Shown here: one piece after another, positions 1 through 53,395 of the stretch
Numbering within the stretch: position 1 is the stretch's first letter
How the letters are laid out: the number at the start of each line of letters is the position of its first letter
IMG/VR virus record: IMGVR_UViG_3300029267_003268
Coordinates: 1 to 53,395 of that record
Source: a virus
Taxonomy: Duplodnaviria; Caudoviricetes
Length of the DNA stretch: 53,395 nt
Reading direction: 5' to 3' (one strand)
Notes under the pieces: model-generated
The model's input: only the letters and a program-made list of their open reading frames with translations
What the model was told of the DNA's origin: nothing
The model's database searches: none
Program-made: the position numbers and the translations under genes

Positions 1-54
1 GCAACCTACCCCAGACTAACAGGTTACAACAAGGAATAAGTAAAATATGTGTTT
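1..54 (+). repeat. 54-bp terminal direct repeat, left copy (assembly circularisation overlap)
   Basis: 1-54 identical to 53342-53395. Confidence 0.97.
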
Positions 55-405
55 AAATTTGCTAAAGCCTTGCACAACAACAGGTTACAAGCACACCCCA
101 GAACACCCCAATCAGCGTTTTTGGTCTAATAATGCATATGGGCCCGCAAAGTCTCGCAGAAATAGCTTGACGAAGTTCCAGTAGGTGGTGTAAATCGCTA
201 TACATCTACCGATTACTTACGGGGCGGTACCGAGGCATACAGAGGATTTGACTGTGCAGCAATGTCCCGTAAATCCCGAGCAACCACAGACTTACACCAA
301 TCCAACGCAAATACAAACCGCGCACAACAAGCGCGATTATCGTGAGTGCCATAGCATAGGCCAAGCCAAGATCGTCCAACACAGCCAATTCTGGAGGATG
401 CGCAA

Positions 406-921
406 ATGACGATGACAATGCAAGATGTCAAGCAGGGGCGTGCCAAAGGACCAGGAGGGCCACCCAGGATATTCGAGACACCTGAACAGATGCAAGAGCG
501 CATCGATGACTATTTCGCACAAGAGGGCCCCAAGAGCGTCTATGGCCTGTCGCTGCATCTCGGATTCAACCACTACCAGAAGCTCCTGAACTATCAGGTG
601 AGGGATGAGTTCCATGATACCGTCATGCGCGCGAAACAGCGGATCATGGCTTATTACGATGAAATAGGGCATACGAGCAAGGGTGCGGGCCATTTCTGTG
701 ACAGGATGCTCACCAGAATGGGACATGCAGCGATAGAAGTGCAGCTCGATGCGCACGACGTAGCCACCTTGGGTGATCTGGCTGCCAAGCTGGGCGGCGC
801 AGACCCCAGCAAGGTCCTACCTGAACCTCCTGCGGCATTGCCCGTGGAGTCTATCACACGTGATGCAGAGCCTACACAGTCTATGGTAGGGGAGGATAGC
901 CATGATGACCTCACACCATAG
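406..921 (+). CDS. terS: Terminase small subunit
   Basis: GGPPRIFETPEQMQERIDDYF and GLSLHLGF motifs typical of DNA-packaging small subunits; GGAGG RBS; upstream of terL. Confidence 0.8.
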   Translation: MTMTMQDVKQGRAKGPGGPPRIFETPEQMQERIDDYFAQEGPKSVYGLSLHLGFNHYQKLLNYQVRDEFHDTVMRAKQRIMAYYDEIGHTSKGAGHFCDRMLTRMGHAAIEVQLDAHDVATLGDLAAKLGGADPSKVLPEPPAALPVESITRDAEPTQSMVGEDSHDDLTP

Positions 922-1160
922 CCATCAGGGGCATGTGAGCCGGCAGGCGGCGACCATGACACCCACAGGGGGGGTGTACTTTGTAAACGACGGGGCGGGG
1001 TATAGAACGGGAGAAGCACATAGGGCTTCTCGCTCGCTCTGCTTCTCATTATCCTGCGTACATTTTCGGTTACATTCTGAAAAAAATACAGATTTTGCGC
1101 ATTTTGGTAGTTTAGGTAAGCTGGAGACAGATAATGGAATGGAGTAGTGTGAAGGATGAA

Positions 1161-1652
1161 ATGAAATCATTCTTTGGATTGATTGTGGCTTTGGTAGCCG
1201 TGGCGGTGTTGGCGGTGGCGGTGTTGGCCACCGACTTCATATTCACGACAGAGGCGGACACTGACTGGCAGCCGGATCGGGCGACGATAACGCCGGGCCC
1301 GGTCGCCTACAGCGGCCTTGTGGCAGACGCCGATAGTAGTGGTTGGTCTGAATCCGGGGTCATATCGGCTGATGGCATCGACTATGAGTTCGAGTGGAAC
1401 GACGAGGAGAATGAGCACAACCTAACGGACGCCTCCATTCGCGCGCTGGCTGAGACCGGGCGTCTGTGTGAGGTATTGGGCCATCAGTGGCGTGAAGGGC
1501 GACCCGGCGAAGGGTACGACCCTGATTTGGGCTTGACGTTGAAGTACGCAGACTATCATCCGGGCACCTTCTATCGCACCTGTACCATTTGCGGTACGTG
1601 CGAGTCGCGCTTTCTGTCCGATTGGTCCAGTGAGGCAGGGGACGAGGAATGA
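1161..1652 (+). CDS. Hypothetical protein with N-terminal signal/TM segment and C-terminal Cys/His motif
   Basis: MKSFFGLIVALVAVAVLAVAVLA; LCEVLGHQW...RTCTICG. Confidence 0.65.
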   Translation: MKSFFGLIVALVAVAVLAVAVLATDFIFTTEADTDWQPDRATITPGPVAYSGLVADADSSGWSESGVISADGIDYEFEWNDEENEHNLTDASIRALAETGRLCEVLGHQWREGRPGEGYDPDLGLTLKYADYHPGTFYRTCTICGTCESRFLSDWSSEAGDEE

Positions 1653-1921
1653 CAGATCGAACGACAATTGAAGAATCGCTCAAGATGATATTTCGCCTGC
1701 CGATGGCTCAGGTTCAGCACACGGACCACAGCATACGGCAGGCGGCGCAGACATACCTGCGTACCTTGTGTACCTTGGCTCGGGCGCGAATCGGCGAAGA
1801 TTGTAAAGCGGCCGGCGAAGACCCGCGCGATTGGGAGGTCAAGATCACCAACGAAGTCGTCGAGGGAATGCTACAGCTTACGGTTGTTCCGCAAAGGAAA
1901 CGAGGAATGAACCCGACGTAG
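1649..1921 (+). CDS. Hypothetical protein
   Basis: ATGA overlap with upstream gene, GAGGA RBS. Confidence 0.65.
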   Translation: MTDRTTIEESLKMIFRLPMAQVQHTDHSIRQAAQTYLRTLCTLARARIGEDCKAAGEDPRDWEVKITNEVVEGMLQLTVVPQRKRGMNPT

Positions 1922-1977
1922 GAGAGTACGAAGCCCGCTTTGGGGCCGTGAGACAGCCTTCGAAGCCATAGGGGCCT

Positions 1978-4662
1978 GTGGAGCAAATGGTCGCATTGAC
2001 CGATACAGAACGAGTAGTAGCCGAGCGGTTATTCCGATACGGGGCCGATCCGCGCGGTTTCACTATCCACATTCTCAACCATCCCGCCGAGTACTACTGG
2101 CCGAAGATGCAGGAAGTGGCCGAGAGCGTGCGCGACTATCAGTTGACCGCCGTCCCCGCCGGCCACTCGGTCAGTAAGGCGTTAGAAGTTAGCACTCCGA
2201 TTCTCACGCCGTCTGGTTTTGTCTCGATGTCGAACCTTGCCGCCGGTGATATTGTCTACGGCGAATACGGCCAGCGTATTCATGTCACGGGTCGTTCTCC
2301 GGTCCGGCGTCGCCTGTCGTATGAATTGACCTTTGACGACGGGGCTTCTTTACTTGCCTGCGACGAACACTTGTGGGCGGCGCACGATTATGTGTCTCGT
2401 ACGCACATGCGTCGCCAGTGCCGTCAGGAGTATCGAGCGTCCTGGTCTTCGTCGCGCCTTGTGAACACGCTGGGGATTGCTTCGGCGTTACGCCACAACG
2501 GCCAGACCAATTGGTCCATTCCCGTTGCTTCTGCCGTGCGTGGTCGGTCCCATCTGTCGGGCGCTTATACGATTGGTTTTTGGTTGGGCGACGGCTGTCG
2601 GGGCACTGCGGTGGTGACGATTGGCGATGGCGATGCACCGGAGGTGTTATCTCGGATTGCGGCCGATGGTTTTTCGTGTAGCCGTCAGCCCTCTGCCGAC
2701 CAGGAGAATTGCAAGAATTACACCATCCACGGTTTGCGTGGTCTCTTGCGTAGGTATGGTATTTTCAAGGACAAGCGCATCCTGGTTCGCTGGTTGCGCT
2801 TGCGGTACGAAGATCGACTGGCGTTATTGCGCGGGTACATGGACGCCGACGGCTGGCGTCTGGCCCATGGCAAATCCGCTGCTGTTGGCACGACGGACCG
2901 GCGCATGTACGAGACGGTTGTTCCGTTCGTTGCCTCCTTCGGAAACAAGGTCTTTTGTAAGACGGAGACCATAACATACAAAGGTCAGCCGAAACTCGTA
3001 TACAAGCTGAACTTCACGCCTCGTGACCAGCCGTTTTGTTTGGCGCGAAAGCAATTACAGAACAGCCTCAGCGTTCACGCACGCCGGCGACAGACGGCTC
3101 GCATGATCTTGGATTGTCAACCTGTCGGCGAAAAGGATGTCTGCTGTATTGAGACCGACAACCCAAGCGGTCTGTATTTGGCTGGTCCTCATTTGGTGCC
3201 GACCCATAACACCCACGGCGCCGGGCGTATCGTTCCCTGGTTCAAGACTTGCTATCAGCCGTCCACGGTGATTACGACGGCCCCGTCGGACAATCAGGTT
3301 CGCAATCAGCTCTGGCGTCAGATACACGGGGCGTATGCGGCAGCCAACGGTGTGCTGGGCGGGAAGATGACGGCGTTGCAGTGGGACCTGCGGCCCTCGG
3401 ACGAGGTATTGCAGCAGATGGACCCGGCGGAGCGGCAATGGTGGTTCTTGAACTTCGCCATGGGCTTTTCGACGTCTCCGGACACCGTGAGCGAACACGC
3501 AACCAAGATCGCTGGCTGGCACAACCGCTGGATGCTCATCGTCCTTGATGAGGCGTGCGGCATTGCCCCCCCGATTTGGCGGACGGTCATGGACGCACTG
3601 GTCATCAACGAACAAGTCAAGGTCCTGGCTATCGGCAATCCCACGGACCCGGAAGCGGAGTTCGCGGCGGCCTGCCGCTTGAACGGTTCCCTGGAACATC
3701 TCGCCGCGCCCAACGGGGACATGCGCGGGCCTTCCGTATCCTACATGGGCGACGAAGGCTGGCATGTGGTACCCGTCTCCGTTTTTGATACCCCCAACTA
3801 CAAGGAAGGCACAGAACGGATTCCCGGTTTGGCGGGGCGCTCGTACGTCACACTGATTGAGAAGAAGCATCCTCCCGGCAGTAACGGCTGGCTGATTCGG
3901 CTGCGCGGGGCCTTCCCTTCGCACAAGGAGGGCACGTACTACGGGTACGAGCTGTCCCAGGCCAAGAGCCAGAACCGCATCGGCCGCTTCCCCCATGATC
4001 CCACCTTCCCGGTCTACTGCTTCGCCGATCTCGGGGACGTTTACACGGCGGCGATTTGGGTGCAGTTCATTCGCGACCGCGTTCGGGTCATCGGCGATTA
4101 CTGGGACAATAACGGCATCGTGAAGGTGCTCGGCGATACCCACACGGTAGATGGGGCCGGGGCCGAGGCGTTCGCCCGCGCCATGCACAGCGTTCCTTAC
4201 ACCTGGGGCAAGCAGCATTACGCCGGGCCCGACCTGACCGGCAGTAACGCCAAGAAGTTCGGCCAGTCCGGCCAGACGACGCAGACGCTGCTGCGCAGTC
4301 TCGGCTTCAATTTCCAGCCGTGCGAGAACGTAGGTTTCAACGAGGGCATTCAGAGCGTTCGCAATCTCTTCCCGCTTTTGGATATCGACGCCGCCGGCGC
4401 AGCTACCTTTGTCAAGGCCATTACCGGCTACCACAAGGCCAAGAACGCCGGGCTCAGTACGCAGGACGAGGCGGCCTTCCACAATCAGCCGGCGGCTACC
4501 TGGCACCGGCACACGGCCGACGCGCTGCGGCACTTGGCCGTCGCCTACGAGTACAATACGATCAACGGGCAATACCTCGGGTCCAAGCGGGTCATCGCCC
4601 AGTACCGTACTATCCAGCGCGGCAAGCGCGGTAAATATGACCCGATGGAATGGGTCGCATAA
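1978..4662 (+). CDS. terL: Terminase large subunit, intein-containing
   Basis: Walker A GHSVSK|T split by intein, Walker B LIVLDEA, coupling motif IGNP, nuclease DLG and HTADALR. Confidence 0.93.
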   Translation: MEQMVALTDTERVVAERLFRYGADPRGFTIHILNHPAEYYWPKMQEVAESVRDYQLTAVPAGHSVSKALEVSTPILTPSGFVSMSNLAAGDIVYGEYGQRIHVTGRSPVRRRLSYELTFDDGASLLACDEHLWAAHDYVSRTHMRRQCRQEYRASWSSSRLVNTLGIASALRHNGQTNWSIPVASAVRGRSHLSGAYTIGFWLGDGCRGTAVVTIGDGDAPEVLSRIAADGFSCSRQPSADQENCKNYTIHGLRGLLRRYGIFKDKRILVRWLRLRYEDRLALLRGYMDADGWRLAHGKSAAVGTTDRRMYETVVPFVASFGNKVFCKTETITYKGQPKLVYKLNFTPRDQPFCLARKQLQNSLSVHARRRQTARMILDCQPVGEKDVCCIETDNPSGLYLAGPHLVPTHNTHGAGRIVPWFKTCYQPSTVITTAPSDNQVRNQLWRQIHGAYAAANGVLGGKMTALQWDLRPSDEVLQQMDPAERQWWFLNFAMGFSTSPDTVSEHATKIAGWHNRWMLIVLDEACGIAPPIWRTVMDALVINEQVKVLAIGNPTDPEAEFAAACRLNGSLEHLAAPNGDMRGPSVSYMGDEGWHVVPVSVFDTPNYKEGTERIPGLAGRSYVTLIEKKHPPGSNGWLIRLRGAFPSHKEGTYYGYELSQAKSQNRIGRFPHDPTFPVYCFADLGDVYTAAIWVQFIRDRVRVIGDYWDNNGIVKVLGDTHTVDGAGAEAFARAMHSVPYTWGKQHYAGPDLTGSNAKKFGQSGQTTQTLLRSLGFNFQPCENVGFNEGIQSVRNLFPLLDIDAAGAATFVKAITGYHKAKNAGLSTQDEAAFHNQPAATWHRHTADALRHLAVAYEYNTINGQYLGSKRVIAQYRTIQRGKRGKYDPMEWVA
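2179..3210 (+). mobile_element. Intein (344 aa, Ala1, class-3-like) with LAGLIDADG homing endonuclease
   Basis: Starts ALEVSTPILTP, block B DEHLW, block F VCCIE, ends PTHN followed by Thr; LAGLIDADG motifs IGFWLGDG and LRGYMDADG. Confidence 0.92.
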
Positions 4663-4672
4663 GGAGACAGAC

Positions 4673-5053
4673 ATGATTGCACCGATAGCACAAGCCGTTA
4701 AGAGGATGCCGTTGTTGCTGGCGTGTAAATGCGCCCGGCACGCGGTAGTACTACCGCGCGGCGAGGGGAAAATGGTATGGGCCTGCTCGGCGTGCGGGGC
4801 CGGTCAGGAAGTGGAGTTCGGACGTGACGACCGCAACCCGGCGGGCGTGCAGTTCGGCTCGCGCCGCCGCCCGGTAGAGTTGGAATGCCCCTGCGGCCAG
4901 AAGGACCTGATTGTCCTGCCGTTGGGCAAGGGGACGCTCGTCTGGTCGTGCGGGCACTGCAAGCAGCGCTGGCGCATTGATTTTACCCCTACGACCGAGC
5001 AGATCGCCAAGGGCGTGAAGATCGTGGCGCCGTTTGAGAAGGAGCCGAGCTGA
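4673..5053 (+). CDS. Double zinc-ribbon hypothetical protein
   Basis: Two CxC...WxCxxC repeats; AAGGAG RBS. Confidence 0.7.
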   Translation: MIAPIAQAVKRMPLLLACKCARHAVVLPRGEGKMVWACSACGAGQEVEFGRDDRNPAGVQFGSRRRPVELECPCGQKDLIVLPLGKGTLVWSCGHCKQRWRIDFTPTTEQIAKGVKIVAPFEKEPS

Positions 5054-5165
5054 TGAGTTCGCAAAAGCCGTCCAAGGAGAAGTAACTGACGGCATAACCG
5101 ATCCAAAAAAGATGACGGCACAGGCGGGTCGCTCCCGCTGAGATGCCTTAACCATCGCGACCGTT

Positions 5166-5216
5166 AAGGGGCCGCGTCGGGCGTACCGCACGCTTGGACG
5201 CGGCCCCTTCTTTTTT
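5166..5216 (+). terminator. Rho-independent terminator
   Basis: AAGGGGCCGCGTC...GACGCGGCCCCTT stem followed by T-run. Confidence 0.75.
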
Positions 5217-5237
5217 GGATCGCAATAGAGGATACAG

Positions 5238-6995
5238 ATGGCAGACCGCACGACAGTAGAGAATAAGAAGGCCGGGCAGGCGCAGCTCGCCGGGAAGTCC
5301 CTGGCCCAGCGGGTAGAGCAGCGTCACAAGAACTGGACGGGCTCGACCGAGCGCAACAACTTCGAGCTGCGCGTTCGCGACGTCATCAAGTATTGCCGCC
5401 CGGATCTGCGGCAGTATATCTCGGGCGCGCCGGGCAAGTCGCGCGGCGCCGAGATCTATACGAACAAGCCGCAAACGGACTTGGAGCACGCCTCCGACGC
5501 CTTCTGCGGCAACGTCTTTCTGCAATTCGGCTGGTTCAAGTTCTCCACCGGCGTACCGGAACTCGACGCCGACAACGAGACGCAGAAATGGTCCCAGCGG
5601 CAGGAAGATCATATGTACCGCACCTATGCGGATCGCGGCTTCTACGAGGTGATGCCGCCGCTGGCGATGGACGCCTTTAGCCTGGGCGAAGGGGCGATGT
5701 TCCTCGGGCTCGAGGACGACGGACCGTCCTACGAATACTGCGAGATGATGGCTACCTGGTTTCGTCGCGACCGGCGGGGCCGCATTACGGCCATGCACCG
5801 TCGCCATGACTTTAGCGCTGCCGAAGCCTACGAGCGCTGGGGTCTGGATTGCTCCGACGAGCTGGTGCGCTGCGCTACGGGCAGCGATAACGACCGTCGC
5901 TTCAGCTTCATTCAGGCCGTCTACTCCGCCACCGACCCGATCCTGCATGGCATAACCCTGCCGAAGACCGAACGCGGGGACGATTTCGTGCAAATCTGGA
6001 TACAGGAGCGGTCGCGAAAGAACGAGTTGCCCGGTGACGCCTTGCAAGGCGTGCTCGGCAAGCTGGAAACCTATCCCGAGATGCCGCTGATCTCGTGGCC
6101 CTACTGGTGGAAGAACAATGAGACGTACGGCCGGGCCGCCCTGCACCTCGCGACGGTGATGCGCCTGCAAGGCTTCGCTAAGGATACCATGCTGGCCAGT
6201 CAGCGGCTCGTGGCTCCGCCTCTGGTCGGCTCGCGCAGCTTAGCCGATGCGCTGGACCTGAGCGGCGACGGCGTGACCTGGAAGGACAATCCCGGCGATA
6301 GCCTGGAGCCGGTCTACAAGGGGGCGATACGCTACGATTTCGGTGTGGATCTCATTCAGCGCACAGGCGAGGAAATCGAGAACATGCTGCACCTGCCCGT
6401 CTTCAAGGCCATGACCTACATGGCGCAGCAAAATATGCGAGTGGACCAGGTACTGGAGATCATCGGCGAGAAGGCCGCGTCTCTGATGGGCCGCCTGGGC
6501 CTGCTGGACAGGCTGTTCCTACAGCGGGTTCACGAGCGGACCTGGGCCATCGAATGGCGGGCCGGGCGGATCGAGCCGCCGCCGGCGAAAGTCGCGGAGT
6601 ACATGGAACGCCGTCAGGAACAGAACGCCGTCCAGGGCCGTCACGAGTCGGGTATGCCGCTGCGAGTGCAGTACAAAGGCCCGCTGTCCTACGCTCAGGA
6701 GTCCCTGTTCCTGCGCCGCCGAGTGGCGATGGGCCTGAGCGGGGTGCGTGTACTGTCCGAAATGGGGCCGGAGATGGCCACGCAGGTCATCGACCGGATC
6801 AACGGCGACGTCGCAGCGGAATGGATTCTCGATCAGAGCGGCTTCCTCCAGGCCGCCATTGCCAGCAACGAAGACGTGAACGACCGGCGGGCAGAACGCC
6901 GCGAATTGGAACGCGCCCAAATGAACGCCGATCTCGGTAAGACGCAGAGCGAAGCGGCGCGCAACCTCAGTCAAGTAGCAAAGGAGACAGCGTGA
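5238..6995 (+). CDS. Portal protein (T7/BPP-1-type head-tail connector)
   Basis: 585 aa after terL; WFKF, ETYGR, LVAPP, VQYKGPLSYAQ motifs of podoviral portals. Confidence 0.85.
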   Translation: MADRTTVENKKAGQAQLAGKSLAQRVEQRHKNWTGSTERNNFELRVRDVIKYCRPDLRQYISGAPGKSRGAEIYTNKPQTDLEHASDAFCGNVFLQFGWFKFSTGVPELDADNETQKWSQRQEDHMYRTYADRGFYEVMPPLAMDAFSLGEGAMFLGLEDDGPSYEYCEMMATWFRRDRRGRITAMHRRHDFSAAEAYERWGLDCSDELVRCATGSDNDRRFSFIQAVYSATDPILHGITLPKTERGDDFVQIWIQERSRKNELPGDALQGVLGKLETYPEMPLISWPYWWKNNETYGRAALHLATVMRLQGFAKDTMLASQRLVAPPLVGSRSLADALDLSGDGVTWKDNPGDSLEPVYKGAIRYDFGVDLIQRTGEEIENMLHLPVFKAMTYMAQQNMRVDQVLEIIGEKAASLMGRLGLLDRLFLQRVHERTWAIEWRAGRIEPPPAKVAEYMERRQEQNAVQGRHESGMPLRVQYKGPLSYAQESLFLRRRVAMGLSGVRVLSEMGPEMATQVIDRINGDVAAEWILDQSGFLQAAIASNEDVNDRRAERRELERAQMNADLGKTQSEAARNLSQVAKETA

Positions 6996-7210
6996 AGACC
7001 GACGCTTCCGTAGCAGTTGCACAGATCTTGCGGCGGGACATCTCCGGTGATGCCGCCCATATCGTCGCGGCGATGGGGCACCTTGATATGGGCGCCCGCG
7101 TCGCGGACCACGACCAGGTGGTCGAGCAGAACTTCGCCAAGCGGCTCTTGCAGGCCGCCGGCTATCAAATTGACCTGATTCAGAAGAAGGAGACACCTAA
7201 TGCCGACTGA
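6992..7210 (+). CDS. Small head-module protein
   Basis: AAGGAG RBS, overlaps portal stop. Confidence 0.65.
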   Translation: MKTDASVAVAQILRRDISGDAAHIVAAMGHLDMGARVADHDQVVEQNFAKRLLQAAGYQIDLIQKKETPNAD

Positions 7211-8057
7211 CACAGACGCGACCCTCCCAGAGGCCGAACCGACGACCAAGTGGTACGAGGACGAATCCTGGGGCTTCGACCCGGACGAGCATTTGCCTAC
7301 CGTCTCGCGCTATGATACTCGCCAGGCGTTCGGCCGGGCGTTTTTCGAGCAGCGTAAGAAGATCAGCGAGCAGATTGCACCGCTCGATCTGACCCAGCCG
7401 CCGGAGAAGTACCTGCCGGAACTCAAGGCCGCCCGGCTGCGGTTGGGGGCGCACGAGAACTCGGAGGACTATAAGCTGGTAGTCCCCGACGATCTCCAAG
7501 AGACGATGACGAACCGGCTGCCTACGTTCGTAGAGGACCTCAAAAAGGAGGCCGCCGAGTTCGGCTTGACCGACGTTGAGTTCGAGACCCTCGCTACGCG
7601 GCGCCTCGAAGACGTGCGCACGATCCTGGCCGCCGAGACCAAGGCCGCCGACGAAGCCACGCGGGAGAAGAACGAGCGCACGGCCCAAATGGAGGAGCTC
7701 TACGAGCGGATTTGGGGTAAGAGCACGCCGGAACACAAAGCCCACGCCGTTCAATTCGCCAAGCATTACGACGATACGCTGTTCGTCGCGGACAACGAAT
7801 CGCTTAGTGAAGAGGAGCGGGGCGAAAAGGGCGGCCGCCTCGTACAGCTTCTGCGCAGCAGCGACAATCCCCTGCTGTACCGACTGTTCGCCTCGCTGCA
7901 CGGCAAGCTGCTGGCCGAGCCCGGTACGCCCGACACCAGTACGATGCCCGCCGGGGGCGGGGCCTACGCCGAGCGGCTCCGTACCGTCAAGGCGATGTAC
8001 CCGAAACGGCCGGAACTTTGGGACCAATTGGCCTCCGACCCGAGGGTTGAACTATGA
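7200..8057 (+). CDS. Putative capsid scaffolding protein
   Basis: Acidic, helical, located between portal and capsid genes. Confidence 0.6.
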   Translation: MPTDTDATLPEAEPTTKWYEDESWGFDPDEHLPTVSRYDTRQAFGRAFFEQRKKISEQIAPLDLTQPPEKYLPELKAARLRLGAHENSEDYKLVVPDDLQETMTNRLPTFVEDLKKEAAEFGLTDVEFETLATRRLEDVRTILAAETKAADEATREKNERTAQMEELYERIWGKSTPEHKAHAVQFAKHYDDTLFVADNESLSEEERGEKGGRLVQLLRSSDNPLLYRLFASLHGKLLAEPGTPDTSTMPAGGGAYAERLRTVKAMYPKRPELWDQLASDPRVEL

Positions 8058-8254
8058 AACTGGACGCAACTAATTTCACCTACCAGGGCCATCGACTCTG
8101 GATACAAGACGACGAGGACGGCAGCGCTCGCGCCGCGATGGACTATCGTATCGGCGAAATCGGCCAGCGCGTTCTGCTCGTTCAAGACAAGAACCTTCCC
8201 GTAGAAGAAAGGATCGTACATGGCAAAGAAGAAAGAGACACCCCAAGTGCCTGA
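8054..8254 (+). CDS. Hypothetical protein
   Basis: ATGA overlap, co-oriented. Confidence 0.55.
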   Translation: MKLDATNFTYQGHRLWIQDDEDGSARAAMDYRIGEIGQRVLLVQDKNLPVEERIVHGKEERDTPSA

Positions 8255-8540
8255 GCCCGTCGAGGCAGAGCCCGTCGAGGCAGAGCCCGTCGAGGCAGAG
8301 CCCGTCGAGGCAGAGCCCGTCGAGGCAGAGCCCGTTGCGGCAGAGCCCGTCGAGGCGAACGTTCAGATTCGGGTCGATATTACCGGCGCTTCCGTGCACC
8401 GATTGAAGGTGCCCGCAAGCCACGTCGATGCGGCCCTGGAACGGATCGTTCGGTGCGGAATCCAACAGCCCGGCGGATCGCCCAACAAAACCCGAGTGTA
8501 TCTGCCCCATCAGTTCGAGGCGGTCACAATCATTCGGTAA
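8220..8540 (+). CDS. Hypothetical protein with (EPVEA)7 repeat
   Basis: AAGGA RBS; in-frame 15-bp repeats. Confidence 0.65.
   Translation: MAKKKETPQVPEPVEAEPVEAEPVEAEPVEAEPVEAEPVAAEPVEANVQIRVDITGASVHRLKVPASHVDAALERIVRCGIQQPGGSPNKTRVYLPHQFEAVTIIR
8253..8357 (+). repeat. 7 x 15-bp tandem repeat GAGCCCGTCGAGGCA
   Basis: Directly visible; coding. Confidence 0.95.
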
Positions 8541-8719
8541 TGTTGGGAGTACGTACCCATATGTGATGCCGCCCCGCAAGCGCGGACATCCGGTATCTGC
8601 TGAGTCTCAGATACCCCTCGTTGTGAGGTCCTGAGCAGGTAACAAGCTATCAGAGACCCCACCGCCGTAGGTGGACACCTCTCGTCGAGTGTCAATCTGA
8701 TTTATCAAGGAGTTCACCT

Positions 8720-9730
8720 ATGGCAACTGAACAAGGGCTGAGTACCTATTACAGCCTTCTCGGCCTCGCCGGTATTAAGGGCAGGGTCGTGAAGACGATG
8801 TTCGAGAAGAACCCGCCGCTCAAGGACGCGCCGGTTTTTCCCGCCAACGAGAAGATGGGCCATACCGGCACGCGAGCTACGTCCTTACCGGCCCCGACGG
8901 TGCGCAAGGTCAGTGGGTACGTTACGCCCACTACCGCGCAAATGTCGCCGTACAGTGAGGATATCAGTATCTTCGACGGCGCCTGCGCCGTACCGGCCGA
9001 CGTTATCAAGCTGGAAGGCGCCTCGAAAATGGTAACGATGGAGGCCCTGCACCGCGAGGGCTTCGGCCAGGGCGTTATGAACTGGTGGTTCTACGGCGAC
9101 AATAGCACCAAGCCCGAGTATTTCCGCAGCTTCGGACAGCGCTACAAGACGCCGGACAACAACGACAGCACGTACTCGCCGGAGAACCCGGACACCTCGA
9201 CGGCCGCCGACGTCAACGTCTACGACGCCGAGGGCACCGGCAGCGACACCTGTAGCATCTGGTTCTTCCGCTGGGGGGCCGAACAGGTCCACGTCATTAC
9301 ACCCACCGGCGATACCGGCCACGGGATCGTTGAGACCGACAACGGTCGCGAGAAGCAGTGGTCCAGCGATACCTGGCGGTACGTCTATACGAAAGAGTGG
9401 GAATGGTGGCACGGCCTGGCGGTGCCCAACCAGAAGTGCGTCGCCCGTATCCGCAACATTGAGAGCTCCATCGACTCTATCAGCGCCAGTCTCAAGAAGC
9501 TGATTTTCCGTTGCGTCAACGAGGGGCTCACCGAGGGCAACGGTACGATCTGGATGTATATTCCCCGTCGCCTCAAGACCCATTTCGACGTCTTGCTCGA
9601 AGCCAAGCAGAACGTCACGTTCTCGCGGGACAATCCCTACAACGTCGAGATGCCGATGTGGGGTGGGACTATCCCCATCCAAACCTGCGATGCCCTGACG
9701 ATCACCGAGACGGCCGTTGCCGCCGTCTAA
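8720..9730 (+). CDS. Major capsid protein (BPP-1 Bbp17-like, HK97 fold)
   Basis: 336 aa; HTGTRATSLP, FYGD, SIWFFRWG, VARIRNI, IPIQTCDALTITETAV; strong RBS. Confidence 0.85.
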   Translation: MATEQGLSTYYSLLGLAGIKGRVVKTMFEKNPPLKDAPVFPANEKMGHTGTRATSLPAPTVRKVSGYVTPTTAQMSPYSEDISIFDGACAVPADVIKLEGASKMVTMEALHREGFGQGVMNWWFYGDNSTKPEYFRSFGQRYKTPDNNDSTYSPENPDTSTAADVNVYDAEGTGSDTCSIWFFRWGAEQVHVITPTGDTGHGIVETDNGREKQWSSDTWRYVYTKEWEWWHGLAVPNQKCVARIRNIESSIDSISASLKKLIFRCVNEGLTEGNGTIWMYIPRRLKTHFDVLLEAKQNVTFSRDNPYNVEMPMWGGTIPIQTCDALTITETAVAAV

Positions 9731-9749
9731 GGATAAGGAGTACCTTCTT

Positions 9750-10232
9750 ATGTTGATTGAAAACAGTTTGGGAGAATTTTCCGATGCCCAGCTCGTTAAT
9801 GGCGCGGCTGCCTCTGACGCCTACCTCGATCTCGAAGTGGCCCGCCAGCAAGTCGGCCTGACCGGCGATTTGTGGCTGTGGCTGCGCACGAACGTGGCCG
9901 AGGATTTCGGTGAGAGTGAGACCTTCATTTTCGCCTTCGAGATGGACACCGAGAGTAGTTTCAGTACCCCGACGTGCCTGTTTGCCATTTGCGATAGCGA
10001 CGGCAGCGCCATTGCCACCGCCGATCCGGAATCGACCCCGCTCAAGACGGCGGGCAAGACGATCTGGTGCAGCACGCTTCCGGTCCAGTGCAACCAGCGA
10101 TACATTCGCTGGTACTACACGCACGCCACCGGCACGGCCGTTCTGACCGTCGATTCGCTGCTGCTCAACGGCAAGCCGCCGTTCAATGTCACGGCCGACC
10201 AGAAGTACGTGAGCAACGTCGGTACGCCGTAA
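9750..10232 (+). CDS. Capsid cement/decoration protein (Bbp16-like)
   Basis: EFSDAQLV...YLDL and RYIRWYYT motifs; directly after the major capsid gene. Confidence 0.7.
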   Translation: MLIENSLGEFSDAQLVNGAAASDAYLDLEVARQQVGLTGDLWLWLRTNVAEDFGESETFIFAFEMDTESSFSTPTCLFAICDSDGSAIATADPESTPLKTAGKTIWCSTLPVQCNQRYIRWYYTHATGTAVLTVDSLLLNGKPPFNVTADQKYVSNVGTP

Positions 10233-10259
10233 GGAACGAAGCGAAAGGAGAACACTATC

Positions 10260-13166
10260 ATGAAGAAACGCATCTTCTTTGCGGTACTGCTGGCGATGCT
10301 GTGGGGCGCTCCGCGCGCCCCGGCGGCTATGACCAACAGTGCCAGCAATATTGTCAGTCCTGACTACGTCTCGTTCATCGGCTCGATGAGTACGACGTTG
10401 GACCCGGTCTATCTGTTCGGTAACGAGGTCGAGGGTTTGCTGGAGGGCACCAGTGCCTTCGGCAATCTGCTCGATACGGATTCCTATATCCAGTTTGCCG
10501 AGATGAGCGCTCCGGGCAGTCCGGCGGCCAATCACGGCCGCCTCTACGTCGCCGACGACAGCGGGACTACCACCCTCTACTTCAAGGACTCCAGCGGCAC
10601 CGTGTCGAGTTGCATTTCCGGCTCCGGCACGTTCACCGGCGGTGCAATCAGCAGCGACGTGACCCTGGCGAACGGGGTGGACATCTACAGCTCCACAACC
10701 GCCGCCCATACCAGCAGCATCGGCGTGCGTCGTGATTCTGCCTACGTAGACGCTTTTCGCTGGACGAACCACGACACCACGCCGGCCCTGGTCCTGGGGT
10801 CTGCGACAACCTCGTTAGCCGTCACTTCAACGGGCCTGAACGTTACGACCGCCGGCGCCGTTACGGGCGTAACCGATCTGACGGCGACCGGGACGCAGAC
10901 GATCAACGCCAGCGGCTCGGACGCCACCAATATCGGCACCGGGTCCTATTCCGGTACGGTAACGCTCGGCAACAACTCCGCCAGTGTCGCCGTCGGCTCC
11001 TCGGCCTGGGACATTAGTAGCGACGGGGCCATGAGCGGCTTTTCCAGCCTCGGCCTGTCCGGTGATATTACGATGGCCCACGGCAAAGGCGTTAAATCCT
11101 CGACGACCACCGCTCAGAGCGTGGGCGTCTACGGGTACGACGTCGGCGCCGGCTACGTGGGGGCCCTGGTCGTTACCAATTCCGCTACTCCGGCCACCGT
11201 CTTGGGCAATACCAGTGGCACTACGGCCATTTCGTCCAGCGATTGGACGGTGAGCACCGCCGGCAACGCGGCCGGGCTCGGTACGATCACCTCGGACGGG
11301 CTCTTTACCTGTACCGGCGGCGAGACGATGACGGGAACGGTGTCGATCAACGACAGCGCGACCACGTCCACCACCAGTATCGGGGGCGGTACGACCACGG
11401 GCACCATTACCATCGGTGGCACCGGGACGCAAGCCGTGGACATCGGCAATGGGGCCGGCATCAAAACCGTGGCCCTCGGCAGCAGTACCACGTCGAGTAC
11501 GACCACGATCAAGGGCGGCTCCAACGGCGTCAACGTCAACGTCTCGGCCGACGACCCCACCAATATCAATACGGGCACCTCGACCGGCACGGTGACAATC
11601 GGCGGCACCGGCGCACTGGCCATTGCCATCGGCGACGGCGGGACCGGGGCCAAGACGATTACCCTGGGCGACGGCGCGGGGGCTGGCTCGACGACCATCA
11701 AGGCCGGAACGGGCAACCTCGACCTATCCGCCGTCGATGACGTTTCACTCAACGGCGGCTCCGCCGGCTCTATTATCGCCATCGGCACCAACACCCACGG
11801 CAACGTCCTGAATATCGCTACGGATGACACCGCGCTCGACGACATCAACATTGGTAGCGCCAAGGACACTCCCACGATTCTCGGCTCGGCCATTGTTATC
11901 ACGGCCGGGACGGACAATCTGGCCATGAGTGCGACCGATGACGTGAGCTTGAACGGCGGGTCCGCCGGTTCAATCCTGAACCTGATGACCAATACCCACG
12001 GCAACGTCCTGAATATCGCTACGGACGACACCGCGCTGGATGACATCAACATCGGCAGTGCTAAGGATACGCCGACGATTCTCGGTGCGACCATCGTCGT
12101 GACCGCCGGGGACGGCGATCTTACAATGAGTTCGAACGACGACGTCACGCTCAACGGGGGTAGCGCCGGCTCGATTATCAATATCGGGACGAACACCCAC
12201 GGCAACGCGATCAACGTCGGCACCAACAACACGACCGCCGATACCATTGCCGTCGGCAGTGCCAAGGACACCGTTACCGTCGATGGTATCTCCACCACTA
12301 TTGGTTCGACGGGCACGACCTCGGCGACCATCATCCAGTCGGGCACGTCCGACCTCGACATCAACGCCGGGGCCGCCCTGGACATCGACGCGGCGACAAC
12401 TCTCGATATCCTGGCCGGGGGCGCCTTCTCCATCGACGGCTCCAACGCCGCCAGTAACATCTCCCTGGCGACGAACGGCGACAGCGACGACTTCACCATC
12501 GGTCTGACCGGCGCCACCAATTCCAGCATCCTACTCAACAGCACGGGTACGGGCACCGATGCGATTGGGCTGACGGCCGGGGCTGGGGGCATTACCGCGA
12601 GCGCTGCGACCGGGGCCGTCGCCCTGTCCGGTCTCACCGGCAATACCATCACGGCTACCGCCGTCGCCGACGGCGCCAAGGGCACGACGCTGTCCGGCTC
12701 CATCGCCGGGGCGACCGCCTCCGAAGGCGTCGGGGCGTACGTCGAGGGCAATATCACCGGCAATACGGACGGGAAGGTCTATGCCTTCGGTTCCTGGCTC
12801 AACGTCACTGCCGGTACGCCGACCGACGGGAGCGACGCCATCCTCGCCGGAGCGGACGTCGGTATCTACGCCGCCGCCGCGCCGGAACTGGTGAACTGCA
12901 AGCTGCGCGTCTTGAACCTGGAGTATCAGGTCCACGCGGACGCCGGGCCGATCGACGACACCACGTCGATGATCCACTTCAACGCCGATTCCGGCGGGGA
13001 CGTGCCCGACTACCTGTTCACGTTCGGCAATGCGGACGCCGCTGTATACACGGCCAATACGACGCATACAGCGGCCAATACCGATAAGATCGGCGCCATC
13101 AAGATCAGCATTACTGGCACCGCCGAGAACGCTTACCTCTACGTTTATAGCCATGCCGGACAGTAA
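10260..13166 (+). CDS. Large Gly/Thr/Ser-rich beta-repeat fibre/adhesin-like protein with signal peptide
   Basis: MKKRIFFAVLLAMLWGAPRAPAA; ~67-aa internal repeats (NTHGN). Confidence 0.7.
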   Translation: MKKRIFFAVLLAMLWGAPRAPAAMTNSASNIVSPDYVSFIGSMSTTLDPVYLFGNEVEGLLEGTSAFGNLLDTDSYIQFAEMSAPGSPAANHGRLYVADDSGTTTLYFKDSSGTVSSCISGSGTFTGGAISSDVTLANGVDIYSSTTAAHTSSIGVRRDSAYVDAFRWTNHDTTPALVLGSATTSLAVTSTGLNVTTAGAVTGVTDLTATGTQTINASGSDATNIGTGSYSGTVTLGNNSASVAVGSSAWDISSDGAMSGFSSLGLSGDITMAHGKGVKSSTTTAQSVGVYGYDVGAGYVGALVVTNSATPATVLGNTSGTTAISSSDWTVSTAGNAAGLGTITSDGLFTCTGGETMTGTVSINDSATTSTTSIGGGTTTGTITIGGTGTQAVDIGNGAGIKTVALGSSTTSSTTTIKGGSNGVNVNVSADDPTNINTGTSTGTVTIGGTGALAIAIGDGGTGAKTITLGDGAGAGSTTIKAGTGNLDLSAVDDVSLNGGSAGSIIAIGTNTHGNVLNIATDDTALDDINIGSAKDTPTILGSAIVITAGTDNLAMSATDDVSLNGGSAGSILNLMTNTHGNVLNIATDDTALDDINIGSAKDTPTILGATIVVTAGDGDLTMSSNDDVTLNGGSAGSIINIGTNTHGNAINVGTNNTTADTIAVGSAKDTVTVDGISTTIGSTGTTSATIIQSGTSDLDINAGAALDIDAATTLDILAGGAFSIDGSNAASNISLATNGDSDDFTIGLTGATNSSILLNSTGTGTDAIGLTAGAGGITASAATGAVALSGLTGNTITATAVADGAKGTTLSGSIAGATASEGVGAYVEGNITGNTDGKVYAFGSWLNVTAGTPTDGSDAILAGADVGIYAAAAPELVNCKLRVLNLEYQVHADAGPIDDTTSMIHFNADSGGDVPDYLFTFGNADAAVYTANTTHTAANTDKIGAIKISITGTAENAYLYVYSHAGQ

Positions 13167-13178
13167 GGAGCTTGTGTA

Positions 13179-13442
13179 ATGCGAAAGATTGCTACGTTGA
13201 TAGGGGTCATCTTCTTGTCGGGCTGCACGATGACGCTGCACTCCAATGACCCCATGCAAGAGGCCCTGCGCGCTACGAAGGCGCGCATCAGTCAGATGAA
13301 GGTGATTAAGACCGAAGAGCAACTGACACACGACATCCTCCAACTGCGCCGAGACAATGCCCGGCTCAAGCTGGAGATGCAGGCCCCTCCGGTCATCGAA
13401 GGGCAGTTCATCCCGACGGAAGAGCTGCCGGAACAGAAATAG
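13179..13442 (+). CDS. Putative lipoprotein with coiled coil
   Basis: Lipobox LSGC after hydrophobic stretch. Confidence 0.6.
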   Translation: MRKIATLIGVIFLSGCTMTLHSNDPMQEALRATKARISQMKVIKTEEQLTHDILQLRRDNARLKLEMQAPPVIEGQFIPTEELPEQK

Positions 13443-13518
13443 GTTGTTTTTCCGGTGCAGTCCGGGCGGGTCATCCTGTCTCCGCCCGTCTCGGACTGCG
13501 CCCTTTAGGATTGGACTC

Positions 13519-13884
13519 ATGCTGACAGAACACAAACTAACGCTGACGACCAACAGCGGCGGAATCGCCACAGGGTACTTCCCTTCCGTCTCCGGCTATA
13601 TCGTGCGGATGCGCTACGTCAAAGTGGACTTCGCCGACGGTGTGGATTTCACTATCACTTTGAATACTGCCGGGGAAACCGTCTGGACGCAACTCACCCA
13701 GAACGCCTCTGCCATAAAGTATCCGCGTATCGGTCTTCACAGTAACGCCGGCGTGGCCCTGCTCTTTGAGGGCGCCAACACGCAAACCGACCGTATCCCC
13801 TTGCACAACGATAAGGTCAAGGTGGCCGTGGCCGAGGGCGGAAGCGGTAAGAGTGGAGACTTCTACCTGCTCGTAGAGGAGTAA
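13519..13884 (+). CDS. Hypothetical virion protein
   Basis: AGGA RBS, beta-rich, in structural operon. Confidence 0.6.
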   Translation: MLTEHKLTLTTNSGGIATGYFPSVSGYIVRMRYVKVDFADGVDFTITLNTAGETVWTQLTQNASAIKYPRIGLHSNAGVALLFEGANTQTDRIPLHNDKVKVAVAEGGSGKSGDFYLLVEE

Positions 13885-13888
13885 TCTG

Positions 13889-14911
13889 ATGCAGTGCGTG
13901 ATTCCGGATCAAGCCAATACGGTCTACGCCACCGTTATCGCGCGGGCCGACCACAGTCCCATTACCACCGGGGATGTGTACTTCTACCTGCGCTGCACCG
14001 CCGGGGACCAGGCGGGCAAATACTGGATCGCCTCGACATCGGCCTGGAGTTCGACCAAGGGCTCGGCGGGGACCGCTACGCACGTTGACGACGGTCTGTA
14101 CTCGCTGTCCATCGCCGCCGGGGCCTGGCCCGATTACGAGAGCGAATGGCGCTTGAGCTGGGAGGAGAGCGGCGACCTGCACAAGCCCGAATCCGACCAG
14201 GTCATCCCACGCGCTTCGGGCGTGCTGTCGCTGGTAAGCTACGGGGCGTACGAGACGGAGATTGCCAATATGGCCCTGGCCATGCTGGGCGGGGCGACGG
14301 ACGCGTCGCAATCGGCGATTTCCGATATCAGCGATGGGGGCAACCCGACGGCCGTTTGGTGCGAGAGGCTCTTTCGCACCGCGACGGAACATGCCTTACT
14401 GGACCTGCGCCCGCCGGAAGCGGTCAAGTACGACGAGATTACCGCACTGTCATCCTACGACGATTTCCCCGGCAACGAGGACGCCGAACTGTACGTCTAC
14501 AACATTCCTTCCGATTGCGTGGCGATCATTGCGGTCGTGGACCGCGATCTGCGGACCTCGGACAACGGAATTGATCCGGAAGAAACGGAATACTGGTACA
14601 ACGAGGCGGGCGACCAGTTCGTTACCGATCAGGAGGCTGCCGACGTCTACCTCAAGTACGTGCGGCGGATCGGCGACGCCAGCAAGTTCTCCCACGGCCT
14701 CAAGCTGGTGATTGCCGGCTACTTGGCGTTCCTATTGGCCGGGGCGATGGGCAAAACGAAGTTCCGGTTAGAGCTATTGAAGCTCTACGATTTCCAACTG
14801 GGCCAGGCCCGCCGGTATACGGGTCAGCGGAAACGCAAACGGATCACCCCGCAACCGTGGATCGATATTGCCGCGTCCGGCGACGCGAAGCCTACAGTGG
14901 AGCTACCGTAA
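13889..14911 (+). CDS. Tail adaptor / tubular protein A (T7 gp11-like) with N-terminal extra domain
   Basis: TEIANMALAMLG, YNIPSDC, LKYVRRI..F motifs begin about residue 120. Confidence 0.75.
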   Translation: MQCVIPDQANTVYATVIARADHSPITTGDVYFYLRCTAGDQAGKYWIASTSAWSSTKGSAGTATHVDDGLYSLSIAAGAWPDYESEWRLSWEESGDLHKPESDQVIPRASGVLSLVSYGAYETEIANMALAMLGGATDASQSAISDISDGGNPTAVWCERLFRTATEHALLDLRPPEAVKYDEITALSSYDDFPGNEDAELYVYNIPSDCVAIIAVVDRDLRTSDNGIDPEETEYWYNEAGDQFVTDQEAADVYLKYVRRIGDASKFSHGLKLVIAGYLAFLLAGAMGKTKFRLELLKLYDFQLGQARRYTGQRKRKRITPQPWIDIAASGDAKPTVELP

Positions 14912-15117
14912 TGGCCTTTTTGAGTTTGGTGCAGAGTTTGATGAGGGGCAGTATCCAGTCCCCGGAGATGCCCGGTTACGGGTCCGCCGAGATTCTCGCC
15001 GCCCAGGAACGACGCAAGCGGCGCATGGGCCGGCAGACGACGCGGAGCAGTCTCAATATTACCGGCGGCCTGTTCGGTCCGGCGTCGGTGGGCAACGGAA
15101 AGATGCTGGGACTATGA
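14911..15117 (+). CDS. Small basic virion-module protein
   Basis: TAATG coupling; RRKRRMGRQTT...GKMLG resembles small podoviral proteins. Confidence 0.55.
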   Translation: MAFLSLVQSLMRGSIQSPEMPGYGSAEILAAQERRKRRMGRQTTRSSLNITGGLFGPASVGNGKMLGL

Positions 15118-17816
15118 AAACAATCGTTATCATTCTCTGCCTGGCCGCGACGGCGGCGGGCAGTACCTTGAGCGTGCCGCACACGGGCTTTGTCGGCGGG
15201 GAACTGTCCCCGTTGCTGCACGGACGCTTCGATCTGCCGCAGTATCGCACCGGCTGTCAGACGTTGGAGAATATGTTGGTGGTCGGGACCGGCGCGGCGA
15301 CGCGGCGGCCGGGCAGTGTCTACGTTGCCGGCGCGCGGGGTACGGCGGCGGCGCGCCTGATGCCCTTCATTTACTCGGAGACGGACGCCTATATCCTCGA
15401 GTTCACCAATCTGAAACTGCGCTTCTATCGCAGCGGCGCCCAGATTGTGAGCGGGGACAGCGCCTATGAGATTGCCACCGTATTCACAACCGCCGATCTG
15501 TTCGAGATCCAGGCGTACCAGTTCGCCGACGTCATGTACCTGGTACAGGAGGATCACCCGCCGCAGAAGCTCACACGTGCCGGGCATTCATCCTGGACCA
15601 TTGCCGACGTGGACTTTACCGACGGGCCGTTCTTAGACGAGGACGAAACGGGCACGACGATGACCGCCAGTAACATTAGCGGCTCTATCACCATTACCGC
15701 CAGCGCCGATACGTTCGCAGCGACCGACGTCGGCCGCTTGATCGCCCTCCAGGTGCTTATGGACTCGCGTCTCACCGGCTGGGGCAATGTGAGAGAATGG
15801 CGGGAGGAAGTAGCCTGGCCGTACAGCGAATTGACGACGTGGAAGGCGTACCGCGAAACGGCCGTCTTCGACGAGAGCGGAGATGTCAGTAAGCCGATCA
15901 TGTTGGGGGAAGGCCAGGGGTTCGCCGTTACCGCCCAGTCCACGACGTTCAAAGGGCAAGTCACCTTGCAGGTCTTACTGGACTTCGATAGCGACGATTA
16001 CACCTCACCCTATACGTGGGCCGCCGGCGAGATCGAATCGGATTATACGACGGAAACGACAACGGCAACGTCCTGGAACCTCGAATACAGCGACGTCGCA
16101 AGCTGGGGCGAAAACGTACTGATCCGTCTGGCCTGTACCGACTACACGTCCGGCACTTTGAGAGTGACGATGGAGCGGCAGGAGGCGTCGTATCCGGGCA
16201 TGGCCGAGATTACCGCCTATACGAGCGCCAAGGTAGTCTCGGCAACGGTCAAGGACGAACTGCCCGCGACGGATTACGACTCCAATTGGAAGTGTATCAC
16301 GAAATACTGGCGACTGGGGGCCTGGGGCAGTGCGGTAGGCTATCCGACGTCGGTCACAATGCACTCCGGACGCATGGTCTACGCCAAGGATCTCGATCTG
16401 TACTTCACCTCTGTCGAGAACCTGGAGAGCTTCCGGCCGGGTATGGAGGACGACGACGCCTTCTGGTACACAATGAGCGAGTCCCGCCAGGACTACATCC
16501 AATGGCTGCTCGGCGACCATCGCAATACGCTACTGGCGGGGACCTTGAGCAAGGTCTACGAGATCGGGCAGGCGTACCAGCCGACGGCCCCGCCGGTCGT
16601 GCAATCGGCCTACGCGCAGAGCTGCATGGCCCATGTGCCGGTGCAGGCGTCCAATATGTTCCTCGGCCTGGACCGGACGGGTACGCACGTCTTCGAGTGC
16701 TTCTACAACGATACCCAACGCGCCTATATCGGGGCCGATCTGACGCAGTTGGCCGAGCACGTTCTGGAAGACGGCGTCGTGCAAATGGCCTTTCAGGAGA
16801 CGCCCTATCCGACCCTTTGGTGCGTGTGCGGTAACGGCGAACTGGCGACCATGTACTACCGGCCGGAGTACGAGATTGTCGCCTGGTCTCGGCAAGTGAC
16901 CGACGGCGACTATACCTCGGTAGCCGTTATCCCCCAGGCCAGCGGGCCCGACCAGGTCTGGACGGTGGTCAATCGCGAGATCGACGGCACCGATACGTAC
17001 ATGGTCGAATACTTCGACGATCTGGATCTGGACGCCGACATTTCCGACTGTTACTACGTGGACTCCGGTACGACCTTCGACGGCGGGGCGGCGGTCGATA
17101 TCAGTGGGATTACCCAGGCCGACCCCGGCGTAGTGACCGTATCGTCCTGGCCTTCCGGCCTGAACGACGGGGACAACGTCTACATTACGTCCGTCTCGGG
17201 CATGACGGAGATCAACAATCGTATCTTCACTGTGGACGATGCGACGGAAGGGTCCAAGACCTTCAGTCTCGACAGTACGGGCGATGCCGATTGGGATACC
17301 AGCGGCTACACCGCCTACACGTCGGGCGGGACCGTACAGATCGTAGAGAACACGTTCAGCCTGTCGCACCTGGAGGGCGAATCCGTCACTGTCTATACCA
17401 ACGACGGCGTAATGAGTGACGAGCTGGTCGCGAGTGGCTCGGTAACGGCCGATGACTACGCCAACCAGACGGCCGTCGGCTTGCCCTTTACCTCCATCCT
17501 GGCCCCGGAGCCCTCGGACCTCACGTTCTATACCGGCACGACGATGAGTCGGTCCAAGAAGATTACCGGCCTGTACCTGAACGTGTATTGCTCGATGGGC
17601 GGGTCGTTCGGCGTCAATAGTGACAATCTCTACGAAATCGACTGGTCCAACACCCGTTCGGGCCTGGCCTGGACCAGCGGGACGGAACTTGTTACCGATT
17701 CGGTCGTTTTGCCCCCGTTCGGCGGCTGGCGGCGCGAGGCGGAATATCGCCTGGTGGTGGATGAGCCGTGGCCCTTTACCGTGCGCGTGCTCGCACCCAT
17801 ATACGAGGTGGAATGA
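15114..17816 (+). CDS. Tail nozzle / tubular protein B (T7 gp12-like) with signal-peptide-like N-terminus
   Basis: FVGGELSPLLHGRFDL, GAATRRPGS, RLMPF, QFADVMY, GYPTSV, AWSRQ; inserted domain ITQADPGVVT...GMTEINN. Confidence 0.88.
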   Translation: MKTIVIILCLAATAAGSTLSVPHTGFVGGELSPLLHGRFDLPQYRTGCQTLENMLVVGTGAATRRPGSVYVAGARGTAAARLMPFIYSETDAYILEFTNLKLRFYRSGAQIVSGDSAYEIATVFTTADLFEIQAYQFADVMYLVQEDHPPQKLTRAGHSSWTIADVDFTDGPFLDEDETGTTMTASNISGSITITASADTFAATDVGRLIALQVLMDSRLTGWGNVREWREEVAWPYSELTTWKAYRETAVFDESGDVSKPIMLGEGQGFAVTAQSTTFKGQVTLQVLLDFDSDDYTSPYTWAAGEIESDYTTETTTATSWNLEYSDVASWGENVLIRLACTDYTSGTLRVTMERQEASYPGMAEITAYTSAKVVSATVKDELPATDYDSNWKCITKYWRLGAWGSAVGYPTSVTMHSGRMVYAKDLDLYFTSVENLESFRPGMEDDDAFWYTMSESRQDYIQWLLGDHRNTLLAGTLSKVYEIGQAYQPTAPPVVQSAYAQSCMAHVPVQASNMFLGLDRTGTHVFECFYNDTQRAYIGADLTQLAEHVLEDGVVQMAFQETPYPTLWCVCGNGELATMYYRPEYEIVAWSRQVTDGDYTSVAVIPQASGPDQVWTVVNREIDGTDTYMVEYFDDLDLDADISDCYYVDSGTTFDGGAAVDISGITQADPGVVTVSSWPSGLNDGDNVYITSVSGMTEINNRIFTVDDATEGSKTFSLDSTGDADWDTSGYTAYTSGGTVQIVENTFSLSHLEGESVTVYTNDGVMSDELVASGSVTADDYANQTAVGLPFTSILAPEPSDLTFYTGTTMSRSKKITGLYLNVYCSMGGSFGVNSDNLYEIDWSNTRSGLAWTSGTELVTDSVVLPPFGGWRREAEYRLVVDEPWPFTVRVLAPIYEVE

Positions 17817-18278
17817 ATGAATCCAGCAATGATAGCAATGTTGATGCAGGTCGGCGGCAAGGGACTCGAAGGGTACGCCGCCAAGCGCTCGCATGACGCC
17901 GCCGCGTCCGATGCCAAGGCGCACGCGGCATCGTACTGGGCTCGGGCCAGGGAGACGGCCCAACGGGCGGCCTACGAATCGTGGCGCACCTCGCTCGGGA
18001 TCAACCGTGCGATGGGCTCGATCACGAACGAACTGGCACGCAGCGGCGTGGAGATGCGCGGCAGCGCTACCGATTTGCTTCGTACCAGCCTGCGGGAAAT
18101 GACGCTGGACAAACTTATGACCTGGCGGGATCGCAAGACGCAGGTCAACGCAGACCGTATCCGTGCCTATTACGCCAAGAAGCAAGCGAAGAGCGCTAAG
18201 AAGCAGGGCAGATTGGCGATGGTGGCTGGCGGTATCAGCGCCGGTCACAGTATCGCAAGTTCAGACGTATTCGAGTAG
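17817..18278 (+). CDS. Internal virion (ejection) protein, small
   Basis: Ala-rich, ARSGVEMRGSA motif, position after nozzle. Confidence 0.65.
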   Translation: MNPAMIAMLMQVGGKGLEGYAAKRSHDAAASDAKAHAASYWARARETAQRAAYESWRTSLGINRAMGSITNELARSGVEMRGSATDLLRTSLREMTLDKLMTWRDRKTQVNADRIRAYYAKKQAKSAKKQGRLAMVAGGISAGHSIASSDVFE

Positions 18279-18283
18279 AGCCG

Positions 18284-19831
18284 ATGCCGATTTACATACC
18301 ATATTCCAAGAGAGTGCCTCAAGGCAGTCAAGCCGTGCCGCCGCCGTCGGGTTCAGGTCGAGTGTGGCGCGGCGTGGCCGATATGGGGGCCGCGATTGCG
18401 GCGCTGGGGGCCGACTGGCAGAAACGGCTCGAGCGGGAGAAGGACGAGCGCGACGGCCAGAAGCTCAGTGATACCAAGGTTGCGACCCATGTTGCAATGG
18501 CGACATGGATGCGTGATCGCCTGAACGACCCGGAACTCACGAACGAGGATTTTGAGTGGGGCGCCGGGCAGTATGGAATCGCCCACGACCAGACGGTCCA
18601 GAAGGCAATGGAACAGTTGCCGGAATCGGTACGGGACGAATTCATGTCGTACAGCGATCAGATGCGCGAGAAAAATCTCTATGCCTATACCACCAATTTG
18701 CAGGCCGTCGAGCGTGGTTATCGCCAGGACCAGTCTCGTCAGCAGATTCTCTCCCTGTGTCATACGCACGATGAGGAGGGCCTCAAGGAGGCGATTGCAC
18801 ATAACTTGAAGTGGTGGCCGAAAGACGAGCAGGCCGAGTTCCTGGATTGGGCCAAGTCCGAGTTCCTTTACAAGTTGGCGGAGAAGGACCCGGATATGGC
18901 ACTCGCCTCCCTAACGCCCGATATGTTCTCAACGGCGGGCCTGGCCGATAGGGTGCGCAAGGTGATTGCCGACGCCGAAGACGCGCAGGAGAAAGAGGCC
19001 GAGCGGGAGAGAAAGCAAGCGGTCCTCGATGCGGGCCGGCAAGCCTATGCCGATATGGTTACGTACCGCACGAGCGGGGGCGAGCAGGGACAGATGCACT
19101 CCATCGTTGATTTGGCGCAACTCTACGCCGCCGGCGGCATTGGCAAGGAGGCCTACGATGCCTGTATGTCGGTCTGGGAAGATAAGGCCAAACCCGGTAT
19201 CAGTAAACGCCGGCAAGCCTACGACCGAATCAGTACCGCCCTGGACCACTACCGGCGCGGCGATATCTCCGAGGACGAGTACGAGAAAATCCGCCTGCGC
19301 GAGAGCCCGTACCTCGATGATACCGACGCCAAATACTTCATTCGCCAGCGGGGGGACGTTTACGATAAGGCCGTTGCCGACCTGCGGCGTACGGCCATTG
19401 CCGACGCGACCAAAATCTTGGCGCAAGCCCCGCCAGACAATACCTACGAACCGTTCCCCGTGGAGCAGCAGATTGCCATGCGCGGCGAAGTGGGACGGCG
19501 TATGGACGTCTGGGTCGAGCGAAACTTCACCAAGGACAAGCCTATCGACCGGGCGGCGTACGAGCGGGAAGTCCGGGCCACTATCCTGGAAGTGCGCGAG
19601 ACGTGGGACGCGGAGCCCGAAGAGGAGGCCCCGGCGGAGCCGAAAACAGATGCGGAAACGATACCCACCGGGTTCGAGAAGATCTGGCCCCGACTCAGCG
19701 ACAAACAGAAACAGACGGTGCGCCGTTACAGCGACGCCGAGCGAAAGGCGTTCTTGGAAGAACTCAATAAGAAGCCTGTGCCGTTAGGCATGGATATGAA
19801 CGAGGTACCGACGACGAGCTTCATGCGATAG
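18284..19831 (+). CDS. Internal virion (ejection) protein
   Basis: MPIYIPY start, helical, synteny. Confidence 0.6.
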   Translation: MPIYIPYSKRVPQGSQAVPPPSGSGRVWRGVADMGAAIAALGADWQKRLEREKDERDGQKLSDTKVATHVAMATWMRDRLNDPELTNEDFEWGAGQYGIAHDQTVQKAMEQLPESVRDEFMSYSDQMREKNLYAYTTNLQAVERGYRQDQSRQQILSLCHTHDEEGLKEAIAHNLKWWPKDEQAEFLDWAKSEFLYKLAEKDPDMALASLTPDMFSTAGLADRVRKVIADAEDAQEKEAERERKQAVLDAGRQAYADMVTYRTSGGEQGQMHSIVDLAQLYAAGGIGKEAYDACMSVWEDKAKPGISKRRQAYDRISTALDHYRRGDISEDEYEKIRLRESPYLDDTDAKYFIRQRGDVYDKAVADLRRTAIADATKILAQAPPDNTYEPFPVEQQIAMRGEVGRRMDVWVERNFTKDKPIDRAAYEREVRATILEVRETWDAEPEEEAPAEPKTDAETIPTGFEKIWPRLSDKQKQTVRRYSDAERKAFLEELNKKPVPLGMDMNEVPTTSFMR

Positions 19832-19834
19832 GAC

Positions 19835-22800
19835 ATGGCGACCTTTACGACCAAACAGATTGACGATGCCTTCGCCGCCGCCGATACGGTCAACAGCGAT
19901 ATCGAGCGAGCGTTCACCGCCGCCGACGCAGCCCAGCCGAAGAAGCGACGGACGCAGTTTGGGTTCGGGGCGATGGGTCCGCGCGTCGAGCCGTTGCCGA
20001 CGAAGACCCGCAGCGAAGTGGCCGCCGACATGGTGAAGGATCACGACCAGACGGGCCTGAGCTATCCGGATCTGTTCGGCATCTACGATCAGGCCGGCTC
20101 GCAGAGCGATAAGGCTGCCGCCCTGGACCAGCTCATTCTGCGCCGTCAGTATCGCGGCGTCCTGGACGAAATCGGGATGGGACTGGAATCGGGGGCCGCC
20201 AATGTGGAGGGCAGCGCCGCAGGGACGCTCGGCAGCGCACTGCGCCGCGTGGCCCGGTCGCCGTTGTTCTACGGCCTCACGCGGTTTGGTCCGTTCAACT
20301 ATGATGCCGCAAAGGTGGAGCGGGTCGGGGCGGCGTGGGACGATTACGCCCAGCAGCTCTACGACTATTCCAGTTCGCCGCTCTTTCAGCCTGGCAAAGG
20401 GGCCGGGGCCGGGGGCTGGCTGGCCAATACCGTCGCGAAAACGGCGCCCATGATGGGTCTGGCGACCGGGGCGACCTTGGCGACCGGCGGGGCGGCCGGG
20501 GGCTTTCTCGTCGGGGCCGTGGTGGAGGGCGATAACGCCTACCGCGAAGCCCTGGCCGACGGCGCGTCCGAGGAAGAGGCGCAGATGGCCCGCTACGTCG
20601 TGGGAACGGTCAACGGCGTGATTGAAGTAGCGCAGGTCGGCCACATTATGAAGCTGGGCAAGGGCGCTTCCAAGGCGGTTGCCAAGGAGTTCGCCGGCGA
20701 GGCCAGCGATCGCGCCTTGAAGAAGATTGCCCGCGTGGTCGGCAAGCTCGGGAAACAGCATATTGAAGCCTCGATCAAGGAGGGACTCGAAGAAGTGGCC
20801 CAGGAATGGGTCGGGGCCGGGGCCGCAACGATCATCTACGATAAAGATATCGACGTTGAGGACATGATAACACGGCGCTCCCCGACGGCCTTCGCCGGGG
20901 GGGCCGGGGCGGGGTTCTTCTTAGGCGGCGGGTCGCTGGTCTTCAACGCCGCCACAGAGATCGCCGAGGCGACGACCCCGGCTCAGGCAGAGCCCGAAAT
21001 CCCGCAGATGCCGATGGTCGCTACAAAGGAGACGTACGATGCGGCCGTAGCCGAACGGGAGAAAGCGGTCGCCGCACAGCAAGCCGAGACCAAACCCGAA
21101 GCCAAACCGACCGAAGAAAAACAGACCCCGCCCCCGGCCACACCCACCGAGCCGACCGTTGAGGCAAAAGCGCCGGGGGAGGCGGGGCCTGGGGAATGGA
21201 CAGAGGAAATAAGCCCTAAGACGGGCGACATCACCAAGAGAATCCGAGGAGTAGTCCCAAAAGGAGAAGAAGGCGAAGGGGGGGCGATAGAGGTTACGCT
21301 AACATTCAACAAAGACGGAAGTCTGCGCTGGGTTACGGCGAACCACCCCGGAACTCATAATTTTGAATCACAAGTCCAGTTAGACATCGGATTTTTCCCA
21401 GACGGGGCTGGAGGCTTTCGCGCACTTACGGTCCACGATGACCCGTCTTTGGTTCTGCCGCGAATAGACGATATTATCACCCCGGCGACGCAAGAAACAA
21501 TGCCGGGCGCGGCGGGGCCTGGGGAAGCCACTACCGAAAAGGAGGCCGAACATGCCGAGCGTATCCCAGAAACAGGCGAACTTCATGCGGATGTGCATGA
21601 GCAGCGCCGGGCGCAAGAAGGCCAAGAAGAAGTGCCCGCCGAAGAAGGTGGCGAGGCATTACGTACAGGCCGACCGACGACTGAATCGGTGGGGGCTGTA
21701 GAGGCCCGCGAGCCGTGGGAGATGACGAGGGAGGAATATGCCCCACCGCCTCCCGCAGGTGTTTCAGAAGAGGCTCGCCACAAGGGCATGTTGGATGTCT
21801 CCGCTGTACGGGCAGGCTACGCCGCTGTATTGCGAGGTTTGGAGCCCGCCCGGTTGGTGATTGAAAAACATGGCCGTGCGCCCTATGCGGAAGTGATTAA
21901 GGCTATGCACCGGCCGGAGGCCGAAACGCTGGAATTCAACGACGCCCGCCTGGACGCCGTCGATGCGACCGTAAGTGAATTTGAGAAGGAACTGCAAAAG
22001 TACCCGGACAACGTTCTCGAAATGGTGATGCTCTCGCGCGGTCACGGGCTTGAAGGCAAGGCGCGGGCGCTGCAACGAGAAGCCTTTGCCAAAATGCCGA
22101 AGGCGCTAAAGGACTCGAAGATTCGCCGCGCGCTGGACGAAATCGCCGATGACAATTATCGCTACCTCCAGGAAGTCGCCGGGAAGGATGTAGGTAAGGT
22201 CGAAGACTACTTCTACGGCATCTACAAGGGCGGACGCAAAGTCAGTGCTTTCCTCAAACACTGGCGGACCACCGATCGTTATACCAAGCGCAAGAGCTTT
22301 CCCACCTACGCCGACGCCAAAGCCTTCGGGCTGGAAGCGCGAACGAAGAACCCCGTAGAGAATCTGCGGAGGGAGTTTCAGGCGATTGCGCGCCGGACCG
22401 CCATGCAGCAGTTGCACGATTACATGATGGCCGAGGGCAAGGGTATCTATATTGAAGAAACAGACAAGGCGCCTGCCGATTGGGACTTTATCGGGGACCC
22501 GTTGCGACCGGAGCCGGCCTTTGTCGACGCGCGCGTTGAACCGACAATGGCCGCGCTTATCAACAGCCTGATTTCTACCAATAAGATTACGCAGAACAAA
22601 GCCCTGAACGTGATGCGCAAGGTGAACAATGCCCTGCGCAGTTTGAAGTTCATCGGCAGCGCGTTTCACGCCTGGCAGATTGCCAAGCAATCTATCGCTG
22701 ATACCGGCTTCTTGGGTTTCTACAAAGGGACGTCGCGCACGGGCTTCAAGGCACTCTTTACCAACATGACGAAAGACCCCGCGCTGCGTCCTGCGTACCG

Positions 22801-24211
22801 GGACTATATTGAGCACGGCGGCGGCCATCAATACTCTATTGAGTCCGAGGCCCAGCGCGCCGTCAAGAGCATGATGCACGAACTCGACGCAGGGTCCAGG
22901 GTAATCCTCAAAGGCGTAGCGGCGCCGTTTAAGGTGCCCGTTGGTTTTGTGAACTGGATGTTCGAGCAGTACATCCCGGCTGTGAAGTTCGGTAAGTACC
23001 TTGATTCTGTGGGCGAAGCGGTCGGAAAGCAGGGCCGGGAGCTTACCTCGGTAGAGAAGATTGAGCTTATCAAAGAACAGCAGAATTTCTATGGCATGAT
23101 GAACGAACGCCTCTTTGGCCGTAGCGGAACGGTAACGACCGCCTTACGGTTTATCTTCATGGCGCCGGGATACGCGGAGGGCAACTATCGTACGATGTTC
23201 AAGGCCGCCACCCAATGGGGACGCGGGGCTGAGGGTTACAGCGCCGGGCGGTCCCGACGCAATATCGTCAATTCGTGGGTAGTGACTGGGACGCTTGCTA
23301 CCATTGGGACGATAATCCTGACTGGCAAGCCGCCTGAGAAACCGGAGGATCTGGATGATGTACGAGACCTATTGAAGATCGATACTGGCAAGAGAGACCA
23401 ACACGGCGACCGGATTATGATCGATCTGGCCAGCTACGATAAAGATTACTGGAACGTGGCCTTCAATACCCTGCGCGGTCGGCCGGACAAAGCGGTTACG
23501 GAATCACTCAAGCGGATTGGCGGTATGAAGGCGACCAGCTTTGAGATGCTTCACGATGCACAATCGCTGTTTCTGGGCAAGGCGATCTACGATTGGAAGG
23601 GCGACATGGTTTATCGTCCGACCGACCCGTTCGTAGAGAAAATGGCCGAACTGTTTGCACATGAGTTACGCAGGCTGGTCCCTATTTCCGTAAGCGTATT
23701 CAGTCAGAGTCGAAACAAGGGCCTGGATGATTCAGTCGCCGCAATGGAAGCGTTGATTGGATTGCGACCGACCTATGATGAGGATACCTTGAGCAAACGT
23801 GCCGCTATGCGAGACTGCTGGGACCTTCGCGAGAAGCGCGAAGCATTGGCGTGGCGATTGGATCAGTACAAAGATCCCTGGGGGGCAATAGAGTATTACA
23901 ATGAGCAGGTGAAACGGGTGCTCAAGCCCGACTTTGTGCCGAACGATATGCGGCAAGAATGGGAGAAAAAGCTACTTATTGATCCGGTTAGGGTCCTCAA
24001 TTGGAAGCATTTCCCGCCTCATGCAATGACGCTTGCGCAATTACGCAAGGCTATCGCGTCGCACATATATAAGAAACCGTACACTCGCAGTGACGGGCGA
24101 CGCTATCCTGCGGGGCACCCTCATACGGGTTATGAAGATCGGGTGGCGACGTTGCGAGCTGAACTGCAAAAACGTTCTGCCTCTACGCAAGGGACAAGGA
24201 GTACGCGATGA
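19835..24211 (+). CDS. Large internal virion / DNA-ejection protein
   Basis: 1458 aa, Gly/Ala hydrophobic segments, EGLEEVAQE motif, synteny. Confidence 0.7.
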   Translation: MATFTTKQIDDAFAAADTVNSDIERAFTAADAAQPKKRRTQFGFGAMGPRVEPLPTKTRSEVAADMVKDHDQTGLSYPDLFGIYDQAGSQSDKAAALDQLILRRQYRGVLDEIGMGLESGAANVEGSAAGTLGSALRRVARSPLFYGLTRFGPFNYDAAKVERVGAAWDDYAQQLYDYSSSPLFQPGKGAGAGGWLANTVAKTAPMMGLATGATLATGGAAGGFLVGAVVEGDNAYREALADGASEEEAQMARYVVGTVNGVIEVAQVGHIMKLGKGASKAVAKEFAGEASDRALKKIARVVGKLGKQHIEASIKEGLEEVAQEWVGAGAATIIYDKDIDVEDMITRRSPTAFAGGAGAGFFLGGGSLVFNAATEIAEATTPAQAEPEIPQMPMVATKETYDAAVAEREKAVAAQQAETKPEAKPTEEKQTPPPATPTEPTVEAKAPGEAGPGEWTEEISPKTGDITKRIRGVVPKGEEGEGGAIEVTLTFNKDGSLRWVTANHPGTHNFESQVQLDIGFFPDGAGGFRALTVHDDPSLVLPRIDDIITPATQETMPGAAGPGEATTEKEAEHAERIPETGELHADVHEQRRAQEGQEEVPAEEGGEALRTGRPTTESVGAVEAREPWEMTREEYAPPPPAGVSEEARHKGMLDVSAVRAGYAAVLRGLEPARLVIEKHGRAPYAEVIKAMHRPEAETLEFNDARLDAVDATVSEFEKELQKYPDNVLEMVMLSRGHGLEGKARALQREAFAKMPKALKDSKIRRALDEIADDNYRYLQEVAGKDVGKVEDYFYGIYKGGRKVSAFLKHWRTTDRYTKRKSFPTYADAKAFGLEARTKNPVENLRREFQAIARRTAMQQLHDYMMAEGKGIYIEETDKAPADWDFIGDPLRPEPAFVDARVEPTMAALINSLISTNKITQNKALNVMRKVNNALRSLKFIGSAFHAWQIAKQSIADTGFLGFYKGTSRTGFKALFTNMTKDPALRPAYRDYIEHGGGHQYSIESEAQRAVKSMMHELDAGSRVILKGVAAPFKVPVGFVNWMFEQYIPAVKFGKYLDSVGEAVGKQGRELTSVEKIELIKEQQNFYGMMNERLFGRSGTVTTALRFIFMAPGYAEGNYRTMFKAATQWGRGAEGYSAGRSRRNIVNSWVVTGTLATIGTIILTGKPPEKPEDLDDVRDLLKIDTGKRDQHGDRIMIDLASYDKDYWNVAFNTLRGRPDKAVTESLKRIGGMKATSFEMLHDAQSLFLGKAIYDWKGDMVYRPTDPFVEKMAELFAHELRRLVPISVSVFSQSRNKGLDDSVAAMEALIGLRPTYDEDTLSKRAAMRDCWDLREKREALAWRLDQYKDPWGAIEYYNEQVKRVLKPDFVPNDMRQEWEKKLLIDPVRVLNWKHFPPHAMTLAQLRKAIASHIYKKPYTRSDGRRYPAGHPHTGYEDRVATLRAELQKRSASTQGTRSTR
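21552..21701 (+). CDS. Nested small basic protein in +1 frame (49 aa)
   Basis: AAGGAGG RBS before ATG; MPSVSQKQANFMRM...KKVARHYVQAD. Confidence 0.5.
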   Translation: MPSVSQKQANFMRMCMSSAGRKKAKKKCPPKKVARHYVQADRRLNRWGL

Positions 24212-27200
24212 AAACGATTGTACTGGCGTTACTACTGACGGCGGCGGTGTGGGGGGCGGGGGTAGAGACTGTTTATGAACCCACAATTTATTCCTGCAAC
24301 GGCTCGACGAAGAGCTTCACCTTTTCCTGGGACATCTGGAATACGAGCGCTTCGACCCACGAGGACCTCGTCGTGATCCTGGTGGACTCCGACGGCGACC
24401 CGAGGACCCTGACGGAGAACTCCTCGGGCACCTACGGCTATTCCGTGGCCGCCACCAACAACGACTTCCGGGACGGGCCGGGCGGGACGGTGACGACCGT
24501 TACCGCGTTCGCCAGCGGCTACCAGATCGTCTTGCAGCGGGCCACGCCGCGCACGCAGACCAACAGCTACGGAACGCAGAGCGCCCCGACCGAACGGGAA
24601 GTGGGCAATTCCGTGGACCGACTGACGCTGATGGTCCAGGACCTCGCCGAGCAGGTCGGCCGGGCGCTGCGGGCGCCGGTAGTGGACTACGCCGAGGATA
24701 TGAACCTGCCCGCCGGGTTCGGCAGTGACGTCGGCTACACCTACTGGAACGGTTCGGCCTGGGTGCTGGCGACTACGGGCGTCGATATCGGGTCCCTCAG
24801 CGCCGCCTGGACCGACGTTACCGACGGCACGACCACGACGCTGGCGAACGGGCGCACCGTCCGCGACCAGTTGGGCCGGCCGTTCATCAATGTCAAGACG
24901 GACTACGACGCCGACGATACGGGGACGAGCGAGAGTAGTACGGAGATTCAGGCGGCGATAGATGCGGCGAACACCGCCGGCGGCGGTACCATCTATTTCC
25001 CGGAAGGCACGTACATCGCCGATGCGCTCACCTTGCAGAGCAATCTCACGCTACTCGGCGACGGGATTGGGGCCAGTACGATTAAGATGAAGGACTCGGC
25101 GACGGACGATTTGTTCACGGCGACCAGCGAAAACTATATCTCCGTGCGCGGCCTGACCTTCGATCTGAACGGGAGCAATCAGGGGAATCCGAGCAGTCCG
25201 GCGAGCAAACGAGGGCTCTACTTCAACACGAGCAATCACGTTCGCGTGCAGAATTGCCATTTCAAAGGCTTCTTTGAATATTACATCGATTGCTACACCG
25301 CCTCCGACATTTGGATTCAGGACTGCTACTTCACAGGCAGTGTTCCAGGTACGCCCACGGAATGGACTTCCGGCGACCTCCATTTTACAACGTGTAGTGA
25401 CGTACGAGTACAGAACTGCACGATGGACCACGCCACTCCCAGCGACGCCGACCACGCGATTATCGGGGTGTTTCTGAGTGGCGTGGTGCGCGGCCAAGTG
25501 ACGGGCAACCATTTCATCAACTGCGGGAAGGATACCGGCGGCGGGCATCAGGGCGCTGCCATCGACTTCTATCGAGACTGCGATGATGTGCACGTTCACA
25601 ACAACACCCTGGAGAGTTGCCAGTACATCGGCTGCCGCATCAGTCGTTCTACGAACATTTGGATCAGCGAATGCAGTATTGATACGAGCGATTCGGGGAC
25701 GCAGGAGGCCATCCAAATCTATGCCGACGCGACGACGGATACCGACCGTATCTGGGTGGTAGACTGCAATCTAATGACCAATGATGCCAGCGGCGAGTGC
25801 GTGCTGGTGAGCACCAATGATGCGGCCGGCGACGAGCCGAACGACATTCACATTATCGGCAATACCATGACCGGGCGGTACGGGGTCCATGTGGATACAG
25901 GCGGCTACGGTATCGAGGTCAAGGATAATGTCATCGAGACGACGTATCCCGCGATTCGGGTCGATGAAGGGGGCTCCGCCGCCGTGCTGTCCGGCGTAGT
26001 GGTTGCCGGCAACGTCTGTAGAATGCAGAACTGCGCCGACCAGTACGCCATTCAGGTGGACGGTGACGATGCGGTCGTCGCCAATAACCTGATCCTCGAC
26101 GCCTACAACGGTATCGCGCTGAAGGTCGCCAGCAACGGACTCGTCTGCGGCAATGTAATCGAAGCTTCGAACGACCATCTCCTCGTATACAACGAGACGC
26201 AGGACTGCGATGTGCATGGTAATAAGTATATCGGTGCGGGGACCGTGCTGTGGAATCAGGGGTCCGGCGTGATCGATACGGTCGTGTACGCCCGTGGGAA
26301 CAAGGCGGCGGCCGGGTCGGTGGTGATCGGCGAGGACTCCGACGACGGCACGAATACGCTCACGTTGCAGGCGCAGGCGATGACGGGGAATGTCACGCTC
26401 ACCCTGCCGGCCGACGATGGAGACAACGGGGAGGTCCTGACTACGAACGGTTCGGGCGTGACGAGCTGGTCGGCTGCCGGGGCGGGGGACATTACGGCGG
26501 TCGGCGACTCGGCCAGTGGGGCGGCCTTCACTGCCGATGGGACTGGCAACACCCTGCACTTCGAGGGGTCGAGCGCCGATGCCCACGAGACTATTATTCA
26601 GGGCTACGACGTGGCGGCAGATGTGACGTTCACCTTGCCGCCCGACGATGGAGATGCCGGAGAGCAGTTGCAGACCGATGGCTCGGGCAATCTGACATGG
26701 GAGGCCGCCGGCACGGTCTCCGTCGCTGACGACGAGAGCACAGACGACGGGCACGAGGTCGTGTTCACCACCGACAACACAAACCTGGAGTCCGACGGCA
26801 ATTTTACCTACAACCCGTCCAGCGGGACGGTTGCAGCTACCGAGTTCAGCGGCGGGGGCGGCAATCTGACCGGCGTGGATGCCGCAACGGGAGACAGCGC
26901 GACCGACTTCTTCGACGCCGGTGAAATCCCCGATGACCGGATCAGCGACACCCTGACGTCGAGTACCTGTACGGGCACCGCAGCCATAGCGACGGCGGTT
27001 ACGATTACCGACAATGAGAGTACGGCCGAGAACAATCCCCTGGTCTTTGTCCCGGACGGCGACTTGGACGGCGGCAATTTGGGTCTGGAATCGGATGGTA
27101 CGTGTTACTACACGCCGAGCACGGGCGTTATCACGACTACGGGCTTCGCCGGGGCCTTAACGGGCAATGTGACCGGCGATGTAACCGGCTCCTCCGGTAC

Positions 27201-28392
27201 CTGTACCGGCGAAGCTGCTTCTGTCACCAACGCCACCTTCACCACTGCCCTGACGGTCAATACCGGGACGGTCACGCTGACCGGCCATGCCGACAACGAT
27301 TCTGCACTGACCATTGGCAAGGGCGCGGTTTCGGTGTCCGGCACGAATACCGGGGACAATACCGTCGCGACCTCGGGCGACGCGGCGGTGGACTTCTTCG
27401 GGGCAGGCGTGGACGCTGTTACCGACGCAACGACCTGCACGGACATAGAAGGCACCAAGCTCAGTATCACCGGCGGCACGCTCAACTGCACCGAGACCGA
27501 CAGCGTCGTAGGGGCGGTCTCCGGGATCGTCAAGGCCGACGGCGGGGGCAATATCAGCGCCGCCGTGGCGGGCACCGACTACATGGCGGCGGCGAAATTG
27601 GTGGATATTGTGTGCTCCGGGACGGGCCTTTCCGGCGGGGCCGACGACGTACTGCCGGGCACCGACGCGGACGTGACCATTACCCTCACGCCGGACACCG
27701 TAGCCGGGGCGATCACTGCCGGATCGTACAACAACGATTCGATTCAAGCCGATGACATCGACACGATCAACTGCGGTACGAGCTGCACCTGGGATGCAGC
27801 GAACGACGAGATCGATGTAGACGATGACTTCCTCAAGAACGACGGTGATAGCGGCACCGGTGACTACGACTTCGGCGGAGCGGACCTGGAACTGCCGCAG
27901 GGCCAGACGCCGGACACCGACGGCGATATCGACCTGGACTTCACCGACGGCTCGGTGGTCATTCAACATGGCAGCGCCCACGCGGAATTGGCCGCCTCGA
28001 CCGATGTGGTGGTGGGCAAGCTGATTCGCTCGTTCAGCGCGACGTTGGCCTTCCCCGACTTGCTGCAAGCGGAGATTGACAACTGGCCGCTCAAGGCGAT
28101 TGAGGCCACGGAGTTCCCGCACGGCGTCGTCGTTACCGACATTCACATTAAGACCTCGGCCTCTTCCACGTATGCGATCAACGTAGAGAACTGGGATGAC
28201 CCGACAACGATCAACGGGGTCAATCCGACCATCGATGCGATCACTACCAGTTCCAGTACCGAGGCGAGTGAAGATACGATCACCTATGCCACGATAGCGG
28301 CGGGACAGATCATCATGCTCGATCTGCCTACCACCGACATTAGCTGGGTGCAGATCCAAGTCGAGTACTACGAACCTATTACGAGCCCGTAA
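24208..28392 (+). CDS. Tail spike/fibre: T7 gp17-like anchor plus right-handed beta-helix (pectate lyase-like)
   Basis: YSCNGSTKSFTF...DRLTLMVQ anchor; EIQAAIDAA..GGGTIYFPEGTY and beta-helix repeats; signal-like N-terminus. Confidence 0.85.
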   Translation: MKTIVLALLLTAAVWGAGVETVYEPTIYSCNGSTKSFTFSWDIWNTSASTHEDLVVILVDSDGDPRTLTENSSGTYGYSVAATNNDFRDGPGGTVTTVTAFASGYQIVLQRATPRTQTNSYGTQSAPTEREVGNSVDRLTLMVQDLAEQVGRALRAPVVDYAEDMNLPAGFGSDVGYTYWNGSAWVLATTGVDIGSLSAAWTDVTDGTTTTLANGRTVRDQLGRPFINVKTDYDADDTGTSESSTEIQAAIDAANTAGGGTIYFPEGTYIADALTLQSNLTLLGDGIGASTIKMKDSATDDLFTATSENYISVRGLTFDLNGSNQGNPSSPASKRGLYFNTSNHVRVQNCHFKGFFEYYIDCYTASDIWIQDCYFTGSVPGTPTEWTSGDLHFTTCSDVRVQNCTMDHATPSDADHAIIGVFLSGVVRGQVTGNHFINCGKDTGGGHQGAAIDFYRDCDDVHVHNNTLESCQYIGCRISRSTNIWISECSIDTSDSGTQEAIQIYADATTDTDRIWVVDCNLMTNDASGECVLVSTNDAAGDEPNDIHIIGNTMTGRYGVHVDTGGYGIEVKDNVIETTYPAIRVDEGGSAAVLSGVVVAGNVCRMQNCADQYAIQVDGDDAVVANNLILDAYNGIALKVASNGLVCGNVIEASNDHLLVYNETQDCDVHGNKYIGAGTVLWNQGSGVIDTVVYARGNKAAAGSVVIGEDSDDGTNTLTLQAQAMTGNVTLTLPADDGDNGEVLTTNGSGVTSWSAAGAGDITAVGDSASGAAFTADGTGNTLHFEGSSADAHETIIQGYDVAADVTFTLPPDDGDAGEQLQTDGSGNLTWEAAGTVSVADDESTDDGHEVVFTTDNTNLESDGNFTYNPSSGTVAATEFSGGGGNLTGVDAATGDSATDFFDAGEIPDDRISDTLTSSTCTGTAAIATAVTITDNESTAENNPLVFVPDGDLDGGNLGLESDGTCYYTPSTGVITTTGFAGALTGNVTGDVTGSSGTCTGEAASVTNATFTTALTVNTGTVTLTGHADNDSALTIGKGAVSVSGTNTGDNTVATSGDAAVDFFGAGVDAVTDATTCTDIEGTKLSITGGTLNCTETDSVVGAVSGIVKADGGGNISAAVAGTDYMAAAKLVDIVCSGTGLSGGADDVLPGTDADVTITLTPDTVAGAITAGSYNNDSIQADDIDTINCGTSCTWDAANDEIDVDDDFLKNDGDSGTGDYDFGGADLELPQGQTPDTDGDIDLDFTDGSVVIQHGSAHAELAASTDVVVGKLIRSFSATLAFPDLLQAEIDNWPLKAIEATEFPHGVVVTDIHIKTSASSTYAINVENWDDPTTINGVNPTIDAITTSSSTEASEDTITYATIAAGQIIMLDLPTTDISWVQIQVEYYEPITSP

Positions 28393-28403
28393 GGAGATAT
28401 TTG

Positions 28404-28523
28404 ATGGCAACGAAACGAGGCACACCGAAGCGCGATGGCAGCGGCCGGGGCGCGCGAGCCAATCGAGGTAGGGGCGGATGCAAGACAACCCGCTCCACAG
28501 GCAGAGGCAGAAACAGGAGATAG
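28404..28523 (+). CDS. 39-aa Arg/Gly-rich peptide
   Basis: AAGGAG RBS; MATKRGTPKRDGSGRGARANRGRGGCKTTRSTGRGRNRR; fills the intergenic gap exactly. Confidence 0.6.
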   Translation: MATKRGTPKRDGSGRGARANRGRGGCKTTRSTGRGRNRR

Positions 28524-28527
28524 TAAA

Positions 28528-29253
28528 ATGGCAACGATGAAACGCAAACTGTTTGGCTACGGCCTCGTCGTTGTGATTGTCGCAGCGGTTTTCTGGATGG
28601 TGACGACGATCTATGCCGCAACATTCGATGCCACGAAGTCGTATGGGCAACTCTTGGACTGGACAATGTTGGACCAGCGAGACGACACCCATACTGAGTA
28701 TGTGGATAGCGCCGTCTTGGATAGCGGCGAGTCGGCGGACTCCGCCCTGCGAATAGTTCTGCACATCGACATGGCCCACCAAGACGCCAATGCCGCCGGA
28801 GACCCCGCGTACGCCATCATTTTCGTCAAGAGCGGTGCGACCGATGAATGCTGGCATAAATTCCTCACGCTGGAGGCTACAGGCGGCACGGCCAACGCCG
28901 GAGACATCGACCGGGAAGCGGCGGCGGCTCAGAACGAAATCGGCCTGGCCAGCACCACGAATTTCGAGACGGGCGGCGATACGTATTTTGTCTTGGATGT
29001 TGGCGACATTACCGCGAGCTGTTTAGTCACGAATACGGGTGACTACGATAATGATGACGATATTGTAGTCATGGACAATCTCGTCAACACCTACGACGAC
29101 GCCGATTACCTCTATGACATCGTGGACCAGTGGTCCATACGCATCCCGGAGGCATTCCAGATAGTGAAGGTGTTGTTTACCAATACCGACGCCGATGCGA
29201 CCTACGCCGTGCGAGTCCATTACAACGTACTGACCGATGTGGATGATTCCTGA
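28528..29253 (+). CDS. Acidic hypothetical protein with N-terminal signal/TM
   Basis: AGGAG RBS; MKRKLFGYGLVVVIVAAVFWMVTTIYA. Confidence 0.7.
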   Translation: MATMKRKLFGYGLVVVIVAAVFWMVTTIYAATFDATKSYGQLLDWTMLDQRDDTHTEYVDSAVLDSGESADSALRIVLHIDMAHQDANAAGDPAYAIIFVKSGATDECWHKFLTLEATGGTANAGDIDREAAAAQNEIGLASTTNFETGGDTYFVLDVGDITASCLVTNTGDYDNDDDIVVMDNLVNTYDDADYLYDIVDQWSIRIPEAFQIVKVLFTNTDADATYAVRVHYNVLTDVDDS

Positions 29254-30197
29254 TGAAACGATTCTTGCTCATTCTATTGCTGTGCGGCGTGACCTACGCG
29301 CCGCAGAAACCCAAACCGATGTTGGGAGAGTTGATCGACCATTCGCATCCCCTGGCCCACGGTCTCGTTGGCTGCTGGCTGATGAATGAGGGGGCGGGGG
29401 GGACGGTCTATGATGTAAGCGGCAACGGGAATCATGGGACCTTGAAGAACGGCGCGGCGTGGTCGAGCGGATTGTACGGACCGGCCGTCGAGTTCGACGG
29501 CAGCGACGCGTACATTGATTGCGGTGTGTGCCCCGAGCGATTGAAATTTACCTCGTCCGATTTCACTATCGTCGCCTGGGTTAAACCAGACTCCGATCAG
29601 GCGGCGGTCATCTGTGGCAATGATATAAACACGGGGAACGGTGGCTGGTCGTTCTGGATATATACGAGTGGCTCTCTGCTGGTCTTTATGCAGGGCAGCA
29701 ATCAGACGTCCGACACGGGAGTGTGGACGGCCGGTGCGTGGAATCAGGTAGTCATCTCATTCGTCAACGGCACGAAAAAAGGCAATTGGTACGTCAACGG
29801 AATCTCGGCCGGTGGTGAGGACACGTTTGCGTACGCGCCGGAATATACGGCCGGCCGACACTTTGTCATTGGCGTCGATCCGAGGGATAATACTGGTACC
29901 GATCTCGATGGCCAACTGGATCATGTCACGGTATATTCGCGGATTCTGTCTCCCGCCGAGATTGCCAGTCTCTACACCGACTCGTTCCAGATGTTCGAGT
30001 CAACGCCGGCCTGGGCCCACTACAGCAGCGGCGAAGCGCCGTCCGGGGCGGCCCAGTTTATTGTGATTACCAGCCGCCTCGGCCCGTTGCCGATAATCCT
30101 GTTGATGACGGCGGCGCTGACCTTTGGCAAAGCGAGAAAACGAGGAGCGACGCATGGTGGAAATACTGGCACAAGCGGCAGAGCCGGCCGCCGGTAG
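29253..30197 (+). CDS. LamG/ConA-like lectin-domain protein
   Basis: GLVGCWLMNEGAG.TVYDVSGNGNHGTL, FTIVAWVK, GQLDHVTVYSRILS. Confidence 0.85.
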   Translation: MKRFLLILLLCGVTYAPQKPKPMLGELIDHSHPLAHGLVGCWLMNEGAGGTVYDVSGNGNHGTLKNGAAWSSGLYGPAVEFDGSDAYIDCGVCPERLKFTSSDFTIVAWVKPDSDQAAVICGNDINTGNGGWSFWIYTSGSLLVFMQGSNQTSDTGVWTAGAWNQVVISFVNGTKKGNWYVNGISAGGEDTFAYAPEYTAGRHFVIGVDPRDNTGTDLDGQLDHVTVYSRILSPAEIASLYTDSFQMFESTPAWAHYSSGEAPSGAAQFIVITSRLGPLPIILLMTAALTFGKARKRGATHGGNTGTSGRAGRR

Positions 30198-37756: not shown

Positions 37757-38204
37757 GAAGCAAACGGCATCAGCTTTGGTAACGGACATAGAGGCTCGGA
37801 TCGCCAACGCGGAAAAGTCATTGAGAGACGCTTACGAAGCACGAGATATCGCAGAAAAACTGACCGACATACCCAGCCCCTTGGCCGCATACGTATTTTT
37901 TGACAAGATTATCATGTCCATTCGCAAGCTGGCGGACCTGCACGTAGCGAGAGAGTACCTGCGCAACGCGCTTGGGTGTTGGGAGGACAAACTTACGCAC
38001 ATCTACGCAGGGTATAGCGATCAAGCCACGGCTGAGTGGCACTCGGAAGAGGTGCCAATCGAGATTCGGTTAACCGTCCCCATAGCAGATTTCCCGAAAG
38101 AGTTGATGGGACCCAACTGCCGCTTCGTTGCGGCAGAGTCCGCAGAGCCAACACCGCGATATCGTTACGTTTGCAACGCGGAGACAGGAGAATCTGATGA
38201 CTGA
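37749..38204 (+). CDS. Hypothetical protein
   Basis: GGAGG RBS, coupled. Confidence 0.65.
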   Translation: MTEKQTASALVTDIEARIANAEKSLRDAYEARDIAEKLTDIPSPLAAYVFFDKIIMSIRKLADLHVAREYLRNALGCWEDKLTHIYAGYSDQATAEWHSEEVPIEIRLTVPIADFPKELMGPNCRFVAAESAEPTPRYRYVCNAETGESDD

Positions 38205-38751
38205 GACGCAAACGGCCACGCTACCCCGCGTCACGGAAGTTCTCAAAAACGCCGGTCTGATCGACACTCGCTGGTTCAGCGACGAGGTGCGCGACCGGGG
38301 CACGGTGGTTCACGCCGCCTGTCAGTATCTTGACGAAGGGACTCTGGACGAATCGACGCTTGATCCGAAGATTGCCGGGTACGTGGAGGGCTACAAGCGA
38401 TGGATACAGTGGAGGCAGGCTACAGGCCAGCGCGAGTGGGACTGGATCGAGGCCCCGCGTCAGGACCCGCAAGGGCGGTATCGCGGTACGCCCGACCGCA
38501 TTCTCACCGTGCGGCCCCGGTGGGTCTGGGACATCAAAACAGGTTGTCACTTCCCCTGGCACGCCCTGCAAACAGCAGCCTACGTCAATATGTTGCCCAA
38601 CCCGTATTCGTATCGGCGGGCCGGGCTCTACCTCAAGGCCGACGGACACTATCAGGTTCGCGAGTATCCCCGCGACGATTACGCTCGCGACCTGTCCGTG
38701 TTTTTGGCCGCAGTAACCTGTACTGAATGGAGGTTACATCATGAGCACTGA
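38197..38751 (+). CDS. PD-(D/E)XK exonuclease (recombination)
   Basis: LPRVTEVL, RGTVVH, GTPDR, DIKTG, LQTAAY. Confidence 0.8.
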   Translation: MTETQTATLPRVTEVLKNAGLIDTRWFSDEVRDRGTVVHAACQYLDEGTLDESTLDPKIAGYVEGYKRWIQWRQATGQREWDWIEAPRQDPQGRYRGTPDRILTVRPRWVWDIKTGCHFPWHALQTAAYVNMLPNPYSYRRAGLYLKADGHYQVREYPRDDYARDLSVFLAAVTCTEWRLHHEH

Positions 38752-39445
38752 GATACAAACCTTGGAGACACCGGAGGTCAAACGAATGGAGCAGACGGCA
38801 CTGGCATGGCCGGACCGCGCCCGTGCCATCACAATCACGGATCAGGACACGTACAACAAGGCCGCGATGGTCCTGGTCGAGATCGTGCGGCTGCGCAAGG
38901 ACATCAAGGCTCATCACAAGCCGATCAAGGATGCCACTAACAAGGCCCACAAGGAGGCGGTAGCGGCTGAGAAGAAGTTGCTGGAGCCCATCGCCCAGGC
39001 CGAGAGCATTATCAAGGGCACTGTGGGCCAATGGGACGCCGAGCAAGAGCGGTTGCGGCTGGCGGAACAGCGCAGGCTGCAAGAGGCCCAACGTAAGGCC
39101 GGCGAAGAAGCCCGGCTGGCCCTGGCCGCCGAGGCCGAAGCCAACGGTGCTACTGACGAGACGGTGGAGGAAATCCTCGATACGCCCGTCGTGCAGCCGG
39201 CCATCGTGGCGAAGCCGACATTCCAGAAGGCCAACGGCGTGAGTCGGCAAGAGCGCTGGGGGGCCGAGGTCGTGGACATCAAGGCGTTGTGCCGCGCCGT
39301 CGCCGACGGGCAAGCGGCACCGACGATGGTGCTACCGAACATGGTGGCCCTGAACAGCATGGCGCGGGCCATGCGCTCAACCTTCAACGTACCCGGCTGC
39401 AAGGCGGTTACGACGACGTCGGTAGCTGTAAGGAGTGCTGTCTGA
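38741..39445 (+). CDS. Coiled-coil protein (recombination module)
   Basis: Long heptad region, C-terminal VPGC. Confidence 0.65.
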   Translation: MSTEIQTLETPEVKRMEQTALAWPDRARAITITDQDTYNKAAMVLVEIVRLRKDIKAHHKPIKDATNKAHKEAVAAEKKLLEPIAQAESIIKGTVGQWDAEQERLRLAEQRRLQEAQRKAGEEARLALAAEAEANGATDETVEEILDTPVVQPAIVAKPTFQKANGVSRQERWGAEVVDIKALCRAVADGQAAPTMVLPNMVALNSMARAMRSTFNVPGCKAVTTTSVAVRSAV

Positions 39446-39624
39446 TGACGATGCGTGACATATTGGACTCGGCGACAGAACGCGAGAAGCAGGTAGTGCA
39501 ACGGACGTTGCGGGCGATGTGGCTGTCGCGCGAGAGAATGCGTCGCCGTCGCCGTAAGGTGGCCGTGGCGCGGGCTATTGAGGAACTCGGTGCCAGTGAC
39601 AGTCAAACAGATATCCTATTGTAA
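39445..39624 (+). CDS. Small basic hypothetical protein
   Basis: TGATG coupling, AAGGAG RBS. Confidence 0.45.
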   Translation: MTMRDILDSATEREKQVVQRTLRAMWLSRERMRRRRRKVAVARAIEELGASDSQTDILL

Positions 39625-39644
39625 GTACAGTGGAGACGAGAACC

Positions 39645-40298
39645 ATGTTGACAGTAAGCGATAAAGGCAACGGCAGCAGCGTGCCACCGCTTGACCCCGG
39701 TATGTATGCAGCCGTGTGCTATGGCATGGTGGATTTGGGAACGGTTCACAGCGAACGGTTCAATACCGATCATCGCAAAATGCTATTGATGTGGGAGATT
39801 CCGTCGGAACGATTGGAGTGGACGGACAAAGAGGGCAACGAGCAGGAAGGTCCGCGTGTGATGAGTAAGCGGTACACCGCCAGTCTGAACGAAAAGGCGC
39901 ACTTGCGGAAGGACCTGCGCTCATGGCGGGGCCGGGACTTCACGCCTGACGATTTGGTAGCGTTTCAAATGCCGACCCTTATCGGTAAGCCCTGCCAGTT
40001 GAATGTCGTCCATGTGGTGTCCAAGACCAACGGCAATACATACGCGAATGTGGATACCGTATTGCCAGCAGCCAAGGGCGTTACGGTTAAGGGCGAACTA
40101 CCGCAGGTGTACTACGGGATCGAGGAGCATGGCGTACAGATTCCCGAGTTGCCGCCGTGGATTGTTACGGAGATTCAGAAATCGCCGGAATACCAGATAA
40201 TCCTGAACGGCGGTTCTCCGATGACTGTGCCGGATGCCGACGACCAAGGACCGGCAGTGCCCGACGAGGCCCGCAACGTCCGTGATATCCCGTTTTGA
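39645..40298 (+). CDS. Putative ssDNA-binding protein
   Basis: GMVDLGT, SLNEKAHLRKDLRSWRG, acidic tail ending DIPF (SSB-like tip). Confidence 0.7.
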   Translation: MLTVSDKGNGSSVPPLDPGMYAAVCYGMVDLGTVHSERFNTDHRKMLLMWEIPSERLEWTDKEGNEQEGPRVMSKRYTASLNEKAHLRKDLRSWRGRDFTPDDLVAFQMPTLIGKPCQLNVVHVVSKTNGNTYANVDTVLPAAKGVTVKGELPQVYYGIEEHGVQIPELPPWIVTEIQKSPEYQIILNGGSPMTVPDADDQGPAVPDEARNVRDIPF

Positions 40299-40609
40299 TG
40301 AGTAGGCAATGCCGGCAATGCGGACGGATCAAGAACGACGATTGCTTTCATCAGTGGAAAGGGGAGCCGTTATTCTACTGTCTCGATTGTATTCGTCAAC
40401 GACTTGAGGACCAGGAAAATGGAGTGGTACGGTCACGTACAGAACGGGCAACTACGGTACACGCCGGAAGTGCAGACTCGCAGGGCACGTTATTTGGGGA
40501 AGCTCAAAGACGGGACCATCGTCAAGGAGCGGCTTGTACGACAGGGCAGTCCGAAAAGCCGGCAACAACTCGGATGCCACTTTGGTTTAGTCGTCGGAAT
40601 GATCCGTGA
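40298..40609 (+). CDS. Zinc-finger hypothetical protein
   Basis: CRQCG...CLDC; overlaps next gene. Confidence 0.4.
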   Translation: MSRQCRQCGRIKNDDCFHQWKGEPLFYCLDCIRQRLEDQENGVVRSRTERATTVHAGSADSQGTLFGEAQRRDHRQGAACTTGQSEKPATTRMPLWFSRRNDP

Positions 40610-40961
40610 CGAACTGGCGGAGAATGGGATCGATTTAGCAACGTTTCTGGCGGCGCTGGCCGGGTACGACGCGCGAGCGACGAACAGTCGGATTGCACCG
40701 GGCATTCCGGTATCGCGCGAGGTCATTGCGGCAGCGCTCTATGCCTATAATGACGTCGGCGATGACGGGGAACGCAAACGAATATCCGAAATGAATACGA
40801 TTGAAATGAGCCGGTTCTTCGAGAACTGCCGCAACGCCGTGGCCCAATGGTCCATCGTGCAGTTGCAGATTCCCGATCCCGACCCGAACTGGAATAGGAA
40901 CACGCAGGCGGTTCGTAACAGGGATGTGTCAGTCGATGCCGAAACCGCAAAGCGATGCTGA
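40419..40961 (+). CDS. NinB/Orf-like recombination protein
   Basis: KSRQQLG..FG.VV, SEMNTIEMSRF, IPDP motifs. Confidence 0.6.
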   Translation: MEWYGHVQNGQLRYTPEVQTRRARYLGKLKDGTIVKERLVRQGSPKSRQQLGCHFGLVVGMIRDELAENGIDLATFLAALAGYDARATNSRIAPGIPVSREVIAAALYAYNDVGDDGERKRISEMNTIEMSRFFENCRNAVAQWSIVQLQIPDPDPNWNRNTQAVRNRDVSVDAETAKRC

Positions 40962-41027
40962 CAAATTGGCCAGGGATGGCCAGCCGCCTGTGTAAGGAGT
41001 AACCGAACCTTTTGAAAGGAGTCTGAA

Positions 41028-41570
41028 ATGACACGATTATGGATGGTAGTAGCGGTATTGATTGCTACGGTGACGGGGGTTGCAGTGGCAGAGGGGGAGT
41101 TAACGTTGGACGCGCACTGGTCCCTTGAAGGGGGAATGGGCCTCGGGGCCACGGGCGAGGACCTGCTGCAAGGACTGGCTCTCTATTGGCCGGACTACGA
41201 AAACGACGGCGCCGCAGGCTTGATTATGCTGGGGGGCGATCAAGCGCCGGAAAATGAGTGCGGCATCGGGCCGGCAGCGGAGTTCCCGCTCGGTCCTGTC
41301 TACGATGCAGCTCTCCACACGATCTTGCCCGATTATATCGCAGATGCTTTCGCCGAGGCAATGGTACCCGTGCGTCCCGTAGGACTGGTCGCTGTCGCGT
41401 TCGACGACAATTTCAAGCCGACGGCGGTGATTGGCACCGGGTTTCACATTTGGCCGAGCAAGCACATTCAGCCGACGGTGCGGACGGAGTATATGAAACC
41501 GGATTCATCGTCGGCCCTGGCGGAAATGGAAGGCATCTGGACCTTCCTTAACGTGGCCGGTTTCTTCTGA
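41028..41570 (+). CDS. Secreted, possibly outer-membrane beta-barrel-like protein
   Basis: Signal peptide ending AVA; C-terminal FLNVAGFF. Confidence 0.55.
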   Translation: MTRLWMVVAVLIATVTGVAVAEGELTLDAHWSLEGGMGLGATGEDLLQGLALYWPDYENDGAAGLIMLGGDQAPENECGIGPAAEFPLGPVYDAALHTILPDYIADAFAEAMVPVRPVGLVAVAFDDNFKPTAVIGTGFHIWPSKHIQPTVRTEYMKPDSSSALAEMEGIWTFLNVAGFF

Positions 41571-41663
41571 TTCTGAATAACCTCCGGCGACCGGGTCGTG
41601 TGTATAGTGCCGCCCCGTGCGATCTCGCGGCCCGGTCTGCTTTTTACCCCGAAAGGGTCTACA

Positions 41664-41909
41664 ATGATACGGCCCCGGTTTTTGGTGGTGAAAAATTTCA
41701 CGATGGACGACGCGCCGTGTTGTGTGTGCGCTTTTCGTGCGACGCTGGCCAAGGCCCGCAAACGGGCGGCGTTGTATCGTCGCAACGAAAAGGCGTCGGC
41801 GCTCGACGTGCTCTCGGCGGCTCGCAGTATGCGGGGGGATGTGGTGGCTGTCAGCATCTATCGCATCGATGAAGGCGGTCGCGTCGTGGAATTCGTCGAG
41901 GGAGTATAG
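41664..41909 (+). CDS. Hypothetical protein
   Basis: Co-oriented, weak RBS. Confidence 0.45.
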   Translation: MIRPRFLVVKNFTMDDAPCCVCAFRATLAKARKRAALYRRNEKASALDVLSAARSMRGDVVAVSIYRIDEGGRVVEFVEGV

Positions 41910-42003
41910 CGTTTTGTGAGTGACGTGGGGCAAAGACAGTTTGTGCCGGAATCCTGGGGCCACATGCCAGGTTGCTTGTTTGCATAACAGATGAAAGGAC
42001 TTG

Positions 42004-42378
42004 ATGATGGCAGAGACAGAGACCCGGATTGCCCGGTTGCCGAAATGGGCACAAGATCACATCTGCCGGTTGGAAAGGCAACGGGAGCGAGCCGTAGCGG
42101 AAATGAACGCGGCACTTGACACGCAATCAGAGAGCCCGATGTACGTAGACGCTCTGGTCCTGGCAGGCGAAACCGGCAAGGGCCCTACGGTGAAGCGGCG
42201 GTACGTACAAGGGCGACAGATCGTGATTGAGTGGCAGGATGTCCGACTCAGTGTGGATTGTCGTGGCGATGGTTTGCGTTTGCAGTGGGAGACTTCTAAT
42301 AGGGGTGTGTCTCGCGTCGCGATGATCCCCGATAGCTTCCAGGCCGCCTACCTGGTCACCCGCGAAAATATGAGATGA
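42004..42378 (+). CDS. Hypothetical protein
   Basis: AAGGA RBS; LPKWAQ motif common in phage proteins. Confidence 0.65.
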   Translation: MMAETETRIARLPKWAQDHICRLERQRERAVAEMNAALDTQSESPMYVDALVLAGETGKGPTVKRRYVQGRQIVIEWQDVRLSVDCRGDGLRLQWETSNRGVSRVAMIPDSFQAAYLVTRENMR

Positions 42379-42390
42379 AAGGAGTCGAAG

Positions 42391-42705
42391 ATGTTCACGA
42401 GAATCAAGCAATGGTTCGGTAACAAGGTATTGACGTGGGCCGCACCCCGGATTGGGATGCGGTTGGGATTGGAACTGCGAGACGAGTTGCGCGATCTGGC
42501 GGTGGGAGCAGACCGGACGCCGGGTAAATTCGACGACACGGGAGTAGCGGTTCTCCGGGGGATCGTAGACGCTGATGTGCGCACGGCGGAGCTATCACGT
42601 TCGCTCACGGCCCTGGCAGACTACATGGCAGAGCGCGCTCGGAAGCGCGAGGGCAAGCTCGACGATGCAATGGTGGTCGTGCTTCGCAGTGCGCTGCACT
42701 GTTAG
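42391..42705 (+). CDS. Hypothetical protein with duplicated GKxDD motif
   Basis: AAGGAG RBS; TPGKFDD and EGKLDD. Confidence 0.6.
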   Translation: MFTRIKQWFGNKVLTWAAPRIGMRLGLELRDELRDLAVGADRTPGKFDDTGVAVLRGIVDADVRTAELSRSLTALADYMAERARKREGKLDDAMVVVLRSALHC

Positions 42706-42717
42706 GGAGGACACGGA

Positions 42718-43023
42718 ATGGCCAGCAGACGTCGAACGGAATCGACGCCACGGAGTCGTGTTAAGAACGCCCTGCGGTTGCTATGGTTGCACAGTCGGGA
42801 GCGGGCGAAGGTTATCAAGGAGTACCGCAATACGTGCGCCGAATGCGGGGTCAAAGGGTCGAAGGCCAAAGGGCGCGTGGTCAAGATTGAGGTCCATCAC
42901 GATCCGCCTATCGGAGACAAATGGGAGAAGGTCATCGATCTGATTTTTGAGGAGATCTTGAACGCGCCGCAATACCCGCTCTGCAAGGAATGTCACGAGA
43001 AAAGGCATAACAAACTACCCTAA
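42718..43023 (+). CDS. HNH endonuclease-like protein
   Basis: CAECG...EVHH...LCKECH. Confidence 0.75.
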   Translation: MASRRRTESTPRSRVKNALRLLWLHSRERAKVIKEYRNTCAECGVKGSKAKGRVVKIEVHHDPPIGDKWEKVIDLIFEEILNAPQYPLCKECHEKRHNKLP

Positions 43024-43044
43024 CTCATTTTACTGTAAGGAGAC

Positions 43045-43323
43045 ATGATTATGGCAGGCGAACAAATGGATTTGATTGACGTCACACCCGAGGAACTCAA
43101 GAAGATCAAGCCGGTGGCGACAAAGTACAAGGCGGCGATGACGCGCCGGACGGAAGCGTTGGCCGAGGAAACACAGCTCAAGGAACAACTGCTCACGATG
43201 GTGAAAGAGGCGGACCTGACCCGCCTGGATGATGGCAGCATCAGGTTCACCTGCGACGGCCTGCTCATCACCGTCACACCACGCGACGAGCTGGTCCGGG
43301 TCAAAGAAACCGACGACGGATAG
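43045..43323 (+). CDS. Hypothetical protein
   Basis: AAGGAG RBS. Confidence 0.7.
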   Translation: MIMAGEQMDLIDVTPEELKKIKPVATKYKAAMTRRTEALAEETQLKEQLLTMVKEADLTRLDDGSIRFTCDGLLITVTPRDELVRVKETDDG

Positions 43324-43346
43324 TTTCATCTCAAAGGAGACAGCTT

Positions 43347-44000
43347 ATGAACATTACACTTGAGTTCACCGAGCCGTTGCTGGGAACGTTGCCGGCGGAC
43401 CCGGACATTGCCAGGGAGTTCATTCTGGCCAATCATCCGACTGGCGTACCGGCGGCGGACGAAGACGCCACGTTGCCGGCGGCGGACGATGTGTTCGAGA
43501 AAAGCATTACGACCTTTGCCCGCGTGGACGGCAAGCCTATCGTGTGGGATTACCAGATCAAGGGGTTCTTCAAAGACGCCTGCCTCGCCATGATCGATAT
43601 GCAGAGCCACACGCAGGATTCGCTCAAGAAGGCCGGTCTCACAAAGTACATGTATAAACGCACCATCGACAACGTGATCTTCCCCCGGCCCCGGTTCATC
43701 GCCTTGGAACAGCCGGACGGGCCTCCCGAATGGCCGAATTGGGAGAGCCTCCCGGAAGGTCCGATGGGATTGAAGCTGTTGCAGCGTCCTCTCCGAAAGG
43801 AAAATCCACGCGGCGGTACGACGTGCCTGGCGACCTCTGAGATTATCCCGCCCGGCACGAAGCTGCAATGTGAGATCTGCATTGGAGCCGACCGCCTGGA
43901 GCCCTACGTCGTCGAATGGCTCGACTACGGGGCTCTCAAAGGCTTGGGGCAGTGGCGAAATGCCAGTTACGGACGGTTCGCATGGTCCGCGCGAGCGTGA
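43347..44000 (+). CDS. Stand-alone Cas7/RAMP-superfamily-like protein
   Basis: ITLEFTEPLLGT, YQIKGFFKDA, SEIIPPGTKLQCEI, C-terminal G-rich loop GLGQWRNASYGRF in RAMP order. Confidence 0.75.
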   Translation: MNITLEFTEPLLGTLPADPDIAREFILANHPTGVPAADEDATLPAADDVFEKSITTFARVDGKPIVWDYQIKGFFKDACLAMIDMQSHTQDSLKKAGLTKYMYKRTIDNVIFPRPRFIALEQPDGPPEWPNWESLPEGPMGLKLLQRPLRKENPRGGTTCLATSEIIPPGTKLQCEICIGADRLEPYVVEWLDYGALKGLGQWRNASYGRFAWSARA

Positions 44001-44481
44001 GCAAAGGCACAGCCCAGCACAGCAAAGCAAAGGCAAGGCTGCGCGATGCGGGGCAACGGCAAAGCGCTGCATGGCTCCGCTAAGGCAAGGCGCGGCATGG
44101 TGCGGCGATGCAAGGGCAAGGCAAAGCGAAGCGCAGCCTAGCAAAGGCAAAGCAAAGCGCCGCGCCGCGAAGGCGGGGCATAGCGAAGCACAGCGAAGCA
44201 AAGGCATGGTTAGGCATGGTTAGGCATAGCGAAGGCACAGCAAGGCACCGCTTAGCTCCGCTACGCAAAGGCAAAGCGAAGCGAGGCTAAGGCCAAGTGT
44301 AGCCGCGCGCTGCTAAGGCGGAGCGTCGTTGCGCAACGCAAAGGCAAAGTATAGCCAGGCGCAGCAAAGGCAAAGTACAGTAACGTTTGGCACAGCAACG
44401 GCAAGGCGTGGCAACGCGCGGCGCCGCAAAGGCAAGGCTCAGTATGGCACAGCAGAGCAAAGCAAAGGCACAGCATTGTAA
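44000..44481 (+). repeat. 5-nt periodic (NGY-NN) array segmented by 17 GCNANGGC delimiters; putative guide-RNA array
   Basis: Delimiter spacings all 5n+1 (21-36 nt); GC/GT every 5 nt; no convincing ORF. Confidence 0.85.
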
Positions 44482-44512
44482 CGACGTTTGAAAATACGCA
44501 TGGAGGCCGTCG

Positions 44513-45358
44513 ATGTACGGTAAAATCTTCGCTGAAATCTTCGATTCGAGTTTGCAAGGCGAATGTGACGGCATCGCCATGTTTGTCTTTATGAGCATGA
44601 TTGTCCTGGCGGACAAGGACGGCTATGTCCGCGTGGACGAGCTGAATTTCTATCGCAAGCTCGGCTTGCCGTGGGGCGACCCCGACGGCATTGACAAGTG
44701 GGCTCTACGTCGTTTCCGGGAAGCAATCGACCTATTGGCGGCCCCCGACGAAAACAGCAATATCGCCAAGGAGGGCGGCCGTCGCATCATTCCGCTATCT
44801 GAGTTGACTGGCGGCGAAGAAAATCGGGGCTGGTGGATCGTGAACTATGAGCATTACTGCCACAAGGCGAGCGAGGCCAAAATCCGAGCCCAAACACGAA
44901 AACGGGTTCAACGGCACCGGCAAAAACAGACGGAAACTATGCAAAAGTGTAACGCACCCGTAACGCAGTGTAACGAAAAACCTCGACATATAGATATACC
45001 TGTAAATATAGATAATATAGCGCAAGCTGCGCTTGCTTGTGCAGGCGATGAGTCTTTTGCACAGTTTTGGGATGCATATCCGAAGAAGCGCAGCAAGAAG
45101 GATGCACAAAAAGCATGGCGCAAGCTCAAACCTGATGACGCCCTCTTCCGGACGATCATGGACGCCGTGGCCTTCTGGAAGCAAACGCCAGATTGGATGA
45201 AAGAGAAAGGCGCCTACGTGCCGTTGCCGGCGACGTGGCTGCGTGGTGAGCGATGGACAGATGAACGCCCCGAACTGCCGCCGCCAAAGAAGGATATTCG
45301 CGAGACAATGCACGACTTCTTTGCCAAGCACCCGGAGTATGACGATGACCAAACTTGA
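44513..45358 (+). CDS. Phage replication initiator
   Basis: MYGKIF..IFDSSL N-terminus, RKRVQRHR linker, FAQFWDAYPKK..KKDAQKAW, PATWLRGERWTD. Confidence 0.8.
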   Translation: MYGKIFAEIFDSSLQGECDGIAMFVFMSMIVLADKDGYVRVDELNFYRKLGLPWGDPDGIDKWALRRFREAIDLLAAPDENSNIAKEGGRRIIPLSELTGGEENRGWWIVNYEHYCHKASEAKIRAQTRKRVQRHRQKQTETMQKCNAPVTQCNEKPRHIDIPVNIDNIAQAALACAGDESFAQFWDAYPKKRSKKDAQKAWRKLKPDDALFRTIMDAVAFWKQTPDWMKEKGAYVPLPATWLRGERWTDERPELPPPKKDIRETMHDFFAKHPEYDDDQT

Positions 45359-46016
45359 GTTCGAGGAATTCTTTTTGAACGACCTGAAAGGACGTTGGCC
45401 CAAATGGGATCCCACACCGGCCATGCTGGAAGATTGGTTCTCTATTCTCCGCTACCACACGCCCGACGTAGCCAAGCAGGCCATCCAAGAGCACCGCCTG
45501 GGCGATAAGAGCACGCGATGGGAGCCGCAGCTTCGCGACGTCAAGAAGCGGCTCTGGCAGCTCTCGAAGCGCGCTGGTAGCGATGACGTGCTCGGTACGA
45601 CGTATTTCGCCTACGTGCGGTGTCTTGAGCCGCCGGCAGGTCATCCCGAATGGCAGGACGAAGAATGGCTATCGCTGGAGCGGTTCGAACGGTCCCGCGC
45701 CACCGATAAGAGATACGTCGCCAGCTATGCCGAGCGGCGGGCGGCGGCGGTGCAGCAGGAAGAGGGCGGTCGGTGGTGCGGTGTCGTGCGCCCGGACGGC
45801 CAAATGCCGCCGGGGTTTCCGACGCTGGAGAAGGAGGAGGCGAGGCAGTGCGTCGAACAACATTGCCGCAACGGACCCAATACCGCCGCCCGGCGTTATT
45901 TGCTGGGCGCTTCCGGTAGCATGAGGCCCGTATTGAAAACGGTTGAGAGCGTCGCGAAAAGAGAGATAGACAAGGCGGCGGACGAACTTAACGAGGACCG
46001 ATGGGAGTTTGGATGA
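45345..46016 (+). CDS. Putative helicase loader / replication accessory protein
   Basis: Follows initiator; MTKLEFEEF..L..RWP, AIQEH. Confidence 0.5.
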   Translation: MTKLEFEEFFLNDLKGRWPKWDPTPAMLEDWFSILRYHTPDVAKQAIQEHRLGDKSTRWEPQLRDVKKRLWQLSKRAGSDDVLGTTYFAYVRCLEPPAGHPEWQDEEWLSLERFERSRATDKRYVASYAERRAAAVQQEEGGRWCGVVRPDGQMPPGFPTLEKEEARQCVEQHCRNGPNTAARRYLLGASGSMRPVLKTVESVAKREIDKAADELNEDRWEFG

Positions 46017-46603
46017 GCAAATCGAAAATCATCCTGGATCTGTGCGGTGGCACCGGGGCTTGGTCGCAGCCGTACCGCGATGCCGGCTACGACGTGCGGC
46101 TGGTGACGTTGCCGGATGCCGACGTTCGGTTGCGAATGCCCATTGGCAACGTTCACGGCGTTCTGGCGGTACCACCCTGTACGCACCTGGCGGCGTCAGG
46201 AGCCCGCTGGTGGAAGGACAAGGGGCGGCAACCGCTATTGGATGCGTTGGCGGTTGCTGACGCCTGTATGCGAATTGTGGCCGTTGAGCAACCGGCATGG
46301 TGGGCGCTCGAAAACCCGGTGGGGAGATTACGCCACTACTACGGAGACCCGGCTTTCGACTTCCATCCCTGGGAGTTCGGCGATCCCTACACCAAGAGAA
46401 CGTATCTGTGGGGAAAGTTTACTGCGCCGCAGCGGCAACCGTGCGAGCCGGAAATCACGGACCATAAAAAGTTCACGCTCAGAGACATGCACAGGCTGTT
46501 TCCGTCCCGGATGCACTTGCTCCCGGCCGGACCAGACCGGGCCCGCTATCCTTCAATCACTCCCCCCGGCTTCGCACAGGCATTTTTCAAGGCGAACCCA
46601 TGA
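46013..46603 (+). CDS. Short C5-cytosine methyltransferase-like protein
   Basis: ILDLCGGTG, PPCT, ENPVG motifs. Confidence 0.75.
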   Translation: MSKSKIILDLCGGTGAWSQPYRDAGYDVRLVTLPDADVRLRMPIGNVHGVLAVPPCTHLAASGARWWKDKGRQPLLDALAVADACMRIVAVEQPAWWALENPVGRLRHYYGDPAFDFHPWEFGDPYTKRTYLWGKFTAPQRQPCEPEITDHKKFTLRDMHRLFPSRMHLLPAGPDRARYPSITPPGFAQAFFKANP

Positions 46604-47058
46604 TGAAAGAAAGGACTGACATGAAATCACGGCGAACGGTAGGCATCAAGCAGGAGAGGATGAGCGACTGCGTGCCGGCGGTTGCCGCAATGGCGACGGG
46701 AACGACGCTGGCTGAGGCGACGGGTGAAATGCGCGAGCATCCCGACGGCGGCTACGATGACCTGGAATTATTGCTGTACTGCGCCCGTCGTGGATTTCTC
46801 GCCGGAGCCTTGCAATGGGATGTGGATGACCGAGGGGGCGAGGCCATGCTGCTGCCGCTGAATCACCCGGCCTATGTGGTAGTCAAATCTGAGCGGCTGG
46901 AAGGAAAGCTACACGCTATCTATTGGGACGGCAAGCAAGTCTGGGACCCCAACCCGGACGCCAAAGACGGCCGACCCCTGTCCGAATACGATAAGGAAAT
47001 ATGGTGGCCTATCGTGCAATCCAAAGACGCGCCGGCACTGGCGGTAGAAAGGACCTGA
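46600..47058 (+). CDS. Putative papain-like (C39-like) peptidase domain protein
   Basis: Q...SDCVPAVAAM, HAIYWDG, VWDP (Cys-His-Asp). Confidence 0.55.
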   Translation: MMKERTDMKSRRTVGIKQERMSDCVPAVAAMATGTTLAEATGEMREHPDGGYDDLELLLYCARRGFLAGALQWDVDDRGGEAMLLPLNHPAYVVVKSERLEGKLHAIYWDGKQVWDPNPDAKDGRPLSEYDKEIWWPIVQSKDAPALAVERT

Positions 47059-47059
47059 C

Positions 47060-53395: not shown

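Follow-up and report, generated by a model that had tools for sequence, protein, structure and literature searches.

Tailed-phage assembly takes place, according to textbooks, entirely in the cytoplasm, and the locus described here raises the question of whether part of a tailed-phage virion may instead mature in another compartment of the host. The window, a 53,395-nucleotide stretch of viral DNA, is the complete 53.4-kb genome of a temperate, podovirus-like, uncultured phage. An initial annotation proposed that several of its tail proteins begin with Sec-type leaders and that the distal tail parts are exported or membrane-tethered.

Export-like leaders in the tail module

Every leader named in the initial annotation was found at its expected position (Table 1). 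Leaders were scored with a custom n/h/c heuristic instead of a trained predictor, with a background of 5% (34 of 643 ORFs positive in loci with a leaderless nozzle). Six of the ten scored tail-module genes were positive (10260, 13179, 15114, 24208, 28528, and 29253); outside the tail module, the count was 1 of 25 genes (41028). Two ORFs, 13519 and 14911, were judged by eye and not by the script to have no leader. The probability of at least 6 of 12 positives from the background rate is 1.5e-5, and Fisher's test within the window gave 0.002. The portal, capsid, adaptor, and ejection proteins were all negative, as had also been claimed. The leaders sit exactly on the tail parts distal to the adaptor.

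Table 1. Features of the head and tail modules in the window.
Feature	Coordinates	Strand	Evidence and leader status
Portal protein	5238..6995	+	Pfam PF12236 Head-tail_con, E 2.3e-39; heuristic negative, no leader
Major capsid protein	8720..9730	+	Pfam PF20911 GP7, E 6.9e-50; heuristic negative, no leader
968-aa Thr/Gly/Ser-rich repeat protein, fibre-like	10260..13166	+	Leader of ~22 residues
Predicted lipoprotein, 87 aa	13179..13442	+	Lipobox L-S-G-C at residues 13-16; SD TAAGGAG
Head-tail adaptor	13889..14911	+	phrog_394 tail protein, E 7.2e-16; heuristic negative, no leader
68-aa ORF, adaptor/nozzle interval	14911..15117	+	Stop overlaps nozzle ATG
Tail nozzle (tail tubular protein B)	15114..17816	+	phrog_376, E 2.2e-147; 16-residue leader at 15114-15161
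Three internal virion / ejection proteins (153, 515, 1458 aa)	17817..24211	+	Heuristic negative for all three
Tail spike	24208..28392	+	16-residue leader at 24208-24255; Bbp9-like anchor; pectate-lyase-like beta-helix
241-aa protein, probable signal anchor	28528..29253	+	SD CAGGAGA; heuristic positive, late site
LamG-domain protein	29253..30197	+	Pfam Laminin_G_3, E 8.9e-24; heuristic positive

The leader-bearing tail genes are each present as a single copy. Adaptor orthologues in four related loci (L199, L003, L007, and L005) are all without a leader, and the internal virion / ejection proteins, the first of which (153 aa) matches the phrog_418 internal virion protein, are leaderless in relatives too. 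L198 has a homologue of the 68-aa ORF in the equivalent position (38% identity over 47 aa). Lysis genes were looked for as well, and neither a holin nor an endolysin or spanin was recognised in the window.

Lys or Arg precedes the hydrophobic core in all six leaders, and the heuristic places small residues at positions -3 and -1 in the nozzle, the spike, the 968-aa protein, and their relatives. The lipobox that had been noticed at 13179 was likewise flagged by the heuristic and is preceded by a basic n-region. The lipobox consensus, [LVI][ASTVI][GAS]C, closes a short hydrophobic leader, and this small protein would carry a lipoprotein signal instead of one of the SPase I type. A Tat signal was rejected since R-R is absent from all six tail-module leaders. 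A signal-anchor-release (SAR) domain was also rejected; no muralytic domain is present on the leader-bearing proteins, and their cores are short and followed by cleavage-type sites. A separate gene (34613-35077) starts R-R-R-D-L-L-K and had no match among the NCBIfam models.

Position of the leaders relative to conserved N-termini

The nozzle leader stands ahead of the conserved N-terminal motif F-x-G-G-E-x-S-P, in agreement with the initial annotation, and homologues align only from just behind it. In the profile alignment, nozzle residue 20 corresponds to position 5 of phrog_376, and in a structure-sequence alignment, residue 24 corresponds to residue 15 of PDB 8CK1 (E 6.7e-64). Passages in PMC13730344 identify this entry as coming from Cobetia phage Carin-1, whose nozzle is gp44. 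For the window nozzle, AlphaFold2 run on a 10-sequence alignment gave a poor model (mean pLDDT = 46.9).

Spike residue 27 aligns to position 11 of phrog_1640, with phrog_2234 also matched, and residues 28-158 align with BPP-1 Bbp9 (tblastn E 1e-12, 36% identity), the Y-x-C-N-G motif included. The T7 and BPP-1 nozzles and fibres were said to lack leaders; among cultured homologues, this holds for the Carin-1 nozzle and the BPP-1 Bbp9 fibre, where alignment starts just after the leader. Since the profiles, the solved nozzle, and Bbp9 all align only from behind the leaders, the leaders are extra. The lead-in to the conserved Phe is 26 residues (20-30) in leader-bearing nozzles versus 10 (3-10) in 72 leaderless nozzles.

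Within the clade, a basic n-region is present in 23 of 28 nozzle leaders and absent in 5, and the hydrophobic core has a median of 11 residues as measured by a crude parser (outliers 1 and 19). The early mature segment contains Lys or Arg in 1 of 28 leader-bearing nozzles versus 69 of 71 leaderless ones. Sec export is blocked by basic residues immediately behind the point of cleavage, and the loss of Lys and Arg agrees with this rule, which fits an early mature region that would be compatible with export. No clear sign of a periplasmic location emerged from the cysteine content, at 0.73% versus 0.59% (p 0.03) and with no effect of parity.

If the starts were mis-called, translation would begin downstream and the leaders would be untranslated segments that are open and hydrophobic by chance. 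The start codons are indeed predictions from sequence, and the nozzle ATG, which shares an ATGA overlap with the stop codon of the small ORF before it, has a weak Shine-Dalgarno sequence (SD). Against this, strong AAGGAG-like SDs lie 7-9 bases upstream of the leader ATG at 10260 (AAAGGAG), 13179, 24208 (AAGGAG), and 28528, and a search for an in-frame ATG, GTG, or TTG between the spike leader and anchor found none. Dozens of diverged homologues, whose leaders are unrelated in sequence and whose GC content ranges from 40 to 69%, share the n-h-c layout, and a chance positive is expected for 5% of ORFs. Mis-called starts are considered very unlikely, close to negligible. From the sequence evidence taken together, the leaders are judged to be genuine, translated, and conserved in the clade, and they resemble Sec/SPase I signals.

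Individual proteins and the question of cleavage

The spike leader precedes its anchor as described earlier; however, the anchor is Bbp9-like and not "gp17-like", with no match to a Pfam T7-fibre family. The body matches Pfam Beta_helix, and the spike orthologues in L001, L005, and L198 also bear leaders. For the 968-aa protein, 75 of 91 homologues (its own sequence counted) were positive and the mature N-terminus is conserved. While its leader is present, its description as a fibre is a guess, as no Pfam, PHROG, or NCBIfam family was matched.

The other two proteins depart further from the initial annotation. The N-terminus of 28528 is leader-like, with basic residues at the start, but the uncharged stretch that follows is ~26 residues long, and it is probably a signal anchor, not a signal that would be cleaved; no Pfam, PHROG, or NCBIfam family was matched. 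The LamG protein has an N-terminal leader, but Pro directly follows the likeliest cleavage site. Its C-terminus has a hydrophobic stretch with a basic tail behind it, and its role may be that of a membrane protein instead of a virion part.

Features of this kind bear on the alternative that the leaders are uncleaved, either tethering tail parts to the inner membrane or staying in the virion as membrane-inserting peptides. Long hydrophobic stretches are found in 28528 as well as a few homologues, some leaders abound in Ala, Gly, and Thr as SAR domains do, and some have Pro at +1 of the best predicted cleavage site (among them the LamG protein and P0002), a residue that blocks SPase I at that position. 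The median core is, however, too short to span a membrane. Basic residues precede the core, and by the positive-inside rule, under which the basic flank stays cytoplasmic, the bulk of the protein would be placed outside and not in the cytoplasm. The mature start is also co-linear with the strongly conserved motif of the leaderless homologues, where 16 additional residues would be hard to accommodate. Uncleaved leaders are regarded as improbable. Export and cleavage of the leader-bearing tail proteins are likely because the leaders are extra, recurrent, and accompanied by the loss of Lys and Arg from the new N-terminus.

Distribution among relatives and host

A survey of nozzle and fibre homologues, as suggested in the initial annotation, found that nozzle leaders recur and accompany spike and fibre leaders in the same genomes. 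Among the 120 best metagenomic homologues of the nozzle, 28 have leaders; leaders are also present on the nozzles of 14 of 80 IMG/VR loci (GC 40-69%), on those at 3 of 50 metagenome loci with a readable N-terminus, and on at least 53 of the best 150 nozzle cluster representatives (50% identity) from 26,388 family hits, counts that are not phylogenetically independent. On a FastTree phylogeny of 105 rows calculated without the leader columns, the trait required 4-6 changes, a number as low as this being reached in 0 of 500 shuffles. The trait is conserved in character and not in sequence. Other ORFs were positive at 43 of 148 in loci with a leader-bearing nozzle versus 34 of 643 in leaderless loci, and spike-anchor homologues had a leader in 3 of 3 versus 3 of 28, respectively. 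In L016, L017, and L024, the spike alone has a leader and the nozzle is leaderless. Leaders of this kind are shared across a large, so far uncultured podovirus clade that comprises 53 or more clusters (50% identity).

A Planctomycetota host had been suggested. In its favor, one related phage region lies on an 83-kb contig that binning assigned to a Planctomycetota MAG, with a leader-bearing homologue of the 968-aa protein, an integrase 45% identical to that of the window, and three more shared genes. The contig looks phage-only, so its Planctomycetota label depends on binning. Against a general link to this phylum, 401 Planctomycetota genomes gave nozzle matches in 11, all of them leaderless, and the nozzle on another contig of the same MAG has no leader either. 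Prophage nozzles from Verrucomicrobiota genomes are leaderless as well. These findings point only weakly to a Planctomycetota host.

Proposed assembly pathway

With a confidence somewhat better than even, it is proposed that Sec/SPase I leaders were added to all tail parts distal to the adaptor in a deep Carin-1/BPP-1-like lineage, and that tails are finished only at lysis or afterwards. Synthesis of the nozzle, spike, and 968-aa fibre-like protein would take place in the cytoplasm; their leaders would carry them through SecYEG, after which leader removal would give a processed N-terminus co-linear with the leaderless homologues. The exported parts would then fold, and probably pre-assemble, in the periplasm. 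The portal, capsid, adaptor, and ejection proteins would remain in the cytoplasm, where DNA is packaged. Since the inner membrane would keep the two halves apart until its breach as infection ends, tail completion would fall at or after lysis. Translocation, cleavage, periplasmic pre-assembly, and late head-tail joining are the inferred steps. The fullest form of the proposal, a clade-conserved line with a DNA-filled head plus portal and adaptor in the cytoplasm and a nozzle hexamer with spikes and fibres in the periplasm, joined at lysis, is offered tentatively and with less than even confidence.

In T7 and P22, DNA-filled heads need nozzle parts to retain their DNA. A nozzle outside the cytoplasm could not cap a filled head, and thus the pathway would need some means of retaining DNA until lysis. 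Fibre N-termini dock jointly on the adaptor and the nozzle according to a passage in PMC10575957.

This topological problem of head-tail joining is sidestepped if there are two pools of tail protein, with the exported, leader-bearing copies serving elsewhere (as a free depolymerase, in masking receptors from within, or in excluding superinfecting phage) and with virions built from late export escapees or from a leaderless isoform with an internal start. In-frame TTG and GTG codons are present just behind the window nozzle leader, as is an ATG seven codons ahead of the conserved Phe in L004, and the loci with leaders on the spike alone suggest that export of receptor-binding proteins may be useful in itself. 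Internal starts are, however, missing between the spike leader and anchor and behind the nozzle leaders of L035 and L073. Receptor masking would not account for the leader of the nozzle, which is a core part of the channel, and the loss of early mature Lys and Arg shows selection for efficient nozzle export. Two pools are considered unlikely, though less so than uncleaved leaders.

Should export of the tail parts followed by late joining be correct, the conserved export signal of the nozzle would place the maturation of part of the virion outside the cytoplasm, raising the questions of how DNA is retained in an untailed head and when head and tail meet. Possible gains are disulfides, glycosylation, the keeping of sugar-cutting spikes away from cytoplasmic precursors, and the avoidance of premature assembly. 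For annotation, a signal peptide is commonly used to separate "non-structural" from "structural" phage proteins, a rule that fails here.

Comparison with known systems

The window nozzle shares full-length homology with phrog_376 nozzles such as Carin-1 gp44 and the Pelagibacter phage "tail tube B" (32-35% identity for the Pelagibacter phages), the same gene position after the adaptor, and the same conserved N-terminal motif. Known nozzles begin 3-10 residues before the conserved Phe with a basic residue there, whereas the window nozzle and its clade have ~16 extra, signal-like residues and have lost the basic residue. For the spike anchor, the closest known counterparts are BPP-1 Bbp9 and tail fibres of Pelagibacter phages. 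Bbp9 starts 11 residues before its Y-x-C-N-G motif without a hydrophobic leader, whereas the window spike begins with a leader of 16 residues and its beta-helix body is much longer.

The leaders resemble the Sec/SPase I signals of diderm periplasmic proteins in their basic n-region, core of ~11 residues, small residues placed by the heuristic at -3/-1, and neutral or acidic early mature region; they differ in being situated on core virion parts of a tailed phage, a placement for which a literature search found no published account. The use of host Sec by phage proteins is itself familiar. Filamentous phage g3p and g8p carry signal peptides, and SAR endolysins are Sec-exported lysis proteins. 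Unlike the window phage, filamentous phages carry out their whole assembly at the membrane, with no head made in the cytoplasm. SAR domains are uncleaved and found on non-virion enzymes.

Late Module and Leader-Bearing Genes

The record in full is a virus contig of 53,395 bases with a late module of the podovirus type on the + strand. Since a tyrosine integrase adjoins a tRNA-Met gene, the phage is probably temperate.

Features of the contig, with coordinates, strand and the families or remarks associated with each
Feature	Coordinates	Strand	Match or remark
Protein, 172 aa	1134–1652		one long hydrophobic span
Small terminase		+	phrog_606
Large terminase, 894 aa, with intein-like insert	1978–4662	+	insert: weak LAGLIDADG_3 match, E 0.0012, below Pfam cut-off
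Portal	5238–6995	+	PF12236
Scaffold-like gene		+	between portal and capsid
Protein, 106 aa	8220–8540		between scaffold and capsid genes; about seven tandem P-V-E-A-E pentapeptides
Capsid	8720–9730	+	PF20911
968-aa protein, putative, fibre-like	10260–13166	+	after capsid
Predicted lipoprotein, 87 aa	from 13179	+	
Adaptor	13889–14911	+	phrog_394
ORF, 68 aa		+	between adaptor and nozzle
Nozzle	15114–17816	+	phrog_376, E 2.2e-147
Inserted domain, nozzle residues 670–744	17121–17345		Pfam E1_FCCH, E 2.2e-9; common to many homologues
Three internal virion proteins	17817–24211	+	phrog_418 for the first
Spike, 1394 aa	24208–28392	+	phrog_1640, phrog_2234, Pfam Beta_helix
Gene beyond spike	from 28528	+	
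LamG gene beyond spike	29253–30197	+	
tRNA-Met	33281–33354		initiator-like anticodon stem; possible attP
Tyrosine integrase	33443–34438		directly after tRNA-Met
Protein, 154 aa	34613–35077		early region; no family match
Protein, 180 aa	41028–41570		among replication genes; leader-bearing, the seventh such protein

The initial annotation had described signal-peptide-like leaders on six genes of this module, and these are indeed present, at 10260, 13179, 15114, 24208, 28528 and 29253. Leaders were called with a simple n/h/c heuristic of our own. By this measure, 6 of 10 scored tail-module genes were positive as compared to 1 of 25 other genes in the window. The background, taken from related loci with a leaderless nozzle, is 34 of 643 ORFs. 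At that rate, the probability of at least six positives among twelve tail-module genes is P = 1.5e-5, and chance was rejected as the source of the leaders. Strong Shine-Dalgarno (SD) motifs are found 7–9 bases upstream of the leader ATG at 10260, 13179, 24208 and 28528, and the nozzle ATG overlaps the stop codon of the preceding small ORF. Mis-called starts, which would leave the leaders untranslated, are a very unlikely explanation and were rejected.

Tat signals and SAR domains were also rejected for the tail-module leaders, as was a second, leaderless gene copy beside the leader-bearing one. M-K-T-I-V opens both the nozzle leader (15114–15128) and the spike leader (24208–24222), with synonymous codon differences; these five identical residues may reflect convergence or the copying of a leader. 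Apart from the leader, the LamG protein has near its C-terminus a hydrophobic stretch and, behind it, a basic tail; it resembles a type I membrane protein more than a virion component. Its match to the NCBIfam fimbrial family TafC is weak and far under the cut-off. In the early-region protein of 154 aa, a twin-arginine-like motif (R-R-R-D-L-L-K) and a hydrophobic stretch form the N-terminus, and the SD sequence AAAGGAG lies upstream of the gene.

Leaders as Additions to Known Proteins

Profiles and cultured homologues of the nozzle and the spike begin to align only downstream of the leaders. Nozzle residue 20 pairs with position 5 of phrog_376, and residue 24 pairs with residue 15 of the solved structure 8CK1, which PMC13730344 gives as the nozzle of Carin-1. 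Among the 30 phage records listed, mostly Pelagibacter phages, the alignment starts at nozzle residues 19–26 with one exception at residue 115. When four clade members were compared by tblastn to 50,697 phage records, all relatives were leaderless and aligned from the mature part, and no cultured phage belonging to the clade was present in that set. Some nozzle homologues are fusions with a LamG or chitin-binding domain or carry a long extension at the N-terminus. An AlphaFold2 model of the nozzle was too poor for use.

Across the family, a median of 26 residues precedes the conserved Phe of the F-x-G-G-E-x-S-P motif in leader-bearing nozzles versus 10 in leaderless ones; thus, loss of approximately 16 residues would give back the usual N-terminus. 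In the family of the 968-aa protein, where 75 of 91 members are positive by the heuristic (the window's own member included), the mature N-terminus is conserved directly behind the predicted cut. A rival reading takes the leaders to be uncleaved anchors.

The segment before the conserved Phe in leader-bearing nozzles is the start of the predicted mature protein, and basic residues directly after the cleavage site block Sec translocation. While 69 of 71 leaderless nozzles have a Lys or Arg in this segment, only 1 of 28 leader-bearing nozzles does, and the mean net charge shifts from +1.0 to −0.1, the rows being related in both comparisons. Neither the content nor the parity of cysteines in the nozzle revealed a clear periplasmic signature.

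Distribution of the Nozzle Leader

The best 120 nozzle homologues from 5.8 billion proteins comprise 28 with a leader (27 flagged by script and one by eye), 88 without (those missed by the script's motif were classed by eye) and four that are unclear or truncated. The 28 leaders are unrelated in sequence and identical in the kind of layout. A nozzle leader was also found in 14 of 80 IMG/VR loci (one starting with TTG; GC 40 to 69%) and in 3 of 50 metagenome loci with a readable N-terminus. An exhaustive profile search placed 26,388 members in the nozzle family. Among its best 150 representatives, the script found a leader in 53 and none in 58, leaving 39 unclassified; judged by eye, some eleven rows that it left unclassified or misclassed are leader-bearing as well. 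On a FastTree of 105 rows calculated with the leader columns left out, the trait requires 4–6 changes, and none of 500 shuffles gave as few. Leaderless rows (P0014/15, P0020 and P0023) do occur within the leader-bearing part of the tree.

Leaders on the distal tail parts go together. Leader-bearing loci share a conserved order of portal, scaffold, capsid and an approximately 160-aa protein, followed by at least one large and one small leader-bearing protein, a leaderless adaptor, the leader-bearing nozzle, leaderless internal proteins and a leader-bearing spike. Excluding the nozzle, 43 of 148 ORFs in leader-nozzle loci are positive by the heuristic versus the 34 of 643 in leaderless loci (Fisher 9e-15, a value that ignores relatedness). 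Of 31 loci encoding a homologue of the spike anchor, the 3 with a leader-bearing nozzle all have a spike leader, as do 3 of the 28 others; locus L059 gives a fourth by eye. Since spike leaders occur in loci with leaderless nozzles, they are more widespread than nozzle leaders. The 68-aa ORF between adaptor and nozzle has a homologue in one related locus, L198.

Candidate Hosts

A Planctomycetota host, as raised in the initial annotation, is weakly favored by one related phage contig from a metagenome-assembled genome (MAG) of that phylum. Against a general association with the phylum, a whole-genome nozzle profile search (alignment A1) matched 11 of 401 Planctomycetota genomes and all were leaderless. 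The same search by phylum matched 1 of 401 Bacteroidota genomes (the seed genome itself, leaderless), 2 of 401 Acidobacteriota genomes (seed included; leaderless where the N-terminus was readable) and 47 of 401 Verrucomicrobiota genomes. From the latter, 30 loci were read and all 28 readable N-termini were leaderless; no leader-bearing fibres were found in the eight Verrucomicrobiota nozzle loci read with flanks. A FastTree puts the nozzles of Verrucomicrobiota on the same side as the leader-bearing ones, with a support of only 59 for the basal split. Within the order of genome G1058, 1 of 64 genomes matched. A nozzle pattern from alignment A2 had no match in genome_contigs, and one from alignment A3 identified 55 loci there with all readable N-termini leaderless. 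Bacteroidota rarely use SD sequences, and the use of SD by this phage argues against such a host.

The only genome-anchored relative of the phage is C247, an 83-kb contig binned in the Planctomycetota MAG G1664. It encodes a leader-bearing homologue of the 968-aa protein, an integrase 45% identical to that of the window and three further shared genes. C247 shows phage-like genes only, and the nozzle of G1664 is on a different contig and is leaderless. Given this and the leaderless nozzles in genomes, a host in the PVC group is only a weak lead. C247 (L265, L283–L286) apparently combines two regions of phage type and has two portal/capsid sets; one of the regions is a relative of the window phage. 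There are leaders on several large proteins, an intein in a helicase and two homologues of the 180-aa window protein (29–33% identity). One homologue of the 968-aa protein is labelled Omnitrophota. The window tRNA-Met, whole or as its 3' part, had no exact match in 185,579 species genomes, and G1664 matched it at 82% over 45 bases only. An integrase search of Atlas returned no useful taxa.

A Putative Export Pathway

From the sequences, the most economical reading is that the nozzle, spike and fibre-like proteins are exported through Sec and cut by signal peptidase I. The product of the gene at 13179 would be lipidated, and the portal, capsid, adaptor and ejection proteins would stay in the cytoplasm. 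In T7-like tails, according to PMC10575957, fibre N-termini are docked jointly on the adaptor and nozzle. Because of this shared docking site, an exported distal tail would meet adaptor-bearing heads only once the inner membrane has opened, placing head-tail joining at or after lysis.

Late joining meets a real obstacle: DNA is usually lost from heads that lack a nozzle, as in T7 and P22, and no endolysin, holin or spanin was recognized among the window genes scanned with Pfam and PHROGs. The conserved 68-aa ORF could bear on this difficulty. A rival reading is that the exported pool serves a second, non-virion use.

Comparison with Known Tail Proteins

No description of signal peptides on the nozzle or the core tail components of tailed phages was found in the literature searched. 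The podovirus tail module appears otherwise ordinary, with predicted export signals on its distal parts. The alignment of the spike anchor with Bbp9, the BPP-1 fibre, starts at spike residue 28, and while Bbp9 begins 11 residues before the shared motif without a hydrophobic stretch, the window spike has a leader.

Follow-up and report, generated by a model that had tools for sequence, protein, structure and literature searches.

Genomic setting of the locus

A gene predicted to encode a stand-alone RAMP of the Cas7 group (217 aa; 43347..44000, + strand), hereafter the vipr-like gene, is followed in the window, that is, the whole 53,395-base stretch of DNA that was analysed, by a co-oriented candidate vrRNA array of 94 N-G-Y-N-N pentamers (43989..44481, + strand). 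The gene was delimited from its ORF, a predicted structural model and its homologues, and the array from its periodicity and its chain of G-Y anchors. An AAGGAG ribosome-binding site precedes the ORF; the array begins in the gene's final codons and extends to approximately position 44481, 31 nt before the next start codon. Directly downstream lies a replication initiator gene (44513..45358; phrog_9474 match, E 1.5e-23), and both gene and array sit within the early/replication module.

The window is a complete virus record with direct terminal repeats and 59% G+C. Genes for both terminase subunits (small and large), the portal, the major capsid protein, tail proteins, and an integrase identify it as a temperate tailed phage; also encoded are two exonucleases, an HNH protein, the replication-initiator-like protein already mentioned, and two DNA methyltransferases. 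Relatives of the phage are few in IMG/VR, with none recovered for the replication protein and only three partial contigs for the capsid protein; a search of genome contigs with the capsid protein likewise returned none. Among the public runs listed, four DNA runs contain the stretch itself, and no RNA run does.

This arrangement recalls VIPR, first reported in 2026, which joins a minimal RAMP, Vipr, to vrRNAs built of GGY/NN pentamers and is carried mostly by phages; pairing with double-stranded DNA is through the NN bases, with every third target base skipped, natural targets are found in rival phages and satellites, and seven types have been defined (10.64898/2026.04.26.720920). It has been proposed that CRISPR RAMPs descend from systems of this kind, which have also been put forward as programmable DNA binders of very small size. 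An earlier, sequence-only reading of this DNA had likened the locus to phage RAMP systems with GGY/NN repeat RNA (VIPR-type), and these do exist in print. The non-CRISPR, viral setting that characterizes VIPR is also found here, in the form of a complete virus record with phage modules. No Cas family was identified in a Pfam scan of 47 of the 66 candidate ORFs (the other 19 being mostly short or on the minus strand), and Tandem Repeats Finder detected no repeat-spacer (CRISPR-like) array in the phage genome. Among the 47 ORFs scanned and the repeats searched, the hallmarks of class 1 CRISPR-Cas (a repeat-spacer array; cas5, cas6, a large subunit, and cas1/2) are thus missing, and the earlier statement that the genome has neither cas genes nor CRISPR holds to that extent.

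Sequence and predicted fold of the Vipr-like protein

The ORF contains, in order, ITLEFTEPLLGT (residues 3-14), YQIKGFFKDA (69-78), SEIIPPGT (164-171), and GLGQWRNASYGRF (199-211); all four are the motifs, in the same succession, from which a Cas7-group RAMP had been proposed. The last of these constitutes the G-loop, and the thumb hairpin holds RPLR (147-150); neither this C-terminal motif nor the RPLR hairpin varies among 43 homologues. Neither Pfam nor PHROG returned a family for the protein, and the 6003 homologues recovered at E ≤ 1e-3 in a large protein collection are all unnamed or labeled "hypothetical."

Structural modeling was more informative as to identity. An AlphaFold2 model built from the 43 homologues (pLDDT 84.4, pTM 0.78) gave 23 Foldseek matches in the PDB at E ≤ 1e-3, and every match listed belongs to a CRISPR RAMP complex. 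The best of them is a type VII Cas7 (8z4j_J; E 1.7e-5, TM 0.51), and the Cas7-group subunits among the matches listed include type VII Cas7, Csm3, Csf2, Cmr4, and Cas7-11. A structure search independent of Foldseek placed Csm3 9g9a_D (Z 10.9, rmsd 4.0, 151 residues aligned) and 6ae2_B (Z 10.7) closest, with CRISPR RAMPs making up 49 of the 50 matches listed. Judged from the model, the 217-aa protein is a member of the Cas7/RAMP fold, in agreement with the earlier assignment from motif order, and its predicted architecture is that of a minimal RAMP as described for VIPR: a single RRM core, a glycine-rich loop, and a thumb. The model's best match in BFVD is A0A8S5R426, a gut-phage protein (E 3e-20, 40% identity). 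The depositors' own name for that entry is "Cas system-associated RAMP superfamily protein."

Structure of the pentamer array

The periodicity of the tract is pronounced: identity at lag 5 is 0.538, as compared with 0.19-0.26 at lags 1-4, and identity at lag 26 is 0.574. A chain of 95 G-Y anchors runs from 43989 to 44478, with 75 steps of 5 nt and 18-19 steps of 6 nt. One of the two anchor chainings also gave a single 4-nt step. Position 2 is G in 94 of 94 pentamers, and position 3 is a pyrimidine in 94 of 94 (C in 84, T in 10) and never a purine on the + strand, so that the GC or GT previously noticed every 5 nt over some 480 nt after the stop codon is free of exceptions. Position 1 is more permissive, with G in 39 pentamers, A in 36, C in 15, and T in 4. 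The chain also scores better on the + strand than on the opposite one (161.5 vs. 134.5).

Measured in 100-nt segments, the lag-5 excess within the array is 0.205-0.355, while across the 5264 segments outside it the mean is −0.015 (sd 0.053) and the maximum 0.178; because the outside excess never rises above this last value, no other part of the 53,395 bases holds a 5-periodic tract over threshold. A VIPR array is recognized by four or more pentanucleotide repeats in tandem beside the gene, with a fixed scaffold and hypervariable bases, and these are present. The scaffold is not the canonical GGY, since position 1 is G in only 39 of the 94 pentamers. However, the preprint permits "a related consensus" and names YNNNG, and the NGY scaffold therefore excludes the canonical form and not the VIPR family.

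The segmentation into units that had been suspected in the tract is real. Hexamers recur at regular intervals as one-base slips at a conserved junction, GCAAA/GGC (NGC-A-A-N, then GGC-A), and these slips divide the tract into 16 complete units of 21-36 nt, all of length 5k+1: seven of 26 nt, six of 31 nt, two of 36 nt, and one of 21 nt, plus a 15-nt end piece. The units thus comprise 4-7 pentamers, abut one another, and have no tails. As located from the hexamer positions on the + strand, units 1-3 (44006-44031, 44032-44057, and 44058-44083; 26 nt each) begin with GGC and end with an NGCNAN hexamer; they are followed by units 4-5 (44084-44114 and 44115-44145; 31 nt each), unit 6 (44146-44171; 26 nt), units 7-8 (44172-44202 and 44203-44233; 31 nt each), unit 9 (44234-44269; 36 nt), unit 10 (44270-44290; 21 nt), units 11-12 (44291-44316 and 44317-44342; 26 nt each), unit 13 (44343-44368; 26 nt), units 14-15 (44369-44399 and 44400-44430; 31 nt each), unit 16 (44431-44466; 36 nt), and the terminal piece of three pentamers (44467-44481; 15 nt). 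Unit 8 is an alternation of GGCAT and GGTTA and is of low complexity.

No more stable fold is predicted for the array RNA than for shuffled sequence (z −1.59; 11 of 200 shuffles as good), and a search against Rfam identified no family in the array and no hammerhead. The only Rfam match was a sub-threshold one to nhaA-I at 43230-43281. A consensus scan of the interval from gene to array revealed neither a promoter-like nor a terminator-like site; given this, and the start of the next gene a mere 31 nt past the array, cotranscription of gene and array is likely.

Conservation of the gene-array pair

Two sets of homologous loci were compiled, comprising 80 IMG/VR loci fetched with the family alignment and 80 loci from species-representative genomes. 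A 5-periodic tract lies within approximately 650 nt of the gene in all 80 IMG/VR loci, downstream in 79 (one of these, L001, having tracts on both sides) and only upstream in L014. Among the species-representative loci, 74 of 80 have such a tract (61 downstream, 11 upstream, and 2 on both sides); the remaining 6 have none at the threshold used, one of them offering only 88 nt of room. Both sets together, a pentamer array accompanies the gene in 154 of 160 loci. Hosts named in the species-representative records include Planctomycetota, Bacillota, Bacteroidota, Actinomycetota, and an Asgard archaeon MAG. Co-occurrence of the two elements, which had been raised as a check on the locus, is a trait of the family across very different phages.

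The grammar of the array is shared as well. Steps over 81 loci number 4594 of 5 nt and 948 of 6 nt, and 793 of 862 units are clean, with lengths of mostly 26 nt (207 units), 31 nt (312), 36 nt (139), and 41 nt (45); an unrelated 100-nt repeat in L007 and L009 was excluded before the units were counted. The junction logo over these loci, NGCAA-N followed by GG(C/A)A, follows the same pattern as in the phage under study, and 75 of 86 arrays score better on the strand of the gene. Conservation does not extend to the surroundings: the flanking genes of the phage have relatives in only 0-5 of the 160 homologous loci, the commonest neighbor family, which the phage under study lacks, occurs in 16 of 70 Vipr groups, and no conserved accessory (vap) gene stands beside the vipr-like gene among the 160 loci. 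The system here consists of the gene and the array.

Units turn over far faster than the adjacent gene. Across 630 pairs, the share of units held in common is 71% where the vipr genes are at least 99% identical in nucleotide sequence, 34% at 97-99% identity, 17% at 94-97%, and 2% at 80-90%; in some pairs, identical genes are accompanied by differing numbers of units (nine in L032 vs. seven in L039). Such fast turnover is as expected of exchangeable specificity cassettes.

Relationship to SUSP1 Vipr

The Vipr of Escherichia phage SUSP1 (KT454805.2 28474..29061, 195 aa) served as the reference for comparison. In the type II system, one protomer is bound per pentamer, GGY is sequestered, and NN forms a discontinuous guide directed at rival phages, much as the sequence-only reading had supposed for the present locus; within SUSP1 Vipr, H17 and D177 read G1, the thumb residue R138 and the G-loop residue W178 hold G2, and Y3 occupies a purine-excluding pocket with R179. 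The filaments have six subunits per turn, and five when DNA-bound (10.64898/2026.04.26.720927).

Sequence comparison recovered a marginal relationship: hhalign of the family against a SUSP1-type alignment joined 35 C-terminal columns only (probability 47%, E 1.9e-4), and the family HMM found no match in the SUSP1 genome. The aligned stretch is the G-loop, reading GLGQWR..GRF in the family and GVGDWR..GRF in SUSP1, and within it Q202 of the 217-aa protein aligns with D177 of SUSP1 Vipr. T14 was matched with H17 of SUSP1 Vipr by eye only, and the R-P motif in the hairpin before the G-loop of both proteins was similarly read by eye rather than taken from alignment output. The five seed Vipr accessions of the VIPR paper (PSI-BLAST from X1U2U4) were looked for in 10 cluster look-ups, and none of the five was found. 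Members of the family present in NR include HUU17377.1, HSW63969.1, and MFX0200168.1.

Predicted structures appear to link the family to SUSP1 Vipr more firmly than does sequence. The SUSP1-type model (pLDDT 95.4) and that of the 217-aa protein retrieve the same top five BFVD entries (A0A8S5R8I9, A0A822ZZ46, A0A8S5R426, A7WKN2, and A0A0A0P750); A0A8S5R426, which belongs to the family of the 217-aa protein, is reached from the SUSP1-type model at E 5.7e-8 and TM 0.60, and the order of secondary-structure elements matches between the two models. SUSP1-type homologues number 529, as compared with 6003 for the NGY family, and the NGY branch appears to be the largest by homologue count.

Proposed mechanism and alternative readings

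Taken as a whole, we consider the locus very probably a VIPR-type system of a temperate phage, composed of one Vipr-like RAMP and a guide array with a five-base step. By analogy with the characterized type II system of phage SUSP1, the array would be transcribed from the + strand together with the gene, as part of an early operon, and protomers would polymerize along the RNA, one per pentamer. R147 of the thumb and W203 and R204 of the G-loop would hold G2 and Y3, and the variable bases would form discontinuous pairs with the double-stranded DNA of a rival mobile element and thereby silence it. The residues that read G1 in SUSP1 Vipr, H17 and D177, appear to be replaced here by T14 (matched by eye) and Q202; loss of the G1-reading residues would fit a free position 1, and thus NGY where SUSP1 has GGY. 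At GCAAA/GGC, the additional base most likely marks where one short guide of 4-7 pentamers, lacking a tail, gives way to the next. More speculatively, a unit of 5-7 pentamers might span roughly one turn of the filament, and this added base might serve as a processing or capping site. Points of interest are how such short guides get cut out, whether position 1 pairs, and what the guides target.

Targets were sought by comparing 474 unique units (from 81 loci) with 1.34 Mb of fetched loci in which arrays had been masked, counting perfect matches under eight pairing rules (NN or NNN with 0-3 skipped bases) against 20 shuffles each. No rule gave a convincing excess over shuffled units in this local set; NN with one skipped base yielded 29 perfect matches vs. 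29.4 in shuffles, the 1.34-Mb database being small. Counts were higher for NNN with no skipped base (55 vs. 20.3, sd 8.9) and for NN with two (61 vs. 28.9, sd 14.6). Inspection of these excesses revealed redundant loci and A-rich patterns, and no target is claimed from them; counts under the period-5 rules were probably inflated by leftover array sequence.

The alternative that survives best keeps the locus within the same family and changes the code: separate tail-less guides of 21-36 nt, each covering about one filament turn, in which N4, N5, and the next N1 would pair, in place of NN plus one skipped base. Position 1 varies across the arrays as much as positions 4 and 5 do, and it changes as often between near-identical units (substitution rates of 0.184 at N1, 0.106 at N4, and 0.171 at N5, vs. 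0.041 at G2), although these rates are ambiguous as to constraint on position 1. In the alignment with SUSP1 Vipr, Q202 falls opposite the G1-reading D177, with T14 set against H17 by eye only. NN alone would specify merely 8-14 bases per unit, the commonest units have 5-7 pentamers where published filaments have five to six subunits per turn, and the Methods of the VIPR preprint, in the text available, list YNNNG repeats with no pairing rule attached (10.64898/2026.04.26.720920). However, position 1 is a purine in 75 of 94 pentamers and so resembles a relaxed scaffold G more than a freely varying guide base, matches were in clear excess under none of the rules, and types III and V of the preprint were searched with the NN rule and yielded hits (10.64898/2026.04.26.720920). 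On this evidence, a different code is possible but doubtful. A broader form of the idea, in which the whole NGY branch would have its own format and code (tail-less guides of 4-8 pentamers, approximately one turn in length, with three of five bases pairing because the protein lost the residues that read the first G), we hold to be rather unlikely; if true, it would represent a second noncontiguous code and the shortest natural guides known.

It is improbable, though less so than the two readings that follow, that the ribonucleoprotein acts on RNA, or as a decoy or regulator of the phage's own genes, and not as a silencer of foreign DNA. The nearest solved folds are those of RNA-targeting type III and type VII Cas7 subunits, a DNA target was not found in the 1.34-Mb local search, and a related preprint on competition with satellites describes decoy uses of vrRNAs by satellites (10.64898/2026.10.15.759431). 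Yet the sole characterized relatives bind double-stranded DNA (10.64898/2026.04.26.720920; 10.64898/2026.04.26.720927), and the fast turnover of units fits an arms race with outside targets better than it does self-regulation.

The position of the array, 31 nt upstream of the initiator gene 44513..45358, and a 5-bp rhythm equal to half a helical turn could instead indicate a DNA element, such as replication-origin iterons or bent DNA serving that initiator gene. Across the homologous loci, however, a relative of the initiator occurs in 5 of 160 and beside the array in none of those 5, whereas the array travels with the RAMP gene and not with the replication gene; the pattern is, moreover, strand-asymmetric in its exclusion of purines from position 3. 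We therefore give the DNA-element explanation very little weight. Least credible of all is a coding nature of the array, either as a tract still translated or as what is left of a coding repeat: on both strands it is overlapped by mechanical ORFs of 50-117 aa, and the scarcity of T (44 of 481 bases) makes stop codons rare, but there are still four to five stops in each + frame, no 3-nt periodicity is seen in the array (lag-3 identity 0.211, below lags 1 and 2), and a 5-nt rhythm with +1 slips cannot keep a reading frame, all of which bears out the original description of the tract as noncoding.

Comparison with known systems

The VIPR-type reading favored here can be set against four groups of known systems. 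Like the type II VIPR of Escherichia phage SUSP1 and of a P. fulva prophage, the locus has a small single-RRM RAMP with an array beside its gene in a phage, and the 217-aa protein shares with SUSP1 Vipr the G-loop G-x-G-x-W-R...G-R-F and the R-P thumb motif. Unlike SUSP1, GGY is relaxed to NGY; type II systems also have separate vrRNAs of approximately 100 nt, with 9-16 repeats and a pseudoknot tail, whereas the present array consists of 16 abutting units of 4-7 pentamers, and no vap1-like partner gene lies beside the vipr-like gene. The features that define type II (vrRNAs of ~100 nt, a 3' tail or pseudoknot, and vap1) are thus not found at this locus. With no tails, no vap1-like gene, and much shorter units, it is therefore filed outside type II, as a solo-gene VIPR in a large branch distant from that type.

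The nearest solved folds are those of Csm3, Cmr4, type VII Cas7, and Csf2 (Z 8.8-10.9 among the matches listed), and the backbone subunits of class 1 CRISPR systems likewise polymerize on guide RNA with a fixed step, the thumb flipping bases out. In contrast with class 1 CRISPR, the locus has no cas genes or repeat-spacer array, its step is 5 nt and not 6 nt, and the guide information lies within the repeats themselves rather than in spacers.

Closer in form are the noncanonical arrays of a recent survey by entropy periodicity (section 2.3 of 10.64898/2026.10.21.760802), which describes 99 five-periodic clusters, 21 of them noncanonical, with Vipr-like folds accompanied by arrays of 5-nt period. 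The motifs named there, WGT/NN and TGH/NN, are relaxed at one position of the scaffold (10.64898/2026.10.21.760802); the clusters, as described in that section, have 10 repeats, vs. the punctuated run of approximately 95 repeats here.

The greatest likeness is to the YNNNG, or "staggered," VIPR arrays (10.64898/2026.04.26.720920), with which the locus shares a stand-alone phage RAMP gene without CRISPR and a gap-free pentamer array of fixed G and pyrimidine in which guides abut with a one-base slip; NGYNN is YNNNG in another register. "Staggered arrays" are named in the text and in the fig. S18 legend of the preprint, and the 5k+1 layout probably corresponds to them, the comparison being one of text descriptions only. 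Confirmation by sRNA-seq is stated, in the available text, for the ribozyme-interspersed and single-vrRNA layouts and not for the staggered one (10.64898/2026.04.26.720920). The suggestion that the locus represents a distinct variant accordingly stands in part: the scaffold is indeed NGY and not canonical GGY, but YNNNG repeats and staggered arrays had already been described. The kind of system is one already published, and the locus is very probably a further example of VIPR. What it adds is a clean example of the uncharacterized NGY branch in the complete genome of a marine or sediment phage, with no partner gene and with 16 very short putative guides packed head to tail.

Protein insertion and genes flanking the VIPR locus

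The Vipr-like protein of the window carries an insertion of approximately 20 residues, PDGPPEWPNWESLPEGPMGL, at about residues 122-142 (window 43710-43775), that is missing from most of the 43 aligned homologues; this segment, which is modeled with high confidence, follows a core strand and precedes the thumb hairpin.

Many gut-phage relatives encode a conserved 66-aa ORF, beginning with MTLDDIRAMSKPTIL, immediately 5' of vipr (at about 3790-3990 in IMG/VR loci L032, L037, and L050). Its product may be a small DNA-binding protein, and the ORF could be an accessory gene of the gut-phage clade, comparable to the vap genes of VIPR systems; the window contains no counterpart of it. The most frequent neighbor family upstream of vipr, which may correspond to this ORF, occurs in 16 of 70 Vipr groups. 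A few kilobases 3' of the VIPR locus, the window also encodes two DNA methyltransferases (46001-46603, phrog_757, E = 4.6e-47; 48540-49541, PF01555, E = 8.6e-25), both of which are probably anti-restriction genes.

Additional tandem repeats

Several tandem repeats other than the pentamer array were observed. At window positions 32310-32596, units of 24-27 nt recur in about 5-6 copies with 74-88% matches, covering the 3' end of the ORF at 31971..32468 and the spacer ahead of the ORF at 32706..33029, with an integrase just downstream; this repeat could be an array of binding sites. A 15-nt repeat (8253-8356; 6.9 copies, 95% matches) lies 5' of the capsid gene, and a 201-nt repeat (11748-12207; 2.3 copies) falls within the 968-aa ORF at 10260..13166. 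Among loci with vipr homologues, the near-identical L007 and L009 share a short tandem repeat of ~10-11 nt (AAAGTGARCT-like) at 2931-3030; it is located ~1 kb upstream of vipr, is separate from the array, and lacks pentamer coding.

Scaffold and arrangement of arrays in relatives

In the nearest IMG/VR relative, L001 (48% identity), arrays flank vipr on both sides, spanning 3071-3910 (~840 nt) and 4601-5210 (~610 nt), and both use the junction GCAAAGGC, as in the window. Within the family to which the window's Vipr belongs, many gut-phage arrays (L012, L014, L034, L045, and L062) carry either A or C as the third scaffold base (GGA, AGA) in place of a pyrimidine. In the first pentamer of each unit, the 5k+1-nt block of pentamers delimited by GCAAA|GGC-type junctions, this base is A at a frequency of 0.40 and C at 0.57 with all loci pooled. 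The purine-excluding pocket known from the characterized type II Vipr of Escherichia phage SUSP1 may therefore not be valid throughout the window's Vipr family.

Follow-up and report, generated by a model that had tools for sequence, protein, structure and literature searches.

A tail-less, one-base-punctuated repeat array beside a Cas7-like RAMP gene identifies a divergent VIPR locus in a complete phage genome

Gene and array at the locus

The window, meaning the whole stretch of DNA that was analysed, is a phage record 53,395 bases long that is 100% complete and has direct terminal repeats. Contigs from four DNA runs are identical to the window, and hence they supply no variants, ends, or joints. 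The locus consists of a gene for a 217-aa protein and an array of short repeats (Table 1). The array follows directly on the stop codon of the gene, on the same strand, and occupies the interval between this gene and a replication-initiation gene. The names vipr and vrRNA follow the assignment of the locus to the Viral Interference Programmable Repeat (VIPR) system.

Table 1. Features of the locus and its surroundings, in window coordinates.
Feature	Position	Strand	Basis or remark
101-aa HNH endonuclease-like ORF	42718..43023	+	phrog_3106, E 5.4e-7; two genes upstream of vipr
92-aa ORF, candidate accessory (vap-like) gene	43045..43323	+	by position only; ends 23 nt before vipr
vipr gene, 217-aa Vipr protein, predicted single-domain Cas7-like RAMP	43347..44000	+	AF2 fold, Foldseek, hhalign
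vrRNA array	44001..44479	+ (vipr sense strand)	~92 N-G-Y-N-N pentamers; 16 full units of 4-7 repeats and a 2-repeat end
GCNANGGC junctions (n = 17)	44001..44469	+	starts at 44001, 44027, 44053, 44079, 44110, 44141, 44167, 44198, 44229, 44265, 44286, 44312, 44338, 44364, 44395, 44426, 44462
Replication-initiation protein gene	44513-45358	+	phrog_9474, 1.5e-23; phrog_270, 3.5e-23

The array is divided by 17 copies of the delimiter GCNANGGC. The 16 spacings between successive copies are, in order, 26, 26, 26, 31, 31, 26, 31, 31, 36, 21, 26, 26, 26, 31, 31, and 36 nt, and all of them have the form 5n+1. The delimiter starts and spacings listed in the first-pass annotation were reproduced exactly, and the variable triplets it quoted from units 9 and 14 are correct. 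On the plus strand the delimiter occurs 17 times in ~470 nt of array compared to 42 times across the remaining ~52.9 kb of the window. Within the units, each 5-nt step opens with GC or GT. A strict chain of G[C/T] anchors, each 5 or 6 nt from the next, extends over 43989-44478 on the plus strand and contains 95 anchors and 19 six-nt steps. The start of this chain lies within the last codons of vipr, and its first three six-nt steps are inside the gene end. The longest chain in 1000 dinucleotide-preserving shuffles of the region had a mean of 6.5 anchors (sd 1.5) and a maximum of 14, and the longest strict chains elsewhere in the window have 9 anchors on the plus strand and 8 on the minus strand. 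The minus strand of the array itself yields a chain split into four pieces of 10-21 anchors each, and the pattern is intact solely on the plus strand. Autocorrelation and positional entropy, which the first-pass annotation had put forward as checks, were both computed. Autocorrelation peaks are located at lags 5 (0.54), 10, 26 (0.57), 31 (0.55), 57, and 62 against a background of ~0.2, and the entropies are given with the repeat composition below.

The region was also examined for known RNA elements. An Rfam scan of 43000-45500 identified no family; its sole row was nhaA-I on the minus strand (43230-43281), which at 23.3 bits stayed below the gathering score of 37. Terminator-like sites were not detected on the plus strand between vipr and the array, and a promoter and terminator scan around the array was uninformative. 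The predicted minimum free energy of the folded array is -198 kcal/mol compared to -181.7 ± 4.9 kcal/mol for 100 shuffles (z -3.3). This difference is explicable by GC:GC pairing in register, so no conclusion is drawn from the fold.

The genes upstream of vipr were inspected for accessory functions. The family matches of the 92-aa ORF are weak and sub-threshold, and the ORFs that precede vipr in the loci of 79 relatives include no homologue of it. The 101-aa HNH-like ORF is a possible accessory gene or merely a neighbor; HNH is among the vap domains named in the fig. S21 legend of the VIPR discovery paper (10.64898/2026.04.26.720920). A DUF7239 ORF is also present upstream, and a DNA methyltransferase gene is located downstream of the array. 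The upstream slot is variable in the relatives. Some of them carry an HTH protein there, as in one locus (L010) with an HTH_31 protein (E 3.9e-12), and BLAST clustering of the 79 relatives' upstream ORFs did not reveal a conserved accessory gene. The large minus-strand clusters in that analysis are shadow ORFs of vipr. We did not detect a Cas1 match in the window at E<=1, a search that was positive in 9 of 14 control genomes, and the window contains no CRISPR-like repeat array.

The 217-aa protein, its relatives, and phage SUSP1 Vipr

The 217-aa protein has no family match in Pfam, PHROG, NCBIfam, or PADLOC. Of 6256 candidates for its own family, 6003 proteins were retained at E<=1e-3, counted after 90% clustering, and the family comprises 2076 clusters at 50% identity. 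An AF2 model computed from a 41-sequence alignment has a pLDDT of 85.9 and a pTM of 0.81. Foldseek comparison of the model to the PDB returned 24 matches at E<=1e-3, and among the matches listed all are CRISPR RAMPs. The best is the type VII Cas7 8z4j_J (E 1.6e-5, TMq 0.51), and the others listed are Csm3, Cmr4, type III-D, Csf2, Cas7-11, one Cas6, and Csc2. At the sequence level, the glycine-rich G-loop near the C-terminus links the family profile to type VII Cas7 (E 0.0019) and Csm4 (E 0.17). As modeled, the 217-aa protein folds as a Cas7-type RAMP.

Homologues of the protein were located in viral contigs, and their flanks were searched with a detector that follows a tolerant 5/6-nt chain. 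The first three homologues are 35-41% identical to the 217-aa protein, and all three loci (3/3) have a G-anchored 5-nt array straight after the stop codon at a very different base composition. The viral set was then composed of 83 loci, the three found first plus 80 kept from 563 more relatives returned by a family profile search. In 83 of the 83 loci, whose homologues are 35-48% identical, the highest-scoring 5/6-nt chain has the same strand as the gene and lies beside or across it. The chain is downstream in 75 loci, upstream in five, and spans the gene in three, and 18 of the 75 downstream chains run back into the 3' end of the gene. Chain scores in the viral loci are 33-746 compared to <=34 elsewhere in the window, and the relatives' genomes with this architecture have G+C contents of 38-60%. 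A second set was drawn from cellular genome assemblies at one per species, with 80 loci kept of 177 relatives found. An array is present in 73 of these 80 (score >=35), weak in two, and not detectable in five. The assemblies are Planctomycetota, Desulfobacterota-like, Chloroflexota, gut Firmicutes, Coriobacteriia, and Bacteroidota MAGs. Arrays can be very large, as in a 243-kb relative (G001), where ~914 repeats extend over 4.7 kb in about 140 units. The occurrence of the array beside the gene in both viral and assembly loci indicates that the protein and the array are one conserved module.

A module of this kind has been described. VIPR is a phage RNA-guided DNA-silencing system reported in two 2026 preprints (bioRxiv 10.64898/2026.04.26.720920 and 10.64898/2026.04.26.720927). 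Its Vipr protein is a ~20 kDa phage RAMP that polymerises on a vrRNA of GGY/NN pentamers with one protomer per repeat. The GGY scaffold is clamped by the G-loop, the thumb, and helix-1, and the NN dinucleotides are the guide. Their base pairing to DNA leaves out every third base of the target and results in the silencing of competing phages and satellites (10.64898/2026.04.26.720920; 10.64898/2026.04.26.720927). The founding Vipr is from phage SUSP1 (YP_009199429.1; 10.64898/2026.10.15.759431), which corresponds to L086:28474-29061. The same chain detector was applied to the SUSP1 locus as a positive control and recovered four tracts of 12-15 GGY/NN repeats flanking its vipr, as published.

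The relationship of the 217-aa protein to SUSP1 Vipr was visible to profile comparison. A tblastn search did not link the 217-aa protein to SUSP1 Vipr (four phage records, none of them SUSP1), and the HMM of the 217-aa family gave 0 matches to SUSP1 at E<=10. Alignment of the 217-aa family to the SUSP1 Vipr family (34 relatives) with hhalign produced 176 collinear columns with an E of 2e-4 and a probability of 47%, and a separate hhalign comparison to SUSP1 Vipr aligned the G-loops with an E of 6e-4 over 26 columns. Homology to the founder SUSP1 Vipr is thus moderate, not strong, and was detected only in profile-to-profile comparison. R138 and R179 do not vary in the SUSP1-family alignment, and K33 and R39 are nearly invariant; these are residues reported as functional in the cryo-EM paper, and their conservation anchors the SUSP1 residue numbering. 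In this numbering, G-L-G-Q202-W203-R204 of the 217-aa protein aligns with G-x-G-D177-W178-R179 of SUSP1 Vipr. The SUSP1 structure assigns the reading of G1 to D177 and H17, the stacking on G2 to W178, and the contact that holds Y3 to R179 (10.64898/2026.04.26.720927). Both of the G1-reading positions (H17 and D177) are replaced in the 217-aa family, the tryptophan and arginine are kept, and Q202 is invariant (41/41).

Repeat composition and the one-base junction

The repeats were aligned in the frame of the published VIPR code, G1 G2 Y3 N4 N5, and composition was tabulated over 94 steps. The anchor G2 is G in 94/94 (0.00 bits), and Y3 is C in 84 and T in 10 (0.49 bits). The other three positions are variable: G1 is G 39, A 36, C 15, and T 4 (1.67 bits; 80% purine), N4 is A 49, G 27, T 13, and C 5 (1.63 bits), and N5 is A 47, C 24, T 16, and G 7 (1.72 bits). 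The repeat form of the array is the YNNNG variant, in which the first G of GGY is degenerate. This degeneracy accounts for the description of the array in the first-pass annotation as GY plus variable triplets. The third base of that triplet is the degenerate G1, and it is G in 17 of the 19 repeats that follow a break. The replacement of the G1-reading residues in the protein suggests that the relaxed G1 of the array matches its protein partner.

The junctions have a layout of their own. At each six-nt step the last repeat (xGC plus NN) is followed by one extra base, and the next unit opens with GGY, which is a full GGC at the 17 delimiters. The NN of the last repeat at the 19 six-nt steps is AA in 12, TA in three, GA in two, and others in two, and the extra base is A in 14, G in three, and C in two. 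G1 is G in only 22 of the 75 repeats that are not first after a break. A repeated 3' tail was not found in the array, and the units abut directly. The tracts in register are 4-7 repeats long, which leaves ~6-10 variable guide bases per unit when the first and last NN, both conserved, are not counted.

The same grammar was found in the relatives. The 76 distinct arrays of viral relatives share the junction consensus G-C-A-A-N-G-G-Y, and their chains contain 6411 steps of 5 nt, 1508 of 6 nt, 76 of 4 nt, and 43 of 7 nt. Unit size, counted from one 6-nt step to the next, peaks at 5, 6, and 7 repeats (220, 365, and 201 units), and the genome-assembly loci have the same peak (269, 298, and 147 units). 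An extra peak at 1-2 repeats is noise that arises where the tolerant chain crosses genes or degenerate stretches. These data show that the 5n+1 unit grammar and the junction consensus are clade-wide.

The first-pass annotation had looked to related phages for the gain or loss of whole units or pentamers. A comparison of closely related gut phages revealed whole units that one array has and another lacks, between flanking units that are still recognisable. Pairwise alignments of close relatives' arrays contain many gaps, with 5, 6, 2, 3, 1, 21, and 20 nt the commonest lengths. Whole-unit differences were thus found as expected, and the expectation that indels come as multiples of 5 or as whole units is neither cleanly borne out nor refuted by gap lengths in which alignment ambiguity dominates.

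Assignment to VIPR and reading of the junctions

The fold of the protein, the gene-array context, the RNA signature, and the profile-level sequence link together place the locus in VIPR. Positions 43347-44479 are very probably a VIPR locus made up of a vipr gene and its own vrRNA array on the same strand. The described system has seven types and the alternative repeat forms NNNGG, YNNNG, and NNNNG, and among its array layouts are 'staggered arrays with overlapping vrRNAs', hammerhead-interspersed arrays, and single vrRNAs (10.64898/2026.04.26.720920). The locus is a divergent, tail-less, one-base-punctuated, YNNNG-type member of this already described system. The proposal that the array is a library of short guides interleaved with scaffold therefore holds in substance, as the published VIPR, with the correction that the guide is the NN dinucleotide and not a triplet.

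The closest comparison is to VIPR type II, represented by Escherichia phage SUSP1 and a Pseudomonas fulva prophage. The shared features are a small phage RAMP of ~20 kDa with the G-loop G-x-G-[D/Q]-W-R...G-R-F, pentamers with a fixed G-Y and a variable dinucleotide beside the gene on the sense strand, and the lack of a CRISPR array, to which the window adds the lack of a Cas1 match. The published type II vrRNA consists of 9-16 GGY/NN repeats and a conserved structured 3' pseudoknot tail (10.64898/2026.04.26.720920). SUSP1 has four separate vrRNAs with 12-15 strict 5-nt GGY/NN repeats, each with a ~40-nt conserved tail. In contrast, the array in the window is a single uninterrupted 480-nt tract that slips by 1 nt every 4-7 repeats and has a degenerate G1, and it lacks both the 9-16 repeats in register and the 3' tail of type II. 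The YNNNG form matches the array. The likeness to staggered arrays is judged from the fig. S18 legend, which refers to 'staggered vrRNA arrays ... 1 nt overlapping positions' (10.64898/2026.04.26.720920), and the extra base at the junctions probably corresponds to these staggered arrays, which are unvalidated in the paper.

Class 1 CRISPR-Cas effectors (Cas7, Csm3, Cmr4, and Csf2 on crRNA) have the same fold class as the 217-aa protein and are the best structural matches of its AF2 model. In class 1 CRISPR, as in Vipr, one protomer covers each short RNA segment and the thumb periodically disrupts pairing (10.64898/2026.04.26.720920; 10.64898/2026.04.26.720927). The class 1 crRNA has a sequence-independent 6-nt period and a contiguous guide, whereas the array has a 5-nt period. 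CRISPR arrays have 25-40-nt repeats, acquired spacers, Cas6 or Cas5, and adaptation genes, whereas here there are no such repeats and no Cas1. The 'spacers' in the window are themselves periodic, and the neighbors are phage replication, HNH, and methyltransferase genes, features that set the locus apart from class 1 CRISPR-Cas. A CRISPR mini-array with 8-nt repeats was considered and rejected.

By analogy with SUSP1, the array would be transcribed from the plus strand, and each pentamer of the transcript would be bound by one Vipr protomer, with the protomers building up a helical filament. Such a filament is expected to hold the invariant G and the pyrimidine as scaffold and to expose the two bases that follow. 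The exposed dinucleotides could then recognise double-stranded DNA in a non-contiguous manner and so silence a competing phage or other mobile element. The junctions would be the boundaries between successive short vrRNA modules in a 'staggered array' architecture, with processing presumed to occur there.

The prediction that the junctions are module boundaries, either processing sites or filament ends, is one to which we give an even chance. It is favored by the staggered-array legend of fig. S18, the conserved GCAA-N-GGY junction, and the whole-unit differences between relatives. A second reading stays within VIPR and is possible, if on balance doubtful. It envisages one long or multi-unit RNA covered by a continuous filament, in which the extra base is a bulge that keeps the register and the guide spans several units. 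The number of repeats per unit (mode 6, mostly 5-7) is the same as the count of protomers reported for one turn of the filament, which is six in the binary complex and five in the ternary complex (10.64898/2026.04.26.720927). This match may be a coincidence or a once-per-turn adjustment of a longer filament. The variation of unit length between 4 and 8 repeats, with no fixed helical count, weighs against a continuous filament, as do the cassette-like differences of whole units between close relatives and the return of the full GGY in 17/19 first repeats, as for a new start. The legend also describes individual processed vrRNAs in staggered arrays (10.64898/2026.04.26.720920). The small number of variable guide bases in a single unit and the size that arrays can reach, as in the 243-kb phage, are more easily accommodated by reading through the junctions.

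Target searches bear on the same question. Single units of the 243-kb phage were matched to its own genome, and self-avoidance was not detected for any skip rule or unit length; the observed matches equal the shuffled expectation throughout. For 6-repeat units with a 1-nt skip there were four perfect matches compared to 2.8 ± 1.7 in 40 shuffles, and 119 with <=1 mismatch compared to 110 ± 12 in 40 shuffles. Self-matching at the chance rate, together with the few guide bases per unit, argues against the units as stand-alone guides and favors the continuous guide. A guide that crosses a junction was modeled as a 10-repeat pattern, and this one pattern had 0 exact matches in the viral contigs, which counts against reading through. 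The 758 distinct units were also compared to 0.83 Mb of related phage DNA, a small database, and gave 505 matches with a 1-nt skip compared to 473 ± 40 for shuffled units. There was no enrichment over shuffles in this DNA under the 0-, 1-, or 2-nt skip rules. An apparent enrichment under the collinear rules NN3, N32, and N41 came from further array copies that had not been masked and was discarded. With a small database and an uncertain junction rule these target tests are weak, and they say nothing against targeting.

Explanations outside VIPR fare much worse. An element that acts as DNA, namely a replication origin or an iteron-like binding array upstream of an initiator gene with G-C dinucleotides about half a helical turn apart, is very improbable. 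The array is directly upstream of the replication-initiation gene, and its mean step of ~5.2 bp is near half of 10.5 bp. However, the relatives' arrays follow the vipr homologue whatever gene comes downstream, and a search of the viral contigs for relatives of the replication protein, beside such arrays or elsewhere, found none. Strand asymmetry of the pattern, with the vipr sense strand as its constant location, is expected of RNA, and the partner protein is predicted to have an RNA-binding-type RAMP fold.

A decaying pentanucleotide microsatellite, or a slippage product without a function of its own, is the least credible of the alternatives: Tandem Repeats Finder reports low-scoring periods of 5, 10, 26, and 31 nt with ~67-76% matches in an A/G-rich sequence of low complexity, but the register and the anchor G are perfect next to positions near maximal entropy, as the first-pass annotation had observed in distinguishing a kept phase and changing content from a decaying satellite, the same architecture recurs beside proteins and in genomes as divergent as those described above, and between close relatives the anchor G is substituted at a rate of 0.020 compared to 0.094-0.139 at the other four positions, 5-7x less often in pairs that are not independent. 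A coding role was rejected, as no reading frame can be maintained over a 5-nt period; the array is low in T, which accounts for the long ORFs that cross it.

The locus adds nothing categorically new to VIPR; what is modestly novel is the way in which its 5n+1 punctuation is read. One speculative idea, which we regard as unlikely, is that the punctuation is a decoding layer so far undescribed for VIPR, through which a transcript that has neither tails nor ribozymes is parsed into one-turn modules or read through as a long filament, and that the loss of the G1-reading residues frees a third base of the code. Under such a scheme one extra base would be placed about once per filament turn (5-7 protomers), between a GC-AA end and a full GGY restart, and an array would hold dozens to >100 one-turn modules (16 here and ~140 in the 243-kb phage). 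The loss of H17 and the change of D177 to Q may free the third base of each repeat for the code. D177-to-Q together with a relaxed first G yields a prediction, from structure to code, that can be tested directly.

The clade of the window may already be covered in the supplementary material of the discovery paper. Confirmation by sRNA-seq is described there for the ribozyme-interspersed and single-vrRNA architectures and not for the staggered one, and the tail-less punctuated architecture, as the probable staggered form, is the one presented without experimental validation (10.64898/2026.04.26.720920). The short units of this architecture raise the question of how sufficient specificity is reached. 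VIPR, with its gapped-code recognition of DNA, has been proposed to be older than CRISPR. The signature of the system is recognisable from the raw sequence alone, and following it leads to a large Vipr clade that lacks annotation, has a consistent array grammar, tail-less and punctuated by one base, and occurs in sediment, marine, and gut phages and prophages.

Size, position and form of the pentamer arrays

The longest array by far among all those examined belongs to G001, a virus record of 242,978 bases that is 99% complete (CheckV) and is the source of loci L001 and L168. It holds approximately 140 units and 914 repeats directly 3' of the vipr homologue, and its anchors are GT, not GC. In L004, the closest viral-contig relative (48% identity), vipr is flanked by two strict arrays, one on either side. 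Among the 83 viral loci encoding vipr homologues, the array is upstream only in five, and the chain of G anchors at 5/6-nt steps spans the vipr gene in three.

The arrays of the gut clade (the L010–L056 cluster) have a looser repeat. The pyrimidine position is also relaxed, with aga, gga and tga repeats frequent, and therefore a single G is fixed in each pentamer, giving an NNNNG form. Units in these arrays typically start with GGA-AT or GGC-AA and end with GC-AA plus one base. A G-anchored 5/6-nt chain was not found within about 3 kb of the Vipr homologue gene in five of the 80 genome-assembly loci (L088, L107, L153, L154 and L159). These loci may use a different repeat motif, may have lost the array, or may have it placed farther off.

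Genes surrounding vipr

The gene upstream of vipr was compared among the relatives. It encodes an XRE-type HTH protein in the large gut-phage cluster. A different cluster has a cysteine-rich, zinc-ribbon-like ORF at this position, with matches below the Pfam cut-offs. No upstream gene common to the whole Vipr family was found, and the 92-aa ORF upstream of vipr in the window has no homologue among the relatives' upstream ORFs. The methyltransferase and DUF7239 genes of the window are ordinary phage neighbours. Three tandem repeats are located elsewhere in the window and show no apparent connection with the pentamer array.

Coordinates of arrays, genes and tandem repeats in the window and in related records
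Feature	Record	Coordinates	Details
Pentamer array	G001	C1:52652-57337	~4.7 kb
Strict array	L004	4104-4916	one side of vipr; 158 anchors
Strict array	L004	5624-6141	other side of vipr; 101 anchors
XRE-type HTH protein ORF	L010 (and relatives)	4720-4977	just upstream of vipr; HTH_31, E 3.9e-12
Tandem repeat	window	8253-8356	15 nt x 6.9
Tandem repeat	window	11748-12207	201 nt x 2.3
Tandem repeat	window	32310-32596	24/27 nt x ~5-6
DUF7239 protein gene	window	42001-42378	upstream of vipr/array module
DNA methyltransferase gene	window	46001-46603	downstream of replication genes; phrog_757, E 4.6e-47

Possible double Vipr proteins and co-occurring elements

Two representative proteins, P0121 (458 aa) and P0124 (432 aa), each contain two separate stretches that match the Vipr family profile over approximately its full length. 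These paired matches suggest that both are tandem-fused double Vipr proteins. Several short contigs from the four DNA sequencing runs with matches to the window align to positions 43543–43583 alone, with 2–4 differences. This 41-nt segment encodes the conserved WDYQIKGFFKD helix. The partial matches indicate that further Vipr-encoding elements co-occur in the samples of these runs.
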